Source of the DNA: Paracoccaceae bacterium
Lineage (GTDB): Bacteria; Pseudomonadota; Alphaproteobacteria; Rhodobacterales; Rhodobacteraceae
Reading direction: 5' to 3'
Length of the DNA: 64,000 bases
Assembly (NCBI GenBank): GCA_965200885.1
Contig: OZ241737.1
Coordinates: forward strand, 782,214 to 846,213
Part shown: positions 1-64,000 of the stretch, one piece after another
How the letters are laid out: every line of letters starts with the position of its first letter
How positions within the stretch are numbered: the first letter of the stretch is position 1
Notes under the pieces: generated by a model
Seen by the model: the letters and a program-made list of their open reading frames with translations, nothing else
What the model was told of the DNA's origin: nothing
Databases searched by the model: none
Translations under genes and position numbers: made by a program

Positions 1-3000
1 AGGCAGTCAAACGAACCTTCAAGGTCGATGGATTAAACGATCTGGACCGACTATACCAGGAAGTACTCAGATCCAAGAAAAGAATAATCGAATGGGAAGA
101 GGAGCACCAGAAGCCAGGAGTTGGCGCAGAGGATCTGGAAGAAAACGATCGGCAAAGGATTTATGTTCCTCTGTCAAAGGTATCGAAGACTTATACCATG
201 ATCCCCAAGGCACTGGAGAATTCAACCACCATTGCCCTGTCTCGTGTGGCAAAGGTTTTCGAGAAGGAGGGTGGTGTTGACTGTGTCGTGGCCAAATGGC
301 TCGGCAAGACAGAGGAGGAGCTGGCTCAAGTCCTGATCGCGGAGCAGGTTGATGCAATCGCAATGGCCGAGGTTGCACGGAGGAGAAACAGGGGATTTTT
401 GCTGGCCGATCAGACTGGTATAGGCAAGGGCAGAAGCCTGGCCGCAATTTCTGCCAAAGCCATCAGGGAAGGCAAGAAGGTAATATATTTCACGGAAAAT
501 ACCGAAATCAATATCCCAGATGTCTGGCGGGATTTCAGAAGTATAAATGTTCTGGACCAATTGAAACCGATCATTCTGGCGGTGAAAACCGTTACCCTAT
601 CCCGCAATGACAGTCCCATGAAAGGGCAAGGAGCAAGAGGTATTGGCCAAGTTGAAAATATACGGACCCTGCCTGCCAAATTGAGAAAGGAACTTTACCT
701 CTCCGAACAATGGCCGGCGGAATGCAATCTTATCATCACCAATTATTCGCAGTTTCGGGGTGAGGATGTACCTTCGAGAAAATGGGCCAAAAATGCACTT
801 GATAAGGACACACTCCTCGTACTAGACGAGTCCCAGAATGCGATAAGCTTTCGTTCACATACAGGTCAGGCCATCAGGGACATGATCGGGGCAGTTGGGC
901 GTTCCAATGTCATTTTCTCGACGGCCACCCCAATGAGGAACCAGTATAATGGGGATCTATACAAGCCCCTTTTGCCCAATGTCGAGGGTTATCGACTCAA
1001 CAATATCCTTAGAATCAAGTTTACGGGAGGTGAATCAGCCGAGGAGAGTTTTGCTTCAATGTTGGCCGAAGATGGTGTTTTCCTGCGTCGGGATCATGAT
1101 CTGTCGAACATAGATTTTCAGGTGAGGCTGCCCAGGGATGAAACCATAGTCAGGTATCAGGGTATAATGGACAGGTTTTCCCCGCTGATAGAACTGGTGC
1201 TTGATTGTTCACTCAGGGTAAGTGCCCTGGTGGGGCAGGCCAAGGGCAATCATTATACATGGTTGTTGAACAATGGCTTTGACAGGGCCACCGCTCAAAC
1301 CGAGTCTGAAACATCAAACCAGTACGGCATGTCTCCGGGGAGCCATCTGGCACGACTTTCCAGGCTGATGATAAATGCCGTCAAGATTGATCAGGTTGTG
1401 TCCGAGGTGATCAATGAAATCAATGAGGGACGCAAGCCTCTGATATCGTTTCATTCAACCGGCGAAGTCCTTCTGAACGAACTGGTTGCCGCCGGCAATG
1501 AAATCCTGCAATCCAAGGAGTTGAATTTAACCCTGGCTGACCAGATCAGGCGAGTTACCGACAGCATTTACAAAATTACCATTGCCAACGAGGAGGTAGA
1601 TGCCAGGGACCAATATGAGGATATAAAGCAATTGGCTGGTGAAATCGATGAAAAAATTGATTTGATCGATCCTGATTTGCCTGTTTCACCGATTGATTCC
1701 CTGATAGACAAACTTGCTGAGAAGGAGATCAAGGTTGGGGAGATTTCAGGACGTAATCTGGCCTATCGGGACAATAAAATCATCAGGAAACCGAATACGG
1801 GTCGGCAACAAATCATTGAAAGATACAATAATGGTGAATTGGATGTACTCATGTACAATATGGCTGGTGCTACGGGTGGCTCCTACCACTCTTCGGCTGA
1901 TTTCAAGGATCAAAGGCCCCGTTCGCTGATTGAAATGGAAACACCTCTTGACATAATAAAGTATGTCCAATCACAGGGTCGAAGCAATCGTTATGGTCAG
2001 GTTCACCGCCCCAGAGTTGTATCCGTAATGACCGGTCTGGTTCCGGAAATGCGGATCATGCAGCAGAGGAATTGCAAACTTCGGGCAATGGGAGCCAGTG
2101 TCGACGGCAATCGATCTCATCCGTTACTGCTTGACGACATACCCGATTTCCTGAACATAATTGGTGATCAGGCGGCCAGACAGGTGATTGAAGCCAATCC
2201 AGTTTATGCCAGAAAGCTTGGTTTCAGTGGTCCCATCAGCACGGATGGTGAGCAGGAAAACCATACCATAAATTTTGGCCAAAACCAAACCATCAATACA
2301 AGCAGCAGTCTCTCACAATCCTTTGCCAATAAAGTTCTATCACGATCCATTGTCCTGAATTCATCCGAGCAGACAGAGCTTGTTGATTTACTACGCTATG
2401 AATTCGAAGCCATCGTCGAAGAGTTGGACAGTATCAATGCGAATCCTCTCAAACCAAAGGAGTTGGAAGGCTATATCGACATCAAGGCAAATGTTTTGTA
2501 TTCCGGACAGGAGATAGACCATCGCGACATTGATTCCTCAGCCTTTTTAAGACCCCTGTACATTGCAACCGGTATTCACCATTTCCACGAAGAACCAATC
2601 AGTAGTGAGGAACTGAGTAGCCTCGTTGGCAAATCACGAATTGTAGACGGAATTGATGGATTTGCCCCATTTGGGGAGCATTTGGAATCCAATCTGGCAA
2701 CATATCTACAGAATTTGCTCCCTCCGGGTATCAGTTTTGGGGATGCCATCGATAATCTCCACGATCAACCATATCGATTTAGACGCAAATTCGATATCCT
2801 GAAAAGACTGATTAGCCTGTTGAAAAAAATCAAACCCGGGGTTGTTATTCAAATTGATGATGGATCAACCAAGGATACATCCCTTCGTACGATTGTGAAG
2901 CTGTTTCCACCAAAAATACAGTTTGCCCATTTACCCCAGGCTTACAGAATAAAGATAATTTCTCCGGGAGATTCGGAACCAAGTCAGATTTTTCTTAACA

Positions 3001-3773
3001 GACTGGTTGCCATGCCTGAAAATTCCATCCGCTTTCAAATGGGCCTCTATTCAGGTGAAAACCTGCGGCATCTGAAGGAGTTCAACAAACAAAGTCAAAT
3101 GGAACGCAAGACACCTGTACAAATTCTGGTCGGCAATCATTTAGCGGCCATAGGGGAAGCCAATCAACACAGATTGGGTGCCCTTTCTCTCTTCAGGGAC
3201 AAATATGGAGTTCTACAAAGAGGCGTTGTCATGAGCAAGGGAAATGTTGACTTGACAAAGTTACCTGTAGCCGTACCGTCTGGTCGGGTGGCAATCGCCC
3301 TGACAAATTTGTTGATCGGGAACAAGTTAAAGGGTCAAAGTATTTGTTTCAGGGTAAATTCCGGCAAGGAAGAGATTGTTTGCATTCGACTTTTCAGAAG
3401 CCGATTTGATGTTCATGCCCTAAGGGGATATTTCACTTTTCCCTACGAAGAGAAACAATTCAGACCTGATGGTGAGGAAGAATTTGGTGCTGAAAGCTTT
3501 TACAGCAACCGTCAGGAACTCGGAAAAATATTCCGGGTTGAACCCAAGGGAAATTATTCTGGCAATGCCACCAACCTGTGTTTTGATTTTCCTGAACACA
3601 GAAACCTTTATCAAACCATTTTTTCAAACCTTGAGGGTCTCCCCCTGACTACGGATTGGTGGAACAGGAATAAAATCAGTGAAATTATCAAGGATGTGGA
3701 ATCCAACAGGCTCAACCTTAAATACAGTTTTCTTGAGAAGAGGGAAAATCTGGTGAGGAGTCTGTTTGATTAA
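1..3773 (+). CDS. Strawberry-notch-like P-loop helicase; 5' end lies outside the window
   Basis: The frame is open from nt 1 (..EVLRSKKRIIEWEEEHQ.. precedes the first Met at 198). Walker A-like LADQTGIGKGR, DExQ box LVLDESQNA, helicase-C type motif QSQGRSNRYGQ. Confidence 0.7.
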   Translation, partial: AVKRTFKVDGLNDLDRLYQEVLRSKKRIIEWEEEHQKPGVGAEDLEENDRQRIYVPLSKVSKTYTMIPKALENSTTIALSRVAKVFEKEGGVDCVVAKWLGKTEEELAQVLIAEQVDAIAMAEVARRRNRGFLLADQTGIGKGRSLAAISAKAIREGKKVIYFTENTEINIPDVWRDFRSINVLDQLKPIILAVKTVTLSRNDSPMKGQGARGIGQVENIRTLPAKLRKELYLSEQWPAECNLIITNYSQFRGEDVPSRKWAKNALDKDTLLVLDESQNAISFRSHTGQAIRDMIGAVGRSNVIFSTATPMRNQYNGDLYKPLLPNVEGYRLNNILRIKFTGGESAEESFASMLAEDGVFLRRDHDLSNIDFQVRLPRDETIVRYQGIMDRFSPLIELVLDCSLRVSALVGQAKGNHYTWLLNNGFDRATAQTESETSNQYGMSPGSHLARLSRLMINAVKIDQVVSEVINEINEGRKPLISFHSTGEVLLNELVAAGNEILQSKELNLTLADQIRRVTDSIYKITIANEEVDARDQYEDIKQLAGEIDEKIDLIDPDLPVSPIDSLIDKLAEKEIKVGEISGRNLAYRDNKIIRKPNTGRQQIIERYNNGELDVLMYNMAGATGGSYHSSADFKDQRPRSLIEMETPLDIIKYVQSQGRSNRYGQVHRPRVVSVMTGLVPEMRIMQQRNCKLRAMGASVDGNRSHPLLLDDIPDFLNIIGDQAARQVIEANPVYARKLGFSGPISTDGEQENHTINFGQNQTINTSSSLSQSFANKVLSRSIVLNSSEQTELVDLLRYEFEAIVEELDSINANPLKPKELEGYIDIKANVLYSGQEIDHRDIDSSAFLRPLYIATGIHHFHEEPISSEELSSLVGKSRIVDGIDGFAPFGEHLESNLATYLQNLLPPGISFGDAIDNLHDQPYRFRRKFDILKRLISLLKKIKPGVVIQIDDGSTKDTSLRTIVKLFPPKIQFAHLPQAYRIKIISPGDSEPSQIFLNRLVAMPENSIRFQMGLYSGENLRHLKEFNKQSQMERKTPVQILVGNHLAAIGEANQHRLGALSLFRDKYGVLQRGVVMSKGNVDLTKLPVAVPSGRVAIALTNLLIGNKLKGQSICFRVNSGKEEIVCIRLFRSRFDVHALRGYFTFPYEEKQFRPDGEEEFGAESFYSNRQELGKIFRVEPKGNYSGNATNLCFDFPEHRNLYQTIFSNLEGLPLTTDWWNRNKISEIIKDVESNRLNLKYSFLEKRENLVRSLFD

Positions 3774-3959
3774 ATGTTAAATGATATACTTACAATCAAC
3801 TCGAATCTTTGATGAGAAATTTGACCTATTAACCCAAGCTAGATAATTAACCCAATCAAATATAGAACTAAATATCGGCATAAAAATTACCGAATAATTT
3901 TTTACTACATGTAAGTTACTGAAGTAGTAATTTAAGTACCTTTGTTAGGAGAAAGGAAC

Positions 3960-4100
3960 ATGACTGAGGCACTTAAAGTTACAGGTTCAATACCGATTGA
4001 TTTGGCTGTTTTTCTACCATTCCAATATCAACAAGTAAATGTAAATTTAGGAAATATTCCAATACCAGAGCTAAATGGCTTACGGTTTTTTGAAATTTAG
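3960..4100 (+). CDS. small hypothetical protein (46 aa)
   Basis: ATG preceded by a GGAGAAAGGAAC RBS-like stretch in an AT-rich spacer. No recognisable motif. Confidence 0.2.
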   Translation: MTEALKVTGSIPIDLAVFLPFQYQQVNVNLGNIPIPELNGLRFFEI

Positions 4101-4152
4101 CTTGATGATCACGGTGCGAGTGAATTAATGTCTCAAATCAAAATAGAGATCT

Positions 4153-4941
4153 CTACAAGTGCTCGGAAAGATAAATAATTTCCTGAACCAGATTAGGACT
4201 AGCCACAATAGCCTTTCCACCATTGGCCATCATATCAGGTAAATCCAGATACATTACTTTACCTCCTGCTTCCTCAACGATTAACATTGCTGCCAGACAA
4301 TCCCAAGCATTCATATGGCTTTCCAGATAACCGATATATCTGCCACAAGATACATATGTTATACTGATAGCTCCGGAACCATTACGATTAAAGATACCAT
4401 TCCTTTTTACCAACTCAGCTAGCATATCGGCAATATTGCTTTTGGCATCCTTGGTTGATGTCCCAACACCGACCAAACCATCATGCAAACCCTGTGATAA
4501 ACTTGGAATATTGGGTTTTCCATTCATATAGGACCCTTGCCCCCTACAGGCGTAAAACATTTCTTCATGTACTGGGTCATATACAACACCGATTTGAGTT
4601 TCCTGGTCATCTACACAAGCCAATACCACGGCCCAGACCGAAATTCCCCTCACGAAATTGGCTGTACCATCAATGGGGTCAATGATCCAGGAATAGGGTG
4701 AGTTTCCAGGGTCCTTGTTTTGAAATTCCTCGCCTATCAACCCATCATCAGGAAAATATTTTGACAATTTATCCCGAATTAAAACTTCGACTTCCCGGTC
4801 CGCTTCAGATACCAGGTCCTGTACCCCTTTTTTTTCAACTTTCAGATTTTCGAGATTTCCAAATCTGTTCAGCGCCAGCTCTCCGGCATCCTTGCAAATC
4901 TCCAAAGCGGCATCAAGCCGCTGTTTCAATTGTTCATCCAT
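4153..4941 (-). CDS. inositol monophosphatase family protein
   Basis: Family motifs WIIDPIDGTANF and WDCLAAMLIVEEAGG. 262 aa. Confidence 0.85.
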   Translation of the reverse strand: MDEQLKQRLDAALEICKDAGELALNRFGNLENLKVEKKGVQDLVSEADREVEVLIRDKLSKYFPDDGLIGEEFQNKDPGNSPYSWIIDPIDGTANFVRGISVWAVVLACVDDQETQIGVVYDPVHEEMFYACRGQGSYMNGKPNIPSLSQGLHDGLVGVGTSTKDAKSNIADMLAELVKRNGIFNRNGSGAISITYVSCGRYIGYLESHMNAWDCLAAMLIVEEAGGKVMYLDLPDMMANGGKAIVASPNLVQEIIYLSEHL

Positions 4942-5673
4942 CTATGTTTCCTGACGTTTTGAAAAGGAATACTCAAGGAAGTTCACCATCAACCCAGCGA
5001 ATTTTTCACTTTCGTTTTGGGACTTGATTTGGTTCTTGCCTTTTTTCCAAAGTTCTTGATCAATCTCATTATTATCAAGCATGTAATCTAGGAGTTGATA
5101 CATGAAATCAAAGGACATTTCAGGGTGATATTGGGTAGTAAAGAAATGATCCCCGATTTTAAAGGAAGCAAAATTACAGTAAGAGTTGGAACCAACGGGC
5201 ATCGCTTTTTCGGGCAACTCAAAAACCTCTTCACAATGGGCTGAATATAGACTTATGGAAGCAATATCAGCCTGATTCCAATCTTTAAACGAATGAAAAT
5301 CTGTTTCAGCTCTTCCCAATTGCCATCCCGAAGGGTTTTTATCTACCTTACCACCCAGTGCCTTGGCAATGGCCTGATGTCCAAAACAACATCCGACCGT
5401 TGGCTTCTTGTGTTCATCCAGCTCTTGGATAAATCTCAAAAGATTGTCTATCCAGACCTTGGGGTCATTTACGGAAGCAGGGCTTCCGGTAATTACATAA
5501 CCATCATATTGGTCAATGGATTCGGGAAAAACATTATCCATGACCGGAATTACGTGAAAATCCCAGTCGGGTCTATGTGGTGAAAGGATGGAAATGAATT
5601 TTTCACCATCATCAGGAAACCTCAATGCAAATTCTGAAGTGTCATTACTGGTTAAAAGAATAGCGATGTTCAT
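4942..5673 (-). CDS. class I glutamine amidotransferase-like protein
   Basis: Nucleophile elbow GCCFGHQ and downstream YHPE. Stop abuts the start of the next gene. Confidence 0.8.
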   Translation of the reverse strand: MNIAILLTSNDTSEFALRFPDDGEKFISILSPHRPDWDFHVIPVMDNVFPESIDQYDGYVITGSPASVNDPKVWIDNLLRFIQELDEHKKPTVGCCFGHQAIAKALGGKVDKNPSGWQLGRAETDFHSFKDWNQADIASISLYSAHCEEVFELPEKAMPVGSNSYCNFASFKIGDHFFTTQYHPEMSFDFMYQLLDYMLDNNEIDQELWKKGKNQIKSQNESEKFAGLMVNFLEYSFSKRQET

Positions 5674-5750
5674 AATTTTTCTACTACCAGAATCCTTTGT
5701 TCAAAATTAATGAAACATGCAAGAAGCAGTTTTAATCGGAATAGCAACAC

Positions 5751-6317
5751 TCAATGAAGTTCAATCACACCCAAGGTGATGTAGGTTGAACCATACCTTC
5801 TTGCAAATTGCTCTGACCAATGGGAACTAGAGGGAACAGGTGCGCCACTTTCAATGACAAGAATACATTCATTTGCCAACCATTCACCTTTGAGTGCACT
5901 TAGTATGGCAGTTTCTAAGAGGTTTTGCCGGTAGGGAGGATCCAGGAATACCAAATCATGTGAATACCCCTTGTTGGGAGGAAGTCGGGTTGCATCTGCA
6001 TGTAATAATGTTGAGTTATCAATCGCTTGGGCTTTGAAGAGATTTCTTTCGAGTAGTGAAAGGTTGTATTTATTCCTTTCAATAAACGTGGCAGCTTTTG
6101 CTCCTCTTGACAAGGCTTCCATGCCAAGCGCACCCGTACCAGCGAATAAATCCAGAACTGAGCTATCCGTAACAAGATTTCCCAGAGGACCATGGGTCAG
6201 AATATCGAACATGCTTTCACGAATCCTGCCCGAAGTTGGTCTAAGTGTTTTTCTGTCCTTTTGAGGATTAGGGGTATGAAGTTTCAATCCCTTATATTTG
6301 CCTGCACTAATTCGCAT
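5751..6317 (-). CDS. rsmD: 16S rRNA (guanine966-N2)-methyltransferase
   Basis: RPTSGRIRESMFDIL, SAM-binding DLFAGTGALGMEA, catalytic FLDPPY. Confidence 0.85.
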   Translation of the reverse strand: MRISAGKYKGLKLHTPNPQKDRKTLRPTSGRIRESMFDILTHGPLGNLVTDSSVLDLFAGTGALGMEALSRGAKAATFIERNKYNLSLLERNLFKAQAIDNSTLLHADATRLPPNKGYSHDLVFLDPPYRQNLLETAILSALKGEWLANECILVIESGAPVPSSSHWSEQFARRYGSTYITLGVIELH

Positions 6318-6562
6318 GTTTCACAATTTGTAATGTAAATGTTGAGAGAATCTCATAACAACGATGGACAAATCGTTATCTTCAATCCTACAGGGAAATT
6401 ATATTGTTTATAATTCACTTGGATTGGTTTTAGTTCACTTTCAGAGGTGATTGGTATTTTTCTCAGGTATAAATGAGATTTCGCAAGATAATGATATGGT
6501 TTTTTTATGGTTGGGTCTGATACCAAACCCAATTTCCCATCAACAACCAAACCATGGAAATG

Positions 6563-6748
6563 TTATTCATTGGAAATATATTTTTTCAATTCATCACCAC
6601 TTTTCTTGACCACCTTGCCATCCTCCCATACGACAGCATAGTGACCTAGCTTCCACTTCTCTTCCAAGGCCTTTCTGACTGCCTGGCGAAGGCCTTCCAA
6701 ATGTTGGAGGGCTTCTGCTGGAGGAGAGTCTGTTTTTATAATATTCAT
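6563..6748 (-). CDS. small protein translationally coupled to the zeta-like ATPase (possible partner or antitoxin)
   Basis: 61 aa. ATGA start/stop overlap with the upstream gene at 6745-6748. Confidence 0.4.
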   Translation of the reverse strand: MNIIKTDSPPAEALQHLEGLRQAVRKALEEKWKLGHYAVVWEDGKVVKKSGDELKKYISNE

Positions 6749-7317
6749 TTGCCAATTCCTTGAAGAATCCGGAATAAGTATTCATCAATTATATACTGAT
6801 CAATGCCTTGTTGTACAAAAACAAGTTTTGGTGGGTTTTCATGATTCATATAGCAAAGGCATTCATCTGCGATATGACAGTATTCGTTTAACAGCAATTG
6901 AAGGCTTCGGGGAAACCGTCTGACTATATCCCTCTTTGGTATATTGTGTCCACCGCGACTAACCCGCTCGGCAACCCGATTTATTGATAACTCAACATTG
7001 GGCAGTGCCAGATAGATTAAAACAACTATCCATCCATTAGCATGAAGATGATCAATAAACCGCAGGTAGGTGCGACCTGATAATGTGGTTTCAAAAGCAA
7101 AATCATTTTGATCAATCACACATTTCTCGAGTTCATTCAAAAACAAGCGACTTGCTGTGAGCAATTTCCTTTCAGGTGATAAAGGTGAAATTCCAGCAGC
7201 TATGAGATCTGCATTAATGAAATTGACATCCTCTGATAGCTGTGTCAGATAATCCAATGCAAAAGTTGTTTTTCCTGCGCCGTTAGGACCGGCAAAAATC
7301 CAGCAGGTAGGCATCAA
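6745..7317 (-). CDS. zeta-toxin-like P-loop ATPase/kinase family protein
   Basis: Walker A FAGPNGAGKTTF at the N-terminus. About 190 aa, the size typical of zeta/COG4185-type proteins. Confidence 0.6.
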   Translation of the reverse strand: MMPTCWIFAGPNGAGKTTFALDYLTQLSEDVNFINADLIAAGISPLSPERKLLTASRLFLNELEKCVIDQNDFAFETTLSGRTYLRFIDHLHANGWIVVLIYLALPNVELSINRVAERVSRGGHNIPKRDIVRRFPRSLQLLLNEYCHIADECLCYMNHENPPKLVFVQQGIDQYIIDEYLFRILQGIGK

Positions 7318-7375
7318 ACAGTGTCCTTGACAGTCAAAAGTTATTCCATATCTGGTTTTGGGTTATCGGTCCTGG

Positions 7376-8593
7376 CTAACGTTTGCTTCTCAGAAGTTGC
7401 TTTAAATCGCTGTCGGGGTTGCCCAGGGTCTCAGCATCAACGGTAATTCCCTGCTCCAGGATACGCTTGCCAACCATATAGGACCTTGGATCATTTATGG
7501 CATCCACAGCAATGAGGTCATCATCCCGCATATACCAGAAGCTGACAGAATCTTCCAAATTGCCCTGTCTGGTAATTATGCTTGTATATCCATTCCCCAA
7601 GCCGGAAATCTGAAGCTTGGCCTCATATTGATCTGTCCAGAACCATGGTACAAATTCATAGTCCTTGTCAGCCCCCATTATGTTTTCTGCCACCGTTTCG
7701 GACTGGTCGATGGCATTTTGTACGCTTTCCAACCTGATAAAGGTGTCCTGCCACGGAAAGGAGGTACAATCACCTGATGCCCAGATATTGGTGTGAGAGG
7801 TTTGCCCATTTGCATTGACCCTGATGCCATTTGAAATGTCAAGCCCTGCTTCTTTTGCCAGCGCGATGCCCGGCTGGACACCTATACCGACAATGACAAA
7901 ATCGACATCCAATTCATCGTCGTTTGACAACACGGCTTTTTGAACCCTTTCGTTACCTTCCAATTGTTTCAATCCAACACCTTCCAGCAATCGTGCACCC
8001 TTGATGGTATGAAGGTTTCTGAAATAAGCAGATGTTTCTGGTGCAACGACACGCTGCATGATTCTTTCAGCAGCTTCCACGATGGTTACCTGCAAACCTT
8101 TGGAAATCAGGGCAGATGCGGTTTCCAAACCAATAAATCCTCCACCAACAACCAAAACCTTTCTGTTTTCTTCAAGTTCAGCTTGCAGGGCAGTGATGTC
8201 GGCAAGATCCCTGATGTAATAAAGACCTCCCAAATCACCTCCAAGACTGGCCGGCAGTTTTGTTGGATGAGAGCCGGTGGTCAATACCAAATGGTCATAA
8301 GGGATTGATTGACCGTTAGCTTTTACACAGGAGGCATTCAAATTGATTTCCTCACAACGGATACCCAGCATCAAGTCGATGCCATTTTCCGTGTAATATG
8401 ATTGCTGGCGAAGGTATAGCCTTGTTTTTTCCATTTCCCCGGTCAGGTATTTCTTGGAAAGAGGAGGTCTTTGGTAGGGTAATTCAGGTTCACCGCAAAT
8501 CATGGTTATCTTGCCTGAATAATCCAATGCCCGTAATTTTGACACCACTGACAATCCAGCCTGGCCTCCTCCGACGACAACTATCCTTTCCAT
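7376..8593 (-). CDS. FAD-dependent pyridine nucleotide-disulfide oxidoreductase (ferredoxin/rubredoxin reductase type)
   Basis: Two dinucleotide folds, VVGGGQAG and VVGGGFIG, plus ASGDC near the FAD site. 405 aa. Confidence 0.8.
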   Translation of the reverse strand: MERIVVVGGGQAGLSVVSKLRALDYSGKITMICGEPELPYQRPPLSKKYLTGEMEKTRLYLRQQSYYTENGIDLMLGIRCEEINLNASCVKANGQSIPYDHLVLTTGSHPTKLPASLGGDLGGLYYIRDLADITALQAELEENRKVLVVGGGFIGLETASALISKGLQVTIVEAAERIMQRVVAPETSAYFRNLHTIKGARLLEGVGLKQLEGNERVQKAVLSNDDELDVDFVIVGIGVQPGIALAKEAGLDISNGIRVNANGQTSHTNIWASGDCTSFPWQDTFIRLESVQNAIDQSETVAENIMGADKDYEFVPWFWTDQYEAKLQISGLGNGYTSIITRQGNLEDSVSFWYMRDDDLIAVDAINDPRSYMVGKRILEQGITVDAETLGNPDSDLKQLLRSKR

Positions 8594-8676
8594 AAATCAT
8601 TCCTAAATGATATCAATACAATATAAAGTAAATTAATCATTGTATATTTTGTGATAAAGAAAAATGAAGGAATATT

Positions 8677-9165
8677 ATGGAAGTTTCAATCGGAAGCAGG
8701 CTGCCTGAAGCAAAATTATTGCAGTTTGGCCTGAACGGTCCTGAAGAGGTCTCGCTGAATGAATTGATCGAGGGAGAAAAGGTCGTGATTTTTGCCGTTC
8801 CAGGAGCATTTACCCCAACCTGTTCAGTTTCACATGTTCCTAGTTTTGTCAGGAATGCGTCAAAACTTGCCGACAGGGGAATAACCAAGCTAATCTGTAT
8901 CTCGGTCAATGATCCCTTTGTTTTGCAAGCCTGGGAGAAAAACCTTGATTTAAAGGAATCAGGCATTCTGCTTTTAGGTGATGCAGAGGGTGAATTCATC
9001 AAAACGATAGGGATGGAATTTTCAGCCCCTGCCGTGGGACTTTTTGGAAGATCGAAAAGGTTCACGATGTATGTTGAGGATGGGGTTGTCAAACAGTTCA
9101 ACGTCGAATCCAGTCCGGGTGTATGTGAAATCTCCGCTGCAGAAACCCTGCTGGAACAGATTTAA
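8677..9165 (+). CDS. peroxiredoxin, Prx5-like
   Basis: Active-site PGAFTPTCS. 162 aa. Confidence 0.85.
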   Translation: MEVSIGSRLPEAKLLQFGLNGPEEVSLNELIEGEKVVIFAVPGAFTPTCSVSHVPSFVRNASKLADRGITKLICISVNDPFVLQAWEKNLDLKESGILLLGDAEGEFIKTIGMEFSAPAVGLFGRSKRFTMYVEDGVVKQFNVESSPGVCEISAAETLLEQI

Positions 9166-9188
9166 TGCATGTCACAACGGAATAATTT

Positions 9189-9506
9189 TCAGACACCTGT
9201 TTGATCAGGGCTTGCCCTGAGCTTGTCAATGCGTTTGGCCAACCGAACATCAAGATTTGTCAAACCCTTGGCACTATGAGTGGTCAGGGTCAACCTGACC
9301 CGGTTGTAGACATTGTGGATTTCGGGATGATGGTTCAGTTTTTCCGAAATCAAACCAACTTCCACCAGCCAGCCCAAGGCCTCGATAAAATTTTTGAATT
9401 TAAACGATTTTGCAATGGAATCCTTTTCATCAAGGTATGTCCAGCCGGATTGCTCCAGTTCTGCCAGCATGACCCTCCGTTCATCTCCTGTAAGTAATTC
9501 CACCAT
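9189..9506 (-). CDS. pterin-4a-carbinolamine dehydratase
   Basis: 105 aa with the characteristic NHHPE..N..V motif. Confidence 0.8.
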   Translation of the reverse strand: MVELLTGDERRVMLAELEQSGWTYLDEKDSIAKSFKFKNFIEALGWLVEVGLISEKLNHHPEIHNVYNRVRLTLTTHSAKGLTNLDVRLAKRIDKLRASPDQTGV

Positions 9507-9509
9507 GAT

Positions 9510-10682
9510 TCAATACTCCTTCTTGAATGGGCCAGATAGCGTCAATTGCTCGATTTCCTCCACAACCAGTTTCTCTTCCTTTTTGAGAAATTTATCAAGG
9601 GCCTGATGAAATCCCTGATGTCCTATCCAATGCAGGGAATGGGTCTCGAATGGTAAATATCCCCTGGCCAGCTTGTGATGCCCACCTGCCCCGGCCTCAA
9701 CATGTTTCAAGCCATGTTGAATGGCATAATCCATTGCTTGGTAGTAACATAATTCAAAATGAAGGAAGTCATGATATTCCGTACATCCCCAATAACGGCC
9801 AAACAGTCTGTCCCGACCTATGAAATTAAGTGCCCCGGCTATGGGATTTCCGTCCTTTTCACACAATATGAGCAGGATATCATCGGCCATGGACTCCCCC
9901 ACAAGGCTGAAAAACTCCCTTGTCAGGTATGGGTAGCCCCATTTCCTCGTGCCGGTTTCCTGATAAAACAACCAGAATGAATCCCAATGGTGTTCCTGTA
10001 TTTGATTACCGCTCAAAAGCTTGATTTCCCCACCAAAAGCGTGAAGATTTTTCCTTTCCCGCCTGATATTCCGTCTCTTGCGGGATGACAATTCGTTCAG
10101 AAACTGATCAAAATCACCATACCCCGGATTGGTCCACCGATATTGATAGCCCGTTCTATGCAACAATCCGTATTCCTGACCATGCTCCACCTCTTCAGGT
10201 GTACAAAAATTGATATGGGCAGACGACAGGGATTGACCCTTGATAATACTCTTCAAGGCTTGTACCAAAGCGCTGAAACCAATGGATTCATGTCCTGGTT
10301 TGACTAGAAACCTTTGGCCTGAGGCGGGTGTGAATGGAATAGCTGACAGTAATTTGGGATAGTAGGATTCTCCAATGAGTTGGTATTCCTGGGCCCATGA
10401 GTAGTCAAAAATAAATTCACCCATGCTGTTGAACTTGACGTACAGGGGCATGACAGAAATAAAATCACCACCCCCGGTAACCACAAGATGTATGGGTACC
10501 CAACCTGCTTCGGGCGAAGTCGACTTCGATTCTTCAAGGGCCAGAAGAAAACTGTGTTTGGTAAAAGGATCTATTGCCCGTTCATGGGATGGATCTGACC
10601 TGGTACAGGCATCCCATTCTTCTGCAGGAATCTCCTTGATGGCCTGATAGGCAATTACTTTAATATCAAGTGGCTTATCCAT
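9510..10682 (-). CDS. FemAB/GNAT-like N-acetyltransferase family protein (COG3146 type)
   Basis: 390 aa with the overall pattern of the DUF482/peptidogalycan biosynthesis-recognition family. Recognised by eye only. Confidence 0.55.
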   Translation of the reverse strand: MDKPLDIKVIAYQAIKEIPAEEWDACTRSDPSHERAIDPFTKHSFLLALEESKSTSPEAGWVPIHLVVTGGGDFISVMPLYVKFNSMGEFIFDYSWAQEYQLIGESYYPKLLSAIPFTPASGQRFLVKPGHESIGFSALVQALKSIIKGQSLSSAHINFCTPEEVEHGQEYGLLHRTGYQYRWTNPGYGDFDQFLNELSSRKRRNIRRERKNLHAFGGEIKLLSGNQIQEHHWDSFWLFYQETGTRKWGYPYLTREFFSLVGESMADDILLILCEKDGNPIAGALNFIGRDRLFGRYWGCTEYHDFLHFELCYYQAMDYAIQHGLKHVEAGAGGHHKLARGYLPFETHSLHWIGHQGFHQALDKFLKKEEKLVVEEIEQLTLSGPFKKEY

Positions 10683-10714
10683 GGTTAGTTGATTCCGAAG
10701 CAGGCCTTTTCACA

Positions 10715-11194
10715 TCAACAGCAAGATGTACCGGTATTGATCTGAAAAATCCCCTCAACCTCGACCGGTATGCCGAAGGGAAGATCGGCCATGCCAACCG
10801 CCGAACGCGCGTGCCTGCCTTTTTCACCGAGAGCCTCGACAAAGAAATCGGAACAGCCGTTGACAACTGCCGGATGTTGGCCAAAATCGGGTGTCGAATT
10901 TACGAAACCTGTCAGTTTCACAACCCTCTCCAGGCGCTCCAAATCACCATCACAGGCATCCTTCACTTGAGCCAGAAGGTTGATTGCACAGATTCTGGCA
11001 GCCTGGGCACCCTCTTCAATCGACATGGTATCCCCCAACTTGCCCTTAGCCATATCTTTTCCCTCAAGCGGAACCTGGCCGGAAACATAAACGAGGTTGC
11101 CAACAACGACATAGGGTATGTAGTTGAATAAGGGCTTTGGCATGGGAGGTAAAACAACCCCCATTTTCTCAAGATTCTTGTTGATTGTATTCAT
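10715..11194 (-). CDS. RidA/YjgF family protein
   Basis: Start placed at the internal Met (MNTINKNLEKMG..). VYVSGQ motif and size typical of RidA-like proteins. Confidence 0.7.
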   Translation of the reverse strand: MNTINKNLEKMGVVLPPMPKPLFNYIPYVVVGNLVYVSGQVPLEGKDMAKGKLGDTMSIEEGAQAARICAINLLAQVKDACDGDLERLERVVKLTGFVNSTPDFGQHPAVVNGCSDFFVEALGEKGRHARSAVGMADLPFGIPVEVEGIFQINTGTSCC

Positions 11195-11314
11195 TTCCAA
11201 CTCCAAAAAAAGTAAATTCGAAAGCCAAATAAAGTTCACTTGGCAGAGAATCCCTATTACCACAGCCACAATACCCCTCAAAGGAGAATCTTTGATTTAC
11301 GACAGAAGAATTCC

Positions 11315-13282
11315 CTAAAGCAGGGGGATAGGCTTCATTCCACTGTGAATTTTCTCCATTGCCAAACGCCAGATTTCGGCGGGCAGGCCACCACCGGTTA
11401 CATTCTTCAGTGGCCTGTTGTTGTCATTACCCATCCAGACACCCGTTACATAATTGCTGGTAAATCCGATGAACCAGGCATCCTTGGCAGATTGTGTCGT
11501 TCCCGTCTTGCCTGCACTTTGCCAATTTTCCATCTTGGCCCTTTGCCCCGTACCCTGTTCAATGACCTGATTCAACATGTAAACCAATTGTCTGGCAGTA
11601 GAACCGGAAATTGCCCTCTGACCGGATTGACCCTGCAAGCTGAACAGAACGGTATCTTCACCCTTTAGTCTGATTTCTTCGATACCATAAGGTATGACTT
11701 CCCAGCCCCCACTCAGAATACCCGTGTAAATCCCTGTCATCTCCAGAAGAGTTGCTTCGGAGGTTCCCAGGGCTAGGCTTGGGCCACTTACCAATTGACT
11801 TTTCAGACCTAGTCTGCGAGCGATGGACGCTACCTTGTCTCGTCCCACCCCCAAGAGAATCTGGACGGCAACAGAATTCAAGGATTTGGCCATTGCCTCG
11901 GTTAGAGTAACTGTTCCAAAATATTTGCTTTCATAATTTTTGGGTGTCCAGGTTTTGCCATCTCGCAAACGAACGGAAATAGGTTCGTCAATATAGGTAT
12001 CCCTATAGTTCAGACCTGTTTCCAGACCGGCAGCAAAAACGATGGGTTTGAACAGGGAACCGGTTTGCCGATAGGCGCTGGACGCCCGGTTGAACAATCC
12101 CGAAGCCTCAAAGTTCTTGCCTCCCACCATTCCGAGAACCGCACCATCTCGTGACATTGTTACGACCGCCAGTTCAACATTGGACCCTTTATAGATCTTG
12201 GTGGAAAAGACTTCCCTCACGGCATCTTCCAATGCTTTCTGTATGGACAGATCGAAGGTGGTCTGGATTTCTACATCCTCACGGGTATCATAAGTGAGAA
12301 ACCCCGGGGCAGTCTGCAAAATCCAGTCAACATAATGTCCGCCAGACTTGTTGGTGGATTCCGGAAACAGCCGGGCAGGATTATTGATGGCATTCTTGGC
12401 TGCATTGGGAGAAATGTATCCTTGACCCTCCATCAGGGAAACCACCAAATTGGCCCTTTGCTGGGAAATCGTAAGGTTTCTGGTAGGTGCGTATCGGGAT
12501 GGTGCCTTCAGCAAACCAGCAAGAAGGGCTGCTTCACCAATAGTCAAGGATTTTGTACGCTTGCCAAAATACCTTTGACTAGCAGCTTCAAAGCCGGTGG
12601 CACCGGCTCCCAGGTAAGCCCGGTTCAGGTAAACCATCAGGATTTCATCCTTGGTATATTTAAATTCAAGAGCGAGGGCAAAGGGAATTTCCTTGACCTT
12701 GCGCCACAAGGCATTGGTTCGGCATGATTTCTCATAATCCCTTGGTTCCGGCCATTTTTCGGAATCATAGGGTTTGTTGAAGCACAGCAATTTTCCCACC
12801 TGCTGGGTGATGGTTGAACCTCCATGCCCGACAAAGGGTGACCTGCCTTCCCTCAAATTGATGATTATTGCACCGATGATACCTCTTGGGCTGATCCCCA
12901 AATGTCTGTAAAACCTTTTGTCCTCGACGGCTATTATGGCATTGATCAAATGGGGAGAAACCGTATCGACAGTCAATTGACCTCCAAACTGCTCACCCCA
13001 CCAGGAGAATATTTTCCCGTTGCGGTCAAAGAAGGTGATGGATCCCTTGGTTCGGCCATCTACAAGGCTATCAGCCGTCGGCAGGGAAGAATAGAAGTAT
13101 ATGGTGGATATTGCCAGAATGATGAACAATATCGTCGCCATTCGCCAACCAAAGGCCCAGACAACCCTGAATACCAATTTGCGGGTCCGACTCCAATACC
13201 CTGAAGGCCTGAGTTTTTTTGTTTGCTGCCGGACTTTCCGTTCAGGAGTCTTGGGAGACCCTTTTGATTGAGGTGAATTCAT
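11315..13282 (-). CDS. bifunctional penicillin-binding protein, PBP1A type
   Basis: N-terminal TM segment, glycosyltransferase motifs AVEDKRFYRH and GGSTITQQ, transpeptidase SxxK (SLFK) and KTGT (AGKTGTT). Confidence 0.85.
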   Translation of the reverse strand: MNSPQSKGSPKTPERKVRQQTKKLRPSGYWSRTRKLVFRVVWAFGWRMATILFIILAISTIYFYSSLPTADSLVDGRTKGSITFFDRNGKIFSWWGEQFGGQLTVDTVSPHLINAIIAVEDKRFYRHLGISPRGIIGAIIINLREGRSPFVGHGGSTITQQVGKLLCFNKPYDSEKWPEPRDYEKSCRTNALWRKVKEIPFALALEFKYTKDEILMVYLNRAYLGAGATGFEAASQRYFGKRTKSLTIGEAALLAGLLKAPSRYAPTRNLTISQQRANLVVSLMEGQGYISPNAAKNAINNPARLFPESTNKSGGHYVDWILQTAPGFLTYDTREDVEIQTTFDLSIQKALEDAVREVFSTKIYKGSNVELAVVTMSRDGAVLGMVGGKNFEASGLFNRASSAYRQTGSLFKPIVFAAGLETGLNYRDTYIDEPISVRLRDGKTWTPKNYESKYFGTVTLTEAMAKSLNSVAVQILLGVGRDKVASIARRLGLKSQLVSGPSLALGTSEATLLEMTGIYTGILSGGWEVIPYGIEEIRLKGEDTVLFSLQGQSGQRAISGSTARQLVYMLNQVIEQGTGQRAKMENWQSAGKTGTTQSAKDAWFIGFTSNYVTGVWMGNDNNRPLKNVTGGGLPAEIWRLAMEKIHSGMKPIPLL

Positions 13283-13451
13283 TGCTCGACATATTCATCC
13301 GAATTTAACCGGGTTCAGTTATTTGAGGCCAGCTTTACGGTATCAGTTGTTAAAATTATCTCTTGATGAGAAACTTCTTCAGTTTATGAAATTTACGATA
13401 ATCATGCAATCAATAAACGACAAATGCAATAATTCCCTTTTTTGGGGAGGG

Positions 13452-13581
13452 GTGTTGCCATGGCAAGCGAAGGATTGGTTGGCCTAGCCGATGCCGGATA
13501 TGCTAGTGGCGACCAGTTGAAGGAATACGGGGACAGGGGCATGGAGATGTATGTTCCCCTGCCCGACAATACCATTCGAAA
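13452..13581 (+). pseudogene. DDE transposase fragment (IS1182/IS5-like catalytic region)
   Basis: Translates to ..LVGLADAGYASGDQLKEYGDRGMEMYVPLPDN. No start codon. It ends exactly at the left end of TIR element A. Confidence 0.45.
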
Positions 13582-13793
13582 GGCGATTATATACTTGTTT
13601 CGCCATTTTCCAAAAAAGCATCTAAATCCAAGGTCAAATGTACACATTGCTTCAAGGAATTTTTCATTTTCAAGATACCCCCAGAATGATGCCAAGGTCA
13701 TAATGAAGCACCCTTCAAAGAAGAATTGAAGGGTGCTGTGAAAGAAGAAAATCGTTTGAAATTGATGTTTGGGGAAACAAGTATATAATCGCC
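13582..13793. mobile_element. TIR element A (212 bp, non-autonomous)
   Basis: Perfect 20-bp terminal inverted repeat: GGCGATTATATACTTGTTTC at 13582-13601 and its reverse complement at 13774-13793. Internal hairpin GCACCCTTCAA..TTGAAGGGTGC. No flanking duplication. Confidence 0.6.
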
Positions 13794-13859
13794 ATAATTT
13801 TGGACCGCCCGATGCAGAAGCCAACCCCGTCCCACCAGGCGAGATCCAGGCCATTCCCG

Positions 13860-14300
13860 ATCATTGACTGTAATGAGCCAGGTTTGCGACGGGACCAGTC
13901 AAAGGCCGTTTCACCCCTTGCCAGATCCTCATGAAGGGTATCTCTTCCGGCCTGTTTTCACCGGTAGCAATCCGGAGGGGATTGCAGCCTTTTTCGTCCG
14001 GATCCATTGCATTGAAGTCGGCCCTTGCCAATCAGCATCTACAGGATATCCCTGTCATGGCTGTCCCTCCTGATGGCAAGGTAGAGTGCATATGGGTATC
14101 CTGGCTCCGGCATCGAGGAGGGTCCTGACGATTTCCGGATCCGGGGTGTCCCCGACCACATTCTCCAGTGGTGTAAATCCTGAAGAAGGATGGGAATTGA
14201 CATCGGTTCCGGCCTTGAGATAGTCTTTGGAAATCGGCAAGGGGTGGCTGTTTCAAACCAGTCGTATTCGTGCCAGGCAGGGTTAGCCCGGTTTTCATAC
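13860..14300 (-). pseudogene. ankyrin-repeat protein gene broken by frameshifts
   Basis: Ankyrin-like segments (GFTPLENVV..PEIVRTLLDAGA; YALYLAIRRDSHDRDIL) are split over at least two minus-strand frames. Confidence 0.45.
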
Positions 14301-14654
14301 ATGACGCAGCTCCCTTTTTTCAAGACGGTTTGGGTTAATTGGATATATGGGAATCAGGGCGGGATCCTGCAATATCCGGGAAATACATCCTAATGATGAA
14401 CGGGCCAATCCGTTTTCATTGGATTTGAAACCTCCTTGGCATAAAATTTGAATAAGGTTTTTCCTTTTGTCAGTTTCCGAATATCCCTGCTCGGCGATCG
14501 GGGAATAAAACAACATACATCCATTGCCACATATTCTGTGACCAAAGGGCAACATGGTATCGCAAAAAGGGCAGGACCATTTGGATCCGCTGGAAGAAAG
14601 CCCATCTCTTCTCACGGCAAGGGGTGGAATGCCCCTGTTTAATTTTGATGACAA
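14295..14654 (-). CDS. hypothetical protein with a possible zinc-ribbon (CPFC..C..C)
   Basis: ORF only, in a GC-rich region where spurious ORFs are common. Confidence 0.25.
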   Translation of the reverse strand: MSSKLNRGIPPLAVRRDGLSSSGSKWSCPFCDTMLPFGHRICGNGCMLFYSPIAEQGYSETDKRKNLIQILCQGGFKSNENGLARSSLGCISRILQDPALIPIYPINPNRLEKRELRHV

Positions 14655-14827
14655 GGCAAGGGACCATTCATGGATAGTGACGATACCGGTGAAAGCATGA
14701 AAATTACGGCTGGCCTACCGATGGTCCCCATGGTCATGAACGGATTCGGGGAGGGTGTCCCGCCGATGTGATCCCTGTTGTCATTATCCCATGGCCAGGC
14801 CCCGAATGGATAAAAAGGGAAAGGATC

Positions 14828-15799
14828 ATGGACAGGATGATGGAAAGCCCATGGCAATGCCACCGGGAAATGGAAGCCGCTAGGGAAGAACTGGCACGGG
14901 CCAAGCGGGAAAGGGAACAGGCGCGGCTGGACAGGGCCTTTGCAGCCTTTCGGGTCGAACCACTGTCCCGGGCCATCAGTACTGGTGACGTTGGTGAAGT
15001 CGAAAGACTCTTGACATCCGGTGTACCTTGCGGTACCAGCCATATTGATGATATCACCCACCTGCATTATGCCCTGCATCAAACCCATGGCGAATGTGAC
15101 CCGGAAAGGCTGGAGACCGTCAACCGGATTGCCAGGCTCCTTGTCATGGCCGGTGTGGATCTCGCGGCACGGGAGAAGCCGGGACTATTCACACCGCTTG
15201 AACTGGCTGTCGTGAACTGGCCGGGGATTACCCTGGACACCATCCGGTTGTTGCTGGAAAGGGGTGCCGATATGCATGCCGTGAATGCCTATGGTGAAAC
15301 GCCCCTCTACCGGGTCATCGAATGCCGGGACGCACACCAGGTGGTTGAACTGCTCCTTGAATTCCAAGATGATGGCCAGCTGGACCAGTCTAGGCTCGAC
15401 GGTGACAACAGGCCGCTCCACATGGCCACCTTCTGTGGCAATGCACATGTCACCAGAATGCTTCTGGGAAGAGGGGTTACGGTCGATTGCATCAATGGCA
15501 GGGGGTACACCCCACTGCAGATCGCAGCTGCCAACGGGAATGCCGGGACAGTATCTGCCCTTCTCGAACATGGGGCCAGTATCACAGCCACCGGCCTGCA
15601 TGGTGATCAGCCGCCCCTCAGGCTGGCCATTTTTTTCAATGCCAATCCGGAAACCGTGAAACTCCTGATCGAGGCCGGGGCCAATCCCGGCAGCTGGGAA
15701 AACGAAGGGGTGGCAAAAAGATGGCCGACTCCGCTTGAAATGGCAAAACGCTTGAAGCGGGAGAGGATTGTCCGATTGTTGCTGGAAGCCGGTGCCTGA
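14828..15799 (+). CDS. ankyrin-repeat protein
   Basis: At least five ankyrin repeats (TPLELAV..LLLERGADMHAVNAYGETPL; RPLHMATFCGNAHVTRMLLGRGV; YTPLQIAAANGNAGTVSALLEHGA). The start is uncertain: 14768 or 14828. Confidence 0.75.
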   Translation: MDRMMESPWQCHREMEAAREELARAKREREQARLDRAFAAFRVEPLSRAISTGDVGEVERLLTSGVPCGTSHIDDITHLHYALHQTHGECDPERLETVNRIARLLVMAGVDLAAREKPGLFTPLELAVVNWPGITLDTIRLLLERGADMHAVNAYGETPLYRVIECRDAHQVVELLLEFQDDGQLDQSRLDGDNRPLHMATFCGNAHVTRMLLGRGVTVDCINGRGYTPLQIAAANGNAGTVSALLEHGASITATGLHGDQPPLRLAIFFNANPETVKLLIEAGANPGSWENEGVAKRWPTPLEMAKRLKRERIVRLLLEAGA

Positions 15800-15853
15800 T
15801 TGCGGATACCGGTGACGGTTTCCATCTGCCGGTCATGACTGGAGAGTTGGCAA

Positions 15854-16654
15854 TTGCCTAATAGGACGATGATGGTTATATTCAGGAACAGAAAAAGGAT
15901 CAAAACCATGAAAATCCCTGAAACCGGAACCGAACATCACTGGACTGGCCCCCTGGGGTCGGATTTCTGGCAGTTGTGTCTGGATCCAGAAATGGTCGAA
16001 TACATGAACTGCAGGATCACGGACTGGAACATCCTGGGCCGCAGGATGCTCATCGATACTAGGGAGGGCATTGTTTCCTGGATCAATAGGTCGGGTACGA
16101 ATGCCGACATCATGGTGGCCGTCGATCACATTGTGGAAGCTGCAGGGGAAGTAGTGGGGAAGAGGATCAAGCAGATGCGCGGAACCCGCTGGCGGCATCC
16201 GGATGACCCTCCGCGGACCGGGATCGAGGCCAACAATTCCTTCTATGTTGGAAAAAAGGCCGAGGAAAAAATCGAGGCATTTGTATCCGGTGGGAGGCAG
16301 GCATCCGAGGAGTTCTGTGACCGGACCCCACCCGATCTCGTGGTTGATGTCGAGATCACCCCCAATGACCGGGACCGGCCGGCAAGGTATGCCGGGCTCG
16401 GTATCCCTGAAGCGTGGCAGGTCCATTCCGATCCGGACCAGGACACGAAAATTGAAAGACCTGTTGTTGAAATGCTAGATTTGCAGGCTGGGGGCAGGCC
16501 GCGCAGGATCGACAGGTCAAGGGTGATGCCGGGTCTCACGACCCAAAACATGCCACGGTTTTTCCATCCGGCCATATTGATCATCAGTATGGAAGGACAT
16601 GCCGAACTGAGGAAATTGCTGGCGGAGGAAATGAAAAAACCGACGATTCACTGA
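15854..16654 (+). CDS. Uma2-family (DUF820) restriction-endonuclease-fold protein
   Basis: PPDLVVDVEITP...RYAGLGIPEAWQV matches the Uma2 PD-(D/E)xK core pattern. The start could be the internal Met near 15908. Confidence 0.6.
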   Translation: MPNRTMMVIFRNRKRIKTMKIPETGTEHHWTGPLGSDFWQLCLDPEMVEYMNCRITDWNILGRRMLIDTREGIVSWINRSGTNADIMVAVDHIVEAAGEVVGKRIKQMRGTRWRHPDDPPRTGIEANNSFYVGKKAEEKIEAFVSGGRQASEEFCDRTPPDLVVDVEITPNDRDRPARYAGLGIPEAWQVHSDPDQDTKIERPVVEMLDLQAGGRPRRIDRSRVMPGLTTQNMPRFFHPAILIISMEGHAELRKLLAEEMKKPTIH

Positions 16655-16850
16655 TCCAGGCAAACGGGATGATTTGAACCGGATTTGGTGGAATCGATAA
16701 GAAGGGCAAAAAGACTCTCCTCAGGATGGCCGTGAAGGGCCAAAGAATCGTTTGGGGTTATCATGATGCCAGCATCCCCTTTTTGATTTTTCCGGATGGA
16801 GGCTTGTGATGGGGACGAAGTTCCTGATTCCTCTGAAACACGAACCTATC

Positions 16851-17018
16851 CATTCAGCTTGGCGGTTCAGTTCCCGTGTTCATGATTCGCATATATTCTG
16901 GATAGGAATAAAGCCTGTTTCTTTTCTGCCCTGTAATCTCTTTTACCATGCCATGTCCTTCCATTTTCCGCAGGCAGGCATTGACTGTTGCAGGCGAGAG
17001 GCCGGTTTGTTCCCCAAT
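16851..17018 (-). pseudogene. C-terminal winged-helix remnant, Fic-family-like
   Basis: Minus-strand translation IGEQTGLSPATVNACLRKMEGHGMVKEITGQKRNRLYSYPEYMRIM.. stop. It is cut off exactly at the left inverted repeat of the IS630-like element. Confidence 0.4.
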
Positions 17019-18107
17019 CTAGTATCTCGCCTCATTTGATATGATGGTCATGCCCCATCAACTACAGCGGTTTGCAAATTCCTCCCCTTCACCTTGTGTT
17101 TTCCGCAAGCAAGCATCAAGGGCAGTAACCGGTTCGAACAACGGCCTGCCCATTTTGGCGGTTGCATTCGTCCTGGTTCAAGTGGGGAAGTCATGGAACA
17201 GGCAAACAGGAGGATTTACCGGGTTGAGCCGACACCGGAAGAACATCGGCCATTGCGCCGGATCGTGGACAGTGGAAAAGGGTCGGTCCGGTATCGCCGA
17301 CGGGCCCCTGTTCTTCTTCTGGCCGATGAAGGTCACAAGGACGGTGGTTGCCACGACAGAGCCATTGCGGGTATTGTCGGGGTCGGCATGGCGACGCCCG
17401 GGCGTGTCCGCAGGCAATGTGTCATGGAAGGTCTGGATATGCGGCCCTGTCCCGCACGGAACAGGTCAACCGCAGGAAACGCCTCCTTGATGGCGAGGGG
17501 GAAGCGGTGTTGACCAGGCCGGCCTGGTCGAAGCCTCCTTCCGGGCGTTCGGAATGGACCATGCGGATGCTGGGTGACCGTCTGGTCGAACTGGAGATTG
17601 CAGACGGCATGTCGGCGGAAACGGTGCGACGGACATTGAAGGAAACGACCTGAAGCCCTGGACCGGGAAGTGCCGGGTCACACCTCCCCGGGAGAATGCC
17701 GATGTCGTCTGTGCCACGAAGGATTGTGCCGGGGACCTTGCGGATGTCCACTTTCCCGGCAGGAGGATTGTCCTGGTCATGGACAGCCTGAACACCCACA
17801 GGCTGTCGACCCTGTACGAAACCCTTGAACCCGGGGAAGCGTCCCGCCTGTTTCAAGGGTTCGAGGCTCATCATGCCCCGAAGCACGGCAGCTGGCCGGA
17901 CATGGCCGAAATGGAGATGAATGTCCTGTCCCCACGGTGTCTGAGGCAGCGCATGCCGGACCGGGAAACGATGATTGCGGAAGTGGGGGCCTGGGAGGAT
18001 GGTCGCAATGAAGAAGCGGCGACGACAGACTGGCGGTTCCGGGCGGAGGATGCCCGGATGAAACTGAAGTCACCCTACCCATCAAATCTATAATGGCGGG
18101 ATACTAG
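17019..18107 (+). mobile_element. IS630-family insertion sequence with a degenerate transposase
   Basis: 13-bp terminal inverted repeats: CTAGTATCTCGCC at 17019-17031 and GGCGGGATACTAG at 18095-18107. The transposase is split over three frames (HTH part, ..WTMRMLGDRLVELEIADGMSAETVRRTLKE, ..VMDSLNTH..HHAPKHGSWPDMAEMEMNVL..). The region that normally carries the first catalytic Asp residues appears to be deleted. Confidence 0.75.
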
Positions 18108-18640
18108 TCCTAACTTCAACTATTAACTTTGCTATTCGGGATTCCTATTTTTGACTACCGGGGTTGAGCATCAAAGAATTTTTGCCCAGTGACCTTCTGG
18201 TTCCGAGTACCAACGCTTCTGTGAAATTGAAATTTACGTTCTGCGGTACGTTTGTCAAGTAATTGATGAACCCTGATCGGAGGGCTAAATCATATATTTT
18301 GGCTTGTATAACATTTCCAACATCTAATTCGATTTTCCTGATCAAAATCAAATTTTCCACCACCAGCGACCAAAACCGATCTCTGAAACATTACCTTGCG
18401 CCTCCTAGATTGACAGGGACTTCATTCTGGTTGCGGCTATCTGGTGTTGGTTCTACAACCGGCAAAATCCGACCCGGAGTTTGAACAGTTTGTTCCAGCC
18501 CTCCACTTCCGGTCGCAGGTAATTTCAGAACAAGACGGTTGGCATGGGAAACCAGCCTTCCACTGTGGTAGATTAACGCCGCCCGGAACGCCTTCATCCG
18601 GACCTGCATCCATTTTGACCAGACCTGCTGGATTGCAACC

Positions 18641-18731
18641 AATTCCCTAGTTTCCGACACATAATTGTAAAGCGTTGGAATCGAGATCCCAAGTTCCTTG
18701 GCTAATTCGCCTGGCTTGCTTTCCGGGTTCC
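18641..18731 (-). pseudogene. serine-recombinase C-terminal HTH remnant
   Basis: Encodes KPGELAKELGISIPTLYNYVSET. It aligns at nucleotide level with 24171-24260 of the intact recombinase gene. Confidence 0.55.
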
Positions 18732-18814
18732 TTATGCATTCCCTGCGGTTCATCGACAAAACAAAATGTCTTCTATCAGTTGACATATACAGGCAAATTG
18801 ACTATCTGATTGGC

Positions 18815-19093
18815 ATGATCGTGTCCTTTGTCAACAAACATCTCAGGGATCTTTGGGAAACAGGCAGGTCGCGGAGGATCGACGCAAGAATGCACGCACG
18901 CATCCTGCGTAGGCTTGATGCACTGGATAATGCATTGCAACCTAGGGATTTGGATCTTCCGGGATTCGACTTTCATGCACTCAAGGGTTATACACCAACA
19001 AGATATACGGTTCATGTAAACGGTCCCTGGTGTGTTACTTTCGAGTTTGAAGACGGGGATGCCCATATGGTAAACTATGAACAATACCACTAG
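18815..19093 (+). CDS. higB: HigB-type (RelE/ParE superfamily) toxin
   Basis: 92 aa. MIVSFVNKHLRDLWETG..LDLPGFDFHALKG..WCVTFEFEDGDAHMVNYEQYH follows the plasmid-maintenance killer protein pattern. Confidence 0.8.
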   Translation: MIVSFVNKHLRDLWETGRSRRIDARMHARILRRLDALDNALQPRDLDLPGFDFHALKGYTPTRYTVHVNGPWCVTFEFEDGDAHMVNYEQYH

Positions 19094-19103
19094 GAGGTAA
19101 AAA

Positions 19104-19406
19104 ATGATGAAGCGGAATCCCGATCACTGTCCAACCCACCCTGGTGCTCTTCTTCGTGAAGATGTATTACCGGCGGTCAAGAAATCAAAGACCGAAATAG
19201 CTTGTCTGCTCGGTATTTCCCGTCAGCACCTGCATGCCATTCTGAAAGAACAAAAGCCGGTCAGTCCGGTGGTAGCTGTTCGTCTCGGCAAGCTTTTCGG
19301 GAATGGGGCTGGCCTCTGGATCAGGATGCAGGGCGCCCATGACGAATGGCATGCTTCCAGGACGGTTGATGTATCCGAAATTCCAACATTGCACACAGCG
19401 AAGTGA
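19104..19406 (+). CDS. higA: HigA-type antitoxin (Xre HTH)
   Basis: HPGALLREDVL..TEIACLLGISRQHLHAILKEQKPVSPVVAVRLGKLFGNGAGLW. It starts 10 nt after higB. Confidence 0.8.
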   Translation: MMKRNPDHCPTHPGALLREDVLPAVKKSKTEIACLLGISRQHLHAILKEQKPVSPVVAVRLGKLFGNGAGLWIRMQGAHDEWHASRTVDVSEIPTLHTAK

Positions 19407-19410
19407 CAAA

Positions 19411-19854
19411 ATGACTCGACCGGTAAGGGAAATCTTGAAAGAAGTAAAGGAATTGGCCATAGAGTATTACGAAACGACAGGAAAACCCCTCGGGATTACA
19501 GGTGAAATTGGGGAATTTGCAGCTTCGGAAATCATGGGATTGGAGTTGACGGGGGCTCGCCAAGAAGGATATGATGCCATTCGATCTTCTGATGGTTCTC
19601 GAATACAAGTCAAAGCACGACGCCTTGTTTCAGTAAATCCAGGAAGGGTACCCAAAATAGATACTGACAAGGAATTCGACAGTGTCATGCTGGTTATGCT
19701 TGGAAAAGATTATAAAGTTCGGGAAATCTGGGAAGCAAGGCGGGAAGCCGTAATCACCAGGCTTGATGAACCGGGTTCAAAAGCACGAAATGAAAGACGG
19801 TCAATGGGGGTAAGTCAATTCAAGTCAATTGCCACAAAAGTATGGCCATTGTAA
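19411..19854 (+). CDS. small PD-(D/E)xK nuclease-like protein
   Basis: Starts 5 nt after the higA stop. Pattern GEIGEF..(19 aa)..GYDAI..(7 aa)..IQVKAR fits an E...D...Q-x-K restriction-endonuclease core. Confidence 0.5.
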   Translation: MTRPVREILKEVKELAIEYYETTGKPLGITGEIGEFAASEIMGLELTGARQEGYDAIRSSDGSRIQVKARRLVSVNPGRVPKIDTDKEFDSVMLVMLGKDYKVREIWEARREAVITRLDEPGSKARNERRSMGVSQFKSIATKVWPL

Positions 19855-20375
19855 GGCTCGTCAAGGATGCCCTTGGTAGGTGCGTTGCAACATTCGGCTG
19901 TCTGGAATATGTATTGTTCCAGGCCTGTTTTTTGTTCACAGGCAATAAGGTTTACCCAGTAGAAACCTACTCCCTCGAAGAAATGGAGGAAAAGGTCCGG
20001 GAGTGGGATAGCGAAGAGGGGAAGGCTCTATCGGATCAACTAGGGCAGTTGATTATAAAATTTGAAAAAGCAATAAGGGATTATCCCAATTCCAAAACCG
20101 ATGGCTTGGAGGAATTGTTGGATCATCTCAAGAAAGGAGTGGATATCAGAAACATGCTTTGCCACGCTTTTTGGCCATCTCCTGACAGGAATGGTTTTAC
20201 AAAACCCTTATACTTCAAAAGGGATTTTGAATATTTTGATAAACCCGTCAATTTGGCCTTCTTGAAGCAAACAAGGCAACATACAACAGAGCTTATTCGT
20301 TTGGTCTTGAACATGGTAGCTTCAAATGGATTGGAGCTTCCAGAAAGAGGCAAACCCTCGCAGGATATTTTGTAA
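19842..20375 (+). CDS. hypothetical protein with an Rx4H (HEPN-like) motif
   Basis: Overlaps the upstream gene by 13 nt. Contains DIRNMLCHAFW (R-x4-H). No other recognisable motif. Confidence 0.4.
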   Translation: MAIVRLVKDALGRCVATFGCLEYVLFQACFLFTGNKVYPVETYSLEEMEEKVREWDSEEGKALSDQLGQLIIKFEKAIRDYPNSKTDGLEELLDHLKKGVDIRNMLCHAFWPSPDRNGFTKPLYFKRDFEYFDKPVNLAFLKQTRQHTTELIRLVLNMVASNGLELPERGKPSQDIL

Positions 20376-20416
20376 CTAATCACGACCGCTCCAAAGGTAC
20401 TACAAACCCGGTACCC

Positions 20417-20650
20417 TCAACCCATATCCTCCCTCGCCCGCATGATGGTCTGCCGGCTTGTTTTCATTGCCCTGGCGATGGCCGGGACCGATTCCCCATC
20501 TTCAAGCCTGTCACGTACCTCCTGCCTCCGGTCCGGCAACAGCACCGTAGGCCTTCCCGGTTTTTTCCCTACGTCCGTGCCATCCCGGCATGTGTCCGTT
20601 CAATGAGAAGTTCGCGTTCGAACTGGGCAACGGCATTGATCTCGTTCATG
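20417..20650 (-). pseudogene. 3' fragment of a second serine-recombinase gene, frameshifted
   Basis: Minus-strand MNEINAVAQFERELLIERTHAGMAR. After a frameshift at an A-run it continues GKKPGRPTVLLPDRRQEVRDRLEDGESVPAIARAMKTSRQTIMRARE. The catalytic N-terminal domain is absent. Confidence 0.6.
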
Positions 20651-20670
20651 GTCCACTTGCTTCATTTTGA

Positions 20671-20854
20671 ATGGTGCTTATATACCTGGCTAGCCAAAAC
20701 ACCAAAAAGTTTGGAAAATCGGGAGAAGGAGACACCTTCATCCAACGAAAACAAGGCAATTGCCGAAGAAATTCACCTAAGGGCAAAAGCGATTGCGGAA
20801 TCCCTGTTCAAGGGGAAATAACCGATTATGGCTAGCCAGGTATATAAGCACCAT
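20671..20854. mobile_element. TIR element B (184 bp, variant ends)
   Basis: Perfect 25-bp inverted repeat: ATGGTGCTTATATACCTGGCTAGCC at 20671-20695 and its reverse complement at 20830-20854. It shares the TTATATAC(C/T)TG core with the other elements. The flanks ATTTTGA and ATTTTAG are only roughly similar. Confidence 0.55.
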
Positions 20855-20892
20855 ATTTTAGGATTGGGATTTTTTGAGAGGGTGAAAAAGGG

Positions 20893-21243
20893 ATGTTCGA
20901 GATGGGGAATTGTTTCCTTGAGCTGGACATCCTGGATGTCAACCATGTAAAGGGTACGGGGATGTACGGGAACGGGGAATTTGTCCCCCGCGACCTCTAT
21001 GATTTGTGCACGGCTGCCGAAAAGGATCCCAGATCACTTCGGTTGGCCCTGGGGATCCTGACAGGCAGTGAACGGGAGGAAATTGCCGGGGAAATCAAAT
21101 CATTCGGGTTCCGTGCTTCCGGCCTGGGTCGTGAACTTGTTGCGGTCCACCGGCCGGAATGGTTGTCCGGTCTCGGTCGCCGGACGGCCGACCTGATATT
21201 GTCACCTCCCGAAGTAAGGCCCGACCCGGTTCAGGGTTCCTGA
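20893..21243 (+). CDS. hypothetical protein
   Basis: ORF only. Convergent with the phosphatase-like gene. Confidence 0.3.
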   Translation: MFEMGNCFLELDILDVNHVKGTGMYGNGEFVPRDLYDLCTAAEKDPRSLRLALGILTGSEREEIAGEIKSFGFRASGLGRELVAVHRPEWLSGLGRRTADLILSPPEVRPDPVQGS

Positions 21244-22214
21244 CCTGGCAATTCCTCGCCCTTGTGATAGGCAAGGGCCTGTTCCTCATTCCAGGGATTT
21301 TCGAAAATGTACTGCAGCCGTTCAAGCAGTTCCCCGGGGGTTGTGCCTTCCAGCAAGAGGCGATTCCGTTCATGGTAGGCCCGCTGGACATTCAGTGCCG
21401 CCGCATGGAGCCGGCCTCCAAAGCCCAGCATGGAATCGGCAATGCGGGCAATCTCCCAGTTGCTGTCAATTTTATCGATTCCTGCAATGATCAGGTGGAT
21501 GGCCGAAACCCTGGGATCGCCAGTCATCATGCTGTGGGCAGCCAGGGCGGTGGCTGCCGATCTGTATTGACCCGCCGCACACCGGATCAGGAAGGAAGGT
21601 GCCCTCGCCGCATGCCATTCATTGAGAAAATCGACCAAGGGCCGGACATTCTCTTCCGATGGGGCATTGTATTTCCTTTGTTCTTCCCGGTTGTCCCAAT
21701 CCTCAATCTCAAAAGTGCGGACCGTCAGGGGCTTCTCTCCCTGAAGTGCATGAACAGCTTCCAAATCATCGCCGTACAAATGCCAACCGACCAGGGTGAA
21801 GAAGCGGATTTCAGGATGGTCCTCGAGAATGTATTCCCATGATCCACCAGCTGCAACATAGATACCTGGCCTTGTCAGATCCCCATACAGTTTTTCATGG
21901 AAGGGAAGAAGGATCTTCTGGACCGCTTGCCGATCGGGCCTAATCCAATTACGATCATATCCCGGGACATGATGGCAGAATTTTGGAACAACCCCGACAT
22001 CCGTGGGGTTGATCCGGTCAAGAAGGGCTTCCACCTCATGGGCAGGCCAGGGTTCAATGTCGTCAAGGGAAATTTTATCTTGAGGCGGGGGGAAGCTGGC
22101 CCCTTCCAATCCGGGAACCATTTTTTGCAGCAAGGGTTTTCCTGCAGCCCAGGAGTGCAGCGAAGTGGCAAGGTTTCTGGTTTTCCGGAAAAGGTTCATG
22201 GAAGTTTCCTTCAT
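21231..22214 (-). CDS. CX5R (protein-tyrosine-phosphatase-loop) protein, paralog 1
   Basis: Start set at MKETSMNLF. The longer ORF would overlap the upstream paralog. P-loop-like IRCAAGQYRSAAT. The C-terminal half aligns by eye with 22291-23157. Confidence 0.55.
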   Translation of the reverse strand: MKETSMNLFRKTRNLATSLHSWAAGKPLLQKMVPGLEGASFPPPQDKISLDDIEPWPAHEVEALLDRINPTDVGVVPKFCHHVPGYDRNWIRPDRQAVQKILLPFHEKLYGDLTRPGIYVAAGGSWEYILEDHPEIRFFTLVGWHLYGDDLEAVHALQGEKPLTVRTFEIEDWDNREEQRKYNAPSEENVRPLVDFLNEWHAARAPSFLIRCAAGQYRSAATALAAHSMMTGDPRVSAIHLIIAGIDKIDSNWEIARIADSMLGFGGRLHAAALNVQRAYHERNRLLLEGTTPGELLERLQYIFENPWNEEQALAYHKGEELPGQEP

Positions 22215-22290
22215 TGATAGCGGTTGTGGATGCTTGGGTCTGGATCCAAAACTGGAGTGTAATACAACCAACACTTGAAAATCTTCATAT

Positions 22291-23157
22291 TCAGCAACTT
22301 TTCGAAAACTGGCCGTGTCTTTTATTGTATTCAAGAGCCTGTTCCTCATCCCATGGATTGGCAAAAATCTCCTGCAAGTGATCCAGCAATTCCCCAGGAG
22401 TCGCATCTTCTCCCAGCAGCCTGTTGCGCTCGATCGTGGCCCGCTGGACATTCAGGGCCGCCGCATGGAGCCGGCCTCCAAAGCCCAGCATGGGATCGGC
22501 AATGCGGGCAATCTCCCAATTGCTATCCAGGTGGGAATGCCCGGAAATACCGGACATGACCATGCGGATGGCCGACACCGTGGGATCGCCGTTTATCATG
22601 CCGTGAGCCGCCAACGCCGTCACCGGTGAACGAAACAGTCCGGCGGAACAGCAGGTCATAAGGGACGGAAAACCGGCCGCTTGCCATTCCTTGAGAAAAC
22701 CGACCAGGGGGCGGACATTCTCCTCCGAGGGCAGGTCATCGTAAATAATGTAAGAGGATTTTGCGGGAGCCCGGGAATCACGGTCCCGAATCGAAAAGCT
22801 GCGAACCGTCAGGGAATCGTCGGCCCCTATTTGTCGGACAAACGCGCAAATCTCGTTGTCCATCTGATCATAGACATTGGCCAGAAAGCGGATTTCGGGA
22901 TGATCCACGAGGATCCGTTGCCAGCTTCCCCAACCACCAATATAGATACCGCCCCGGGTGCGGTCATGATAGGTTCTTGCCTGAAAGGCCGCCAGTTCCT
23001 TTGGTGCCCCTTTCAGCTTACGGGCCCCGGACCGGATTTCTCTGGGCCCGTGATGACAGATCTTAGGAATGGTGCCGGCATTGCTGCCGCTGAGCCGGTC
23101 AAGCATGGTGTCCAGGGAATCCCAGGGGATTTTCCTTGTCATGGAAATTATCTTCAT
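22291..23157 (-). CDS. CX5R (protein-tyrosine-phosphatase-loop) protein, paralog 2
   Basis: TCCSAGLFRSPVT. Shares the DSNWEIARIAD.MLGFGGRLHAAALNVQRA block with paralog 1. Confidence 0.55.
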   Translation of the reverse strand: MKIISMTRKIPWDSLDTMLDRLSGSNAGTIPKICHHGPREIRSGARKLKGAPKELAAFQARTYHDRTRGGIYIGGWGSWQRILVDHPEIRFLANVYDQMDNEICAFVRQIGADDSLTVRSFSIRDRDSRAPAKSSYIIYDDLPSEENVRPLVGFLKEWQAAGFPSLMTCCSAGLFRSPVTALAAHGMINGDPTVSAIRMVMSGISGHSHLDSNWEIARIADPMLGFGGRLHAAALNVQRATIERNRLLGEDATPGELLDHLQEIFANPWDEEQALEYNKRHGQFSKSC

Positions 23158-23545
23158 TGACTATGGTTGCATTTCCAAACGCCGGAATTCTATTGGCAGG
23201 TCTGTCCTGTACGAGTCAGCAGTCATTATGGTTAATTGGCTATGGCGCACTGGATATTTATTAATCAGAGGAATCCTGCAACATTCCGTGGGGATTATTC
23301 TAGAGCTTAAATCGGCAAATGGCTTCGGGCAATATATCAAGAGATAGCTGACAAAGCCATCGAAAAATTGAACCGGTATATGAAATAGCTTCTTTCACGG
23401 AACAGTTCAAATTATAACCTGAAAATTATTTTGCTAGGGTTCATTTCTGATTCAAATGATTATGCCATTTTTCCTGTGACTGGATACAGGATTGGATGAC
23501 AATTTCTAATTACAGGAAATTTATCCATGTGCAAACCATAAATTT

Positions 23546-23736
23546 GGGGATTATATACTTGAGTGACCAAACTGCAAAAATGTCAATTCCTGGAGGTGTT
23601 CAGATACCTCGAAGCGATTCCATTGCACTCTACGGGCTTCTCCGTGAGAGGTATTTTCAGGAATTTGCCAAAAATCAATAAATTTGCACCAAATCGGCTA
23701 GCCTGTGGTAAATGGGTATTCAAATATATAATTCCC
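23546..23736. mobile_element. TIR element C (191 bp)
   Basis: Ends GGGGATTATATACTTGA and TCAAATATATAATTCCC (15 of 17). AAATTT is directly adjacent on both sides. The interior is homologous to element F. Confidence 0.65.
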
Positions 23737-23747
23737 AAATTTAACAG

Positions 23748-23897
23748 AATTGCAACAATTTCTACGCGAGCTGCGAGCGGGTCTTCCGGCCTGACTGGAA
23801 GGATCGTCCGATCGCCGTGCTGTCGAACAATGACGGCTGCATCGTGGCGCAATCCCGGGAAGTTATGGAAAGCCTGAAAAGGTTGATCATGACCTAA
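23748..23897 (+). pseudogene. 5' fragment of a umuC-type Y-family polymerase gene
   Basis: Translates NCNNFYASCERVFRPDWKDRPIAVLSNNDGCIVAQSRE, the conserved UmuC N-terminus. There is no start codon. Similarity is lost after about 40 codons and a stop follows. Confidence 0.55.
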
Positions 23898-24124
23898 ATC
23901 CTAAGGAAACATGGGAACGAAAATATCACTGCAAAACGGAGGAATACAAGTGCGAACGTGAATGGAGATTACAAATAATGTTTTTACATTCCTTTAGAAT
24001 ACTAAATGCCGATTTGAAGTTCGGTTGGATGCAGGCAGGAAAATATTTTAAGATATCACCGTTTAAAGAAAATATTTTGTGACTTTCATTTGGTACTTTG
24101 GTATTATTCCCTAAAATTTGTGAG

Positions 24125-24742
24125 TTACTTGCCATCCTTTCCTTTCAGGACCTTGAGTCCGTTTGGTCGTAATTCACCCGTTTCCGATACATAATTGTAA
24201 AGCGTTGGAATCGAAATCCCCAATTCCCTGGCCAGTTCACTGGGCTTGGCATCACGGTCCTTCATGGCTTCTGCCAGCCCCAATACCTGGGTTGGCGTGA
24301 GTGATCTTGGACGTCCGCCCTTGCGGCCACGTGCCCGCGCGGCAGCAAGCCCTGCCCTGGTGCGTTCGGAAATGAGGGATCTTTCGTATTCAGCCAAGAC
24401 AGCAAAGAGATGGAACATCATCCGTCCCTCTGAGGTATTGGTATCCAGATTGCTGCCTTGCCCTTCCATAATCCGGAGGCCAACATCCCTTCTGGTCAAG
24501 TCTTCCACGATTCCAACGAGATGCTGAAGGCTGCGACCCAGGCGATCCAGCCGCCAGACGATCAGGGTATCACCCTGTCTCAGGACCTTGTTGCAATCAC
24601 TCCACCCCGGTAGATCCCTCCGGGTACCTGATCCGGTATCCGAATATATCCAGTCCGGAGCAACACCCGCCCTGATCAGGGCATCCATCTGCAGGTCGGT
24701 TGTCTGCTCGTGGGTCGAGACCCGCATGTATCCAATCAGCAT
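24125..24742 (-). CDS. serine recombinase (resolvase/invertase family)
   Basis: N-terminal catalytic motif LIGYMRVSTHEQ, VWRLDRLGRS, FAVLAEYERSLISERT, and a C-terminal HTH. Confidence 0.85.
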   Translation of the reverse strand: MLIGYMRVSTHEQTTDLQMDALIRAGVAPDWIYSDTGSGTRRDLPGWSDCNKVLRQGDTLIVWRLDRLGRSLQHLVGIVEDLTRRDVGLRIMEGQGSNLDTNTSEGRMMFHLFAVLAEYERSLISERTRAGLAAARARGRKGGRPRSLTPTQVLGLAEAMKDRDAKPSELARELGISIPTLYNYVSETGELRPNGLKVLKGKDGK

Positions 24743-24935
24743 TGTTTTCTCACCTTGGTTTGTTCCATGAAATCACCCCTCTTCATGGCCGATTACATTC
24801 GGGGGCTACCGGGTTTGATTTGGTGTGGGTGATGATCGACATCCGCTTGTTTTGGGAATAAACTGATTGAGTAGGGTTTTCCTCTAATCAAACAATGCCA
24901 GGTCAGCCATTTTCATTTGGGCGATCCCTTTCCTC

Positions 24936-26567
24936 TCATCCGGATTTTACATCCCCATTCTCCAATTCTTTCACTTTTTCCAGAGCAGCCACCTTTTTGA
25001 CTTCGGAAATTGTCATGCAACGTGCAATCCCCAGGGTTGTGGGGCTGGGAGGCAGGGGTGGTGGTAGCCTGCTCCGTTGCCTTTCCCTGATTTCACCCAA
25101 TTGAACTTCCCCCTTGGCCAGATCTTCCTGGAGCTGGCGTTTCCTCCGGAAGGAAAGTATCCCGGTTTTGTCGAGTTCATCCCTTTTCCTTTTTATATCC
25201 TGTTCAGTTGATTGGAGCTCCTTGTCCAGAAAGGAACCCTGCTCACGCCATTCACTGAGGGATTTTCTGTGCATCCGGCAGTGGTTGCGTGCTTGCCGGA
25301 TCATGTCATCCGTAGGTGGGGCCAGGGTGAATCCCCCAGTTTCGATAAGATAGGAACGGAAAGAGGGTATGGCAAAGGATATGGTATGGTCCTTTTTTTC
25401 AAGAAATACACCCCGATGAATCAGGTGGTCGGCAAAGGAACGTGCATCCATTTCAGCTGGCAATTGCCACTCGACACCACTTTTCGAACCGGCGTGCTTT
25501 GAAATGCAGTTGATTACATCCGACCTTCTGATGGTTTGATCTAGATCACCGAGAACCATTCCAACCAAGGAGAAGGCTTCTTCCATCGCTTTTGACTGTT
25601 GCCCCTGGTAGTAGCGGATTCGGCTTTTCCCTGCTTCCTTCTTGACAACTTCCCAAGAGACCTTGGAAAGATCACCACCAGACTTCAAGGCTTCCCGTCC
25701 CAATGTCTGCAGGGCAAAATGGAGGTGCCGTGGCCATCCCTCACACGGGGCAGCCAGTTCCATAATCCTTTCTTCATGACCAAGGGGGTCCATCCCGAAT
25801 CTGCGGCAACAGGACAGCATGAATTCACCGGCCTCTTCGGGGGTCAGCGATCCGATTTCATGGACTTTCTTGCCGCGGGTCAGGTTCATTTGACTTGCCC
25901 GGGCAGCGGTATCACCGAGTCCTGCCAAAACCAGCAACAATGGAAGATTCGTATCGCTGTTGTGGATGGATCTAAGAAAACCCGCATGGGGTGTCTCCAT
26001 CCCCCCACTGAATGTCTGGGCCTCGTCTATGGCCAGAATGACCGGGGCCTTCCATTTTGATGGAGGAAACAAACTTGCCAGGTCCCAGATATGCCGGGGT
26101 TTTTCCTGATTGTTCAAATCCCAGCCCAGTTCCGGTGTTATAGAATCCGGCCTGATTGCAACACCAAACTTGAGTTTTGACAAGAGCTTGCGCCAAACCG
26201 GTGAACTCAATCCGGCTGCCCCGGCCAGTATGGTAAGCACGCTTGGAAGGTCATCAGCAACCATCTCGGGTGAAACTTTCACAATACGTGGCGGGGGAAC
26301 AGAAGGAGTGTCCGCCTCAGCCACCATTTTTTCCTGCAACCGATTGGTCAGTTCGATGATTATTGAGCTTTTACCTGCCCCCGGTGCTCCCTGGACGACA
26401 CGTGTTTCCCCGGGATTGCCATGAGCCAGAGCTTCCCATCCCTTCCATGATCGCCTTGAGGTTGCCTCTATATCCTGGAGTATTTCCTTCCGGCCAACAA
26501 ATACCGGCGGGGGAGATTTGTCACCACTGGCAACGAACTCCTGCAGTCCTTCCCGATCAAATTCCAA
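24936..26567 (-). CDS. ORC/Cdc6-like AAA+ ATPase with a C-terminal coiled-coil/proline-rich tail
   Basis: FVGRKEIL lead-in, Walker A GAPGAGKSS, Walker B ILAIDEAQTF. The C-terminal 120 aa are rich in charged heptad-like sequence and are followed by PPPLPPSP. Confidence 0.6.
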   Translation of the reverse strand: MEFDREGLQEFVASGDKSPPPVFVGRKEILQDIEATSRRSWKGWEALAHGNPGETRVVQGAPGAGKSSIIIELTNRLQEKMVAEADTPSVPPPRIVKVSPEMVADDLPSVLTILAGAAGLSSPVWRKLLSKLKFGVAIRPDSITPELGWDLNNQEKPRHIWDLASLFPPSKWKAPVILAIDEAQTFSGGMETPHAGFLRSIHNSDTNLPLLLVLAGLGDTAARASQMNLTRGKKVHEIGSLTPEEAGEFMLSCCRRFGMDPLGHEERIMELAAPCEGWPRHLHFALQTLGREALKSGGDLSKVSWEVVKKEAGKSRIRYYQGQQSKAMEEAFSLVGMVLGDLDQTIRRSDVINCISKHAGSKSGVEWQLPAEMDARSFADHLIHRGVFLEKKDHTISFAIPSFRSYLIETGGFTLAPPTDDMIRQARNHCRMHRKSLSEWREQGSFLDKELQSTEQDIKRKRDELDKTGILSFRRKRQLQEDLAKGEVQLGEIRERQRSRLPPPLPPSPTTLGIARCMTISEVKKVAALEKVKELENGDVKSG

Positions 26568-27253
26568 TGAAATACACCTTCATTCACAATTACCAATGAA
26601 TACCGAACAATCCGGTCTCCCGTCATAATAACAAATGACTTACATTGGTCAATATTTAAGCCAAATCAGGCCAAATGCAAAAAATTCCCGAGCATATACA
26701 ATTAAACCGTGGATAAAACATCTCCACTGATCACAAAATCATATCCCTTTAATATATAATGCGTGCCCCGTTAAACAAACGGCCGTTTTTTTAACAATCG
26801 CCGGAATCATCCCGGTGGTATCCGAAAACATGTAAAAACCCGTTTAATTAACAAAATACAATAAACTACCCTTGATTTATCTTTCTATATGGCATTCTGC
26901 CGTTTTTCAATATAGTTTCCGGATATTTTCCTTCATGCGTTTGGAGAGTGGTGGAAACTGGTAGTCGAACCAGCTGCCCATGTCCTTCATGCAGTCGAAA
27001 TGGAACAATCCGTTCCTTTTTCGTGTATTACTCCAAACCTGTGATTAGTTCCGAGTAGGCCCGATCCAACAATGGTTTGATCATGAGGTATCGAGATGGT
27101 CCCATTATCTGAAGGTCAATTTTCTCATCTACACCCAAATCCAACCCTCTTTTTTCATAATACTCCCTTAGAGACTGAATCATAATTCTCAAAAAAATAA
27201 AAATGATGCTGCTTGACCTGAAGTTCAGAACTGAATTGGGATCAAAAATGGTT

Positions 27254-28169
27254 TTGTCTGAAAATGTATTGAATTTGCTACATTGTTCGACTTATGGAAC
27301 AGGTTCTTAGAGCTTGTTCCATAAGTCTGGAAAGTTGAAAGCGGACCTTTTGGGGGTTATCTACGATCCTCGATTTTATCCCTGAATATGGAGGAAAACC
27401 ATGAACTGTAGCAAGGTCGCCTGGAAAAATACAGGCGAATAAACAATCACATGCAATACAACCTGATTGATGGCGAATGGGAGCTGATTGAGCCCTTGCT
27501 GCCGAAGCAGGGGCATATGGGAAGGCCCCATAAGACCAATTTGCGTCGGCTTGTCGATGCCATGCAATACCTTCTTGGCACCGGATGCCAGTGGCGTGTC
27601 CTGCCCGATACCCATCCCCCGTTTTCCACTGTCTGGAACTATTTTCATGCCTGATCGAAGTCGGGTGTGCTGACCCGCATGTTGCAGCGCTTACAGGAAG
27701 ATAAAGGGGAGGAAGTGTCATGTTATGACGGATGTTGAAGGTTTCCCGTTAGAGATTGTAGTCCATCCTGCTCCGGCCCAGTACCGAGATGGTGCTCCCG
27801 GGTTTGTTCAAGGGGTTCTTGCCAAGGCTCCGGGGATCACCAGGATCTGGGCTGACAGCGGATATGCTAGCCCCAGATTGGCAAAGGCCCTGCAGGATCT
27901 GGATATCAGTGCCGATATTGAAATCGTCCTGAAAGTGAAGGAAAGCAAGGGTTTCGAAGCCCTTCCCCGGTGAGGGGTTGTGGAACGAACCTTTTCGTGG
28001 ACGGGAAGATGTCGTCGCCTGTCCAGGGATTATGAAAGAACCTTGGCAAGTGCACAAGGGGGGGACGCTGGCGGCTTGCCGGTTTCTGATGCGTCAGATT
28101 GCCTGTGTAATAGAGGAAAAAGGAATGGAATCAGCACAATCGCGACTTATGATTCAAACTCTTAGACAA
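27254..28169 (+). mobile_element. IS5-family (IS427-group-like) element with a degenerate transposase
   Basis: OrfA-like MQYNLIDGEWELIEPLLP..TGCQWRVLP. DDE part ..IWADSGYASPRLAKAL.. then an in-frame TGA before VVERTFSWTGRCRRLSRDYE. The middle of the DDE domain is missing. Tentative ends are TTGTCTGAAAAT (27254) and the reverse-complement-like TTAGACAA (28162-28169). Confidence 0.6.
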
Positions 28170-29469
28170 TTACCTCCACTGGAACCTGAGTGCCAACTTC
28201 GAAAATCTTCCGGTAATGTTCTATCAAATTCTCTGGCCCCATGGCCTTTCTCGGGTTATCAGAGAGTTTGACGGTGGGACGGTTGTTGGCGCTTGCAGCC
28301 TTGCAAACCAAAGAGATGGGTGCAAGCCCATCATCCGGTGCAAAACCTCGAAAGTCATTGGTTAACAGGGTGCCCCAGCCAAAACTCAATCTTACACGCC
28401 CCGAAAACTGATTATGAAGTTCCTCAATGGTGCTTACATCCAGCCCATCGGAAAAGATCAACAGTTTCTGGCCGATATCCTCCCCCCTTTGCTTCCACCA
28501 GTCAAGGGCAATTTCCCCCATTTCCCCCGGCATTCCCGAATCAATCCTGATACCTGTCCATTTTGCAAGCCAACATGGGGCATTCCTCAGTAGCTGTTCC
28601 GTACCATAGGTATCGGCTAGAATTATCCTTAGATTTCCATCATATTCCTTCTGCCAATCTCGCAAAAGCTGATAGGGTGCATCTGCCAATTCCTTATCAT
28701 TATCGGCTAGGGCGCAATATACCATTGGAAGTTCATGGGCACTTGTACCTATGGCTTCAACTTCCCTTCTCATGGCAATGAGGCAGTTTGATGTTCCTAT
28801 AAACTTATGCCCCAAACCTTCACTCAAGGCCTGAACACACCAATCCTGCCAAAGGTAGGAGTGTCTTCTTCGAGTTCCGAAATCAGCCAAGCGAAGATCT
28901 TGCAGATTGCCGAGACGCAGGGTGTTTTCCCAAACGCGAGTCATGGCCCGAGCGTAAAGAACCTGAAGTTCAAATCGCCCCAGTTTCTTGAGAATGGAGC
29001 GGGAACGAAGTTCGGTCAGTACAGCCAAAGCCGGAATTTCCCACATCATCACCTCTGGCCAAAGACCTTCAAAGGACAGTTCAAATTGGCTATCCCTGAT
29101 TTCAAGGTGATATGGTGGCAGTTGGAGATTCTCGAACCAATCAATAAATTCCGGTCGGAACATCTGCCTTTTGCCGTAAAATACATTCCCCCTTAGCCAA
29201 GTAGATTCCCCCCTGGAAAGCCTGAGTGTTCTGATATGATCAAGCTGTTCTTCCAATTCCCTTTGGTCGATCAGGTCTGCCAAGGGAACATCTCCCGTTC
29301 TGTTAATCAAATTGAACACAACCCTGACCCTGGGATGATTATCCAGGATAAACTGGCACATGAGCAGCTTATAAAAATCGGTGTCAATCAAGGATCTGAC
29401 GATGGGGTCTATTTTCCAATTATGATTATAGACCCTGGTAGCTATGTCAATGTTGGGAGTAAACATCAT
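28162..29469 (-). CDS. pncB: nicotinate phosphoribosyltransferase
   Basis: 435 aa with the typical PncB pattern (..LADFGTRRRHS.., ..GTSN..). Adjacent to pncA. Confidence 0.8.
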   Translation of the reverse strand: MMFTPNIDIATRVYNHNWKIDPIVRSLIDTDFYKLLMCQFILDNHPRVRVVFNLINRTGDVPLADLIDQRELEEQLDHIRTLRLSRGESTWLRGNVFYGKRQMFRPEFIDWFENLQLPPYHLEIRDSQFELSFEGLWPEVMMWEIPALAVLTELRSRSILKKLGRFELQVLYARAMTRVWENTLRLGNLQDLRLADFGTRRRHSYLWQDWCVQALSEGLGHKFIGTSNCLIAMRREVEAIGTSAHELPMVYCALADNDKELADAPYQLLRDWQKEYDGNLRIILADTYGTEQLLRNAPCWLAKWTGIRIDSGMPGEMGEIALDWWKQRGEDIGQKLLIFSDGLDVSTIEELHNQFSGRVRLSFGWGTLLTNDFRGFAPDDGLAPISLVCKAASANNRPTVKLSDNPRKAMGPENLIEHYRKIFEVGTQVPVEVIV

Positions 29470-29478
29470 GAAAAGTGA

Positions 29479-30141
29479 TTATGACAGTAATTCAGCAATG
29501 GTGGAGAGAACAATACCATTTGATCGCATATCATTCAAAGCATTATCCAAAGAGCCATCCAGGTCAATCGCACGAGAGGCATCCATCAAAACGGTTACCT
29601 GATATCCCAGTTTCCTGGCATCGATGGCCGAGTAGTAAACACAGAAATCCGTGGCCAGACCGGCACAAACAACTTTTGCCATGTTTCTGTTCTTTAAATA
29701 TCCATCTAAACCGGTTGTGGTTTTCCGATCATTTTCGAAAAATGCCGAATAGCTGTCGATTTCCTTGCGAAAGCCCTTTCTGATGATAAGGTCAGCGTGC
29801 TCTGTTTGGAGATCCTTGTGAAATTCGGCACCCTTCGTTCCCTGTACACAATGATCCGGCCACAATATCTGGTCCCCGTAAGACAATGGTATTAGGTCAT
29901 AAACAGACTTGTCTTTGTGGTTCGATGCAAATGAAGCATGTACACCGGGATGCCAGTCCTGCGTGAAAACCTTGGCAGGAAATTGTGACAACAACTGATT
30001 TATGGGTTCAATGACTTGATCCCCATCGGGTACTGCCAAGGTTCCACCAGGACAGAAATCATTCTGAACATCAATGACCAAAAAAACGGTATCTTTACGG
30101 GTTCCCATTATTTCATCCCTTTCCTGAAGAGCATTACGCAC
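29479..30141 (-). CDS. pncA: nicotinamidase/pyrazinamidase (isochorismatase family)
   Basis: VIDVQNDFCPGG, QDWHP, catalytic Cys context GLATDFCV. Confidence 0.8.
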   Translation of the reverse strand: MRNALQERDEIMGTRKDTVFLVIDVQNDFCPGGTLAVPDGDQVIEPINQLLSQFPAKVFTQDWHPGVHASFASNHKDKSVYDLIPLSYGDQILWPDHCVQGTKGAEFHKDLQTEHADLIIRKGFRKEIDSYSAFFENDRKTTTGLDGYLKNRNMAKVVCAGLATDFCVYYSAIDARKLGYQVTVLMDASRAIDLDGSLDNALNDMRSNGIVLSTIAELLS

Positions 30142-30218
30142 CCTTTATAGCAATTCGACGGTCACTTCTTCAAGAAAAAGGCTCAAAATTAGGAGGTTTC
30201 ACTTTATCCAATTTCCCT

Positions 30219-30767
30219 TCAGTGAATTTGATCATTTGCAAATTGTACCAATACAATCGCATCTTCATAATCAAGATTTTCTGTGAGGCACCATTGTGGA
30301 ATGTCGTGCTTATCCGGGTTGTAATGTTCAAATCCAGCCTTCTGATATGATGCAACTGCACGCTTGTTGCGTGCCGAGGGTCTGATGATCATGATATCCG
30401 GCTTTTCCTCCCTCTTCAACTTACCAATGACAGTAATCAATGCTAAGGAACCGTATCCCTTGCTCCAATTATGTTTACTGGCAATCCACAAATCCAGTTC
30501 GGCAACCTGTTTTCTGATGAAATAGCTGATCGCACCAATTTCTTCCTGACCCACAACGATCAGAAACAGGCGGAAATCACCATGATCCATAAAGGCTTCA
30601 TCATTGTAGTCGTCACAAAACTCCTCATAAGTGGGCACCGGTGTATCAGGAAAAGTTGGCGGTCCAAGCATTTCGGCAGTAGCATCCGAGCAAGCCAGCC
30701 ATCTGAATATTTTGTCCCGATCATCTAAAGTAGCTTGCTTAAGCCTAAGGGGGGTGGGATTCGTCAT
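30219..30767 (-). CDS. GNAT family N-acetyltransferase
   Basis: Start placed at MTNPTPLRLKQATL. Acetyl-CoA-binding type segment KGYGSLAL, plus NKRAVASYQKAGF. Confidence 0.7.
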   Translation of the reverse strand: MTNPTPLRLKQATLDDRDKIFRWLACSDATAEMLGPPTFPDTPVPTYEEFCDDYNDEAFMDHGDFRLFLIVVGQEEIGAISYFIRKQVAELDLWIASKHNWSKGYGSLALITVIGKLKREEKPDIMIIRPSARNKRAVASYQKAGFEHYNPDKHDIPQWCLTENLDYEDAIVLVQFANDQIH

Positions 30768-31153
30768 CGGATTACCTCTCTGTAATGCCAAAAAGTTGTA
30801 GTTGTTTGGTATTTTACCCACAGACTTCTTTATAAAAATGCCTGATGTCAAGGATCAACTTTTCCATTACATCACATATTTGAAATGTTCATGAATCTGA
30901 TTCTATAAGACAGGGTAATTCGAAGAACAGCAACTGATGCTGATGTGGTCAAGTTTAGGGAATTATATACTTTTATTACGCAAGCAGAATTTCCTACACT
31001 ACCAAGTCAAGGAACTACCGTATCCACACATCTTTTTTCGGGTGGTTGCATGCCTGTTCCCCCATTTCCTGAAAAACATCCATATCCACGGCACCACCAC
31101 TTGGCAGGCACACAGGGTGAGGTGGCCCTGCACGGCCTTTTCCCTTTTTTTCC

Positions 31154-31182
31154 TTGACTTGCACGGATTCCCGTGCTATATG
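31154..31182 (+). promoter_or_regulatory. sigma70-like promoter with a palindromic spacer (possible operator)
   Basis: TTGACT, then a 17-nt spacer, then TATATG. The spacer contains the inverted repeat GCACGG-ATTC-CCGTGC. It lies about 50 nt upstream of an AAGGAGGAG RBS and the ATG at 31230. Confidence 0.5.
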
Positions 31183-31229
31183 ACCGTCATGGAAAGGCAT
31201 CCGCAAACATCAAGGAGGAGAACCGACTC

Positions 31230-31917
31230 ATGAAACGACTGTTGAATACCCCCCCCCACTTTTAATCTGATCGTCGCCCTGCTGGCCGTGGCGTTCGCCG
31301 GTCCAGCAGAAGCTCAGACCATCACCGCCCCGGGGCTGGTCGGCCAGCCCGCCTGCGCGGGACAGTCTGAAGTTGAGAATCCCGATCTTGGAACAGTTAC
31401 ATCGGTCTCAACGACTGGTGCAGTGCTCACAACTACAAGCTTTAACAACTTGTACAGCAATCTCCGTAGCCGGGTCGGGGATGGTGGACCAACGTCATTT
31501 CCGATGCGTTATGATATCTTGAACGCCAAGACGGGAGCATCAGTGTTTGGTGGGGTTTCGATCTCTTTGGGAGTTACCATAACTTCATCCAACCCGAATT
31601 TCTCATCCTCAAATCCCAATGCATCGTCACTCGCTCAGAAAACGCCCTATGTCTTTGTGGTTTATACTACGGCATCGGGCTTTGGCGCGGCGAGGCCCTT
31701 GCTGAGGCGCTGCTTCATGACGGGTGGCACCTACACCCCGTCGAACGAGAGAGGCCAGCCCGGCTACGTGGCCAACACCACAAGCGGCTGCTTCTCGATC
31801 AGCCCCCGGACCTTCCAGGACATTCGCAACTGCCTGTGCGGACGGTCGCGCATCTGGAATGATGATGACCAAAACACCGCCCAACGGAGGACCTTGGGCT
31901 GCGCCAACGCCAACTGA
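31230..31917 (+). CDS. secreted Cys-containing protein of unknown function, interrupted at a 9-C tract
   Basis: With 9 C (31249-31257) the frame from the strong RBS+ATG stops at 31263-31265. Removing one C gives MKRLLNTPPTFNLIVALLAVAFAGPAEA/QT.., a canonical signal peptide joined to the long ORF ending at 31917. Confidence 0.55.
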
Positions 31918-32296
31918 CGGGCCGGTTCCGGGCCATCCGGATGGAACGCGACCTGGCAGGAAATGTGTGAATCTGATAGGGTCCAGGAGTGCTGGTGTGG
32001 GTCAAGAGATCAAAGAGGAGTAAGTCCATCTTACGCTTGGGGACCATCGGAACCTCAGGCTATACCAATATTCCCGACAGCGCCCAACGCTGAGATGCGG
32101 CGGAGGTTGATAGACCAAAATGATCAATATGAAATAAAAGAGTCGACTTCGGTCGCCCTTTCTCTTATCAACACGGGAATATATAATTCCCCAAGTTTAG
32201 ATTACAGGATTAAAGTTATAAAAAAGAACCAAAATTATGCCATTGCATGCTTTATTTTCGAATCAAAACAAGTATATCTTGATGAGGAGGAAATAG

Positions 32297-34723
<2,427 letters not shown>

Positions 34724-34755
34724 TCGAGTATAGTTCTGGGCAAATTACGTAATAG

Positions 34756-35484
34756 TTATTTGGTCAAGACAAAGGCTACCATGGGTTGCTCCAATACCAG
34801 GTATCCTTGCTTTTTCAGAGCATGTAGTTGAAAGAGGTCTTTCATTTCCTCAATGACCATTTCGACTCTATTTGCCCTGTTGGGATCGACAGAAACCGCA
34901 TCATTCACAATGGCCTCGATACCATTGACCCTGATGGAAATCATATACTCGAAGGCGTCATCCAACCGCCCCAAATCTCCTTCAATAAAATCGTGCAATT
35001 CATGCAAGGCATTTCGGCAGACTTCTGTTTCATCTTCCAGGGGTTTGAAAACCTCGAAAAAACTGCCGAAATTCAAGGGTTCCATGATCAGAAGCGGGCA
35101 TCCGGTCTTGGTAACTTGCAGTGCCTTTAGCAATCCTTTTTGAACTTCCTGTTCAGGTATGTGATGCAGGGTGTTCAAAATAATGGTTCCATCAAAGCCA
35201 TTTTCACTGAAAACCATGTCACCAGCACCAGTATGGAAGAGTTCAGCCTGTGGGCATTTTCTACTTGCTTCAATCAATGATTGTTTGTTCACATCAATAC
35301 CGGTCGGTTTGGCCGATCTGTTTGCAAGTGCCTTCAGCAAACCACCCCGACCACAACCGATATCAAGAATTCTTTGATTCTCAAGAGGTGAAAATGTTTC
35401 TTCTATGACAGCTATGTTCCGATTGACATCAGTTCTTTTTCTGGTCATGGCAAGCACGGGGATTTCATTTTGATACACGGTCAT
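34756..35484 (-). CDS. class I SAM-dependent methyltransferase
   Basis: ILDIGCGRGG motif I. Start placed at MTVYQNE. Confidence 0.75.
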   Translation of the reverse strand: MTVYQNEIPVLAMTRKRTDVNRNIAVIEETFSPLENQRILDIGCGRGGLLKALANRSAKPTGIDVNKQSLIEASRKCPQAELFHTGAGDMVFSENGFDGTIILNTLHHIPEQEVQKGLLKALQVTKTGCPLLIMEPLNFGSFFEVFKPLEDETEVCRNALHELHDFIEGDLGRLDDAFEYMISIRVNGIEAIVNDAVSVDPNRANRVEMVIEEMKDLFQLHALKKQGYLVLEQPMVAFVLTK

Positions 35485-35587
35485 GCAAAAAAATCCTGTT
35501 TTTTCTTTTATAAATTTTATGGTGTATAATATCCACATGATTTACCGCGAGTAGATTTAATTTCGAGGAAAAGGAGCAATTTATCAA

Positions 35588-35749
35588 ATGGCAGAAATGG
35601 AATATCTTGAAGCGCTTAAACAAAAGCATAAAGAACTTTCCGAGAGAGTTGAGCAAGCTGAAAAATCACCCAGTCCTGATCACATCCAGATTGTCGAAAT
35701 GAAAAAGCAGAAACTTCATTTGAAGGAAAAAATTTTTGGAATGAGTTAA
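35588..35749 (+). CDS. YdcH/DUF465-like small protein
   Basis: 53 aa. The pattern LKQKHKELSERVEQAE..P..D...I.EMKKQKLHLKEKI is typical of DUF465. It is below the ORF-track length cutoff. Confidence 0.55.
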   Translation: MAEMEYLEALKQKHKELSERVEQAEKSPSPDHIQIVEMKKQKLHLKEKIFGMS

Positions 35750-35865
35750 CCAAAAACACCTTTTAAATCCTTATGACAGCTTGATAAAGGGAGGTCAGCC
35801 TAAGTTCGCTTGCAGGTTAGCAAGACTGATGGTGGATAGATGTTGTTTTCAATTGGGAATGAAAT

Positions 35866-37578
35866 TTGCAGCAACCGGAAGAAATCAAATACTGGGTTAA
35901 CGATAAACCTCCATTACCTGTAGCCATTTTAGCGGCCGTCCAGCAAATATCCCTCTTGGGCACGATTATGACACTGTCCCTGGTTTTGGGACGGACATTG
36001 GGGTTGGAAATTGACGAACAGATTCACCTTGTCGCCCTGACCATGGTTGCGGCCGGTATAGGTGTTATACTGCAGACCTTGAACAGAAACCAGGTCGGAA
36101 GCGGGCTTTTTGTGCCCATGCATACAACTTCAGCAGCTTTTCCAGCCATGGCCATAGCATCCCAGATGGGTGGTTTGGGACTTGCCTTTGGCATGTTAAG
36201 TGTTGTGGGTGTGGTCCAGCTTGTTGTAGGCAAGATCATCACTCGACTGAAGGAGGTAATTCCGGTTGAAATTGCAGGATTGGCAGTTTTTATAGTTGGT
36301 ATAGAGGTCGGTTTGTTGGGCCTCAGAAACATTCTGGGAATCGGTACGGAATTGGAGAATAACACACTCAATGCCGGAGTGGGGTTTTCCACTCTGGCCT
36401 TGATCATCGGTTTGACCATTTGGGGACCTTCCATCCTGAAAGCCTTTGCAGTCATTTCCGGACTTATTTTGGGTCAGATTCTGGCTATTTGGGTAGGATT
36501 GGTACCAACCGAAGACCTGATGGCTATCACCAACTCCGAATTATTCGAAATTCCTCCAATCGGGGAATTTGGCTGGAAAGTGGATTGGCGTCTTATTCCT
36601 GATTTTGCCATAGTTGGGATAGCCCTCTCCCTGAATTGTTTTGGCATAATGACTGTTGCCCAGAAATCCTATGATGCCTCATGGAAGCGACCGGATATAG
36701 AAGGTGTGAAGAGAGGATTGATGGCAGAGGGTTTGACCAACATTGCCACTTCCTTCATAAACGGGGTTTCGCAAACAAGTTCGGGCCCGGCAGTTGGTCT
36801 GGCCCTTACCTCTGGCATAGTCAGTAGAATTGTCGCATACATACTTGGTGGAATGTTTATTGTTCTGGCCTTTTTCCCGCCGGTAACCTACTTATGGAAC
36901 AGCCTGTCAACCACCGTGGTCGGAGCGATTCTGTTGTTTTTTGGAGGCATCATTACCATTACAGGCCTCAGAATTCTGATGTTGAGACTTTTGGATAACC
37001 GAAGAACCATCGCCATCGGACTCGCGATAATTGGGGGCGTGGGTTCGGGATTATTGGCAAGGATAGCCGATGAAGATGCCTTTTATTTTGCCCTATTTTC
37101 AACACCCCTGGCGTTATCCCTGAGCATTGCAATTGTTCTGAATGCCTTTTTCCTCATAAACAGCAGGCGAAAACTCACCTATGAAGTTTCCCTGGTTGAA
37201 AATTGGCACAAGCAATTGGACAAGATGGTCTGGGAATTGGGCAAGTCGTGGGGCGCTTCCCCTGAGACCGTCGCCCGTATCATTCATTCACTTAATGAAT
37301 TGGCAGATGTTGTCGAAGGTCACGAACTGATTTCACAGCAAGATAAGAGGATCTTTATATCGGCCAGGTTTTATCAATCCTTTTGTACGGTCAAGTTTTC
37401 CTATTCAGGAGAGGGTTTCAGAATTGTCAACAAGCCGCCGACCCCGGAACAAATGCTGGAAGACCCAGATTCCGTAACCGACTTGGCAGGATATCTTGTC
37501 AGGCAAATTGCCGATGGGATAAAAATCAACACCCTGCGGAATAATATCACTGTGATTGCATTGGAATATTACGACTAG
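35866..37578 (+). CDS. polytopic membrane permease (nucleobase/solute carrier-like) with a cytoplasmic C-terminal domain
   Basis: About 12 hydrophobic segments followed by a soluble tail of about 140 aa. TTG start. Family assignment is tentative. Confidence 0.55.
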   Translation: MQQPEEIKYWVNDKPPLPVAILAAVQQISLLGTIMTLSLVLGRTLGLEIDEQIHLVALTMVAAGIGVILQTLNRNQVGSGLFVPMHTTSAAFPAMAIASQMGGLGLAFGMLSVVGVVQLVVGKIITRLKEVIPVEIAGLAVFIVGIEVGLLGLRNILGIGTELENNTLNAGVGFSTLALIIGLTIWGPSILKAFAVISGLILGQILAIWVGLVPTEDLMAITNSELFEIPPIGEFGWKVDWRLIPDFAIVGIALSLNCFGIMTVAQKSYDASWKRPDIEGVKRGLMAEGLTNIATSFINGVSQTSSGPAVGLALTSGIVSRIVAYILGGMFIVLAFFPPVTYLWNSLSTTVVGAILLFFGGIITITGLRILMLRLLDNRRTIAIGLAIIGGVGSGLLARIADEDAFYFALFSTPLALSLSIAIVLNAFFLINSRRKLTYEVSLVENWHKQLDKMVWELGKSWGASPETVARIIHSLNELADVVEGHELISQQDKRIFISARFYQSFCTVKFSYSGEGFRIVNKPPTPEQMLEDPDSVTDLAGYLVRQIADGIKINTLRNNITVIALEYYD

Positions 37579-37745
37579 ACCAGAGCGCGTACCAATGAAC
37601 AGCAAGACAAGCTGGAACCCGACAGACCATTGAAAATCGAGCCGGGAGGTACATGCAGCAAATTCAAAGCTTGTATGACCCTCTTTAAAAATACGGGGTA
37701 TTTAAACTTTTAACTCAATTGATACTCACCTATCTTACTGTTAAT

Positions 37746-37970
37746 TCAGGTGCCATCATCTTTCAGGTTAAAATCACAATCTATCAGGATACTCCGGGCT
37801 TGTTCATATTTTTCATCAGCCACCATAATTCTGCGCGGGAGAATTCCAATTTGACCCTCCAAAACACTCATATGAGAATCCAAAATAAATACTTTGATTC
37901 CTTCGCCCTCAAGAATGGCAGAGGCAAAGGATAATTCTGTCGGATCATTGGTTCGGTATAATTCTTTCAT
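37746..37970 (-). CDS. DUF2007-like small signal-transduction-fold protein
   Basis: 74 aa. Pattern ..A.LE.EGI...I.D......EG......RIMV... Confidence 0.5.
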   Translation of the reverse strand: MKELYRTNDPTELSFASAILEGEGIKVFILDSHMSVLEGQIGILPRRIMVADEKYEQARSILIDCDFNLKDDGT

Positions 37971-38014
37971 TTGGCTTCCTTAAAATCCAATTGTTGTAGA
38001 CAAGGTAATAAAAA

Positions 38015-39022
38015 TTGTTGGATAAAACAAACACAACATCCCAAAGAGATGCCTTAATCGTACCAGAAATCCTGAGAGAAGATTTGACCAAGGTAGAAAC
38101 CATTATCAGGACAAGGTCGGATTCTGAACTCGTTGAAAGGATAAACCAGGTATTGTTACATATATTTGGTAGTGGTGGCAAAAGGTTTCGTCCCTTGCTT
38201 ACCCTTTCGGCTGCCAGATTATTGGAATATGAAGGTGAACATCATCTCAATCTGGCTGCAGCAGTGGAATTCGTACATACCGCCACGCTTGTACATGATG
38301 ATGTCGTGGATCAAAGCAAACAAAGGAGAGGAAAACCGGCAGCAAACTATCTGTGGGATGACAAAACCTCGGTTTTGGTTGGTGATTATCTGTTTGCCAG
38401 ATCGTTTCAACTTATGGTTTCAGCAGATTCACTTCGTTCCCTGGCTGTTTTGTCTGATGCTTCTGCCACAATTGCCGAAGCAGAGGTTCTGCAACTTGTA
38501 AACCAGAACAATTCGTCGATTTCTGTCGATACCTATCTCACGATTATCCAGGGTAAGACTGCAGCACTGTTTTCAGCAGCCACCGAAGTTGGTGGAATTG
38601 TTGGCAGGGGTACCAATCAACAGATTCGGGGATTGTCCGAATTCGGCAATTACCTTGGTATCGGATTTCAGATCATGGACGATCTTTTGGATTACGAGGG
38701 CCATTCCCCGGAATTGGGTAAAAATGTCGGTGATGATTTTAAGGAAGGAAAAGTAACTCTTCCTGTAATACGTGCCATTGAGCAGGCCGATAAAAAGGAA
38801 ATAGCTTTCTGGAAAAGGGTTTTCGAAGACAATAATATTGTGGCTGGTGACCTGGAACGGGCGCTGGCGATTTTGAAGACAAGAGGTATTATCGAAGAAG
38901 TGAGGTCAAAGGCCTTCGATTGGTCGGAAAAAGCCAAGAATTGCCTGGAAAAGCTGCCAAACAATGACATAGCAAATTTTCTAGGTGATCTGGCAGATAA
39001 TTCTGTTGCCCGTAAATCCTGA
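38015..39022 (+). CDS. ispB: polyprenyl (octaprenyl-type) diphosphate synthase
   Basis: Two Asp-rich motifs: LVHDDVVD and IMDDLLD. Confidence 0.85.
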   Translation: MLDKTNTTSQRDALIVPEILREDLTKVETIIRTRSDSELVERINQVLLHIFGSGGKRFRPLLTLSAARLLEYEGEHHLNLAAAVEFVHTATLVHDDVVDQSKQRRGKPAANYLWDDKTSVLVGDYLFARSFQLMVSADSLRSLAVLSDASATIAEAEVLQLVNQNNSSISVDTYLTIIQGKTAALFSAATEVGGIVGRGTNQQIRGLSEFGNYLGIGFQIMDDLLDYEGHSPELGKNVGDDFKEGKVTLPVIRAIEQADKKEIAFWKRVFEDNNIVAGDLERALAILKTRGIIEEVRSKAFDWSEKAKNCLEKLPNNDIANFLGDLADNSVARKS

Positions 39023-39892
39023 TCAGGCGGGAAGTATCCGAGTGGGTTGGACCCACCACCACGGTTTCAATTGTTTGATTGTCCGCGCTGCAACCGATAC
39101 CTGTTCAGCGGTTTGAAAAATACCGAAGCAGGTTCCACCTGAACCTGACATTCTTGCTACCAAACAACCATCCTGCTTCTTCAGACCTGATAGAATGTCC
39201 TTTATTTCAGGGCAAAGTTGCAAGGCGGGAGGTTCCAGATCATTTCTCTGTTCCCTCAACCAGGTGATGACATCAATCCTTTTTCCCATGGCCGGAAATG
39301 GTGTCTGGGAAGAATTGTTTACCTTGTCCAGCCGATTGTAGACATCCTGGGTCTGGACTGGCTTATTGGGGTTTACCAACAGCAAGGGGAACTCCGGGAA
39401 ACCGCCAAGAACAGCGATCTTTTCTCCCAATCCGCTTACCATTGAGGGCTTGCCGGTCAGACACACTGGAAGATCAGATCCAATTGAAGTTATTTTGCCG
39501 GTATCGTTAGGCAAAGGGCATGTCAGATAATTGGAGGCCAGCCGCAAGGCCAGGGCAGCATTCATGGATCCACCGCCAAGTCCGGCAGAAACAGGTATGG
39601 ATTTCTCCAGATTGATCCTGAAACCGGTACCCCTCTCTGGAAGTAAACGCAGAGCAGTCAGAATGATGTTTTCTGAAGGGTGTGGAAGGGCCTTGCTGTA
39701 AGGACCACGGGTTGAAAGTGAAAACCTTTCTGCAGGTTCCAGCTCCAGGGTGTCACCAAAATCGGTAAACACAACCAGGCTGTCGATTTCATGAAACCCG
39801 TTTGGTAGTTTGCCGGTTACATGCAGGGTAAGGTTTATTTTGGCATTAGCAACACCTGCAATTGCCCGATGGTCGCTATTCCTCCTCTTCAA
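39023..39892 (-). CDS. ispE: 4-(cytidine 5'-diphospho)-2-C-methyl-D-erythritol kinase
   Basis: GHMP kinase motif PVSAGLGGGS and N-terminal AKINLTLHV. Confidence 0.85.
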   Translation of the reverse strand: MKRRNSDHRAIAGVANAKINLTLHVTGKLPNGFHEIDSLVVFTDFGDTLELEPAERFSLSTRGPYSKALPHPSENIILTALRLLPERGTGFRINLEKSIPVSAGLGGGSMNAALALRLASNYLTCPLPNDTGKITSIGSDLPVCLTGKPSMVSGLGEKIAVLGGFPEFPLLLVNPNKPVQTQDVYNRLDKVNNSSQTPFPAMGKRIDVITWLREQRNDLEPPALQLCPEIKDILSGLKKQDGCLVARMSGSGGTCFGIFQTAEQVSVAARTIKQLKPWWWVQPTRILPA

Positions 39893-41603
39893 ATCTTTTT
39901 GTTCCTTCTTCTAAACCGTACATCAGTCTGAGTTCGATTTTTCTGCCAAGTTCACCTTCCGGATTAGTTTTCAGGGCACGTTCCCATTCCCGTATTGCCA
40001 ATCCTTCCTCACCCATGACCCAATAGACTTCAGCTATATGATCTATTACCTCGGCTTGGTTGGGGATAATACGGTCCGATCTCTGCAAATACTCCAAAGC
40101 TTCTTCCAGTTTTCCCTGACGATATAAAACCCAGCCCATTGAATCCAAATAGTACCCATTGTCGGGTTCGGTCTCCAGAGCCGCCCTGATCAGTTCCTCA
40201 GCTTCATCAAGTTTGATGTTGCGTTCAGCCAACGAATACCCCAGATTATTTTGAACCAAGGCATTGTCAGGGGATATTTCCAACGATTTTCTCCAATCAG
40301 TTTCGGCCTTTTCCCATATATCCATGAGATAATACAATTGCCCTCTCAGGAAATAGGCATCCCAATTCTCTCGGTTGGTTCCCTTTGATAATTCTATTCC
40401 CTGGCTGATACTGTCAACTGCCTCCTGCACTTCAGACCTGTTGGATCTTAGTTCACCCAGGAGGTAAAATAAATCAATTGAGTTCGGATGCAGTTCAAGA
40501 GCTTCCTGAACAATCATCAAACTTTTATTGGAATCACCCATTTCATAATGAATGTCTGATCGCAAACCTGTTGCTGCCTGATAATACGGATCATCTGGCG
40601 TAATGCCTTCGATCGGTAGTAGGGCCAATTCGAGGCTGTCCAGGGAAAGGAGAGTTCTGCTGACGGCAAAATCAAGGGTAATATCCTCTGGGTCAAGATA
40701 TCTGGCCAATCTGAACAATGCCAGCGAATCCCCGGAGGGTCCATTGTTGTTGGTTGTAATTCGGGCAACAGCGGACAAAAGTTTGGCCAAACCCTCCCTG
40801 GCGTTGATTTCAAAATCAATGCTGTTTCCGGAAGTCAGGTTTTTCTTGAGTTGCAGAAAGGGTGTTTTTCTTGGGTCGATTTCCGAAAATCTCAGCAAAT
40901 CATACGCTTCTCTTGCCTCTTCAAGCTTGCCTTGATTGAGCAAGATACCAACCATCAGGTAAAGAACCTCGTTTTGAAGGGCCGGAGGGTAATCCCTGAT
41001 TGACCCCAGAGTTTCGATGGCCATTTCCAGATTACCGTTTGAGGCATGAATCAGGCTATTTGAAAAGTCCACCAGGGAAACGCTCCCCTCGTCAAAACCT
41101 TCCCGGAAAATCTCCAATGAATCTTCGACCGAACCCTCGCCAAAAGCGGACCATCCAAGAAACAGTTCATTGAGGGGAAAATTCAAGGGCATTTCATCCA
41201 GAAAGGTCTTTATCGAGTCATATTCTTTTCGGACGAACAGGTCAGTAATTTTAACAATCCGTGCCAAAACAAAATCGTTGTCAATGGCAAGCAATCGATC
41301 AGCATGACCTATTGCCTGGTCTAGTTCCCCCGCTCCCATATATGTTTTCAAGGCCAACTCCAGGATTTCCGGAGTATCAAAAGCTTCATCGGGCAATTCT
41401 TCAAGGTATCCTCTGGCAATATCATAGCGATATTCTTCCACAGCATATTCAGCAGCCATAAAGGCTCCCAGAAAATCCTGGGCCTTGAGCGGGGTTCCTG
41501 CAAACAACAACAGGACCAATACTGATCGGACTAAATTAAAAAACCTGTACAACACCAAAATCATATTTCCCTTACCGACATCTTGACACAAGATGGATAG
41601 CAA
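39876..41603 (-). CDS. tetratricopeptide-repeat protein with an N-terminal signal/anchor
   Basis: Multiple TPR-like repeats (W..A...L..AL...P.N..). Overlaps the ispE start by 17 nt. Confidence 0.75.
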   Translation of the reverse strand: MLSILCQDVGKGNMILVLYRFFNLVRSVLVLLLFAGTPLKAQDFLGAFMAAEYAVEEYRYDIARGYLEELPDEAFDTPEILELALKTYMGAGELDQAIGHADRLLAIDNDFVLARIVKITDLFVRKEYDSIKTFLDEMPLNFPLNELFLGWSAFGEGSVEDSLEIFREGFDEGSVSLVDFSNSLIHASNGNLEMAIETLGSIRDYPPALQNEVLYLMVGILLNQGKLEEAREAYDLLRFSEIDPRKTPFLQLKKNLTSGNSIDFEINAREGLAKLLSAVARITTNNNGPSGDSLALFRLARYLDPEDITLDFAVSRTLLSLDSLELALLPIEGITPDDPYYQAATGLRSDIHYEMGDSNKSLMIVQEALELHPNSIDLFYLLGELRSNRSEVQEAVDSISQGIELSKGTNRENWDAYFLRGQLYYLMDIWEKAETDWRKSLEISPDNALVQNNLGYSLAERNIKLDEAEELIRAALETEPDNGYYLDSMGWVLYRQGKLEEALEYLQRSDRIIPNQAEVIDHIAEVYWVMGEEGLAIREWERALKTNPEGELGRKIELRLMYGLEEGTKRFEEEE

Positions 41604-41719
41604 CCCCTCACATAGATGGAAACAGGATTCTCATCAAAGAATCAAAAACCAATTGCTGAATTATATTCGTCCTCCCACACAATTGAATTCATTATATTGT
41701 GAACCTGAAAAAACCGAGA

Positions 41720-43372
41720 TTACATATTGGGATAATTTGGTCCGTCCCCACCTTGAGGTGTACACCAGTTGATATTTTGACTCGGATCCTTGATGTCACA
41801 GGTTTTGCAATGCACACAGTTTTGGTAATTGATTTTGAATTCCTTGCTTCCATCATTGTTTTCAAGAACTTCATAAACACCTGCCGGACAGTATCTTTGG
41901 GCCGGTTCAGAATAATTTGGGAGGTTGACACTTATAGGAATGGTCGGATCAGTCAAGTGCAGGTGGACAGGCTGTCCCTCTTCATGATTGGTTCCCGAAT
42001 AGCTGACATTGGTAAGGCGGTCAAAACTGATCTTGCCGTCTGGCTTGGGATATTCTATTTCCTGGTGCTTGCTTGCCGATTCGGTACTTTCGGCATCAGA
42101 TTTCCCATGTTCCAGGGTACCAAGGGGGCTTCCCCCAAAAAGTGTCGAGCACCACATATCGACAGCTCCAATGGCTAGAGAGCCATAGAGACCATAGCGT
42201 GACCACAATGGCTTTACATTTTTGACTTTTTTGAGATCCTTGCCAATGGGGCCGTTTCGCAATTTTTGTTCATAGACAACCAATTCCTGTTCACCCGACC
42301 CGTTTTCAAGAGCCTCGGTTGCGGCATCGGCAGCGAATATGCCGCTCAACATGGCGTTGTGGTTTCCCTTGATTCTTGGCACATTGACCAAACCTGCCGA
42401 ACAACCTACCAATACCCCACCGGGAAAAGTGGTCTTGGGAATTGACTGCCAACCACCTTCGGTTATGGCCCTGGCACCATAGGCAGTGCGCTTGCCACCC
42501 CCCAGCAGGGAACTCACCAAAGGATGATGCTTGAACCTTTGAAACTCCATATAGGGATGGATATAGGGGTTGGCATAGTTGAGGTGGACAACAAAGCCGA
42601 GGCTGATCTGGTTTTTTTCCATATGATAAAGGAACGATCCTCCGCCTGTTTTCGCATTGAGGGGCCATCCGGCTGTATGCGTCACACTTCCCGGTTTGTG
42701 CTTTTCGGGATCAATTTCCCAAATCTCCTTCATGCCAAGTCCAAATTTTGGAAAATCCGACTCCCTGTCCAGCCTGTATTTTTCGATAACCTGTTTGGTC
42801 AATGACCCCCTGGCTCCCTCACACAGGAACACGAACCTGCCCTTGACCTCTATTCCCGGTTCATAGTTATCACCAGGTGTGCCATCAGGATGTTTTCCAA
42901 ACTCACCGGCTACGACTCCCGCAACCCTGTCATCCCCATCAAATACGAGTTCCGAACAGGCCATGCCGGGATATACTTCAACTTCCAGTTCTTCTGCCCG
43001 CTCGGCCATCCACCGGCAAACATTGGCCATTGAAACGATATAGTTCCCATGGTTGTTCATAAGTGGTGGCATGGACCAGTTCGGAATCCTGATTTGCCCA
43101 CCTTCCCCGAGGATATAGAAGTTATCCTTGGATACAGGAACATTCAGGGGTGCATTTCGTTTTTTCCAATCCGGAATCAGGGTGTTTAACCCGATGGGAT
43201 CCAATATGGCACCGGATAGAATATGAGACCCGACCTCGGCACCCTTTTCCAATATACAGACTTCCAATTCCAGATTATTTTGCTTGAGCCTTATTGCAGC
43301 AGAGAGACCAGCCGGTCCTGCACCAACAATGACGACATCAAATTCCATTACTTCACGTTCGATTTCAGCCAT
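41720..43372 (-). CDS. electron-transfer flavoprotein:ubiquinone oxidoreductase
   Basis: FAD fold VVIVGAGPAGLSAA and the C-terminal 4Fe-4S motif CVHCKTCDIKDP. Confidence 0.85.
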   Translation of the reverse strand: MAEIEREVMEFDVVIVGAGPAGLSAAIRLKQNNLELEVCILEKGAEVGSHILSGAILDPIGLNTLIPDWKKRNAPLNVPVSKDNFYILGEGGQIRIPNWSMPPLMNNHGNYIVSMANVCRWMAERAEELEVEVYPGMACSELVFDGDDRVAGVVAGEFGKHPDGTPGDNYEPGIEVKGRFVFLCEGARGSLTKQVIEKYRLDRESDFPKFGLGMKEIWEIDPEKHKPGSVTHTAGWPLNAKTGGGSFLYHMEKNQISLGFVVHLNYANPYIHPYMEFQRFKHHPLVSSLLGGGKRTAYGARAITEGGWQSIPKTTFPGGVLVGCSAGLVNVPRIKGNHNAMLSGIFAADAATEALENGSGEQELVVYEQKLRNGPIGKDLKKVKNVKPLWSRYGLYGSLAIGAVDMWCSTLFGGSPLGTLEHGKSDAESTESASKHQEIEYPKPDGKISFDRLTNVSYSGTNHEEGQPVHLHLTDPTIPISVNLPNYSEPAQRYCPAGVYEVLENNDGSKEFKINYQNCVHCKTCDIKDPSQNINWCTPQGGDGPNYPNM

Positions 43373-43777
43373 ATTTCATTTCCCGAATGGACCAGTAGTG
43401 AACCGACCATATTGCTAGTCCTTTAATGATTTAAAAATACAAACCTGTCCTGAATTATCCAACAGATTTTTTGCATCATGCCGGGATATTTCAAATTTCT
43501 GCGTTACCATTCAATTGATTTAGGGTTTAATCTTCGAAACCCCATCCCCTTTGACTTTTTTGAACTGTTTATTTATCCAGGTTGAATAATTGTTGAGGAA
43601 CCGAAAAATTCATTCCCCTTTTGTTTAGTCACCGATTTAACTGTTGCAAATAGATTGTTGCTGATTAAATTTCTAAATTATTTCGGTCATTTACGGAATT
43701 ACATTTGGCTTGCCTGTTTAATTTCTTCGCATGAAGAAGTAACCTCTGTGTAATCTGATATTCAAAAAAGCAAATTT

Positions 43778-44248
43778 ATGGACAGGATATTTATTACCAA
43801 AAACGGTGTCGCCGATGTCGAGGATGATTTGAAAAAACTCGTTTCGATAGATCGGCCCCAGATCATCAAGGCCATAGCCGATGCCAGGGCCCTGGGAGAT
43901 TTGAGTGAAAATGCCGAATACCATTCTGCCAAGGAAAAGCAGGGTTTGATTGAAGCCCGAATATCCTACCTCAAGAATATTCTCTCCAGGGCAGAGATAA
44001 TTGATGTTACCCAGTTGAGCGGATCAATCAAATTTGGTGCCACCGTTAGCCTTGAAAATGAAGAATCCGGAGAGGAAGTAACCTACCAGATCGTTGGTGA
44101 ACCGGAAGCAAACCTTGAAAAAGGCAAATTGAATGTTCGGACTGCTCTTGGCAGGGCTTTGATAGGTAAGGATGAGGGAGATAGTGTTACCGTGAAGGCA
44201 CCCAATGGAGAACGGTATTATACTGTTCTGAAGGTAAGTTACACCTAG
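43778..44248 (+). CDS. greA: transcription elongation factor GreA
   Basis: GDLSENAEYHSAKE motif. 156 aa. Confidence 0.9.
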   Translation: MDRIFITKNGVADVEDDLKKLVSIDRPQIIKAIADARALGDLSENAEYHSAKEKQGLIEARISYLKNILSRAEIIDVTQLSGSIKFGATVSLENEESGEEVTYQIVGEPEANLEKGKLNVRTALGRALIGKDEGDSVTVKAPNGERYYTVLKVSYT

Positions 44249-44253
44249 GGAGG

Positions 44254-45225
44254 ATGAAAATTTTAGAAAGCGGTAAACACATAATGGCAGGCGGAAAAAA
44301 CAAGATTTCCATCCGCAATATCATGGCCTATCTTTTTGCAACGGTAGCAACCATTCTATGGGTACTTTTTTTCTATGAGATAAGCCGAGGCGGTGGATTA
44401 GGCGAAACTTTCCAGAATAACAGGGGTGCAATCCCATTGGTTGTCGGACTGATTCCAATACTGTTTTTCTGGTTGGTGGCAGGATTGTATTTGATGGCAG
44501 TTCAAAACAGCGAACGTTACAACGAGTTGAAAAAGAAGATTGGGAAGCTGAAGGAAGAGATTGATCATATTTCCTTCGGTGAAAGCGAACGGTTCATGAA
44601 CATCTTGACAGACAGTCCGTCGGCACACGGGGAGAGTCCGGAAATCCATGAGGAATCGGAATACGATGATATGGCAGGAGAAACAATTGATACCCCATTC
44701 AGCCATCCCATGTCCAGTGATGAAGTCAGGGGAGAGACAAACATGCTTGATGAATGGGGCCTTGACACGCAAACACTGATCAGGGCCTTCAATATGCCCA
44801 ATGATGAGAATGATTCAGAAGGTTATGATGCAATTGAGCTAGTAATCAAGATTGAATCCCTGGAAAAACTGCTGCGGAATTCCCATGAACTCCTCTTTAC
44901 CCTGGCTGATTATGATTTGATAATGGATGATCTGGAAATTGATATGGGCCTGATCTCAACCTGGAGGCGATTTGCCGCAGATAGTGCCGTAGGTTCGGTT
45001 TCTTCCCTTGGTGGAACCGGAACGTTTGTCGAAATTGCCAAGGTCTCCGGCATTTTGGCCGAAAACAGCAATTTTGAAAGCCTTGCCGACACCTTCAACA
45101 AACAGATGGAAGAGTTTATTTCCAAGGTCATACCACAACTCAGTGATGATGAAATCAGGGAACTGGCCGAAACCAGGACTTTTCTGGCCTTTTTATTGCT
45201 TGGCCAGGTTTTCAATACCGGTTGA
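44254..45225 (+). CDS. hypothetical membrane protein
   Basis: Two N-terminal TM segments followed by an acidic soluble region. No recognised motif. Confidence 0.5.
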   Translation: MKILESGKHIMAGGKNKISIRNIMAYLFATVATILWVLFFYEISRGGGLGETFQNNRGAIPLVVGLIPILFFWLVAGLYLMAVQNSERYNELKKKIGKLKEEIDHISFGESERFMNILTDSPSAHGESPEIHEESEYDDMAGETIDTPFSHPMSSDEVRGETNMLDEWGLDTQTLIRAFNMPNDENDSEGYDAIELVIKIESLEKLLRNSHELLFTLADYDLIMDDLEIDMGLISTWRRFAADSAVGSVSSLGGTGTFVEIAKVSGILAENSNFESLADTFNKQMEEFISKVIPQLSDDEIRELAETRTFLAFLLLGQVFNTG

Positions 45226-45230
45226 TTGCG

Positions 45231-45328
45231 GTTTTCAAACTATATCCAAAAACTGCTGTAGGGATAATATTTGACCAGGGTCACCCCTATCAACCGATAG
45301 GGTATCCTCTCCCAATTCGACCAGACCT
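45231..45328. repeat. diverged copy of the moeA 3' end (left direct repeat, attL-like)
   Basis: Aligns base for base with 52258-52354. I count about nine differences by eye, including one 1-nt indel. The minus strand reads GLVELGEDTLSVDRG.. versus GLVELEEDTLSVDRG.. in intact MoeA. The stop codon and 9 nt of downstream sequence are also conserved. Confidence 0.85.
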
Positions 45329-45356
45329 ATTACAAGGACTGCTTCACGTGAGACAA

Positions 45357-46316
45357 GTTACGGTTGCCATACCGATCTAGATTTGCTACTCTAATAACGT
45401 CCTTATCGGCCGGATTTCCCCCGTTACGGTTGCCATACCGATCTAGATTTGCTACTCTTAGGTTAAATGTGTAATCCAATCCAAGACCGTTACGGTTGCC
45501 ATACCGATCTAGATTTGCTACTCTAAGAACCAGCAACAATCCTCGCTCGTCGACGTTACGGTTGCCATACCGATCTAGATTTGCTACTCTCGAAGGGATT
45601 ATCGGTGCTTACGTCTGGATGTTACGGTTGCCATACCGATCTAGATTTGCTACTCTGGTCGATCTCATCGGAAGCATCCGCGATCCGTTACGGTTGCCAT
45701 ACCGATCTAGATTTGCTACTCTGAGCGAGAGCGGAACAGGGGGCTGGACTAAGTTACGGTTGCCATACCGATCTAGATTTGCTACTCTCATGCCTGGAAA
45801 TAATGTTCGGCTGCGACTGTTACGGTTGCCATACCGATCTAGATTTGCTACTCTAGCTCAAACCGGCTCATTTAAGATATGAATGTTACGGTTGCCATAC
45901 CGATCTAGATTTGCTACTCTCGCATCCAGCATCAACATTCCGATACTGATGTTACGGTTGCCATACCGATCTAGATTTGCTACTCTCACCGATCACATCG
46001 GGAGGCATGACATATAGTTACGGTTGCCATACCGATCTAGATTTGCTACTCTGTTGACACAAAAAAATATCGTCTGTCTGTCGTTACGGTTGCCATACCG
46101 ATCTAGATTTGCTACTCTTTAGTGTGAGCATCTGCCATAATGGCAGCAGTTACGGTTGCCATACCGATCTAGATTTGCTACTCTGCAACTCGCCATTAAT
46201 CCAAATAGGATTATGTTACGGTTGCCATACCGATCTAGATTTGCTACTCTCATTAGCAGGAGCATGAGGAGGAGCGCGCAGTTACGGTTGCCATACCGAT
46301 CTAGATTTGCTACTCT
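45357..46316 (+). CRISPR. CRISPR array: 15 identical 36-bp repeats and 14 spacers of 30 bp
   Basis: Repeat GTTACGGTTGCCATACCGATCTAGATTTGCTACTCT starts every 66 nt from 45357 to 46281. The + orientation is inferred from the tracrRNA anti-repeat and terminator. Confidence 0.97.
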
Positions 46317-46326
46317 AGAAAGTTGT

Positions 46327-46361
46327 CAAACCCTTTTGAACAAGTGGTTCAAAAGGGTTTG
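46327..46361. terminator. 15-bp perfect hairpin between the array and the cas2 3' end (bidirectional terminator candidate)
   Basis: CAAACCCTTTTGAAC-aagtg-GTTCAAAAGGGTTTG followed by GTTTAT on the + strand. Confidence 0.55.
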
Positions 46362-46386
46362 GTTTATAAAATATTGAAGTGGTAGA

Positions 46387-46713
46387 TCAAAATAATGTAA
46401 GTAATTTTGGTTTTTTTTCAGTTTTTTTGATCTTTTTTCCAGAATAGTTTCTAGTCAATTCAAATTGTTTGTCTGTGAAAAACATTATTGAAACATCTCC
46501 TTCATGAGGTACTTTTTTGCCAATCCTTTCTGCTAATGACTCTGCACTTGGGCGGTTCGGGCACACTCTCAAGTAGACTGAAAATTGTTTCATAATACAT
46601 CCTTCACTTAAAAGGTAATTTCGAAAACCCGTGGCATATCTTCTTTCAACCTTAGTGCCTACAGGTAAATCAAAAACAACAAGAACCCACATAATCGAAA
46701 ATGAGGAGTGCAA
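46387..46713 (-). CDS. cas2: CRISPR-associated endoribonuclease Cas2
   Basis: 108 aa with the N-terminal VLVVFDLPV strand carrying the conserved Asp. It sits between cas1 and the array. Confidence 0.85.
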   Translation of the reverse strand: MHSSFSIMWVLVVFDLPVGTKVERRYATGFRNYLLSEGCIMKQFSVYLRVCPNRPSAESLAERIGKKVPHEGDVSIMFFTDKQFELTRNYSGKKIKKTEKKPKLLTLF

Positions 46714-46743
46714 ATGAAAAAATCCATTTAATTTAAATCATGA

Positions 46744-47643
46744 TTAATTTGCGAACTCTATCTTTAGGGGAAGTTCCAGCTTTTTTTCGGAATTTTCAAA
46801 AACGGAAATTAGGCTATTTACAACTAATACCATAGCCCTAAAAAGATCTGTTTCACCAGATGCTAAGATCAATGTCCTTTGCATTAGCCCTGCAAGAATT
46901 TCTTTTGATTCTTTTGAAATATCTTCACTCCAAGAATTCCTATTCTGCCAAACTACACGATCAACAAGGGGCCGGAATGGTTCCAAAAGATCATCGACTA
47001 AACAAAAATTATTACGAGAATTAATGTGGCCTACTCCAAGAGAGGGAGATAACCCTGCTGAAATTACAGCCCTAGCCAATGCTGAACGAAGTATTGTATA
47101 CCCATAATTCAAATGTGCATTAATACCCGGAATGTGACGGTCACGGTGAAAATTTAACCCAAATAACTTTTTCCAATAATATCGAGCTGCCTGCGCCTCA
47201 ACATTGTTAGGGTCACCAGAGCGAACTTTTTTTTCAAGATTAAGCAAAAACTTGCTAGCAGGTAAGTTGATTCCATTTAAAGTTCTAGATTGTTCCCTAA
47301 TTTTTGCCTTTACTAGCTCTTTCCAAATCCTTTTTTTTATAGGTTTTGCTACTGATGCCTGGGCTTGAATCCTTCCCGATTGAAGGTAATGATTTGCAGT
47401 GGGCACCAATAATGCTACTGGTAAATGCTTTTCATTACATACTACCAATGGTATATTACATTCTGCCAATTTAAATAATAAGCCGTGTGAATAGGTCCCA
47501 TAATAGGAATGAGTAATTATGGCTTGGATATCTCTTAAAGGTATACGACCTAATTCTTGCTTATTGTCCAAAACAACCAAACTTTTCCGTTCAGTATGTA
47601 AGTATCTTCCTGGCTCCGTAATATCAACAATACGCCAAGTCAT
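46744..47643 (-). CDS. cas1: CRISPR-associated endonuclease Cas1 (type II)
   Basis: 299 aa. Signature GHINSRNNFCLVDDLLEPFRPLVD (His...Asp/Glu metal site). Confidence 0.9.
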   Translation of the reverse strand: MTWRIVDITEPGRYLHTERKSLVVLDNKQELGRIPLRDIQAIITHSYYGTYSHGLLFKLAECNIPLVVCNEKHLPVALLVPTANHYLQSGRIQAQASVAKPIKKRIWKELVKAKIREQSRTLNGINLPASKFLLNLEKKVRSGDPNNVEAQAARYYWKKLFGLNFHRDRHIPGINAHLNYGYTILRSALARAVISAGLSPSLGVGHINSRNNFCLVDDLLEPFRPLVDRVVWQNRNSWSEDISKESKEILAGLMQRTLILASGETDLFRAMVLVVNSLISVFENSEKKLELPLKIEFAN

Positions 47644-47656
47644 ACATTTTTCTTTT

Positions 47657-50600
47657 TCATTCGTTTAACATTGGAAAAAAGTAAGTGGGTTCCCCAAGAT
47701 GATTAGTAATAATTCGCTGGGCCCTCTTTTCCTTAAAAAATTTTAGACGCCTTTCATATAATGAACGCTTTCCAGCATCTTTTGCATCAGTGCACTTCAC
47801 AACACCCATTTTGCCATCAGAAATTCTCACTACTATCATTCTAACCCGATAATTTAAATTATCAGGATCATCCAATAGCAGAATATCGTCTTTATGTGCA
47901 GACCATAGAAGGGCGTTACCTGCCTTGTCTGATTCTGGTACAAAAGTTTCATCATTTGCTTCAAACATTGTAATAATTTGCCACTTGATTTTTCCCTTAT
48001 TATTTTTATAAAAATCCATACGGTGGTTTCTACCACTAAGGTAACCTCCATTGAATTTATTTCCTTGCTTAATAACATTTACTAATTTTTGTTCCTTAAA
48101 ATCCCAGTAATAGCAAGGGAGAGCCTTCTTTTTCATGAGATCAATTGCTTTCTTGTAAACTAATGTTTCTGTAATTGCTCTTACTTTCTTCCCTTGATTT
48201 TTGTTTTGAATTGCTTCTGCCCTTAATTCTAGCCGTGCTTTTTCACAAAATCCTTCCACTTTATTTTGGATCATGTTGAGGTTATTTGTAAAATCAGCAA
48301 TTGATGGGTTGTCTCCATATCCCTTAATCAATGCACCACTGATTTTTTTCTTTTTCAAGTCAGTTAAGGATTTTATATCGCCAAGTTTCACTTTTGTCCG
48401 AGTTAAATACTTCCCTTTCTCATGGGGCCCAGAAACTATCCCCCTTAAAGTATCCTCGTGCAATTGCCCACTTGCTGAATTATCCGGCTTCCTTGATAGA
48501 AGTACATTTTGCGTTACCTTCTCAACATGGGACCAAAATTCTCTTTCACCACCAAATGGAGGTTGAATTTTGTCAACTATACCCAAGATCCTTTTTTCTT
48601 CACAATGACGTGCAGCGGTTTGAATCTTTTGTATAGTGGATCTGGTGGTACACCCGACAACCAACGCATCAATAAAATGATGTCTGTGATCATCTCTTTG
48701 TTTGATGCTTGATTCACCCCCAAGTACCTTATTCAGGCCCCATTTCTTTCGCAACAACGAAGTTACTTTACTGCTGACAGCAATTACATTTTCTGGTTTT
48801 CCATAAAGGCAAGTTAGGTATTGTCTCGTAATTTTGGCGATATACGAATTATCAATAGAAAATCTTTCTCGCCAATAGTCTGGATTATTTTCAAACCTTT
48901 CTAGGGCATCACTTTTAAATCTATTTTTCTTTCCTGCAGGTAAGTCATTAACCCTTCTAATAATTGCATCCCAATCAAAATTTGGATCAGAAGAAAATGC
49001 GTCATAAGGGGTCCGATTGTTTTTAAAAGCATTAGCACTTTTCTTACATAAAACCATATTTGCTTTAGAATCATCATAGGTTTTACTGCGAGGTAAAATA
49101 TGATCGATTTCAACTTCACCACTAAACAACTGAATAAGGCTGATGTTATCACCTGTATAAACACATTTGCATTTTTGTTGTTCCCATAATTCATATTTCA
49201 ATTCGTTGGGTCGCGTTTGTTCAAGTTCATTTTCCTTAAGCTTCCGCCTAATTTGCTCTCTTTTTTCTCTGTTACTCGCAATCTTTTGCTCTATCAATGC
49301 TTTTGTTTTTTCACTTTTTCCTAGATCCCTTGCTAATTCAACATAAATTTTCTCTGGCAATCCATATTTATCGATTAAACAATTTACTGCTTTTCTTATT
49401 TGATTAAGGGCAACATGGACAACCGGATTTGGTGCCCTACCGTATTTCTTCTCAAGAAAATTAGTGTTAGGGGGTTTGTTTGATGGGTTTTCAGAAAAAA
49501 TCCAAATTGGCTCAATAGCGTACCCTTTTAAAACTTCACCGTAATAGGGTAATTTCCTGAATATTTCTCCAATTGGTGTTTGAGCATGGACCAACCCAGC
49601 CAAATCCTCAGCTGCACGGGAGGAAAGGGTGGGATGTTTCTTGAGTTCCACAAGTATTTTCCTGGTGGCGGTTTTCCCTAGATTTCCATAACCTTTGGGA
49701 AAATCTGTCTGGATAAGCCGCTTTGTTAATTGATCAGATAAATTTATTACCGTCTTGATCTTATCAACAGCTTCTTCCTTGTCAAAATGGGTTGACAATA
49801 TCTCCAGAACAAAATCCTTGTTTTCTGCATTTAATTCAGCCCACTCTTCACCCAATTCATAATTCGAAAATGGATACTTCGCTATCTCAGTTCTAGCTTT
49901 GGAATCTTCTAGGTTAACCTTGCAATTTTTTTTAATCCCAATTATTGTTTTTATGTCAGTTTTATTTAGGGACTCTCCCCTCATCAAGGATTCCACAAGT
50001 TCGTCCCTTTGACCAATTGTCAATTCCGGCAAGGGTGTCCCTTGATGAGAAAACCTTAAATTGTTTACCTCCTCATAAATCCTCTTTTCCTGAAAAAGTC
50101 TAGAGGATTTTGGCAGACGTTTTTCATTCGTAACATACGAACAATTACCAGGTGGGGGTGTCGAGACTTTTCGTTGGAAAAACAATTCTTCTTCAAGGGA
50201 TTCTCGAAATGAATCGTTCAACTTCTCCTGATGAAATTCTTTTTGTTTTTGCCAAATGATATCGAATTCTTTCCTTAACAAATCTCTTGAGGGATAAAAA
50301 TCATAACTTCCTTTTCCAATCACTTCTTGGTTGATTCTGACCTTTTTCCTTCTCTTTTCCCTATACCAAAGAAACTGGCCATAAGTTTTAAATCCCATTT
50401 CGTTGATTTTTACTTCAAGTTTCTTAATACCTTCTTTTGTTAATAAAGTATCTTTTTCATCATTATCCCTCCCGTCAAATGCACTGCTACCTCGATGTTT
50501 TGCCATATGGAGAATTATTCTTTGTAATTCTTCCAAATCTATTTTCTCGTTAACTGCTTTTGCCCTTAGTTTTAAAGGTGATTTATCCAGTAAATACTTC

Positions 50601-50866
50601 GGAATATCATTATGAGGGAATCCGATTCCATTTTTAAGGAAGATTTGCGCCAAGCGTCGTAATCTCATTTGTTTTCTATCTATCATTCGCCTTTGAGAAC
50701 GAGCTAATCGACGAGTTTCTCCTCCAACTGGTGCCGACCAGGTTCTCACAAATCCTTCTTTAACACCAATAACATTTTCTTCCTTGTCAATTTCAATCAC
50801 AGCTAACCCAAGGGAAGCAACCCCAACATCAATTCCAAGATTGTATTTAAAAGGAGTTGTATTCAT
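47657..50866 (-). CDS. cas9: Cas9, type II-C size class (1069 aa)
   Basis: RuvC-I NLGIDVGVASLG, Arg-rich bridge helix RRLARSQRRMIDRKQMRLRRL, HNH EIDHILPRS..NMVLC..N, RuvC-III DDHRHHFIDALV. There is no csn2 or cas4, so subtype II-C. Confidence 0.95.
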   Translation of the reverse strand: MNTTPFKYNLGIDVGVASLGLAVIEIDKEENVIGVKEGFVRTWSAPVGGETRRLARSQRRMIDRKQMRLRRLAQIFLKNGIGFPHNDIPKYLLDKSPLKLRAKAVNEKIDLEELQRIILHMAKHRGSSAFDGRDNDEKDTLLTKEGIKKLEVKINEMGFKTYGQFLWYREKRRKKVRINQEVIGKGSYDFYPSRDLLRKEFDIIWQKQKEFHQEKLNDSFRESLEEELFFQRKVSTPPPGNCSYVTNEKRLPKSSRLFQEKRIYEEVNNLRFSHQGTPLPELTIGQRDELVESLMRGESLNKTDIKTIIGIKKNCKVNLEDSKARTEIAKYPFSNYELGEEWAELNAENKDFVLEILSTHFDKEEAVDKIKTVINLSDQLTKRLIQTDFPKGYGNLGKTATRKILVELKKHPTLSSRAAEDLAGLVHAQTPIGEIFRKLPYYGEVLKGYAIEPIWIFSENPSNKPPNTNFLEKKYGRAPNPVVHVALNQIRKAVNCLIDKYGLPEKIYVELARDLGKSEKTKALIEQKIASNREKREQIRRKLKENELEQTRPNELKYELWEQQKCKCVYTGDNISLIQLFSGEVEIDHILPRSKTYDDSKANMVLCKKSANAFKNNRTPYDAFSSDPNFDWDAIIRRVNDLPAGKKNRFKSDALERFENNPDYWRERFSIDNSYIAKITRQYLTCLYGKPENVIAVSSKVTSLLRKKWGLNKVLGGESSIKQRDDHRHHFIDALVVGCTTRSTIQKIQTAARHCEEKRILGIVDKIQPPFGGEREFWSHVEKVTQNVLLSRKPDNSASGQLHEDTLRGIVSGPHEKGKYLTRTKVKLGDIKSLTDLKKKKISGALIKGYGDNPSIADFTNNLNMIQNKVEGFCEKARLELRAEAIQNKNQGKKVRAITETLVYKKAIDLMKKKALPCYYWDFKEQKLVNVIKQGNKFNGGYLSGRNHRMDFYKNNKGKIKWQIITMFEANDETFVPESDKAGNALLWSAHKDDILLLDDPDNLNYRVRMIVVRISDGKMGVVKCTDAKDAGKRSLYERRLKFFKEKRAQRIITNHLGEPTYFFPMLNE

Positions 50867-50923
50867 TAATTTTTACCTTTTTCCATTGCTTTAATTTTTG
50901 AATTGAGACCAGAGAAATTCTTT

Positions 50924-51661
50924 AAGGATTATATACTTGTTTGTCCATTGCCTGATTTCAGTTCTTTTTCCTGTTTTCCAAAAACCGCCGGCCCTTCCCC
51001 GGCGGTTGCCTTGTCATTGCCTCGCCCACATTTTCAGGTGAGTCCTTGATGATGGGAAACTCCTCGCGGCCTTCGGGCCGGTCTGCCCCGGGTTTCCTTG
51101 TTTCGGGGGATTGCGTCTTAACCGTCGGACGGTCATTGCGGGTTGGCATGCTCTTCTCCGGGTATGGATAACGGCAATGCTTCAATTTTCCTTGCAACAT
51201 CATCAAGTTTCAATTCACCGGCCATACCCCCTCGACCTTCGGGGTTGCGGGATGCTGTCGCAATTCTTCGACAGGATTGCTGTTCCGAATCCGAACGATC
51301 CCCACTCAAGGTGAATCCGTCATTTCCACATTGAGCTGTTGGCAGGAAGAATGTCCACCATCGCCAAATCGCTCTTTCCCATTCGTCCGCTCTTGTCAAA
51401 ATGATTTTCCCACCCCATGTTTCCAGTCATCGGGAATACTCGTTCTCCTGGATGAAAAATGTGTTTGTGGTATTCCCGACCCTTCCCCCAAAAGCCTGAT
51501 TCCGAACGTTTCACCCCTTCGGGACGGAAAACGAACAAAATCGCAAGGGAATCATGTCCTTGACGGGATTTCCGGCCATCTTGTGGAAAAACCTCCCATG
51601 CACGTTCCTCCGGGTGTCAAGAGGCTAGTTGCAAAAATGGGGAAACAAGTATGTAATCTCC
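50924..51661. mobile_element. TIR element E (738 bp) with GC-rich non-coding or decayed cargo
   Basis: Ends AAGGATTATATACTTGTTTG and GAAACAAGTATGTAATCTCC. Flanking 8-mers AATTCTTT (50916-50923) and AATTCTTA (51662-51669) match at 7 of 8 positions. It begins 57 bp upstream of the cas9 ATG. Confidence 0.6.
50980..51007 (-). terminator. intrinsic terminator inside element E (minus strand)
   Basis: CCGCCGG-cccttcc-CCGGCGG followed by TTTTT on the minus strand. Confidence 0.5.
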
Positions 51662-51676
51662 AATTCTTAATATTAT

Positions 51677-51857
51677 GGGAATTATATACTTGATTGAATT
51701 TCCCATTTACCGAAAATACAACAGGTGTTCAGACACCGCGGGGGAATACAATTGCACTCCAGGGGAATGTGTGTGGTAGGTTTTTTCACAAAATCGCCGG
51801 AAAACCAGCGATGCCTCCACAAAAAAATAGGGAAATTCAATCAAGTATATAATTCCC
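51677..51857. mobile_element. TIR element F (181 bp)
   Basis: Perfect 28-bp inverted repeat GGGAATTATATACTTGATTGAATTTCCC. Perfect 8-bp duplication AATATTAT at 51669-51676 and 51858-51865. Confidence 0.8.
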
Positions 51858-51887
51858 AATATTATCTAAAAAAATACAATCTAATTC

Positions 51888-51916
51888 TTGACTATTTATC
51901 TACCAATCCTTATTTC
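51888..51916 (+). promoter_or_regulatory. candidate tracrRNA promoter
   Basis: TTGACT (51888-51893), a 17-nt spacer, then TATTTC (51911-51916). This places a start about 5-7 nt downstream, at the beginning of the anti-repeat. Confidence 0.45.
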
Positions 51917-51920
51917 TTGA

Positions 51921-52011
51921 GTGTAGCAAATCCAGATCGGTATGGTAAGAAAATCGTAATAAGTTATTTATTAGCGAAAAATGAAGGTCGCATAGCGGCC
52001 TTCTTTTTTTT
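51921..52011 (+). ncRNA. tracrRNA
   Basis: Anti-repeat GAGTGTAGCAAATCCAGATCGGTATGG (51919-51945) is complementary to repeat nt 11-36 with two mismatches. CGTAAT (51955-51960) can pair with repeat nt 1-6. This is followed by AAG and a strong terminator GAAGGTCGC-ata-GCGGCCTTC plus a T-run (51983-52011). Confidence 0.8.
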
Positions 52012-52257
52012 GGGGGTAGTATCCGATTGATTCCAAGGATGAAGATGAAATGCAACCGAGTAATTCACTATGCTTAATTTCCTTAGAACATTGGCGTGCA
52101 TTGTAATGTATGAACGACATCTGGGACTGATTTGCCAATGATCGTGGAGTAATTTCTTTACAGCATATTGAAATACTTTGGATAGTACAAAGACTTGATG
52201 ACTTTTTGAGGAAATTTACTTGCCCGCCATAATTGGTGAAGTGCTTTTTCAATGGAA

Positions 52258-52354
52258 GTTTTAAAACTATACCCAGAAACTGCTGTAGGGATAATATTTG
52301 ATCAGACTCCCCCTATCAACCGATAGGGTATCTTCTTCCAATTCGACCAGACCT
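52258..52354. repeat. moeA 3' end plus 9 nt downstream (right direct repeat, attR-like)
   Basis: Partner of 45231-45328. It forms the functional 3' end of the intact moeA gene. Confidence 0.85.
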
Positions 52355-53520
52355 GCCGACCAGGACAGGCTGGTGGTCAAACCCGATCCTTCCGATGGAA
52401 AGATCTCAGCCAAACCTTCATCATTCATTCTGGCACGAAGGTATTCCCTGCGACCGGCTTTTTTGTGTTTCTCAAATGCTGCCGGAACCATGAAACCCAC
52501 TGGTGGTCTCCATAATTCACCCGACAATATACACATGGCCGGATGAGCAAAAACCAGGGAACAGACAAAGGCTGCAATGGGATTTCCAGGAAGTCCGAAA
52601 ATATAGGCATCCTGCCATCTTGAAAGGGCCAGTGGCCGACCTGGCTTCACAGCGATTCGCCAGAAGTTTAGCTGGCCTTCCCTCGACAGTAAATCGGATA
52701 CAAAATCTTCCATGCCCGATGAAGCACCACCGGAAGTCAGGATAATATCGGAACAAGACGCTCCCCGATTCAGACTGTTGCGCACATCATCCCTGTTATC
52801 CCCAACCATACCGAGATCAACAGGAACAAACCCCATCTTCTGTATCAGGGACAGAAGCATGGGTCTATTGGCATCAAAAACAGTTGCATTATCCATCATC
52901 ATGCCACTTTCGCACAATTCATTACCTGTAGACAAAACGCCCACACGGAGTTTGGCGTAGACATTTATTTTATCCACTCCTGATGAAACCAGGCTGGCCA
53001 GATCATTGGTTCTGATTTTATGACCTTTGTCAAACAACTGATCTCCAACCTTGATATCTTCACCGGCCAACCGGGTGTTGGCTCCCTTTTTTGGCCTTGA
53101 TTTAAAATGAAGCCGGTTGGAATCGATTTGAGAGTATTCCTGCAGATGTACTGTGTCCACACCCTCAGGCAAAGGAGCGCCAGTCAGTATCTTTATGGCT
53201 TTACCAAATGGCAGTGGCTTATCCAGTATCGAACCGGGCGCTGCATAACCACTTGCAAGTTCCAACTCATCATGTCTGGTTAAAGAGTCAAAGGCAAAGG
53301 CAAAGCCATCCACAGCTGAATTGGTCAACGGCGGATTGGCCCTCAGGGCGGTAACCTGTTTGGCGAGGATCCTGCCAACGGCCTTGTCCAAGGTAATTAC
53401 CTCAGATTTGTCCAGTGGGTTAAAACTGGATAAAATCCTACTTATGGCATCACCGACCGGGAGCCAATTCACCCCGGGGGGTAAGGCAAAGCAATCTGGA
53501 TCAGAAGTTTCAGTATTCAT
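52267..53520 (-). CDS. moeA: molybdopterin molybdotransferase
   Basis: MoeA pattern with VLSTGNEL and ILTSGGASSG motifs. 417 aa. Confidence 0.85.
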   Translation of the reverse strand: MNTETSDPDCFALPPGVNWLPVGDAISRILSSFNPLDKSEVITLDKAVGRILAKQVTALRANPPLTNSAVDGFAFAFDSLTRHDELELASGYAAPGSILDKPLPFGKAIKILTGAPLPEGVDTVHLQEYSQIDSNRLHFKSRPKKGANTRLAGEDIKVGDQLFDKGHKIRTNDLASLVSSGVDKINVYAKLRVGVLSTGNELCESGMMMDNATVFDANRPMLLSLIQKMGFVPVDLGMVGDNRDDVRNSLNRGASCSDIILTSGGASSGMEDFVSDLLSREGQLNFWRIAVKPGRPLALSRWQDAYIFGLPGNPIAAFVCSLVFAHPAMCILSGELWRPPVGFMVPAAFEKHKKAGRREYLRARMNDEGLAEIFPSEGSGLTTSLSWSAGLVELEEDTLSVDRGSLIKYYPYSSFWV

Positions 53521-53554
53521 TTGACCAATTATCCTACCTCAAGTTGAATCATTG

Positions 53555-54061
53555 TCACGAATGAAGATCAAAAGTATTCACAACAAATTCAGCGATTCCA
53601 TTGATATCGTCAAGGTCAAATGCCGGCAAGTTTTGTTCAGGCACTGGCCTGTCAGAAACTATGGCAATTATATCCTTGTCATCTGGGGCAAGATCAGGAC
53701 CGGATGAATCTTCCCTACGGATTTCCAACTTTGGAAAAGAAAGACTCTTGAAACCTTCCACAAGCACCAGTTCAGCATCCTCAAGCTTGCCCAGCATTGT
53801 CGTGAAATCAGGTCTGCTGTTTTCGGATTCTTGATGGATTAGGGCCCAACGCCTTGATGATACTATAAGCACCTCTTTTGCACCAGCTTTGCGGTGCTTG
53901 TAACTATCAGTGCCAGGCTGGTCAATGTCAAAATCGTGATGGGCATGCTTGAGGGTTGAAACCCGAATGCTCCGGCTTGTCAATTCGGTAATCAGGGAAC
54001 TTATCAGGGTGGTTTTTCCCGAATTCTTCCACCCGGCAATTCCAAGAATGTTCATTTGCAA
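53555..54061 (-). CDS. mobB: molybdopterin-guanine dinucleotide biosynthesis adaptor protein
   Basis: Walker A GWKNSGKTTL. 168 aa. Overlaps the end of mobA. Confidence 0.8.
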   Translation of the reverse strand: MQMNILGIAGWKNSGKTTLISSLITELTSRSIRVSTLKHAHHDFDIDQPGTDSYKHRKAGAKEVLIVSSRRWALIHQESENSRPDFTTMLGKLEDAELVLVEGFKSLSFPKLEIRREDSSGPDLAPDDKDIIAIVSDRPVPEQNLPAFDLDDINGIAEFVVNTFDLHS

Positions 54062-54696
54062 TACCGCATCATTTTTTCAGCCTCCACAAGATCGCTTGGT
54101 GTGTTGATATTGAAAAAGGGATCCATCTTGCCAGTCGGAAACTCCACAATTTCAGCATTGTGTTGATCGGCCCATTGTACGATTTTTCGTACTCCCTTTT
54201 TTAGATTTTCCCTTAAATCATGCCTTAGATCAACAGACCAAAGTCCAAAAGTGGGATGTCTGTACAATCTATCGGTTTCCTGATCCCTGGTAGCAGCCAA
54301 TATGATACGTGCATTGCTTTCCAAATGTTGGGTCAACAACCTAAAAACCAGATCATCAGGGAAGAACGGGGTATCGCCAGCGATGGTTACCACAAGCCCA
54401 AAGCCTTGGTGATGAGCCCAGTCCATACCAGCGAGTATTCCGGCCAGGGGACCATACCTTTCTTCAAAAGCATCTGATAGCAATGGCAAGCCCAATTCAG
54501 AGTAATGCGATGGGTCATTATTGGTATTTAGTGCCAATTCTGATACCTGAGGACTGATTCTCTCAATGACAATATCGAGAATCTTCCTGTTTCCGATGAC
54601 TTTTTGGGTCTTGTCCCCACCCCCCATTCTGGTTGCCAATCCACCAGCCAATACCACACCCGCCATGGAAGTGTTCTGTTCCCTCGAGAGGGTCAT
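54052..54696 (-). CDS. mobA: molybdenum cofactor guanylyltransferase
   Basis: VLAGGLATRMGGGDK N-terminal motif. 214 aa. Confidence 0.8.
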   Translation of the reverse strand: MTLSREQNTSMAGVVLAGGLATRMGGGDKTQKVIGNRKILDIVIERISPQVSELALNTNNDPSHYSELGLPLLSDAFEERYGPLAGILAGMDWAHHQGFGLVVTIAGDTPFFPDDLVFRLLTQHLESNARIILAATRDQETDRLYRHPTFGLWSVDLRHDLRENLKKGVRKIVQWADQHNAEIVEFPTGKMDPFFNINTPSDLVEAEKMMRYCK

Positions 54697-54721
54697 TAAC
54701 AGATATCCATTGTACTAAACA

Positions 54722-55609
54722 TCAATCAGCCTTGGCACCTTTCCTTTGATGCTTTCTCGCTTCATTCCCAATTTTTTCAGGTGATACGTTTCTTTCCAAA
54801 CGCTCCTCTCCTGCCAGGCAAATAAACCTCCTGCCTCTCATTCTTCCTATGAGTGTAAGATCGACCTTTCTTGCAATTTCCACCCCCCATGCCGTAAAAC
54901 CGGATCTTGAAACCAAGGCCGGAATACCCATGAGGGCGGTTTTCAGGATCATTTCCGAAGTCAATCTTCCCGTGGTGTAAAGCAATTTGTCTTCAGGTGG
55001 AATATCATTGGATTTCATCCAGCCGTTAATTTTGTCAACGGCATTGTGGCGACCGACATCTTCCATGTAAACCAGGGTTTGATCTTCCTTGCAGAGAACC
55101 GTGCCGTGAATTGCTCCAGCTTCCAAATAGAGGCTTGGTGTCAGGTTGATTGATTTTGCCAGATGATACAACCAGGAGGTTTTGACCTTCAAAAATGGCA
55201 ATTGCAATCCTTCGATCAATTCCATTTGATCACCAAATACCGTGCCTACGGCACATCCACTTGTTCGGGTTTTCTTTTGCAGTTTCACCTCAAAATTCGT
55301 GGTTTCGGTCGTCCGAACCACAACTGTTTGCAAGTCCCGGTCATAATCTACCCTTTCCACGAACTCGTAAGAATGCAACATTCCCTGATTGAACAAGAAA
55401 CCAAGTGCCAGATATTCCGGATAATCACCGATGGTCATTACGGTAACTATTTCAGTTGAATTCAGGAATATTGTCAGGGGTTTCTCTTCAACGACTTTAA
55501 TTTCTTCGGGCAGTCCCTCATGGGAAAGACCCTTGACACTTCTTGTCAACTCAGGGTGCTTTGGATCCGGACAGATCAAATAGTTTCTGTTCCACCTGGA
55601 TTCTGCCAT
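54722..55609 (-). CDS. fdhD: formate dehydrogenase accessory sulfurtransferase FdhD
   Basis: FdhD/NarQ-family length and pattern (..EDVGRHNAVDK.., ..SGR.S.E...K). Lies in the Moco gene cluster. Confidence 0.75.
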   Translation of the reverse strand: MAESRWNRNYLICPDPKHPELTRSVKGLSHEGLPEEIKVVEEKPLTIFLNSTEIVTVMTIGDYPEYLALGFLFNQGMLHSYEFVERVDYDRDLQTVVVRTTETTNFEVKLQKKTRTSGCAVGTVFGDQMELIEGLQLPFLKVKTSWLYHLAKSINLTPSLYLEAGAIHGTVLCKEDQTLVYMEDVGRHNAVDKINGWMKSNDIPPEDKLLYTTGRLTSEMILKTALMGIPALVSRSGFTAWGVEIARKVDLTLIGRMRGRRFICLAGEERLERNVSPEKIGNEARKHQRKGAKAD

Positions 55610-55920
55610 AATTCTCGAAAATGCTTGATTTGTTGTTCTTGAGCCAGCGATTATACCTGAAAATGCTTACCTGTATGGGAATAAATCTGATATCCAATGC
55701 AAATAACCAAAAAGTTTGGAATAATAAACCTTGTTCAAGGAAAAATGTTATTGTCTTGCTTCAAGAACCATTATGCCATCAGCCATGGTTGTAACAAGTT
55801 TGGAAATAATCGATAACTTGTCATTTTTGGAACGTGTCTGACATTTAGTTATTGGTTAATTGTGTCGTAAATCAATATGGTCATTTTGTTGGCTGAAATG
55901 TTGAATGGGGAATTGATGGC

Positions 55921-56217
55921 ATGGCGGGTAATACATATAATGCCGAACAGGCTGAACTTCTGGCCATCAAGGTATTGGAGTGGATTGCAACGAATCCGAA
56001 CCTTTTTGCAACCTTCCTGAACATGACAGGCAGTACCAGAGAATCGATAACGGACAACTATGGGAATAGTGAATTCCTGGCGTCTGTAATGGATTTTTTG
56101 CTTATGCAGAAGGATGTATTGATCCTGGAATGCTGCCAATATGTATCTGTTTCACCCGAAGACCCGTTGAAAGCCAGAAGGGCCTTGCCCGGAGGAGAGG
56201 AATTTAACTGGACATGA
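55921..56217 (+). CDS. DUF3572-like small protein
   Basis: 98 aa with the pattern ..AE.LA...L.WI...P.L...FL..TG. Recognised by eye only. Confidence 0.45.
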   Translation: MAGNTYNAEQAELLAIKVLEWIATNPNLFATFLNMTGSTRESITDNYGNSEFLASVMDFLLMQKDVLILECCQYVSVSPEDPLKARRALPGGEEFNWT

Positions 56218-56933
56218 CAGGTCACAACCGCTTCAAGGGTATAATTTTTGACAAGGATGGAACCCTCTTTGATTTTCAAAGTACCTGGTCTCCCATGATG
56301 ACGACCCTTTTGAATGAGCTATGTGGAGGTGACAGGGAATGTTCCAGACAAAAAGGGCAATTATTGGGTTTTGACCTTGACAATGGATTATACCTGCCTG
56401 AAAGCCCATTTATTGCCGGAACCCCAGAACAGTTTGTCGAGCAATTGCTTGTGCTATTCAAAGATTGGTCCGAGATGGAATTAATCCGTTTGGTGAATAA
56501 AATTACCAAAGATACGGAACAGGTTGAGGTGGTGTCCCTCGAACCTTTCCTGACAAAATTCCAAAAGGCCGGTTATGCTCTTGGGGTAGCCACCAATGAC
56601 AGTAAGGAGGATGCCATAAAACAACTCGACGAAAAGGGCATTCTTAAATATTTCGATTTTCTTGCCGGTTTCGACAGCGGTTATGGATCCAAACCTGATC
56701 CGGACATGCTTCTGGCCTTTTGTCAACAAACACGGATCCAACCTGCGGAAACCGTCATGGTCGGAGATAGCAAAAGCGATCTTCTAGCAGGAAAAAGGGC
56801 TGGCATGTTTACCGTGGCAGTCTTGTCTGGTGTTGCTAAATCCGAAGACCTCGCACAGCATGCAAATTTAATTATCCGGGATGTAGGTGGACTTTGGGAT
56901 GGTTTAAACCGAAAATTTCAACTTAATCCATGA
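56214..56933 (+). CDS. HAD-superfamily hydrolase (phosphoglycolate phosphatase-like)
   Basis: Motif I IIFDKDGTL, motif II VATND, motif III/IV KPDPDML..VGDSKSD. Confidence 0.8.
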   Translation: MTGHNRFKGIIFDKDGTLFDFQSTWSPMMTTLLNELCGGDRECSRQKGQLLGFDLDNGLYLPESPFIAGTPEQFVEQLLVLFKDWSEMELIRLVNKITKDTEQVEVVSLEPFLTKFQKAGYALGVATNDSKEDAIKQLDEKGILKYFDFLAGFDSGYGSKPDPDMLLAFCQQTRIQPAETVMVGDSKSDLLAGKRAGMFTVAVLSGVAKSEDLAQHANLIIRDVGGLWDGLNRKFQLNP

Positions 56934-57079
56934 TTGGAAAAAGCAACATTTGTGCAGCAAGTGAAAAGATAAAGTGCAATTTGAGCATTGTCCTCTGCAC
57001 TTTTGATCAATGCATTTTCACCCCCGGAATGATTTTCTTCAACCAGCGATCCAATAATTCTTCAAGGAAAAATCACATT

Positions 57080-57694
57080 CTAGCGAATGTCCCCAATGTT
57101 TTCCATGTGATGTACAAGTTCCTTGATTCCCTTGCCAAACTTCAATTGACCAAAAACGTATGGTCGTCCTGCTCTCATCTTTTCGGCATCCCGCTTCATG
57201 ACATCAAGATCAACTCCTACATGGGGAGCCAGATCGGTCTTGTTGATAATCAGAATATCAGAACGGGTTATGGCCGGACCTCCCTTGCGCGGTATTTCCT
57301 CACCAGCCGCAACATCAATGACATATATCGTCATGTCGGCAAGTTCGGGGGAAAATGTTGCAGAAAGATTGTCACCGCCAGATTCAATCAATACCAGTTC
57401 AAGATCGGAATGCACTTCGCAAAGCTCTTCAATCGCAGCAATATTTATTGAGGCATCTTCACGAATTGCAGTGTGTGGGCAACCCCCAGTCTCAACGCCC
57501 TTAATGCGATTTGAAGAGAGGGCCTGTAAACGCAAAAGGGCATCTGCATCCTCCCTCGTGTAAATGTCATTGGTTACAACAGCCATGGAAATATCCTTGC
57601 TGAAAACCTTGCACAAGGCAGCAACGAGTGTGGTTTTACCGGAACCAACGGGTCCTCCAATCCCGACACGAAGTGGGCCATGGGGACTTCTCAT
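57080..57694 (-). CDS. ureG: urease accessory GTPase UreG
   Basis: [11 protein letters not shown]-loop, ESGGDNL, INKTDL. Confidence 0.9.
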
Positions 57695-58383
57695 GTTCGA
57701 AATATCCTGGTGTATTGGTTTTCATGTTGCATTGAAGCTATTTCAGTCAAGAAGGCAACCGAGGCAAGTTTGGAAAGATCACCATCGCGTGTTTCATTTG
57801 CAACCTCTGGGCATTTCAGTGTCAAACGCCTGAGAATTGCCTGTCCCTCCAACTGACCTACAGCCAGTAGTCGTTGACCGGCAGTAACAAGATTGGACAT
57901 GAAGGCTTGAAGATAAAGTTGTTGCGTCGATTTGAGAGGTAAACCTTCCTGTACTGCAGCAGCGCCAAGTGCGACCGGATAAGTCAACTTATCTGCTCTA
58001 ATATCCCAGATAGACAAGACCTTGCCAAAAGCCCGCCCCAAAGCCTCAGACTCTAACCTTCTTTCGGCAGTAACCGCAAAGGCCCGGGCGGTTTGGTTTA
58101 TTTCGTAAAGACATTGAGAGGTCTTGGCCAGATATGAAGCTGCCAGTAGAAGCGAATCAGCCCTTCCAGTGCCATGGAGCAATACATCTTCCAACCAATC
58201 TTCCAGTTCTGGCCCATCCTTGACCCATCCCTGTCCAACAGCGCTTTCCAGGCCGTGACTGTATGCAAATGATCCCACGGGAAAAGCCGGTGAAAGCCAT
58301 TGTGTGAGGGTAAGGAACTGGATATCAGTGAGCATGTGTCCGGGTGTTTCCATAGGCACCACCTTCAGGTGTAAATGGTTCAT
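57691..58383 (-). CDS. ureF: urease accessory protein UreF
   Basis: [17 protein letters not shown] motif. The real start is probably an internal Met, because the ORF overlaps the end of ureE. Confidence 0.8.
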
Positions 58384-58756
58384 TCACACTTGTGACAATG
58401 GCGCCGAGTTTTAGCAGCATGGTTTTGATAACATGGTTGTGCTGGATCAGAAGACGCCCAGACTCAATTTGACAAGGCGTGTGTCGGTTGCCTATGTGCC
58501 AGGCAAGACGGACCAAATTTCCCTTGACTTCCAACAAATCTTCATTGGCCGGAACAACACCAACCAGACGACCATCTTCCAATACAAAAGCATCATGCCG
58601 ATTCAATGAAGTCGTTTTGGCCAAATCCACCCGAAACCTCAAGCCATTTTCGGAGGTGAGGACTTTTCGGCGAAGAAACCGTTCCTCATAATCCATGATG
58701 ATAATGTCATCGGTCTTTTTTGCATGTTTGATGTTCCGGCTGATAACAAGCGACAT
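58325..58756 (-). CDS. ureE: urease accessory metallochaperone UreE
   Basis: LAWHIGNRHTP motif. Its position in the ure operon fits. Confidence 0.8.
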   Translation of the reverse strand: MSLVISRNIKHAKKTDDIIIMDYEERFLRRKVLTSENGLRFRVDLAKTTSLNRHDAFVLEDGRLVGVVPANEDLLEVKGNLVRLAWHIGNRHTPCQIESGRLLIQHNHVIKTMLLKLGAIVTSVNEPFTPEGGAYGNTRTHAH

Positions 58757-58763
58757 TTTATCA

Positions 58764-60473
58764 TCAAAACAGGAAATATCTTTGCGCCAAGGGCAGCGTC
58801 TCTGCAGGCAGGCAGGTCAAGAGCTCACCATTGGCCCTTACCTCATAGGTTTCCGGGTCCACTTCCATATCAGGAGTCGCACTGTTCAGTGGCAAGTCCT
58901 TTTTGCCAATTCCACGTGTGTTTTTCACGGCTAGGGTGGTTTTGGACAATCCAAGTCGAGATCCGATTCCCATGTCTTGTGCTGCTTCACTGACAAATGT
59001 CACCGCAGATGACTCCACACTTTTGCCATAGGCGCCAAACATCGGGCGTGAATAAACAGGTTGCGGTGTAGGAATCGAAGCGTTGGGATCACCCATTTGG
59101 GCCATGGCGATTGTTCCGCCGATAAGCACCAAATCTGGTTTGACACCAAAGAATGCCGGATCCCAAAGAACAAGATCAGCTCGCTTGCCGTCTGCTACTG
59201 ATCCAATTTCATGTGCGATTCCGTGTGCAATGGCGGGATTTATTGTATATTTCGCGATATAGCGGCGAACACGAAAATTGTCGTTATTCCCTTTTTCTCC
59301 AGATAACCGTCCCCTTTGCTTCTTCATTTTGTCAGCTGTCTGCCATGTACGTATAATCACCTCTCCCACCCGACCCATGGCCTGGCTGTCGGAAGCGATG
59401 ATCGAAAAGGCCCCCATGTCGTGAAGTATGTCCTCGGCAGCTATGGTCTCGCGTCTAATGCGACTTTCAGCGAAGGCCACATCTTCAGGAATGGTTTTAT
59501 CGAGGTGATGGCAAACCAGAAGCATATCCAGATGCTCTTCCAGAGTGTTGATCGTGAATGGTCTTGTTGGATTTGTTGATGAAGGAAGAACGTGATCCTC
59601 GCCACAAATCTTGATTATATCTGGTGCATGCCCACCCCCTGCACCTTCGGTATGAAAGGCATGGATTGTTCGACCCTTCATGGCCTTGACGGTGTTTTCA
59701 ACAAAACCACTTTCATTGAGTGTATCAGTATGAATCATGACCTGCACATCCATCGCATCGGCCACATTCAGGCAACAGTCTATGGTGCCGGGTGTTGTAC
59801 CCCAATCCTCATGCAATTTCAAAGCGCAGGCACCTCCATTGACCTGCTCTTCCAGGGCAGCAGGCAGGGAGGCATTTCCTTTGCCGGCAAAAGCGAGATT
59901 CATGGGAAAGGCATCTGCTGCCTGAAGCATGCGACCAATGTGCCAGGAACCTGGTGTACAGGTAGTGGCAAGAGTGCCTTGGGCTGGACCAGTGCCTCCT
60001 CCAAGCATGGTGGTCAATCCTGAATGCAAGGCATCCTCGATTTGTTGTGGACAAATAAAATGAATGTGACTGTCAAAGCCACCAGCTGTCAGTATCTTGC
60101 CTTCACCCGCAATAGCTTCGGTACCCGGTCCGATAATTATATCAACACCTGATTGTGTATCGGGATTTCCAGCCTTGCCGATTTTGGCTATTCGGCCATC
60201 CCTTATGCCCACATCTGCCTTGTAAATTCCGGTATAATCAACGATCAATGCATTTGTGATCACCGTATCCATTGATCCTTCAGCACGGGTACTCTGAGAT
60301 TGTCCCATTCCATCGCGAATCACCTTGCCACCACCGAACTTGACCTCATCACCATAAATCGTGTGATCTCTTTCAACTTCAATTATCAAATCGGTATCAG
60401 CGAGTCTGACCCTGTCCCCGGTTGTAGGACCAAACATGGCTGCATAATCATGGCGTGAGATTTTTGTCGGCAT
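58764..60473 (-). CDS. ureC: urease subunit alpha
   Basis: 569 aa with [30 protein letters not shown] and [13 protein letters not shown]. Confidence 0.95.
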
Positions 60474-60778
60474 CAGAGATTTCCCATTATCTTTTGGTTG
60501 AACCCAAACACCCTTCGCTTGCCACCCAGGGGAATGAGTTGTACTTCTCGGCGCTGACCAGGCTCGAAGCGTACTGCAGTACCTGCCGCGATATCAAGCC
60601 GCATGCCCCGAGCCAAATCACGATCAAATTCCAAGGCCGGGTTTGCCTCACCAAAATGATAATGTGAACCAACCTGTATAGGCCGGTCGCCTGTATTGGC
60701 CACCATTAGCCTGGTTTCTTTCGCATTCTCATTGAGGGTAATTTCATCAGGACCAACAAATATCTCTCCAGGAATCAT
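60473..60778 (-). CDS. ureB: urease subunit beta
   Basis: MIPGEI.. N-terminus and [12 protein letters not shown]. Confidence 0.9.
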
Positions 60779-60847
60779 GCTCTTACCTTTGCGGGTTTGG
60801 AAAACATATCAAAAAACATCGTAGAATATCAGGCAAGGGGTAACTCC

Positions 60848-61150
60848 TCAACGAATGGGATTGTGAACTGTTACAAGTTTTGTTCCATCAGGAAAAGTTG
60901 CTTCCACTTGCACATCATGGATCATCTCGGCCACGCCATGCATGCACTGATCCCTGGCAATGACATTCGCCCCGGTCTCCATCAGGTCGGCGACCGTTCG
61001 TCCATCGCGTGCTCCTTCAACCACCGCATCAGTGATCAGGGCAACAGCCTCGGGATGATTCAGTTTCACACCGCGTTTCAACCTTTTCCTGGCAACTTCG
61101 GCTGCCATGGCTATGAGAAGCTTTTCTTTTTCTCGTGGAGTCAGTTTCAT
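60848..61150 (-). CDS. ureA: urease subunit gamma
   Basis: Start at [12 protein letters not shown]. 100 aa. Confidence 0.9.
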
Positions 61151-61151
61151 C

Positions 61152-62021
61152 TCAAATAATCCAGCACTTGGGTATGACACCCTTATTCAGATGTTTTAGT
61201 ATCGGTATCAGATTGGAGCGCAATTCATCACTGTCTTTGGCCAGCAGGCGCATGTTCAGTACATCATCATGGATCAGACTGACTCCTGCATGGCGCGGCA
61301 ACATTCGATGGAGGAGGTCCCTTTTGGCATCCGCATCATCTGCCACATAAACCAAGGAAGCCATCGTGTAGGCACCAACAGCTATACCAAGTCGATTCAA
61401 CGTTGCCTGCACATCCGATTGCAATCCAATGCGCTCCAGGAAAATCGGGTTTCCATCTCGCCTTATTTCAATACAGTCCAGGAACGAGGCACAATGCAGT
61501 GCCTCTCCCATTTCGAATCGCCCGAATACCAAAGGCTCTGCCATCAACAATTTGGCATCTTCTGACAAATCAATTGTCAATGACCGGTTCAGGCAACAAC
61601 CATCAAAGAGAATGGTCTCTTGTGGCAGCCAGTTTATTCTTGCTCCCTTTTCCACTTCCAGATGGGCATGAACCTGTCCCGTCTCTCCCGGCAGGGCACG
61701 ATAGATACGCTCGGCAGCCTGGGTAGTGAGAGTCAATGTTGTCCTTGGCTCCGCTCGTACCGAAAGTGAGAAATGATCGCCCCCCGTGACACCACCTGCG
61801 CAATTCAACAGGACAGCTTCCAATGAAGCACCATCACGACGCGGAAAAAGGCACTTTAACGAACCTGATTGTCGTAATCTCCTTATTGCGGATTGCCCAT
61901 CTCGTGCTTTGGTTTCAAGTACAACTTCGCCCTTGGCCCGTTCCAATATTGATTCGAGGCGAATCATGTCAATCAAATCATGCCTGGTCTCAAAATCACA
62001 GGTATTCACATTGTACTCCAT
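61152..62021 (-). CDS. ureD: urease accessory protein UreD/UreH
   Basis: First gene of the ure operon. 289 aa with a UreD-like pattern (..GGVTGGD..). Confidence 0.75.
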
Positions 62022-62351
62022 TGAGGGGAAATTCGCCTAGAGTTACCATAATAATCATTGTGCCATGTGTTGTTGTTCAAATTTTTTTGAATAATTTTTC
62101 TCACAATCTCTAGGCACATTGTAACAATTTTTTCCATCATTTGAATTTTCTCAACAATTTTACCTGCCCGACAGTTTTTCAAATTAAAACCATTGCTTTT
62201 CCTAATATTCTTTTTGTCCGATGCAAACTGCCGTATCCATCAATAGGGAAACCAATTGAAATTTAATTGAATTTGGTGTTTTTCTTTGCAAGGATTTAAA
62301 TTTTAATTTTCAGAAAACATTATTTATCGAGAGCATTTCAGGGAGGTTTTC

Positions 62352-63902
62352 ATGCCTAGCAGGAGAAGGGGAAGAAGCGGCGGAAGGGCGGCAAACATTC
62401 ATCTTCGCAGTACAAGGCTATTTGATCAGATGCCTTGGCGAATTCCCCATAACCCCGATAAACCCACCGAACCTCTGGATGAGGAGGGAATTCTATGTAT
62501 CCATGAAACTGCGCTCCAGATAATGGAAAATATCGGGATCGAGTTTTTGAATGAAGAAGCCAGGATCATTTTTAAAGAGGCAGGATGTGGTGTTGAGGGA
62601 ACGAATGTAAGACTGGGACGGGACTTTGTCATGGAAATGATAAAGCACTGTCCCGAAGAGTTCACCATTACACCCCGGAATCCTGATCGTGAATTGATCG
62701 TAGGCGGCAAGAACATGCTATTTGGCTGTGTTTCCTCTCCACCAAACACCTGGGATTTGGAAAATGGCAAGCAGGTGGGAAATCAGGAATATTTTCGCAA
62801 TTTTCTCAAGTTGGCCCAATATTTCAACTGCATTCATTTTGTTTGTGGATATCCGGTTGAACCGGTGGATATACACCCCTCGATAAGACATCTCGATTGT
62901 TTGTACGATAAACTCACAATGACGGATAAGGTAGCACATGCCTATTCATTGGGGCGTGAAAGGGTTGAGGATGTCATGGAAATGGTCAGGATTGCCAGCG
63001 GACTGACCCATGAGGAGTTTGATGAAAAACCCAGAATGTTTACCAACATCAATTCAACCTCTCCTCTCAAGCATGACTGGCCGATGATTGATGGATCCAT
63101 GCGGTTGGCCAGAAGAGGGCAACCGGTGATTGTTTCCCCCTTCACCTTGGCAGGGGCAATGGCACCTGTGAGCATGGCTGGTGCCGTGGCATTATCCATG
63201 GCCGAAGGATTGGCAGCGATTGCCCTATTGGAATACATCAATCCCGGAACACCGATTGTTTTTGGTACCTTTACCTCCAATGTTGATCTTCGTTCGGGCG
63301 CTCCAGCCTTCGGTACACCAGAGTATGTGCGGGCTACCCAGATGGCAGGTCAAATGTGTCGATTCTATGGATTGCCATTGCGGGCAAGTAATGCATGTGC
63401 AGCTAATGTTCCGGATGGTCAGGCCATGTGGGAAAGCATGAATTCCATGTGGTCGGCGGTCCAGTCCCAGGTGAATATGGTTTATCATTCTGCAGGATGG
63501 CTTGAAGGAGGTTTGATTTCCAGCCCAGAAAAGTTCATCATGGATTGTGAAACCCTTCAACAGTTCCAGCGCTACTTTGAGAAGACGGTTTATGGAACCG
63601 AAGAAAAGGATTTGGCTTTGGAAGCCATTTCCGAGGTTGGTTCCAGCGGGCATTTTTTTGGTGTACAACATACACAGGAAAGGTACACAACCGCGTTTTA
63701 TGAGCCATTCCTGAGCAATTGGCAAAATTATGAGGCTTTTGAACTTGGTGGTGGAGTGTGGACAACTGAAAGAGCCCATAAGCTGTATAAGCAAATCTTG
63801 GATGATTTTAAACCACCTGCCGTTGATCCAGCCATTGATGAAGAACTAGCCGAATTCGTCGAGAGAAGGAAGGCTGAGGGCGGGGCTGCAACCGATTTTT
63901 GA
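62352..63902 (+). CDS. MttB-superfamily (trimethylamine-type) methyltransferase, non-pyrrolysine
   Basis: 516 aa. Continuous ORF with no internal amber codon. The overall pattern matches MttB-family proteins. Confidence 0.7.
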   Translation: MPSRRRGRSGGRAANIHLRSTRLFDQMPWRIPHNPDKPTEPLDEEGILCIHETALQIMENIGIEFLNEEARIIFKEAGCGVEGTNVRLGRDFVMEMIKHCPEEFTITPRNPDRELIVGGKNMLFGCVSSPPNTWDLENGKQVGNQEYFRNFLKLAQYFNCIHFVCGYPVEPVDIHPSIRHLDCLYDKLTMTDKVAHAYSLGRERVEDVMEMVRIASGLTHEEFDEKPRMFTNINSTSPLKHDWPMIDGSMRLARRGQPVIVSPFTLAGAMAPVSMAGAVALSMAEGLAAIALLEYINPGTPIVFGTFTSNVDLRSGAPAFGTPEYVRATQMAGQMCRFYGLPLRASNACAANVPDGQAMWESMNSMWSAVQSQVNMVYHSAGWLEGGLISSPEKFIMDCETLQQFQRYFEKTVYGTEEKDLALEAISEVGSSGHFFGVQHTQERYTTAFYEPFLSNWQNYEAFELGGGVWTTERAHKLYKQILDDFKPPAVDPAIDEELAEFVERRKAEGGAATDF

Positions 63903-64000
63903 TTGATTATAAGGATACCCGTTACAATTTGTTGCGTGCTAGTTTGCAAGTAATATGCAGAGCAAAAAGAATAAGTCTCAATTTACTTAAGGAGCAGTTA

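Follow-up and report, generated by a model that had tools for sequence, protein, structure and literature searches.

IS1595-linked MITEs moving in a marine Rhodobacteraceae population, one of which encloses an IS4-type cassette

The Correia elements of Neisseria and the Nezha elements of cyanobacteria are short, non-coding, multi-copy and intergenic units bounded by terminal inverted repeats, which are polymorphic between strains and possibly carry outward promoters. In these respects they are like the MITEs described here, from which they differ in the parent family and in a TA or 2-bp instead of an 8-bp target duplication. In MIC231, derived from IS231 (IS4 family) of Bacillus cereus, IS4-type ends enclose a gene other than a transposase; units of this structure are by definition mobile insertion cassettes (MICs). 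The ISNwi1 group of the IS1595 family (Siguier, Gagnevin & Chandler 2009, Res Microbiol 160:232) has GGnnATTAT... ends and 8-bp duplications, a DDE transposase with N-terminal zinc ribbon in the full-length copies with the same ends, and frequent passenger genes; 8 bp is the usual duplication length in the IS1595 family (PMC8101967). Merlin transposons have an IS1595-related transposase domain, a terminal GG and a duplication of 8-9 bp (PMC8101967), but reside in eukaryotic hosts, unlike the elements reported here, and are relevant only as part of the wider superfamily.

We analysed 64,000 nucleotides of contig OZ241737.1 of a Paracoccaceae bacterium, hereafter referred to as the window. All six inverted-repeat-bounded units that had been proposed from the sequence, A to F, were found (Table 1), and they share the end GGnnATTATATACYTG. 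The core ATTATATACYTG occurs six times exactly in the 64-kb window compared to 0.01 expected occurrences and, at up to two mismatches, 25 times compared to 7.0 expected, all 12 element ends being included. Eleven of these ends begin with GG, position 5 is an A in ten of them, and TTAT comes next in eleven. Over the first 24 nt, left and right ends are identical at 23 (A), 24 (B), 19 (C), 15 (D), 18 (E) and 24 (F) positions, compared to a mean of 16.1 between different elements. The near-perfect ends claimed for A, B and F were recovered as perfect runs of 20 nt (terminal repeats GGCGATTATATACTTGTTTC), about 26 nt and 28-29 nt, respectively; within B, the family core begins at 20673. Also the target duplications were as predicted, perfect over 8 bp for D and F, either of which would arise by chance at a given position with a probability of about 2-3e-5, and 7 of 8 for E. 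The duplication of B is degenerate, only a shifted ATTTT(G/A)(A/G) being left, and C is flanked at both ends only by the 6-bp AAATTT.

Table 1 Coordinates of the elements, their parts and the related insertion sites in the window.
Feature	Position	Strand	Remarks
Element A	13582..13793	.	212-bp MITE, A/E subtype, without target duplication
Element B	20671..20854	.	184-bp MITE, divergent end GGTGCTTATATACCTGGCTAGCCA
Element C	23546..23736	.	191-bp MITE, C/F subtype
D target duplication, left copy	30950..30957	.	CAAGTTTA
Element D, whole unit	30958-32191		1234 bp
D shell left arm (IS1595-type MITE)	30958..31012	.	end GGGAATTATATAC
Nested IS4-type cassette	31013..31982	+	~970 bp; boundaries uncertain by 1-2 nt
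Cassette cargo gene	31230..31917	+	signal-peptide protein, about 226 aa
D shell right arm	31983..32191	.	end (reverse complement) GGGAATTATATAT
D target duplication, right copy	32192..32199	.	CAAGTTTA; 119 bp upstream of gyrB ATG
E flanks	50916-50923 / 51662-51669		AATTCTTT / AATTCTTA; 7/8 match
Element E	50924..51661	.	738 bp; ends homologous to A ends
Empty target site inside E	51001..51010	.	GGCGGTTGCC; filled by IS4-type element in L256/L257
E interior missing from A	51067..51565	.	GC 0.52
F duplication	51669-51676 + 51858-51865		AATATTAT; perfect 8 bp
Element F	51677..51857	.	181-bp MITE; ends perfect over 28-29 nt
Site empty in window	56871..56872	.	C-like MITE end (CGGGATTATATACTTGAATAC) in L256, L257, L264, L265
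Site empty in window	62262..62263	.	F-like MITE in L263, 89.6% identical to F

The interiors of D and E are GC-rich as predicted (0.55 and 0.52, compared to 0.36-0.47 in the small elements), and the element-specific DNA amounts to only 181-262 bp per window copy. To call the interiors mostly unrelated was an overstatement: positions 1-42 and 74-209 of A align to one E end each (79% and 60%), about 130 nt are common to C and F (65%), and positions 643-690 of E align to F (79%). The subterminal sequence common to A and E and to C and F is expected for deletion derivatives of related parents. A hairpin inside each end (GGCGA...TCGCC in A, GGGA...TCCC in most) was rejected for lack of covariation support; among 53 distinct ends of loci with a transposase, numerous variants, e.g. 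GGCAATTATATACTTGACAAAGC, have no complementary partner. In agreement with the original prediction that none of the units encodes a transposase, tblastn with four IS1595 transposases as queries gave no transposase in the window, nor did Pfam in the ORFs of D or the six-frame translations of E.

In order to link these ends to a transposase, IMG/VR (public viral contigs) was scanned with the 16-nt end GGNNATTATATACTTG alone, and the 120 loci retrieved were screened for IS1595 transposase as the sole transposase family. An IS1595-family transposase was present in 43 of them, with the gene start typically 50-75 bp inside the motif (e.g. L016, L075, L095, L097 and L107), and an ORF of L029 matched DDE_Tnp_IS1595 (1.6e-40) as well as Zn_ribbon_IS1595. 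On RefSeq plasmids, genes annotated as 'IS1595 family transposase' lie just within GGGGATTATGTATTTG and GGCGATTATATCCTTT, with passenger genes for PIN and VapC behind them. Full-length IS1595 elements with such ends are 1.4 to 3.5 kb long and have passenger genes aboard. Duplications of 8 bp were also found in L041 (AAAGTTAT), L055 (CAAATTAT) and L048 (CTTGAATA), and the B-type end bounds a 230-bp MITE with the perfect duplication AAATTTAA in L209/L249. The full-length copy that was to be looked for exists at other loci, but not in the window; searches of the collections with F- and B-type ends did not yield an autonomous copy for the species either, the F-end 28-mer, F-end 23-mer and B-end 23-mer giving zero matches in genome or metagenome collections. 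When IMG/VR was scanned for ends of the B and A/E types, the only matches were single ones that seem to be due to chance, none of them adjoining a transposase. Unlike full-length IS1595 elements, the copies in the window are devoid of a transposase, and several end subtypes coexist. The terminal consensus of the ISNwi1 group in ISfinder is ggnnatTAT, and the ends in the window may fit that group. Taken together, the six units are very probably MITEs derived from IS1595-family insertion sequences, which is the best explanation overall.

Relatives useful for assessing mobility came via the protein database; a GyrB search of the genome collection gave relatives of at most 61% identity among the matches listed. 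As had been proposed as a check, conspecific contigs with an empty F site were found: five of them (98.98-99.63% identity) read E-AATTCTT-AATATTAT-CTAAAAAAA, i.e. F is missing and the 8-mer is single, and F is missing in all nine conspecific contigs covering its site. In the other direction, other contigs carry related MITEs at two sites where the window has no insertion (Table 1), at the second of which the contigs L261 and L262 terminate. Of the ten conspecific contigs, eight break off within 2 kb past moeA, seven of them inside E or next to it and one at the stop codon of moeA, and three also begin at a MITE insertion, as expected for multi-copy repeats. In one strain lineage, the right end of E is without 7 nt of flank and has two changed terminal-repeat positions. 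For D, no clean empty site was obtained among these relatives, as the 89.5%-identical L255 is without D and loses synteny 10-19 bp right of it. The MITEs are thus still moving in this marine Rhodobacteraceae population. The proposal of non-autonomous, inverted-repeat-bounded elements making 8-bp duplications is supported, four of them (A, B, C and F) being 181-212 bp long, with six copies in 64 kb and insertion polymorphism.

The heterogeneous cargo had been called untypical of MITEs. Taken as a sign of novelty, this does not hold: the cargo is mostly nesting, that of D being a separate IS4-type cassette within a MITE shell of ~265 bp. The cassette ends are inverted repeats of 17-19 nt (CTACCGTATCCACACATCT, 31015-31033, and CTATCAGATTCACACATTT as reverse complement, 31961-31979), which look similar to the 19-bp ends of Tn5/IS50 (CTGTCTCTTATACACATCT), and the flanking repeat GTCAAGGA / GTCCAGGA matches at 7 of 8 positions. 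In L205, a sister cassette that is not enclosed in an IS1595 shell is flanked by a separate duplication, GCCGAAGC. In L256/L257, a 1.22-kb IS4-type sister copy lies inside E with GCAACCGC duplicated on either side (8-10 bp, ambiguous). Two ORFs of the L256 copy are collinear on NF033590 (NCBIfam IS4 family transposase; 1.5e-8 and 1e-6), covering positions 67-174 and 200-401 of 405. Their scores do not reach the curated cut-off, in keeping with decay of the gene, and neither Pfam nor the PDB sequences gave a match. The nested unit thus has short inverted ends, a direct target repeat and, in L256, a decayed transposase, in agreement with the IS4 family, in which the target repeat is about 8-12 bp long. 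Five matches to the IS4-type ends in IMG/VR, considered as an autonomous partner, are unpaired and probably due to chance. The same end pair bounds an element of just 281 bp upstream of the gene in L207/L208, and L204 has the left end only; the MIC structure was seen in the window and in L205, and it is uncertain that the gene regularly travels inside IS4-type ends. Compared to MIC231, the D cassette belongs to another IS4 subgroup, has a secreted-protein cargo with a poly-C tract and resides in marine Proteobacteria.

Upstream of the cargo gene, a candidate promoter (TTGACT and a -10 similar to TATATG) and a ribosome-binding site (AGGAG) were read by eye. In the window, the gene is out of frame owing to a run of nine C at 31249-31257, and C8 would restore the frame. 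Copies with 85-96% identity occur in unrelated bacteria with poly-C tracts of varying length, and the product is a beta-sandwich with a hypervariable centre. Tentatively, the cassette might be a mobile vehicle spreading a phase-variable secreted protein among unrelated marine, probably host-associated bacteria, with IS1595 MITEs as preferred harmless landing pads, a role proposed since both in-species IS4-type insertions sit within MITEs. In the interior of E, we detected no ORF, GC1/2/3 being flat in all frames, and no Pfam match in six frames; it resembles none of the fetched loci. A structured RNA was rejected here, as Rfam gave a chance miRNA match only and the folding z-scores were +0.85 and +0.97.

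These findings bear on three other explanations. D and perhaps E could be true cargo units, i.e. mobile insertion cassettes or transposase-deleted 'ISNwi1+'-type transposons moved whole by IS1595 ends. The CAAGTTTA duplication encloses the whole 1234-bp unit, the composite may have arrived in one piece, and full-length relatives with such ends bear passenger genes; yet the gene lies within a second pair of inverted repeats which itself transposes elsewhere (L205, L256), and gene plus IS4-type ends are found in other genomes without the IS1595 shell. We consider this explanation rather unlikely; it is compatible with nesting and bears only on the order of events.

A coincidental link to IS1595, with the elements belonging to another 8-bp-duplicating family (IS1, IS6, ISL3, IS66 or IS256), would agree with the lack of a transposase in the window, and IS1 and IS6, too, have ends starting with GG and make 8-bp duplications. 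The presence of an IS1595 transposase directly inside the motif in 43 of the 120 motif-picked loci, which were screened for this family alone, argues against it and makes such a coincidence very improbable. Still less probable is that the motif is an immobile regulatory palindrome or promoter-bearing, REP-like repeat. Such a repeat would fit the outward TATAAT-like hexamer 4 nt from the tip in all 12 ends and the location of several elements 20-130 bp ahead of start codons, among them those of cas9, gyrB and the gene to the left of B; it would not fit the perfect 8-bp duplications, the clean empty F site and the two other insertions that are polymorphic among 99%-identical strains. The empty sites refute a REP-like repeat as the sole explanation, and a side effect of the elements on adjacent genes is possible.

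For MITEs derived from IS1595, we propose the following mechanism. As the MITEs encode nothing, an IS1595-type DDE transposase from elsewhere in the genome would bind the terminal repeats of 20-28 bp and join them to an AT-rich target whose strands are cut 8 bp apart, and repair of this stagger would produce the 8-bp duplication. As both ends of an element must fit the same enzyme, they would be alike within an element but not from one element to the next. The end subtypes (A/E; C/F with D; B) would most simply come from different parent copies. In full-length relatives, the conserved core may double as transposase promoter, with CTTGAC at end positions 13-18 (TTGACN at 14-19) as putative -35 box and a -10-like hexamer 16-18 nt further on; such a hexamer is found at this distance past TTGAC in 22 of 28 transposase-proximal ends compared to 6% of random positions. 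The large sizes result from nesting, D being the shell into which the IS4-type cassette presumably inserted later, and E is an A-like MITE plus about 500 bp of extra non-coding DNA.

The repeats in the window are an ordinary kind of element, unusually well documented here. They show that the apparent cargo of short inverted-repeat elements can be mere transposon nesting, and that MITE repeats break metagenome assemblies. The horizontally shared secreted-protein gene with its variable poly-C tract may interest researchers studying surface variation in symbionts. MITEs are located in promoter regions, 57 bp from the cas9 ATG beside the tracrRNA promoter (E) and 119 bp from gyrB (D), and since they bear outward -10 boxes, they could alter the expression of neighbouring genes. 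They represent a MITE family, very probably derived from IS1595, whose activity in a natural population is documented by empty and filled sites in metagenomes that are public.

The window comes from the chromosome of an uncultured Rhodobacteraceae bacterium. The MoeA encoded in it is 100% identical to a protein of NCBI MAGs labelled 'Rhodobacteraceae bacterium', and conspecific contigs, found in GCA_026709105.1 and in several ENA, JGI and Logan assemblies, share 99.0-99.6% DNA identity with the window; its GyrB reaches just 61-66% identity to named genera among the matches listed. Besides gyrB, the window carries genes for a class A penicillin-binding protein, urease, mttB, ETF-QO, ankyrin-repeat and toxin-antitoxin proteins, and a type II-C CRISPR-Cas locus. 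The gene for the urease alpha subunit contains the sole Rfam match at the gathering score (5_ureB_sRNA, 137 bits), which is most likely conserved coding sequence and not a Helicobacter-type antisense RNA. The region from the penicillin-binding-protein gene to gyrB is a variable island of heterogeneous GC content (0.43-0.62), which holds four of the six MITEs together with ankyrin-repeat, resolvase, HigB-toxin and AAA-ATPase genes; a relative with 89.5% identity (L255) has other genes before gyrB, namely a HepT/MNT toxin-antitoxin pair.

Coordinates (window positions) of the six elements and of features discussed with them.
Feature	Position	Remark
End motif of the elements		GGNN[AC]TTATATAC[CT]TG
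Variable island	13400-32200	
Element A	13582-13793	
Element B	20671-20854	
Element C	23546-23736	
Element D	30958-32191	
Interior of D	31013-31982	own inverted repeats CTACCGTATCCACACAT and CTATCAGATTCACACAT
End look-alike in D	31041-31095	GGTGGTTGCATGCCTGTTCCCCCATTTCC
Cargo gene of D	31230-31917	
C run in cargo gene	31249-31257	
moeA 3' repeat, copy 1	45231-45328	
CRISPR array	45357-46316	
cas2, cas1, cas9	up to 50866	
cas9 start codon to anti-repeat	50867-51917	
Element E	50924-51661	
Target site of the 1.22-kb insertion	51001-51010	undisturbed in the window
Interior of E	51067-51565	
End look-alike in E	51547-51573	GGGAATCATGTCCTTGACGGGATTTCC
Element F	51677-51857	
Promoter-like TTGACT	51889	
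tracrRNA anti-repeat	51918-51948	
moeA 3' repeat, copy 2	52258-52354	
Rejected end match	53663-53678	GGCAATTATATCCTTG
5_ureB_sRNA match	60032-60320 (+)	

All six inverted-repeat units of the original prediction were located at their coordinates. The core ATTATATACYTG occurs in six exact copies in the window compared to 0.01 expected and, with up to two mismatches, in 25 matches compared to 7.0 expected, including all 12 element ends. Over the first 24 nt, the left and right ends agree at 23 (A), 24 (B), 19 (C), 15 (D), 18 (E) and 24 (F) positions, and ends of different elements at 16.1 on average. The target duplications proposed for D and F were recovered, with CAAGTTTA on both sides of D and AATATTAT on both sides of F. 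The flanks of E read AATTCTTT and AATTCTTA, the repeat flanking B is shifted and imperfect, the sole repeat adjoining both ends of C is AAATTT, and no target duplication was found at the flanks of A. D and E have GC-rich interiors as described (0.55 and 0.52, above the small elements), and neither tblastn with four IS1595 transposases nor Pfam revealed a transposase in the window. The view that the interiors are mostly unrelated had to be given up: A and E are homologous in both end regions (143 nt aligned at the left, 42 nt at the right), C has about 130 nt in common with F, and a further 48 nt of E align with F, so that the interiors form related pairs. A sequence with one mismatch to the end motif, GGCAATTATATCCTTG, was rejected as a chance match; it lies in a coding gene and is kept in all conspecific contigs.

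The comparison of related strains for empty sites, proposed with the original prediction, was made, and it showed an empty site of F in conspecific contigs. Five of them from five samples (L258-L262) are identical to the window except that F and one copy of AATATTAT are absent; they read ...GTAATCTCC AATTCTT AATATTAT CTAAAAAAA... at this site. F is missing in 9/9 conspecific contigs reaching it. At window-equivalent 62262, where the window is empty, contig L263 carries an F-like element (89.6%), and L261 and L262 terminate exactly there; at window-equivalent 56871, also empty in the window, a C-like end is present in four contigs (L256, L257, L264 and L265). Of the ten conspecific contigs, eight stop less than 2 kb past moeA: seven in E or next to it and one at the stop codon of moeA. 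Three contigs also have their start at another MITE insertion. Such breaks are to be expected of multi-copy repeats in assemblies. In the four contigs with the C-like end, which belong to the same lineage, the right end of E (window-equivalent 51646-51676) reads GTATATAATCCCC, directly followed by AATATTAT, with the seven flank bases AATTCTT absent and two terminal-repeat differences to the window. A small deletion and recombination with a lost neighbouring MITE are both possible origins of this altered end. The elements are real and mobile, and they do not constitute a new type of element.

A scan of IMG/VR by the end motif GGNNATTATATACTTG alone returned at least 120 loci, and tblastn detected an IS1595-family transposase in 43 of the 120 loci listed, with the gene typically starting 50-75 bp inward of the motif. 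Elements with both ends present measure 1.4-3.5 kb, and in one locus (L029) an ORF has matches to DDE_Tnp_IS1595 (1.6e-40) and to the zinc ribbon of IS1595. Small relatives in L041 and L055 have perfect 8-bp duplications, as has a small copy in L048 whose target is the end of another copy. Plasmids of Roseomonas and Methylobacterium in RefSeq have an annotated 'IS1595 family transposase' directly after GGGGATTATGTATTTG and GGCGATTATATCCTTT, with PIN and VapC passenger genes downstream. The ISNwi1 group in the ISfinder table has ends of the form 'ggnnatTAT' and a passenger-carrying subclass. The IS1595 family, in which an ISNwi group is listed, is characterised by 8-bp duplications and a single transposase with an N-terminal zinc finger (PMC8101967). 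Very probably, A-F are IS1595-derived elements mobilised in trans, with the size of the largest copy explained by a nested, unrelated IS4-type element; they would be deletion derivatives served by at least one IS1595-family transposase encoded elsewhere in the genome. No autonomous copy from this species turned up in the sequences searched.

The conserved parts of the interior of D are 85-96% identical to DNA in other genomes that lacks the IS1595 shell. One of these loci, L205, contains the unit with identical ends and its own duplication GCCGAAGC. In addition, the conspecific contigs L256 and L257 carry, inside E, a 1.22-kb element with the ends of the D cassette, flanked by duplicated GCAACCGC, whose two ORFs are collinear with the NCBIfam 'IS4 family transposase' (1.5e-8 and 1e-6); the cassette ends resemble the 19-bp ends of Tn5. 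From its own ends, the L205 copy and the IS4-matching sister copy, D therefore consists of an IS1595-type MITE shell of about 265 bp and an IS4-type cassette. Either the cassette inserted into the shell here, or both arrived together in one piece. In L207 and L208, what the cassette end pair encloses is just a 281-bp element, which lies upstream of the gene, and in L204 the left end alone is present; the pairing of the gene with cassette ends is therefore variable.

With one base corrected in its C9 run, the cargo gene encodes a protein of about 226 aa with a signal peptide, for which we found 107 homologues with at most 71% identity, in MAGs named as Gammaproteobacteria, Thiotrichales, Roseovarius, Aestuariivita, Rhodobacter and Rhodospirillaceae, and no Pfam family. 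Its AlphaFold model, of high confidence (pLDDT 89), is a beta-sandwich with a helical Cys-rich tail and gave only weak FN3/Ig-like matches (E ~1e-3, TM 0.25-0.33 on the query). In the window and L205, the C run is C9 and out of frame; it is C8 and in frame in L204, L207, L208 and L209, and C18 in L210. Between copies, the gene hardly varies in its 5' and 3' thirds but is hypervariable in its centre. The gene may be a phase-variable contingency gene common to unrelated bacteria, the alternative being that the differences in run length are homopolymer sequencing errors.

Look-alikes of MITE ends with shifted GC content occur inside both large elements. The one in D, kept in cassette copies of other genomes, is about 70% like the left end region of A over 52 nt, and the degenerate one in E equals the end of F at 21/27 positions. 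Such sequences suggest older layers of the same element family. The interior of E (about 500 bp) gave no coding, protein-family, RNA-family or folding signal and resembles none of the fetched loci; in our view it is decayed mobile DNA.

The core also has promoter features. At 28 transposase-facing ends, TTGAC(T/A/G) occupies end positions 14-19, and in 22 of these it is followed after 16-18 nt by a hexamer with at most two mismatches to TATAAT, compared to 6% of random positions. The core would thus also supply the -35 box for transcription of the transposase gene, presumably overlapping the site to which the transposase binds. Read outward, TATAAT lies four bases from the tip in 10/12 window ends, the exceptions being TATAAG in B and TGTAAT at the right end of E, and fair -35 partners were found for A, the left end of C and the right end of E. 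With these hexamers, the ends may drive neighbouring genes.

The entire CRISPR-Cas locus, together with E and F, is flanked by a direct repeat about 98 bp long (88-96% identical) that duplicates the 3' end of moeA; the repeat looks like the edge of an island inserted here. E and F lengthen the spacing from the cas9 start codon to the tracrRNA anti-repeat, which has a promoter-like TTGACT beside it, by 934 bp; the distance without them is about 100 bp. The native cas9 promoter may thereby have been displaced, or it may have been replaced by the outward TATAAT of the left end of E.

Follow-up and report, generated by a model that had tools for sequence, protein, structure and literature searches.

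Type II toxin-antitoxin (TA) systems of the HigBA kind pair a growth-arresting toxin with an antitoxin that neutralises it, and typically encode the toxin first, a reversed TA order. Two further groups of proteins are relevant to the locus described here. Restriction enzymes of the BisI family (Type IIM; BisI, NhoI, and Eco15I; PDB 8q5n, 8rpx, and 8q5m; PMC11347163, PMC4926085) are small, single-domain, modification-dependent proteins, requiring 5mC or 5hmC in the site that they cut, and have a PD-QxK (Mrr-like) catalytic set and no adjoining methyltransferase. Residues E49, D69, Q79, and K81 of Eco15I are essential, and the structural analysis of the family gives an order of relatedness that runs from NhoI and Eco15I to PvuII, the nearest relative outside the family (PMC11347163). 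HEPN proteins, which include solo or minimal forms and the domains of Csx1/Csm6, carry an Rx4-6H motif with a polar residue following the Arg, and their metal-independent RNase activity depends on the R and H. They are all-helical; the motif closes helix 3 where the loop to helix 4 begins, and helices 2 and 3 can be separated by an insert (PMC3710099). HEPN genes are known to occur beside restriction nucleases: links to restriction-modification (R-M) systems are reported for at least 16 HEPN clades, PrrC-EcoprrI being one such arrangement, and a back-up mechanism has been proposed for them (PMC3710099).

We analyzed a 64,000-nucleotide stretch of DNA from a Paracoccaceae bacterium (the window; positions count from its first letter). 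Four open reading frames (ORFs) at 18815-20375, all on the plus strand, encode a HigBA pair, a BisI-family nuclease (gene 3), and a probable HEPN-type protein (gene 4). By comparison with related loci, this islet looks like an ordinary patchwork of separate defence-type genes.

Layout of the locus and the higBA pair

The features of the locus are as follows.

18391..18786, minus strand: remnant ORF with a recombinase-type helix-turn-helix (HTH) at the left edge of the cassette (weak HTH matches only)
18815..19093, plus strand: higB, RelE-fold mRNA-interferase toxin, 92 aa (Pfam PF05015, PHROG 3066)
19104..19406, plus strand: higA, HTH antitoxin, 100 aa (NCBIfam TIGR02607)
19411..19854, plus strand: gene 3, DUF6998/BisI-family PD-QxK restriction endonuclease, 147 aa (PF22522, PADLOC mREase_II, AlphaFold/Foldseek)
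19842..20375, plus strand: gene 4, N-terminally truncated member of a solo HEPN-like RNxxCH family, 177 aa (family alignments, AlphaFold model of a relative)
19870..19877, plus strand: deletion scar with CTTGG microhomology (alignment with loci L001, L002, L003, L016, and L017)
20417..20545, minus strand: resolvase-like HTH fragment immediately past gene 4, a 42-aa ORF, MLLPDRRQEVRDRLEDGESVPAIARAMKTSRQTIMRAREDMG (sequence pattern only)

The gene order described in an earlier reading, made from the sequence only, was borne out. That reading gave spacings of 10 nt, 5 nt, and a 13-nt overlap; the 10-nt gap between higB and higA and the 13-nt overlap of genes 3 and 4 stand, while the gap between higA and gene 3 is 4 nt. 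No convincing internal promoters or terminators were found in the four-gene stretch, where candidates were no more numerous than in shuffled sequence. Co-transcription of all four genes from the higBA promoter is a prediction, as are the enzymatic activities and any defence phenotype.

HigB matches the Pfam family HigB-like_toxin (PF05015) over profile positions 2-91 of 91 (6e-14, 52.7 bits, cut-off 27) and a PHROG annotated as toxin of a TA system (3066, 1e-28). HigA matches the NCBIfam model antidote_HigA (TIGR02607; 5e-20, 71.1 bits, cut-off 47.7). Both proteins thus score above curated cut-offs, in agreement with the higBA call of the sequence-only reading. The pair resembles described HigBA systems in having the toxin first and in joining a HigB-like RelE-fold toxin to a HigA HTH antitoxin, and differs only in being trailed, with almost no spacer, by two extra genes. 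It is an ordinary type II toxin-antitoxin pair, whose function is predicted from family membership.

Gene 3 is a stand-alone member of the BisI family

Gene 3 matches PF22522 (DUF6998; 8e-13) and the PADLOC model mREase_II (PDLC03209; 5e-38). Sequence comparison with solved structures recovered Eco15I (3.5e-5) and NhoI (1e-3), in alignments that end at residue 113. The motifs GEIGEF, GYDAI, and IQVKAR are present, and gene 3 residues E35, D55, Q66, and K68 align with the four essential residues of Eco15I, so that the full E-D-QxK set is kept. All 114 homologues compared have E35, and D55, Q66, and K68 are each at least 90% conserved among them. The AlphaFold model (pLDDT 93.9) was matched by Foldseek to NhoI (2.3e-8), Eco15I (1.2e-7), and then PvuII (3.5e-5), with TM-scores of about 0.55 and in the same order as in the structural study of the family. 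The E, D, and QxK residues that had earlier been picked out as a PD-(D/E)xK-like arrangement are therefore the catalytic residues by alignment to Eco15I.

Gene 3 is accordingly a stand-alone member of the BisI family of Type IIM restriction enzymes. It shares with them a small, single-domain build, the PD-QxK set, and the lack of an adjoining methyltransferase, but is only about 20% identical to the solved enzymes and falls in the DUF6998 / PADLOC PDLC03209 subgroup. The larger flanking ORFs that we scanned contained no methyltransferase, and the only PF00145 matches of the genome lie about 1.2 Mb away. The (H/R)(V/I/T/M) methyl-pocket motif was not located near the C-terminus, beyond the end of the alignment to Eco15I and NhoI. 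The homologues of gene 3 have a conserved C-terminal block there (PGSKARNER...FK.I..W), for which we found no register with His139-Val140 of NhoI. By analogy with NhoI and Eco15I, gene 3 would form a homodimer and cleave incoming DNA whose cytosines are methylated or hydroxymethylated, with no need of a methyltransferase. This modification dependence is a prediction from relatives of only about 20% identity.

Gene 4 belongs to a probable HEPN family

Gene 4 contains the motif DIRNMLCH. Its family is rare, forms 194 clusters at 50% identity, and consists of proteins of about 190 aa (186 aa in intact relatives). The Rx4H signature noticed in the sequence-only reading proved to be the most conserved feature of this family. 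In an alignment of 79 diverse members, no columns other than the R and H of RNxxCH are invariant, and both residues are invariant in 118 further members as well; the N after R occurs in 94-100% of members in the two alignments.

The motif was placed in a fold using an intact relative (P0005), whose AlphaFold model has a pLDDT of 91.5. We compared it with HEPN proteins by the order of secondary-structure elements. The helices span residues 14-43, 54-71, 76-89 (an insert), 98-117, and, after a loop, 147-170. The motif (112-117) lies at the end of helix 98-117, ahead of the loop to the last helix. The family thus resembles the HEPN superfamily in being all-helical, in carrying an invariant R-N-x-x-x-H where the third core helix ends, and in having an extra helix between core helices 2 and 3. 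It also has an invariant acidic residue in the N-terminal part, and some members (P0013, P0142) are tandem domain duplications, as would be expected of a domain that works as a dimer. The family differs from described HEPN proteins in a near-invariant N-terminal PT...FWExLGR motif, which is absent from the window copy, in a Cys ahead of the His, and in the lack of an MNT, antitoxin, or CARF partner.

Profile and fold searches gave weak signals. Gene 4 itself had no match in the Pfam, NCBIfam, PADLOC, and PHROG scans, and the Pfam HEPN models matched none of 118 family members. Sequence and profile searches of the PDB with the family returned noise only, and a Foldseek search of the PDB and BFVD with the family model gave no significant match (one viral protein at E = 0.1). 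The PADLOC models most often matched by the family were Csx1/Csm6 and CARF_HEPN, both HEPN-bearing (10/79 members each, best E 1.8e-4). In hhalign comparisons, HEPN_MAE_28990 (P = 0.0017) and HEPN_RiboL-PSP (P = 0.0043) aligned with the motif in register, at a probability of 15% or less. Source records name some members 'MAE_28990/MAE_18760-like HEPN' or 'RiboL-PSP-HEPN'; we set these names aside as evidence, as the Pfam models failed to reproduce them on the same proteins. We also rejected a zinc or other metal site formed by H10, H12, C116, and H117, since conservation of H10 and H12 reaches only 59% in the diverse set.

A deletion brought gene 4 into contact with gene 3

In five related loci, a spacer of 24-54 nt separates gene 4 from gene 3, and gene 4 has its own AGGG ribosome-binding site. 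The spacer in L003 has an additional 10-nt gap. The assembled sequence of the window has a 94-nt deletion, specific to it, between CYTTGG direct repeats. It takes out the spacer along with the AGGG ribosome-binding site and, from gene 4, the native ATG and codons 1-19 (MEYPxQFPTHRHxxxFWEE), including P8, T9, F16, W17, and E18, which are 80-99% conserved across two family alignments. What remains of gene 4 is now in frame with an ATG inside the 3' end of gene 3. The 13-nt overlap is therefore not ancestral, because it was the deletion that fused gene 4 to this ATG, and the closeness of the two genes, from which an operon had been argued earlier, is a deletion scar. Comparisons that involve the window copy gave dN/dS values of 0.49-0.76, versus 0.26-0.46 among intact copies. 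The window gene 4 protein is probably impaired, or expressed only through coupling to gene 3, although it may keep a function since its frame is still open.

Genes 3 and 4 travel together in one lineage of cassettes

The order higB-higA-gene 3-gene 4 is the same in loci L001, L002, and L016. It is not general. L017 and L018 lack higBA, with GmrSD upstream in its place in L017 and integrases upstream in L018, and L003 has a higB remnant of 28 codons and no higA. Genes 3 and 4 stay together as a block in at least five different flanking contexts (window, L001, L002, L003/L004, L016, and L017). HigB of the window shares 96-99% identity with its copies in L001, L002, and L016, but for gene 3 the identity in these loci is about 75-77%, a mismatch that points to a recently exchanged module and not to a co-evolving unit. 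The window and L017 differ by a dS of 0.94 in gene 3 and 0.09 in gene 4; dN/dS of gene 3 within the lineage is 0.13-0.57. These comparisons show that genes 3 and 4 travel as a two-gene block within one close lineage, by common descent and recombination between cassette variants, and that higBA is joined to the block in some members only.

In L018, gene 3 and the HEPN-family gene are convergent, and the latter is not sister to the cassette clade. We considered shared descent of this pair with the cassette and rejected it, as the tree places the L018 gene outside the clade formed by the cassette and P0012 (its deep nodes are poorly resolved). L018 is apparently a second juxtaposition, independent of the cassette lineage.

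The surroundings carry traces of mobile DNA. HTH remnants of putative recombinase and resolvase type border the four genes (18391..18786 and 20417..20545), the segment 18641-18741 has a second copy at 24171-24271 (77% identity), and related cassettes are also near resolvase genes.

Co-occurrence of the gene 3 and gene 4 families

We then asked how often the two families meet. A member of the HEPN family was found within 3 kb of DUF6998 at 0/80 loci (the best 80 of 550 relatives in species-representative genomes), and DUF6998 near HEPN-family genes at 0/80 metagenomic loci (the best 80 of 344 matches). Neither family had a recurring neighbour in these 80 loci each. Among 401 genomes of the window's phylum, DUF6998 occurs in 14 and the HEPN family in 2, and the two are adjacent only in the window's genome. 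Solo HEPN-family genes were found in Leptothrix, Granulicella, a Salmonella plasmid contig, Xanthobacter, and genome G305. The pair itself was confined to a single close lineage of cassettes, in which higBA may be present or absent, and to the convergent case of L018.

The sequence-only reading had proposed a distinct uncharacterised module and had stated that the absence of co-occurrence elsewhere would count against it. Outside the one close cassette lineage, this is largely what we found. Gene 3 itself falls in the BisI family and is covered by PADLOC mREase_II.

Discussion

The locus is probably a small mosaic of conflict and defence genes that are independent of one another, set in a decayed mobile-DNA island, and not a single four-gene system. 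The idea that the gene 3-gene 4 pair, or all four genes, form one new system is mostly not supported. In the more inclusive version, HigBA would regulate or stabilise a nuclease and HEPN cargo within one operon-level system. The 10-nt and 4-nt gaps followed by an overlap, the lack of a convincing internal promoter or terminator, and the gene order shared by L001, L002, and L016 speak for it, but the replacement of higBA by other genes in L017 and L018, its decay in L003, and the differing identities of HigB and gene 3 make it very improbable. A two-pronged defence by genes 3 and 4 alone, with the logic of PrrC-EcoprrI, is unlikely on different grounds. Here, the BisI-like nuclease would attack modified phage DNA and hold the HEPN RNase in check, or the RNase would be activated upon neutralisation of the nuclease; once free, it would shut down translation as back-up abortive infection. 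The block is kept in seven loci with differing flanks, with and without higBA, an independent convergent juxtaposition exists in L018, both genes show purifying selection (the dN/dS ranges of gene 3 and of intact gene 4), and a HEPN-type gene adjoining a restriction nuclease gene in a mobile context is also what PrrC-EcoprrI and other restriction-linked HEPN genes show. Unlike those, however, the linkage is confined to one lineage and one further case, and a methyltransferase, a specificity subunit, and an ABC ATPase domain are all absent from the locus. Members of either family usually occur alone and so do not depend on the other family, and outside the lineage co-occurrence was 0/80 in both directions. 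The discordant dS values imply that genes 3 and 4 recombine independently, and in the window gene 3 is intact whereas its HEPN partner is missing both the start and the conserved N-terminus. We prefer the reading as a mosaic islet of independent genes. Still, the meeting of two rare families on two occasions hints at some functional affinity. It is quite unlikely, but conceivable, that the solo RNxxCH family is an undescribed self-contained HEPN effector that was recruited at least twice by a BisI-like nuclease (in the cassette lineage and in L018) and would provide, with it, a two-layer DNA and RNA defence against phages with modified cytosines.

The nature of gene 4 is a separate matter. We regard its family as a probable HEPN-type RNase that would use the invariant Arg and His of RNxxCH, and keep the call at probable because significant profile and fold matches are lacking. 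Alternatively, its members could be helical proteins unrelated to HEPN, with conserved R, N, C, H, and W residues that function in binding or other chemistry. The failure of the Pfam HEPN models on all 118 members, the lack of a HEPN structure among the Foldseek matches, the empty PDB profile searches, and the frequent location of the genes amid housekeeping genes with no antitoxin-like partner would fit such a protein. Against it stand the invariance of R-N-x-x-x-H at the HEPN-defining position, the recurrent weak matches to the HEPN parts of Csx1/Csm6 models, the motif in register with two Pfam HEPN families, the tandem-domain members, and the naming of some members as HEPN in source records, and we consider it rather unlikely.

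The outcome mainly clears up an apparent novelty: structures have been solved for the nuclease family of gene 3, and a deletion accounts for the tight packing of genes 3 and 4. Current Pfam and PADLOC models miss the gene 4 family, which comprises about 200 clusters at 50% identity and is probably of HEPN type; a profile of it would improve the annotation of defence islands. Because the DUF6998 subgroup is widespread (550 relatives in species-representative genomes) and we found no characterised member, one biochemical test would annotate many genes.

The cassette and its surroundings

The locus is no new named system: it brings together, as a mosaic, conflict genes of known kinds, of which one is damaged. 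All four plus-strand ORFs proposed by the sequence-only reading were recovered within 18815-20375, together with the motifs it cited:

18815-19093, plus strand, higB, ORF of 92 aa
19104-19406, plus strand, higA, ORF of 100 aa
19411-19854, plus strand, gene 3, ORF of 147 aa
19842-20375, plus strand, gene 4, ORF of 177 aa

Intergenic distances are 10 nt (higB-higA) and 4 nt (higA-gene 3), and genes 3 and 4 overlap by 13 nt. The cassette sits in an island holding several sorts of mobile-DNA debris, with IS630-type transposase remnants present, and is bracketed by an HTH remnant ORF on one side and a resolvase-like HTH fragment on the other. Resolvase genes are also found near related cassettes. 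A direct repeat, which corresponds to the duplicated ends of a recombinase gene, delimits a 5.5-kb segment enclosing the cassette. Other features of the island were as follows:

14768-15799, intact ankyrin-repeat protein gene (Ank_2, 9e-45)
18641-18741 and 24171-24271, diverged direct repeat of 101 nt, 77% identity
20671-20854, just 3' of the cassette, inverted repeats of 29 nt, 97% complementary, 126 nt apart
21231-22451, minus strand, ORF of 406 aa, no Pfam match
22291-23157, minus strand, ORF of 288 aa, no Pfam match

The inverted-repeat element looks like a small MITE-type element. The two minus-strand ORFs are tandem paralogues, and their common blocks constitute repeats D1, D2 and D4 (71-80% identity).

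HigBA and a BisI-family nuclease

The first two genes are higBA, as had been claimed, and make an ordinary pair of this type. HigB matched Pfam HigB-like_toxin over the entire profile (6e-14) and PHROG 3066 (1e-28), and HigA exceeded the cut-off of the NCBIfam equivalog TIGR02607 (5e-20). In the related cassette loci L001, L002 and L016, the gene-caller annotation gives HigB a length of 67 aa. The longer, 92-aa start is probably the correct one, because this ORF is 96-99% conserved in those three loci and spans the full Pfam profile.

Gene 3 is a BisI-family nuclease, and the earlier PD-(D/E)xK-like call was confirmed. It matched Pfam DUF6998 (8e-13), the PADLOC model of Type II methyl-directed restriction enzymes (5e-38) and, among solved structures, the sequences of Eco15I (3.5e-5) and NhoI (1e-3). 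Its E35, D55, Q66 and K68 align with the essential Eco15I residues E49, D69, Q79 and K81 (PMC11347163); across 114 homologues E35 is invariant and the other three are conserved in at least 90%. The AlphaFold model (pLDDT 93.9) had its best PDB matches to NhoI (2e-8), Eco15I (1e-7) and then PvuII, the same order of relatedness as described for the BisI family (PMC11347163). No methyltransferase was found beside gene 3 among the scanned flanking ORFs, and the only C5-methyltransferase matches of the genome lie ~1.2 Mb away. Because the C-terminal methyl-pocket motif of the BisI family was sought in gene 3 and not located, we go no further than to infer that the enzyme acts on modified DNA only.

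Gene 4 represents a family with HEPN features

The gene 4 protein itself had no match in any library scanned. An exhaustive HMMER search recovered a family of 194 clusters at 50% identity, mostly 190-200 aa long. When 79 diverse members are aligned, only the R and H of the RNxxCH motif are invariant; a further 118 members share without exception the R, N, C, H and W of the motif block and also L20, G21, R22 and E31. Conservation of the Rx4H residues was upheld. In the AlphaFold model of P0005, an intact close relative (pLDDT 91.5, five helices), helix 98-117 ends with RNxxCH and the loop towards the final helix follows directly; an additional helix separates the second core helix from the third. 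The HEPN superfamily survey gives the same arrangement (PMC3710099).

The motif of the HEPN-like claim stood, but a significant HEPN profile or fold match did not emerge. Pfam HEPN models matched no family members, and Foldseek with the family model returned nothing in PDB or BFVD. Against genomic sequences of HEPN_MAE_28990 and HEPN_RiboL-PSP, hhalign reached only P = 0.0017 and 0.0043, each with the motif in register. The PADLOC models most often matched were those of HEPN-bearing Csx1/Csm6 (10/79 members, best E 1.8e-4). We consider it quite likely that gene 4, whose family existing models do not cover, encodes a HEPN protein. Within this family, P0013 and P0142 carry the HEPN-like domain as a tandem duplication, and P0046 is a fusion with a DarT1-associated NADAR antitoxin domain (PF22397, 1.5e-88). 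The genome from which the window comes carries a separate Pfam HEPN_RiboL-PSP gene outside the window (G000:C1:534243-534665, 4.9e-8), unrelated to gene 4.

Gene 4 is truncated in the window

All gene 4 relatives begin with MEYPxQFPTHRHxxxFWEELGRC; the window's copy begins with MAIVRLVKDALGRC. Aligned with the DNA of relatives, the assembled window lacks 94 nt that lay between two CYTTGG repeats. This deletion took out the spacer of 24-54 nt, the ribosome-binding site AGGG, the original ATG and 19 codons. The remaining frame is fused to an ATG within the 3' end of gene 3, before which there is no Shine-Dalgarno sequence. The missing part includes P8, T9, F16, W17 and E18, whose conservation across the family is 80-99%. 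Pairwise dN/dS of gene 4 is 0.26-0.46 among intact copies versus 0.49-0.76 in pairs involving the window, which fits relaxed constraint and does not prove it. A terminator-like hairpin with a T-run lies at 19900-19924, within the 5' region of gene 4, which is conserved; terminator-like sites in the region did not exceed shuffled expectation.

Genes 3 and 4 as a possible pair

A DUF6998 gene always lies upstream of close gene 4 relatives (71-86% identity). The rest of the cassette varies: higBA accompanies the pair in L001, L002 and L016, is reduced to a 28-codon higB remnant in L003/L004, and is absent from L017, where a GmrSD gene lies upstream. The flanks differ in every case. Histories of the modules, as read from sequence divergence, are discordant. 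HigB is 96-99% identical across loci where gene 3 is only about 75-77% identical, and the comparison of the window with L017 gives a dS of 0.94 in gene 3 against 0.09 in gene 4; the cassette modules therefore recombine independently.

That genes 3 and 4 form a genuine functional pair is unlikely, as their link vanishes beyond the close lineage. Among the nearest 80 of 550 DUF6998 relatives in species-representative genomes (47-65% identity, many phyla, positive controls recovered), none had a HEPN-family gene within 3 kb. Likewise, DUF6998 was near none of the best 80 of 344 metagenomic HEPN-family loci; among these 80, the upstream flank reached 600 nt or more in 57 and the downstream flank in 52. 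Five genomic members of the gene 4 family are solo. Of 401 genomes from the window's phylum, 14 have DUF6998 and 2 have the HEPN family; only the genome of the window itself has them side by side. Neither family showed a recurring partner when neighbours were clustered and 112 flanking ORFs were scanned with Pfam. We retain the pair hypothesis mainly because of L018, a separate locus where a DUF6998 gene with 65% identity to gene 3 and a consensus-like HEPN member lie in convergent orientation. The tree, poorly resolved at its deep nodes, places this HEPN member outside the clade of the cassette. The two families seem to have met here a second time, independently, and this is the one exception to the absence of co-occurrence beyond the close lineage.

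The observation behind the sequence-only reading thus held, and its interpretation as an uncharacterised toxin/defence module was only partly borne out. The remaining value of the locus lies in an uncharacterised DUF6998 subgroup and in a HEPN-like gene 4 family without an existing model.

Follow-up and report, generated by a model that had tools for sequence, protein, structure and literature searches.

A pair of core genes in the window (the whole 64,000-nt stretch of DNA analysed here) frames a fixed variable site, which is occupied by an ordinary chromosomal type II-C CRISPR-Cas9 locus bracketed by a direct repeat of the moeA 3' end. It is probable that the cassette is old and was inserted once, and that the moeA duplication is a later scar, restricted to the window's population (hereafter W) and left by an abortive allelic replacement with DNA of the sister lineage (clade C). 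Both lineages are sponge-associated Paracoccaceae/Rhodobacteraceae, and the comparative data are metagenome assemblies throughout. The features annotated at the locus, with the basis of each assignment in brackets, are as follows.

44254..45225, plus strand: conserved 323-aa gene of unassigned function, left core flank (ORF; convergent with moeA in empty-site genomes)
45222..45230, unstranded: left native 9-mer TTGATTGCG, including the TGA stop of the 323-aa gene (junction comparison)
45231..45328, minus strand: left copy, a non-functional moeA 3'-end remnant of sister-clade (clade C) type (sequence comparison)
45329..45356, plus strand: 28-nt stretch separating the remnant from the first repeat (spacer-length argument)
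45357..46316, plus strand: CRISPR array of 15 identical 36-nt repeats (GTTACGGTTGCCATACCGATCTAGATTTGCTACTCT) and 14 spacers of 30 nt (sequence)
46387..46713, minus strand: cas2 (Pfam CRISPR_Cas2, E-value = 2e-14)
46744..47643, minus strand: cas1 (Pfam Cas_Cas1, E-value = 3.6e-33)
47657..50866, minus strand: cas9, 1069 aa, type II-C-like (Pfam HNH_4, RuvC_III and Cas9_a; TIGR01865, 554 bits)
50927..51658, unstranded: GC-rich, non-autonomous element bounded by terminal inverted repeats, TIRs (related to the ends of ISKra4/ISLre2-like IS)
51676..51858, unstranded: MITE of 183 bp with perfect 29-nt terminal inverted repeats (TIR family shared with the 50927-51658 element)
51915..52011, plus strand: tracrRNA gene (anti-repeat at 51918-51948, small hairpin, then G+C-rich terminator hairpin with T-run; fold)
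52010..52243, unstranded: 234 bp of unassigned DNA from the tracrRNA terminator to the right junction (window-lineage-specific)
52249..52257, unstranded: right-junction 9-mer TCAATGGAA (orthologous to clade-C TTAATTGAA)
52258..52354, minus strand: right copy, the functional native moeA 3' end plus 9 nt downstream (divergence pattern)
52267..53520, minus strand: moeA, molybdopterin molybdenumtransferase, right core flank (Pfam)

The direct repeat, 97-98 nt long and originating from the 3' end of moeA, pairs 45231-45286 with 52258-52313 and 45284-45328 with 52310-52354, with a one-base offset between the pairs. The right copy comprises the last 85 nt of moeA, the TAG stop (52267-52269) and 9 nt downstream; the left copy contains counterparts of all three, its moeA part carrying a frameshifting extra G at 45278. 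The first-pass annotation had rightly placed this duplication around the cassette and had recognized the frameshifting indel, and its estimate of about nine differences has to be raised to 11 (10 substitutions and the 1-nt insertion in the left copy). Apart from the CRISPR array, the moeA-end pair is the sole long direct repeat in the 8-kb region, and therefore the match is not due to chance. The left copy begins 5 nt past the stop (45223-45225) of the convergent 323-aa gene, which is, as had been expected for the ancestral moeA end, the position where that end stands in empty-site relatives. It is invariant across every assembly of the window's population, and the same left junction is present in independent NCBI, ENA and Logan assemblies (L018-L021). 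Since the joint with the frameshift G recurs in an NCBI MAG (JAPOTQ010000007), ENA scaffolds, a k141 contig and a Logan contig, produced by different pipelines, it is not an assembly artefact. In a mixed metagenome, reads from a clade-C empty allele could in principle be joined chimerically to the W array, given that W and clade-C contigs share sample series (e.g., ROBB21-1), but besides this recurrence the two sides of the 45328|45329 joint have no sequence in common by which an assembler might be misled, and W-private markers reach 45180 on the same contigs, so that such an origin is hardly credible.

Concerning the cassette, the nearest solved structures to the cas9 product are ~1082-aa Cas9 chains (e.g., 6jdq and 6kc8), which we take to be Neisseria meningitidis type II-C Cas9. 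Clade C (L024, L053) has the identical array repeat, and none of the 14 spacers is common to the window array and L018, though their flanks are 99.5% identical. The tracrRNA, kept in L001, L024 and L053, has an anti-repeat of 29-31 nt with 90% complementarity to each array repeat, the orientation of which indicates that the crRNA is read on the plus strand, towards cas2. The TIR-bounded element at 50927-51658, located between cas9 and the tracrRNA and bracketed by a ~9-bp duplication (AATTCTTTA / AATTCTTAA), is found in the window's lineage only, being absent from L001, L024 and L053, and matches IS-end DNA beside the L026 and L024 arrays. The MITE was not found in any related locus fetched, L018 and L019 included; the 234-bp stretch is present in these two and absent from L001, L024 and L053. 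The 28-nt stretch at 45329-45356, for which no viral match was found, is probably a 30-nt spacer short by 2 nt at an illegitimate joint, because the spacers measure 30 nt and W arrays start with a perfect repeat preceded by spacer length minus 2, without the degenerate terminal repeat of clade C. Analysis of ORFs and Pfam domains bore out the absence of any integrase or transposase inside the cassette. An array, cas2, cas1, cas9, two TIR elements and a tracrRNA had been described as its only contents, a list which is correct in its items and omits the 234-bp and 28-nt stretches. Similarly, the AT-richness claimed for the whole interval applies to the cas genes, where a compositional break is indeed present (34-39% GC vs. 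44-49% in the flanks), and not to the array (44-48%) or the 50927-51658 element (up to 53%).

The 323-aa gene matches no family in Pfam or NCBIfam, and its orthologues adjoin moeA in all relatives examined. moeA itself (domains MoeA_N, MoCF and MoeA_C in Pfam) is the final gene in a minus-strand fdhD-mobA-mobB-moeA run. A clean empty site, with the 323-aa gene directly convergent with moeA, is present in ~28 close-relative contigs (L002, L003, L027-L031, L033-L052) and in the outgroup L032. The empty sites for which a search in relatives had been proposed thus exist, and the cassette is, as suggested, an acquisition, namely an insertion relative to the ancestral empty site. Empty alleles are the majority in clade C, and the occupied L001 is nested among empty genomes. 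Two occupied clade-C loci, L053 (complete) and L026 (remnant), hold the cassette at the same site and lack the moeA duplication; hence the repeat is no mark of the insertion itself. The clade-C cassette occupies the 14-bp intergenic spacer and its only flanking repeat is an imperfect 9-bp one (left TTGATTGCA, right TTAATTGAA, matching at 7/9 positions), both copies of which directly abut the insertion point. In L053 and L026 a degenerate terminal repeat (TTAACGG...) starts 11 nt past the stop of the 323-aa gene. The right junction is common to all occupied lineages, reading TTTTT(T/C)AAT(T/C/G)GAA|G in W, L001, L024/25 and L053. We infer that in W TTGATTGCG represents the left copy, and TCAATGGAA the decayed right copy, of a putative 9-bp target duplication made at the original insertion.

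Divergence between W and clade C separates the age of the cassette from that of the repeat. Specifically, dS is 0.39-0.40 for cas9, 0.25 for cas1 and 0.22 for cas2, approximately that of the flank genes (0.23-0.35), which indicates an old cassette inherited together with its flanks. The left copy differs from clade-C moeA ends at 4-9 positions and from the native moeA end of the window at 11; the right copy shows 12-17 differences per 97 nt from clade-C moeA ends, matching the rest of the window's moeA. At 10/10 substitutions between the copies the left one has the clade-C majority state, shared at seven sites by 11/11 haplotypes, and at four of the sites the right one has the outgroup state. 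No sampled haplotype matches the remnant exactly, the nearest one, L001, being 3 substitutions and the indel apart from it. Judged by these patterns, the right copy is the genome's own and the left one a foreign-looking copy. Had the remnant been resident since the split, 10.7-19.4 neutral substitutions would be expected in 97 nt; none was observed, the probability of which is 2e-5 to 4e-9. On sequence comparison, then, the remnant is demonstrably young, of clade-C type and non-coding, and much younger than the cassette. Window-private changes cease between 45181 and 45328, the last W-private site being 45180. Additionally, cassette alleles within W differ in clustered patches, with the allele closer to clade C varying by patch, and short-patch inter-lineage recombination is therefore indicated at the locus.

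Under the attL/attR reading suggested by the first-pass annotation, an island would have targeted the moeA 3' end site-specifically, supplied a replacement gene end and, as it encodes no integrase, been mobilised in trans. Direct repeats do bracket the cassette, empty sites exist and the cas genes have a higher AT content than the flanks. However, the repeats are missing from orthologous occupied loci, with L053 contradicting the model directly; they differ by ~10% and share no identical core across lineages; and the cassette dates back to the lineage split. The question of which copy is native, raised in the same annotation, was answered with the polarity reversed to that of an island carrying a replacement 3' end, the functional copy being native and the displaced one foreign. 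Moreover, there is no integrase and the cassette occurs at one site only; no close Cas9 relative was found in other genomic contexts, on plasmids (≤31% identity) or on viral contigs. This reading is thus very improbable. Recombination or a swap through the flanks, also entertained there, fits the data; a mobile-island footprint in the repeat is not supported.

We propose instead that the cassette was inserted once, in the common ancestor of W and clade C, at the 14-bp spacer that separates the convergent 323-aa gene from moeA, and that from then on it was inherited together with its flanks as a presence/absence polymorphism, its turnover proceeding through the cell's own recombination without an element-encoded recombinase. 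Hotspots without mobile elements, turned over by recombination in flanking core genes, as well as chromosome curing, have been described (PMC5635113). Later, in W only, a short clade-C piece, presumably from an empty allele, would have been incorporated at the left edge of the array. Such a piece would consist of the end of the 323-aa gene running directly into the moeA 3' end. It could have recombined homologously within the 3' end of the 323-aa gene, where the anchor without W-private markers is at most ~50 nt (W-private sites extend up to 45180), and its other end, 88 nt into its moeA, would have been joined illegitimately within a spacer, deleting the old array end and leaving the 28-nt spacer stump. 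Mechanistically, this would most likely be an abortive allelic replacement, in other words a chromosome curing that failed, with a homology-facilitated illegitimate joint. Against the proposal stand the shortness of the anchor, the absence of clear microhomology at the joint and of an exact donor haplotype among those sampled; likewise, among the assemblies fetched, no W-lineage genome without the remnant, which would represent the pre-event state, was found.

The marker partition is complete, the left copy being all clade C and the right copy all W. A complete partition is also expected from one reciprocal crossover of a circle. In a Campbell-type event, a clade-C-type circle would have integrated into an empty W chromosome, duplicating the 97 nt; it would have contained the partial spacer, array, cas2, cas1, cas9, tracrRNA, right junction and the first 97 nt of the donor moeA end, and would have crossed over at the GTTTT immediately downstream of the moeA stop. 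If so, the circular junction would read right-junction DNA, the 97 nt, ATTAAAAGG and the array. As predicted, the left copy follows native DNA and is donor-type from 45236 on, and the right copy follows cassette-type junction DNA and is recipient-type from 52263 on; both boundaries would derive from one event, and the 28-nt partial spacer suits a point of illegitimate circularisation. However, the W cas genes are at dS 0.22-0.40 from all sampled clade-C cassettes, equal to genome divergence, so that the donor would have had to pair a clade-C-like moeA (3% from L001) with a W-like cassette. The right junction and tracrRNA region of W appear co-diverged with the host, the crossover would be confined to a 5-nt window at the edge of ~107 nt of homology, and neither an integrase, evidence of a circle nor a second genomic context was found. 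We regard circle integration as unlikely.

Alternatively, the duplication could be primary and ancient, made as the cassette first inserted and later deleted in clade C, with the decayed left copy of W recently overwritten by gene conversion with clade-C DNA. A resident copy would give clade-C DNA entering the cell a homologous target; the remnant is also young and clade-C-like, and recombination patches are frequent at the locus. Against this, the independent clade-C loci L053 and L026 share a left structure in which the degenerate repeat abuts the 323-aa gene stop, with a 9-bp repeat that matches the right junction, and this structure looks like a primary insertion boundary rather than a deletion. 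The degenerate terminal repeat is missing from W, suggesting that truncation took place there, and homologous recombination would be poorly served by a 97-nt neutral copy after decay over dS ~0.3. An ancient duplication is accordingly quite doubtful.

Compared with the type II-C systems of Neisseria meningitidis and Campylobacter jejuni, the locus shares a cas set of cas9, cas1 and cas2 only, a Cas9 of ~1070 aa with best solved relatives of ~1082 aa, a tracrRNA upstream of cas9 on the opposite strand, and 36-nt repeats in an array read towards the cas operon, as judged by the anti-repeat orientation. The window repeat ends in TGCTACTCT, resembling what we take to be the extended -10 (TGCTACAAT) of N. 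meningitidis repeats. The principle of promoters inside CRISPR repeats has been documented (PMC5965381). Unlike the known systems, the window Cas9 is only distantly related to characterised enzymes, and the tracrRNA of the window lineage lies ~0.9 kb from cas9, displaced by two IS-derived insertions. With islands and prophages integrating at gene 3' ends the locus has in common a 3'-end direct repeat around AT-rich accessory DNA and the existence of empty sites; it differs in having no integrase, a repeat missing from orthologous occupied loci and much younger than the cargo, and a functional copy that is native.

de Vries & Wackernagel 2002 and Prudhomme et al. 2002 reportedly described homology-facilitated illegitimate recombination and the curing of chromosomes through transformation with empty alleles. 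As in such products, one side of the tract is continuous with a homologous flank, and the other stops short in non-homologous DNA, where adjacent recipient sequence has been lost; the imported tract would correspond exactly to what an empty allele has next to its anchor, and the case differs in that no clear microhomology is present at the 45328|45329 joint. In the literature searched, no case was found in which such a product is an incidental direct repeat around a CRISPR-Cas locus; the concept itself is applied in PMC2884548, PMC5361080 and PMC5635113. Finally, the locus resembles the accessory and defence hotspots that lie between core genes without mobile-element genes (PMC5635113) and the core defence hotspots (PMC10250203) in its fixed core flanks, in presence/absence polymorphism among very close relatives, in lacking an integrase and in showing recombination patches within and beside the cassette. 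The cargo of hotspots is typically varied, whereas here, across ~40 contigs, the site holds this CRISPR-Cas locus or nothing.

Two same-orientation copies of the moeA 3' end, of 97-98 nt, are present in the window at 45231-45328 (L, the left copy or remnant) and 52258-52354 (R, the right copy). The moeA-repeat observation of the first-pass annotation is thus confirmed with minor corrections; the feature is real, but its interpretation needs revising. Where about nine differences had been counted by eye, we found 10 substitutions and one indel, and the frameshift was borne out, as an extra G at 45278 in L only breaks the frame. The left copy does adjoin the stop of the convergent gene, starting 5 nt past it, and an ORF and domain search of 45231-52354 detected no site-specific recombinase ORF, in line with the reported absence of an integrase or transposase. 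The interior contains the listed array, cas2, cas1, cas9, two TIR elements and tracrRNA, and also a 28-nt stretch and 234 bp that the list had omitted. Its AT-richness holds for the cas genes (34-39% GC vs 44-49% in the flanks), but not for the array and the element at 50927-51658.

Features of the site, in window coordinates
44254-45225, plus strand: 323-aa gene, convergent with moeA, without Pfam/NCBIfam family
45231-45328: L, copy of the moeA 3' end
45329-45356: 28-nt stretch between L and the first CRISPR repeat
45357-46316: CRISPR array, 15 identical 36-nt repeats with 30-nt spacers
Adjacent ORFs, minus strand: cas2, cas1 and cas9 (1069 aa), with Cas2, Cas1 and Cas9 domains
50927-51658: GC-rich TIR-bounded element, flanked by a duplication of about 9 bp
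51676-51858: MITE of 183 bp with perfect 29-nt TIRs, of the TIR family of the preceding element
51918-51948, plus strand: anti-repeat of the tracrRNA gene, 90% complementary to all 15 repeats
52010-52243: 234-bp segment between the T-run of the tracrRNA terminator and the right junction, in the window's population only
52258-52354: R, comprising the final 85 nt of moeA, the TAG stop and the next 9 nt
52267-53520, minus strand: moeA, with MoeA_N, MoCF and MoeA_C domains

The 323-aa gene is fast-evolving (dN about 0.09-0.10 between lineages vs 0.02-0.06 for its neighbours), and its homologues were found only among these sponge-associated bacteria; an exact look-up of the window's own protein returned no record.

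Judging from its sequence, the locus is a standard CRISPR-Cas system of type II-C from an uncultured sponge-associated Paracoccaceae lineage. The operon consists of cas9, cas1 and cas2 alone, csn2 and cas4 being absent, and no further ORF with a family match was found between the flanks. The Cas9 harbors HNH_4 and RuvC_III domains (TIGR01865, 554 bits), and its best PDB matches (E-value = 9e-66) are Cas9 chains of about 1082 aa, which we take to be Neisseria meningitidis Cas9; domains and PDB matches are those of the compact II-C kind with RuvC and HNH. It is far from the characterised enzymes, its best non-orthologous match in the protein search being 60% identical. Past the tracrRNA anti-repeat comes a terminator hairpin that has a T-run, the tracrRNA is conserved in four lineages, and the orientation of the anti-repeat implies that the crRNAs are read on the plus strand, toward cas2. 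The 3' end of the repeat, TGCTACTCT, resembles the extended -10 of promoters within type II-C repeats and would be a candidate for one; a simple promoter scan of the plus strand found nothing. For characterised type II-C systems, crRNA transcription has been described to start at promoters within each repeat (PMC5965381). An array with such starts would stay functional despite the loss of its distal end. A perfect hairpin (AAACCCTTTTGAAC...GTTCAAAAGGGTTT) at 46322-46365, between the last repeat and cas2, is kept in clade C, the sister group of the window's population, and probably serves as a terminator in both directions. Scanned against Rfam, the region yielded a single sub-threshold chance match, of the cas2-proximal hairpin to a plastid 3' UTR family.

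About 45 related loci (handles L001-L053) were collected through a MoeA scan, protein searches with Cas9 and with the 323-aa product, and look-ups of genomic context, all of them from sponge-associated Rhodobacteraceae/Paracoccaceae MAGs and metagenomes. The window's population, W, comprises the window and L018-L023, with flanks 96-99.7% identical among themselves, and clade C shows flank identities of 94-96% internally and about 90% to W. A check of close relatives for empty sites, with the 323-aa gene directly convergent with moeA, had been proposed; its outcome is positive, with about 28 such contigs recovered.

State of the site among related loci
Empty (323-aa gene, 14 nt, moeA): L002, L003, L027-L031, L033-L052
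Empty, outgroup: L032 (about 60% protein identity)
Occupied by the same cassette at the same site: all W assemblies; L001, L024/L025 and L053 of clade C
Array remnant of two repeats, then an IS: L026

The occupied L001 is placed among empty genomes in the moeA tree, revealing a presence/absence polymorphism at the site even between very close relatives. Only the CRISPR-Cas locus, the IS-disrupted remnant of L026 or nothing was seen there, and no other cargo. The cassette was not met in another context among Cas9 homologues of at least 85% identity, the next relatives having 60% or less; the protein search gave no Cas9 above 60% identity outside W and clade C. Plasmid-borne Cas9 matches reached 31% identity or less and none lay on viral contigs. 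JGI metagenome scans with the protein and then with a 25-nt DNA pattern gave no match, nor did viral-contig searches with the 28-nt stretch, one spacer and Cas9. A second presence/absence polymorphism lies 4.5 kb from the CRISPR locus, a seven-ORF block at 56930-62021 that agrees in ORF size and order with the urease accessory and structural genes (ureG/cobW-like, ureF, ureE, ureC, ureB, ureA, ureD) of the L043-L049 annotation. The window and one clade-C subgroup have this block and others lack it, and the window segment 56902-62248 has no counterpart in L001, L024 or L053. Additionally, clade-C genomes (L027, L033-L036, L043-L047, L053) carry two extra genes between the ETF-QO gene and greA, one for a periplasmic binding protein (about 400 aa) and one for a product of about 590-600 aa without family; population W is without them in this interval (window 43373-43777).

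Concerning the age of the cassette, the right junction is common to all occupied lineages and runs from the tracrRNA T-run through TTAATTGAA (TCAATGGAA in W) and a G into the moeA stop region, which points to a single origin of the insertion.

Synonymous divergence (dS), W vs clade C
cas9: 0.39-0.40
cas1: 0.25
cas2: 0.22
Flank genes: 0.23-0.35

With the cas genes as diverged as the flanks, the cassette dates back to the split of W from clade C or earlier and has been inherited along with its flanks. Within clade C, L001 and L024 differ by a cas9 dS of 0.22 vs 0.08-0.15 for the flanks. A whole-cassette transfer into W from clade C was also weighed but, given the cas-gene dS, not retained as the main model.

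What looks like the original left boundary is seen in L053, an occupied clade-C locus that is complete, lies on a contig of 711 kb and has a single moeA end. Whether clade C has a left remnant was decided by this locus alone, as the L001 contig stops in cas9 and the L024 array is capped by an IS end. The L053 array opens with a degenerate terminal repeat (TTAACGG...) 11 nt past the 323-aa gene stop. The left structure of L026 is the same, and neither of the two has a second copy of the moeA end. In both, the cassette is established within the 14-bp intergenic spacer, and the insertion point is exactly abutted by an imperfect 9-bp direct repeat (left TTGATTGCA, right TTAATTGAA, 7/9), a match as good as would be expected by chance in an estimated 0.4% of cases, roughly. 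This repeat may be a target duplication that the original insertion produced. By this comparison the insertion footprint is not the 97-nt duplication, which is documented only in W. A primary duplication of ancient date, since lost from clade C and renewed in W, is distinctly unlikely and less parsimonious, given that the clade-C loci share their boundary structure. In W the degenerate terminal repeat is missing, and the perfect first repeat is preceded by 28 nt, the spacer length minus two. This stretch was also considered as a degenerate repeat overlapping the remnant, a reading rejected as no similarity was visible by eye.

The window is an outgroup to clade C and has 8-10 private changes per 100 nt throughout moeA. 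R differs from every clade-C moeA end by 12-17 positions, whereas L differs by only 4-9, with L001 nearest. L has the clade-C majority state at 10/10 of the L/R substitutions; at seven of them all 11 clade-C haplotypes agree with L, and at four sites R has the outgroup state. From the clade-C majority L is 5 differences away, ordinary clade-C tips being 3-9 away. In the left flank the W-private changes end at 45180, and 45181-45328 is a tract of clade-C type in a W genome. A resident non-coding copy should have gathered about 11-19 W-branch substitutions in 97 nt since the split (dS 0.22-0.40), but L shows no W-specific substitution at all (probability 2e-5 to 4e-9). With the normal W load in R and clade-C states in L, R is the native end. 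Separate comparison of the two ends, as the first-pass annotation had advised, thus assigns the functional copy to W and the left one to the clade-C type. L therefore has the polarity opposite to that of an island supplying a replacement gene end. L is a recent import of a clade-C moeA end that had been coding-constrained until shortly before import, and the sequences argue for two separate ages, a young repeat and an old cassette.

R had been considered foreign for its private differences, which was ruled out because the private load is the same along the whole moeA. We also ruled out that L is a "frozen ancestor" kept under selection, for instance in the role of CRISPR leader or of terminator for the 323-aa gene: its distance from the clade-C majority is about that of ordinary tips, and among clade-C genes the sequence is free to vary. 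A look for terminators gave no convincing candidate.

The attL/attR reading of the two copies does not survive these data, the repeats being absent from L053 and L026, no recombinase being encoded and the functional end being native; an integrase-mediated island at the moeA 3' end, contradicted on three defining features, is highly improbable. Since the joint recurs in independent assemblies, an assembly chimera is excluded.

Specific to lineage W, the moeA repeat is a scar of secondary origin. In clade C most genomes are empty, with the moeA 3' end directly past the 323-aa gene, and both populations co-occur in one sample series, so that the uptake of a clade-C empty allele by a W cell is the simplest single event and the most likely mechanism. 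The donor haplotype would read GCGGTTTTCAAACTATATCCAAAAACTG..., and homologous pairing of the fragment would have taken place at the 323-aa gene 3' end, where the lineages are identical from 45181 on. A second crossover in moeA, 7 kb off, would have deleted the cassette, a replacement of the occupied locus by empty-allele DNA described as "chromosome curing" (PMC5635113). In the proposed course this crossover never occurred; the distal fragment end, which reaches 88 nt into donor moeA, would have joined illegitimately within a spacer, and the joint would have removed the old array end. The donor tract is anchored on one side, the clade-C-type remnant being contiguous with the 323-aa gene 3' end in its native register. 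Homology ends abruptly between 45328 and 45329, at the 28-nt stump, and the terminal repeat is gone. The proposed course amounts to homology-facilitated illegitimate recombination, which is known from naturally transformable bacteria. The concept has been used elsewhere (PMC2884548; PMC5361080).

The same marker partition and the 28-nt stump are also predicted if a circularised cassette with a captured clade-C moeA end had entered by a single, Campbell-type crossover; its junction would read ...CAATGGAAGTTTT, the 97 nt, and then GACCAGACCT joined to ATTAAAAGGACTG. This requires a donor in which a W-like cassette accompanies a moeA of clade C, as well as a crossover confined to 5 nt along the homology edge, and we regard it as unlikely. 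More generally, it is quite unlikely that the cassette moves as an integrase-independent circle, through illegitimate excision with a captured piece of moeA and single-crossover re-integration into the empty chromosome of another lineage, with the window repeat as its footprint. In a weaker variant, the 9-bp repeat at the clade-C boundaries may record that a bare CRISPR-Cas unit was originally inserted in a transposition-like way.

Elsewhere in the same locus, the sequences make short-patch recombination with divergent alleles evident. Between the window and L018/L021, patches of 9-15 SNPs per 200 nt alternate with identical stretches, and the allele closer to clade C differs patch by patch, being now that of the window and now that of L018/L021. 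Within W, cas2 has a dS of 0.18 vs 0-0.02 for the flanks. The window and L018 arrays share 0/14 spacers, none even at the presumed old end, although their flanks are 99.5% identical. Also within W, cas9 has a dN of 0.028 and a dS of 0.047, with cas1 and the flanks nearly identical. The clustered SNPs, in cas2 (46387-46713) and in cas9 patches at about 47717, 48117-48517, 49117 and 50114, indicate imports from unsampled divergent cassette alleles. The arrays compared are window 45357-46316 and L018 7702-8660 (window orientation). The L019 array differs from that of L018 solely by the tandem duplication of one spacer-repeat unit, and that of L021 (Logan) is collapsed to one repeat, probably by the assembly.

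Insertions between cas9 and the tracrRNA push the latter about 0.9 kb from cas9 in W; L001, L024 and L053 have neither these insertions nor the 234-bp segment, for which no repeat, family match or match elsewhere in the window was found. An ISKra4/ISLre2-like IS (154.6 bits, under the NCBIfam cut-off), to whose ends the 50927-51658 element is related, caps the L024 array and also stands after the remnant in L026. Both non-autonomous elements share the TIR family ATTATATACTTG... and have weak partial matches at window 13585-13609 and 23594-23659. The 183-bp MITE occurs in the window only and is missing from L018 and L019, apparently via TIR-to-TIR deletion; there, the first element holds an extra 1.2 kb (L018 13355-14582, window orientation) with weak matches at window 31015-31058 and 31922-31981. 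In L026 the ISKra4/ISLre2-like transposase gene (10954-12711, below the NCBIfam cut-off) lies directly past the two-repeat remnant, and moeA is not within 10 kb; the IS end of L024 is at 1-149 (window orientation). The distal array end would seem to be a hotspot for IS insertion.

A gene-end direct repeat around AT-rich accessory DNA is insufficient to call an integrative island, and the comparative data here reverse both the polarity and the timing of such a reading. The case is a possible natural footprint of failed defence-locus curing; if true, a process usually inferred only statistically would have left its trace here, and empty alleles would invade occupied defence loci, failed attempts sometimes remodelling the array. 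The symbiont population further combines full spacer replacement between strains with 99.5%-identical flanks, patchy inter-lineage recombination inside the cas genes and IS-derived insertions parting the tracrRNA from cas9.

Compared with known systems, the window locus has the operon, Cas9 domains and terminator-bearing tracrRNA of type II-C. It departs from an integrase island, as the interval encodes no recombinase of its own, att repeats do not accompany every integration (in the complete L053 and in L026 the array lies directly past the 323-aa gene stop), and the expected foreign functional end and displaced native end are reversed, R being W-type and L clade-C-type. Like hotspots free of mobile genetic elements that are turned over by flank recombination, it shows presence/absence between the same core genes without mobility genes (tree with mapped states) and signs of recombination in or next to the flanks (the 45181-45328 tract, the SNP patches), but the varied cargo of such hotspots is not seen at the window site. 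As in homology-facilitated illegitimate recombination, the donor tract is continuous with a homologous anchor. The site is a recombination-driven accessory site without mobility genes, holding a type II-C locus.

What the first reader, a model, noticed from the sequence alone, without database searches (positions are those of the whole stretch)
50916..51865. Two TIR elements inserted back to back between cas9 and its tracrRNA
Element E starts 57 bp upstream of the cas9 ATG. Element F follows only 15 bp after E and ends 30 bp before the candidate tracrRNA -35 box. The right duplication of E (51662-51669) and the left duplication of F (51669-51676) share one nucleotide. Removing both elements, each with one duplication copy, shrinks a ~1.05-kb gap to a divergent cas9/tracrRNA control region of roughly 125 bp. 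The insertions therefore separate cas9 from whatever promoter lay upstream. That could silence, rewire or decouple cas9 and tracrRNA expression.
Basis: partly seen in the sequence, partly recalled or inferred. Interest (0 to 1): 0.65.

Follow-up and report, generated by a model that had tools for sequence, protein, structure and literature searches.

The report
Two transposon relics upstream of cas9
Two small transposase-less mobile elements of the IS1595 family really did insert between cas9 and its tracrRNA in an uncultured Rhodobacteraceae bacterium, splitting the shared control region; this is an ordinary kind of event, and the CRISPR system shows no sign of having been killed by the older insertion.

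Summary
Element E (50924-51661, 738 bp) and element F (51677-51857, 181 bp) have related terminal inverted repeats and 8-bp target duplications (E 7/8, F 8/8) that share one base. Relatives with 85-87% identical Cas9 have the uninterrupted site, a 226-235 bp moeA-cas9 gap. Removing E and F, each with one duplication copy, restores that sequence colinearly. The same inverted repeat and an 8-bp duplication flank a 2.5-kb element in another Rhodobacteraceae MAG that encodes an IS1595-family transposase. E and F are therefore non-autonomous IS1595-family elements. E keeps a small gene with its own promoter-like site and terminator, pointing at cas9.

E also sits at this site in a same-species strain (flanks 99.45% identical) and has a 99% identical copy at another locus. 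F is absent from that strain. The tracrRNA promoter, anti-repeat and terminator are untouched. Only 57 bp of native sequence stay attached to cas9, so its promoter was probably split.

Silencing by E is not supported. Both E-bearing strains keep intact cas9, cas1 and cas2, cas9 dN/dS is below 1, and the two 14-spacer arrays share no spacer. The effect of F is untestable here. This is a known kind of event and of modest interest.

The parts
47657..50866 (-). cas9, type II-C, 1069 aa, intact
   Evidence: ORF. Pfam HNH_4 5e-20, RuvC_III 4e-14, Cas9_a. GIDVG and IDH motifs present.
50867..50923 (-). The 57 bp of native cas9 upstream sequence still attached to the gene. It includes the left target duplication of E, AATTCTTT (50916-50923).
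   Evidence: Aligns to the region just upstream of cas9 in L029 and L031. It is 100% identical in L023.
50924..51661 (-). Element E: a 738-bp non-autonomous IS1595-family element (cassette type, no transposase), 51% G+C. Its internal gene points the same way as cas9.
   Evidence: TIR (I3). Empty sites. Same element at the same site in L023/24/25 at 98.8%. A second copy at another locus, L033, at 99%. No transposase similarity.
50958..51149 (-). orf63 inside E: a small gene (63 aa) preceded by GGAG
   Evidence: tblastn with the L006 end ORF gives 5.7e-8. tblastx to L016 gives 4e-9. The gene was called in other assemblies as P0121. No Pfam or NCBIfam family.
50978..51007 (-). Terminator-like hairpin (8-9 bp G+C stem) followed by TTTTT, reading toward cas9. 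It overlaps the 3' end of orf63.
   Evidence: The 61-nt stretch containing it folds at -19.1 kcal/mol, z -2.2. An equivalent hairpin sits at the same place in L006, L016 and L001.
51185..51213 (-). Promoter-like site TTGAAA-17-GAAAAT upstream of orf63
   Evidence: Consensus scan. This is a pattern match only.
51662..51676 (.). Right duplication of E (AATTCTTA, 51662-51669) and left duplication of F (AATATTAT, 51669-51676), overlapping by one base
   Evidence: Sequence. Printed.
51677..51857 (.). Element F: a 181-bp MITE of the same inverted-repeat family, with perfect 28-nt TIRs. It is in inverse orientation relative to E.
   Evidence: I2, and I1 showing 48 nt at 79% to the E interior, inverted. 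64% identical to the element at 23546-23736. Absent from L023/L024.
51858..51865 (.). Right target duplication of F, AATATTAT
51888..51916 (+). tracrRNA promoter candidate TTGACT-17-TATTTC, intact
   Evidence: Read from the sequence. The same TTGACT-N17-TA(A/T)(A/T)TT arrangement occurs in L029, L031, L039 and L040.
51919..52011 (+). tracrRNA: an anti-repeat that pairs with all 36 nt of the CRISPR repeat, then a terminator (51983-52003 plus a T run)
   Evidence: Repeat:tracr duplex -46.7 kcal/mol against -13.9 +/- 3.4 for shuffles. Terminator.
45357..46316 (+). CRISPR array: 15 identical 36-nt repeats and 14 spacers of 30 nt
46387..47643 (-). cas2 (46387-46713) and cas1 (46744-47643)
   Evidence: Pfam CRISPR_Cas2 2e-14 and Cas_Cas1 3.6e-33.
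13582..13793 (.). A further element with the same inverted repeats (212 bp) and no clear target duplication
23546..23736 (.). A further F-like MITE (191 bp) flanked by AAATTT on both sides

Best explanation
E and F are two non-autonomous relatives of an IS1595-family insertion sequence. They transposed into adjacent A+T-rich 8-bp targets inside the roughly 120-bp divergent cas9/tracrRNA control region of a type II-C CRISPR-Cas locus. The host is an uncultured Rhodobacteraceae bacterium, probably sponge-associated.

E is a 738-bp cassette. It has lost the transposase but keeps the small end-proximal gene of the parent element. That gene has a promoter-like site and a terminator, and it points the same way as cas9. 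E predates the split from a same-species strain. F is a 181-bp MITE with perfect ends that is seen only in this genome.

The tracrRNA gene and its own promoter are left intact. cas9 keeps only 57 bp of native leader. Everything further upstream, probably including part of its original promoter, is displaced by about 0.94 kb and shielded by E's terminator.

I infer that cas9 is now transcribed from signals in the last ~117 bp: the end of E plus the native leader. That stretch contains a TGGACA -35-like hexamer and a perfect outward TATAAT in the inverted repeat, next to the retained AAGAAT. The net effect would be a rewired promoter, not a silenced one.

**Shown:** the insertions, their family, their polymorphism, and the intactness and continued constraint of the cas genes.
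**Inferred:** where the old and new cas9 promoters lie.
For: - **Anatomy.** TIRs and duplications. Motif enrichment of 7 matches against 0.11 expected.
- **Empty sites.** L029/30 and L031/32 have the uninterrupted site, and the restored window sequence is colinear with them.
- **Family.** In L006 the same ends (GGGGATTATATACTTGTTTCCCC) and an 8-bp duplication TTAATTAT bracket a 2.5-kb element. It encodes an IS1595 transposase: NF033547 1.4e-37 and PF12762 1.3e-35. The literature gives 8-bp duplications as the rule for this family (PMC8101967; PMC3852290 Table 4).
- **E is mobile and older.** It sits at the same site in L023/24/25 at 98.8% identity. Three Logan contigs break inside its end. A 99% identical copy lies at a different locus, L033.
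- **F is younger or variable.** Its ends and duplication are perfect. It is absent from L023/24.
- **E's cargo.** orf63 is homologous to the small ORF at the same end of L006, L016, L001 and L017.
- **System still under constraint after E.** cas9, cas1 and cas2 are intact in both E-bearing strains. cas9 dN/dS is 0.60, p 0.017 against neutrality. Polarised codon changes are 12 synonymous to 19 non-synonymous, and 12 to 17. The arrays share 0 of 14 spacers behind identical repeats. The tracrRNA duplex is intact.
- **L023 constrains the promoter position.** There a further 1.2-kb element separates E's internal promoter from cas9, yet cas9 is intact. This points to a promoter in the shared, 100% identical proximal ~140 bp.
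- **Precedent.** Transposable elements supplying outward or hybrid promoters have been shown experimentally in Paracoccus (PMC3281130).
Against: - No promoter in the proximal 117 bp passes the consensus scan. TGGACA lies 19 nt from AAGAAT, and the TATAAT in the inverted repeat has no good -35.
- cas9 dN/dS between the two E-bearing strains (0.60) is higher than between E-free relatives (0.25) or on deeper comparisons (0.20). That could mean relaxed selection after reduced expression, although short divergence times also inflate the ratio.
- cas9 is about 3% diverged where the flanks are about 0.5%. The pattern is mosaic, so recombination could have imported both the cas9 variation and a different array. 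That weakens the spacer-turnover argument.
- The L023 junction lacks the 7-bp upstream duplication copy of E. The history of F (never present, or deleted together with 15 bp by recombination between inverted repeats) is therefore unresolved.
- There are no expression data.
Confidence: 0.6

Rival explanations
1. The insertions, E alone or E plus F, cut cas9 off from its promoter. cas9 is transcriptionally silent or nearly so in this strain, and the locus is in early decay.
For: - The insertion point lies inside the only 76-86 bp available for a cas9 promoter in relatives.
- E's terminator points at cas9.
- No consensus promoter is found in the remaining 57 bp.
- dN/dS rises to 0.60 between E-bearing strains, against 0.20-0.25 elsewhere.
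- cas9 has diverged about five times more than its flanks.
Against: - 3.2 kb of cas9 carries 100 substitutions between the two strains and not one stop or frameshift. cas1 and cas2 are also intact.
- The synonymous excess over neutrality is significant (p 0.017) and appears in both lineages.
- The arrays have perfectly uniform repeats and entirely different spacers.
- The tracrRNA is intact.
- For F alone there is no evidence either way.
Confidence: 0.2
2. The insertions are functionally neutral. The cas9 promoter lies wholly within the 57 bp that stayed attached, so nothing changed.
For: - The proximal 57 bp are 85-87% conserved with L029 and L031, and identical in L023.
- The cas genes remain intact.
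Against: - A promoter fitting into 57 bp would leave a leader of about 20 nt or less.
- No -35/-10 pair is recognisable there (and my own reading).
- The best promoter-like pairs in the relatives straddle the insertion point.
Confidence: 0.15
3. The arrangement, particularly F, is an assembly artefact produced by joining repeat copies in a metagenome-assembled genome.
For: - F is seen only in this window.
- Contigs of relatives break at these repeats.
- The Cas9 of the window is not on record in any other assembly.
Against: - F is flanked by a perfect 8-bp duplication of exactly the sequence that is present once in the empty sites. A mis-join would not create that.
- E at this site is reproduced in assemblies from several samples.
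Confidence: 0.05

Closest known systems
IS1595-family insertion sequences and their MITEs (ISfinder family, Siguier et al. 2009; for example the 165-bp ISHwa6-derived MITE with 25-bp IR and 8-bp DR, PMC3852290)
   Same: - The ends begin with GG.
- The inverted repeats are about 25-29 bp and the target duplications are 8 bp.
- The same ends bracket an element with a DDE_Tnp_IS1595 transposase (L006).
- F is a classic MITE in size and lacks an ORF.
   Different: - E is larger (738 bp) than typical MITEs and keeps a small non-transposase gene.
- The parent-type element (L006) is a 'transporter IS' that carries a DNA methyltransferase.
- This particular inverted-repeat sequence family is not one I can tie to a named IS.
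Mobile insertion cassettes (MICs, first described in Bacillus cereus; mentioned in PMC3281130)
   Same: E is bounded by IS-type inverted repeats, has no transposase, carries a passenger ORF, and occurs at more than one locus.
   Different: The passenger is a 63-aa ORF of unknown function that is also an integral end-proximal part of the parent IS. It is not an acquired cargo gene.
Promoter delivery or disruption by transposable elements: outward or hybrid promoters, shown experimentally in Paracoccus (PMC3281130); Correia elements of Neisseria (my own knowledge)
   Same: - The insertion is immediately upstream of a gene.
- The element end carries -35-like and -10-like hexamers facing outward.
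- The element also carries a terminator.
   Different: No promoter activity has been measured here, and the candidate hexamers are at suboptimal spacing.
Type II-C CRISPR-Cas of the Neisseria meningitidis kind (Zhang et al. 2013, my own knowledge)
   Same: - cas9-cas1-cas2 with no fourth cas gene.
- 36-nt repeats ending in TGCTAC...
- The array is read toward the cas genes.
- The tracrRNA pairs with the whole repeat.
   Different: The tracrRNA lies upstream of cas9 and is divergent from it. Promoters inside the repeats are only suggested by the TGCTACTCT motif and were not tested.

Membership tests
IS1595-family derived non-autonomous element (MITE / MIC) | Terminal inverted repeats matching those of an element that encodes an IS1595-family (DDE_Tnp_IS1595) transposase | tested here: met
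   The L006 ends GGGGATTATATACTTGTTTCCCC are identical over 24 nt to the E end as found in L023, and closely match those of E, F, 13582-13793 and 23546-23736. The L006 ORF hits NF033547 at 1.4e-37 and PF12762 at 1.3e-35. Only one transposase-bearing example was found.
IS1595-family derived non-autonomous element (MITE / MIC) | 8-bp target-site duplication (PMC8101967) | tested here: met
   F 8/8 (AATATTAT). E 7/8 (AATTCTTT / AATTCTTA). L006 8/8 (TTAATTAT). The element at 23546 shows only 6 matching bp, and the one at 13582 shows none.
IS1595-family derived non-autonomous element (MITE / MIC) | No transposase gene inside the element | tested here: met
   No Pfam hit for any E ORF. tblastn and tblastx with the L006 transposase find nothing in E or anywhere in the window.
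IS1595-family derived non-autonomous element (MITE / MIC) | Evidence of mobility: empty sites and copies at other loci | tested here: met
   Empty sites in L029-L032. An E copy at a different locus, L033, at 99%. F absent in L023. Four family members in the window.
IS1595-family derived non-autonomous element (MITE / MIC) | A compatible transposase present in the same genome to mobilise it | not testable with these tools
   None within the 64-kb window. The rest of the genome is not available, and the genome is not in the searched collections.
Type II-C CRISPR-Cas | cas9, cas1 and cas2 only, with an adjacent array and a tracrRNA complementary to the repeat | tested here: met
   Pfam hits. Array. 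Duplex -46.7 kcal/mol. No csn2 or cas4 ORF lies between the array and moeA.
Element-borne promoter driving the downstream gene | Transcription of cas9 starting inside or at the edge of E | not testable with these tools
   Only sequence motifs are available: TATAAT in the inverted repeat and TGGACA 19 nt from AAGAAT. The consensus scan does not call them.

The most novel reading that the evidence does not exclude
The end of element E has taken over transcription of cas9. E's terminator would insulate cas9 from all upstream signals. A hybrid or outward promoter, built from the inverted repeat and the retained native -10, would then drive the gene. The species would carry a natural allelic series that could show how a type II-C system tolerates rewiring of its cas9/tracrRNA control region: the empty site, E plus a 1.2-kb element, and E plus F. 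A more remote variant is that the 63-aa protein encoded by E acts on the neighbouring CRISPR genes.
Probability: 0.3. Interest if true: 0.45.

Novelty: new member of a known kind. Interest (0 to 1): 0.33.

Why it matters
It shows that the short A+T-rich control region between cas9 and its tracrRNA is a repeated landing site for mobile elements in one bacterial lineage. Three independent insertions are seen across two strains, and the system appears to survive the older one. For anyone mining this Cas9, the practical points are these. The native promoter is not upstream of the ATG in this strain. The tracrRNA lies about 1 kb away, not about 120 bp. Annotation pipelines that expect a compact locus could miss it. 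Beyond that, it is a well-documented example of a common phenomenon, not a new mechanism.

Tried and rejected
- **E as a structured RNA.** The interior is G+C-rich and has several UUCG-type hairpins. Rfam found no family match in 44000-54000 at E up to 1 apart from a chance hit outside E. Folding is not better than shuffles on either strand, with z -1.2 and -0.6. Rejected.
- **E as a decayed transposase gene.** There are no Pfam hits and no tblastn or tblastx similarity outside the orf63 end. The 430 bp between 51210 and 51640 remain unexplained.
- **Naming orf63.** Pfam, NCBIfam, the word-indexed search of 5.8 billion proteins and the exhaustive HMMER search of 1.84 billion representatives gave only its own copy (P0121) and one 53-aa relative (P0124). 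Its function is unknown.
- **More alleles of the site.** The metagenome scan with the tracrRNA-side flank returned only five chance matches. The window's exact Cas9 is on record nowhere else.
- **Plasmid and phage collections.** No match to E plus F.
- **Self-targeting spacers.** None in the window or the fetched loci.
- **Locating the native cas9 promoter.** Comparison with Cas9 loci at 60% identity (L039, L040) confirmed the conserved tracrRNA promoter. No alignable cas9 promoter emerged.
- **Order of insertion.** It cannot be read from the overlapping duplications, since either order gives the observed sequence.

Full report
**What is in the window.** The minus strand carries cas9 (47657-50866, 1069 aa; HNH_4, RuvC_III and Cas9_a), cas1 (46744-47643) and cas2 (46387-46713). 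Next to them is an array of 15 identical 36-nt repeats and 14 spacers (45357-46316). No fourth cas gene is present, so the locus is type II-C.

On the plus strand, from about 51919 to 52011, lies a tracrRNA. Its 5' part pairs with all 36 nt of the repeat, at -46.7 kcal/mol against -13.9 +/- 3.4 for shuffled sequence. It ends in a strong terminator at 51983-52003. TTGACT-17-TATTTC (51888-51916) precedes it. The closest Cas9 proteins are labelled Rhodobacteraceae MAGs. I read the sample names of the related assemblies (ROBB21, ENGE20, KELL22) as sponge-microbiome studies from my own knowledge, and this was not verified.

E runs from 50924 to 51661. Its ends are 87% complementary over 23 nt (I3) and 20 of 26 to the very tips. 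It is flanked by AATTCTTT and AATTCTTA, a 7/8 match.

F runs from 51677 to 51857 with perfect 28-29 nt inverted repeats (I2). It is flanked by AATATTAT twice. E begins 57 bp upstream of the cas9 ATG. F ends 30 nt before the tracrRNA -35 box.

The shared core of the ends, ATTATATACTTGWTTG, occurs 7 times in the window against 0.11 expected. The other copies belong to two more short elements, at 13582-13793 and 23546-23736. The interior of F is 64% identical to the second of these. F also contains 48 nt that are 79% identical, in inverse orientation, to a subterminal part of E (I1). So E and F are related to each other and sit in opposite orientations.

**Empty sites prove the insertions.** The loci encoding the nearest Cas9 relatives are syntenic: fdhD, mobA-like, mobB, moeA, then cas9-cas1-cas2.
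- In L029/L030 (Cas9 85% identical) and L031/L032 (87%), the gap from the moeA stop to the cas9 ATG is only 235 and 226 bp. It holds the tracrRNA and an uninterrupted TTTAGATAATATTAAAAA(A)TTTCT.
- Deleting E and F from the window, each with one duplication copy, gives a sequence that aligns colinearly with these sites.

**Family.** A scan of one genome per species for the end motif found it mainly in Rhodobacteraceae MAGs. In L006 the same ends (GGGGATTATATACTTGTTTCCCC) and a perfect 8-bp duplication (TTAATTAT) bracket a 2.5-kb element. That element encodes:
- an IS1595-family transposase (NF033547 1.4e-37; PF12762 1.3e-35);
- an N6/N4 DNA methyltransferase;
- a small ORF at the end.

Eight-bp duplications are the rule for this family, and GG termini are described for the related Merlin elements (PMC8101967). 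An IS1595-derived MITE with a 25-bp IR and an 8-bp DR has been described (PMC3852290). IS1595 members that carry passenger genes are known as transporter ISs (PMC8496243). E and F therefore qualify as non-autonomous IS1595-family elements. No matching transposase lies in the window.

**What E carries.** E is not a structured RNA. Rfam finds nothing there, and folding is no better than shuffles. Its cas9-proximal third holds a well-formed small gene on the cas9 strand:
- a promoter-like TTGAAA-17-GAAAAT (51213-51185);
- GGAG, then an ATG at 51149 and 63 codons;
- a terminator-like hairpin with a U run (51007-50978).

The protein is homologous to the small ORF at the same end of L006, L016, L001 and L017, with the motif EEF.[IT]IKD[ST]P.NV....PPKK. 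The hairpin is conserved in position but not in sequence. No database names this protein. The remaining 430 bp of E match nothing.

**History.** L023, L024 and L025 belong to the same species as the window. Their flanks are 99.45% identical over 4 kb.
- They carry E at the same site at 98.8% identity. Three further contigs break inside the E end, 94 bp upstream of cas9.
- A 99% identical E end sits at an unrelated locus, L033. E is therefore a multi-copy element that was mobile recently.
- F is absent from L023/L024. Their junction also lacks the 7-bp upstream duplication copy of E. Either F plus 15 bp was deleted by recombination between the two directly repeated ends, or F was never there and 7 bp were lost separately. 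I cannot decide between these.
- The same strains carry a third insertion: a 1228-bp G+C-rich element with its own inverted repeats and an 8-bp duplication, sitting inside E's hairpin.

Across two strains, three transposition events have hit the 120 bp upstream of cas9.

**Effect on expression: what can and cannot be said.** The tracrRNA promoter, anti-repeat and terminator are intact and are conserved in the relatives. For cas9, the space between the tracrRNA -35 box and the ATG is only 76-86 bp in relatives. The insertion point lies 57 bp from the ATG.

The consensus scan finds no promoter in the retained 57 bp. The best-scoring pairs in the relatives straddle the insertion point or lie upstream of it:
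- TTGAGA-N16/18-TA(A/T)TAT, on the tracrRNA strand;
- ATGATA-16-TAGAAT, on the cas9 strand of L031.

These counts are not above what shuffles give, so they are leads only. With E's terminator facing cas9, transcription from further upstream would be blocked. I therefore infer that the original cas9 promoter was split.

The stretch downstream of the terminator (50867-50982) is 100% identical in both E-bearing strains. It contains a perfect outward TATAAT in the inverted repeat, and a TGGACA 19 nt from the retained AAGAAT. Transposable elements that deliver outward or hybrid promoters have been shown in Paracoccus (PMC3281130). A rewired promoter is plausible but unproven.

**Is cas9 silenced?** The evidence is against it for E. 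Since the two E-bearing strains diverged:
- cas9 accumulated 100 substitutions and no stop or frameshift;
- cas1 and cas2 are intact;
- dN/dS is 0.60, with a synonymous excess significant against neutrality (p 0.017);
- polarised with L029 as outgroup, both lineages show 12 synonymous codon changes, against 19 and 17 non-synonymous ones, where neutrality predicts about 1 to 3.8;
- the two arrays share no spacer, although every repeat is identical.

There are caveats. The ratio is higher than in E-free comparisons (0.20-0.25). cas9 is also about 3% diverged in a mosaic pattern, against about 0.5% for cas1, moeA and the flanks. Relaxed selection, diversifying selection and recombination that imported foreign alleles and arrays all remain possible. 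Nothing can be said about F, which is found only in this genome.

**Verdict.** It is a pair of IS1595-family non-autonomous elements in a CRISPR control region. This is a new instance of a well-known kind of event, not a new mechanism.

Silencing is disfavoured for E, and decoupling from the tracrRNA is untested.

Noticed in passing
window 45231-45328 and 52258-52354: A direct repeat of about 98 bp (88-96% identical) brackets the whole low-G+C CRISPR-Cas island: array, cas2, cas1, cas9 and tracrRNA. The right copy is the 3' end of moeA. Both copies are also present in L023 and L029. This looks like the scar of a site-specific integration into the end of moeA, but no integrase lies inside the island.
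   Followed up: partly
window 52011-52247: A 236-bp segment between the tracrRNA terminator and the moeA stop is present here and in L023/L024 (100% identical). It is absent from L029 and L031, where the terminator abuts moeA. It has no inverted repeats, no duplication, no other copy and no Pfam hit for its 93-aa ORF.
   Followed up: partly
L023 4629-5856 (also in L024 and L025): A third insertion in the same control region: a 1228-bp G+C-rich element with its own inverted repeats (CCCTAC...CACACAT) and an 8-bp duplication CAACCGCC. It sits inside E's terminator hairpin and truncates orf63. No protein family hit.
   Followed up: partly
window 47657-50866 compared with L023 6001-9210: cas9 differs by 3.1% of its nucleotides in mosaic blocks. 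There are 55 amino-acid changes, and 15 codons carry 2-3 changes. By contrast cas1 has 4 differences in 900 nt, moeA has 7 in 1254 nt, and the flanks are 99.45% identical. This suggests recombination with diverged alleles or diversifying selection on Cas9.
   Followed up: partly
L006 228-2748: An IS1595-family 'transporter IS' in a Rhodobacteraceae MAG carries an orphan N6/N4 DNA methyltransferase (PF01555, 2.3e-41) as passenger. L016 and L017 hold fragments of the same design.
   Followed up: partly
window 45357-46316: Every repeat ends in TTTGCTACTCT, which resembles the TGCTACAAT extended -10 inside Neisseria type II-C repeats (my own knowledge). The tracrRNA strand implies that the array is read toward cas2. 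Promoters inside the repeats are therefore possible.
   Followed up: no
L031 5058-7610: The cas9 of the empty-site relative VYFX01000010 ends in a stop codon after 850 aa, 15 bp from the contig end. This is either a truncated gene or an assembly-end artefact.
   Followed up: no
window 21272-21467 / 22332-22527 and 18641-18741 / 24171-24271: Two further pairs of dispersed direct repeats (77-80% identical) lie in a region with overlapping ORFs. They may be other mobile elements.
   Followed up: no
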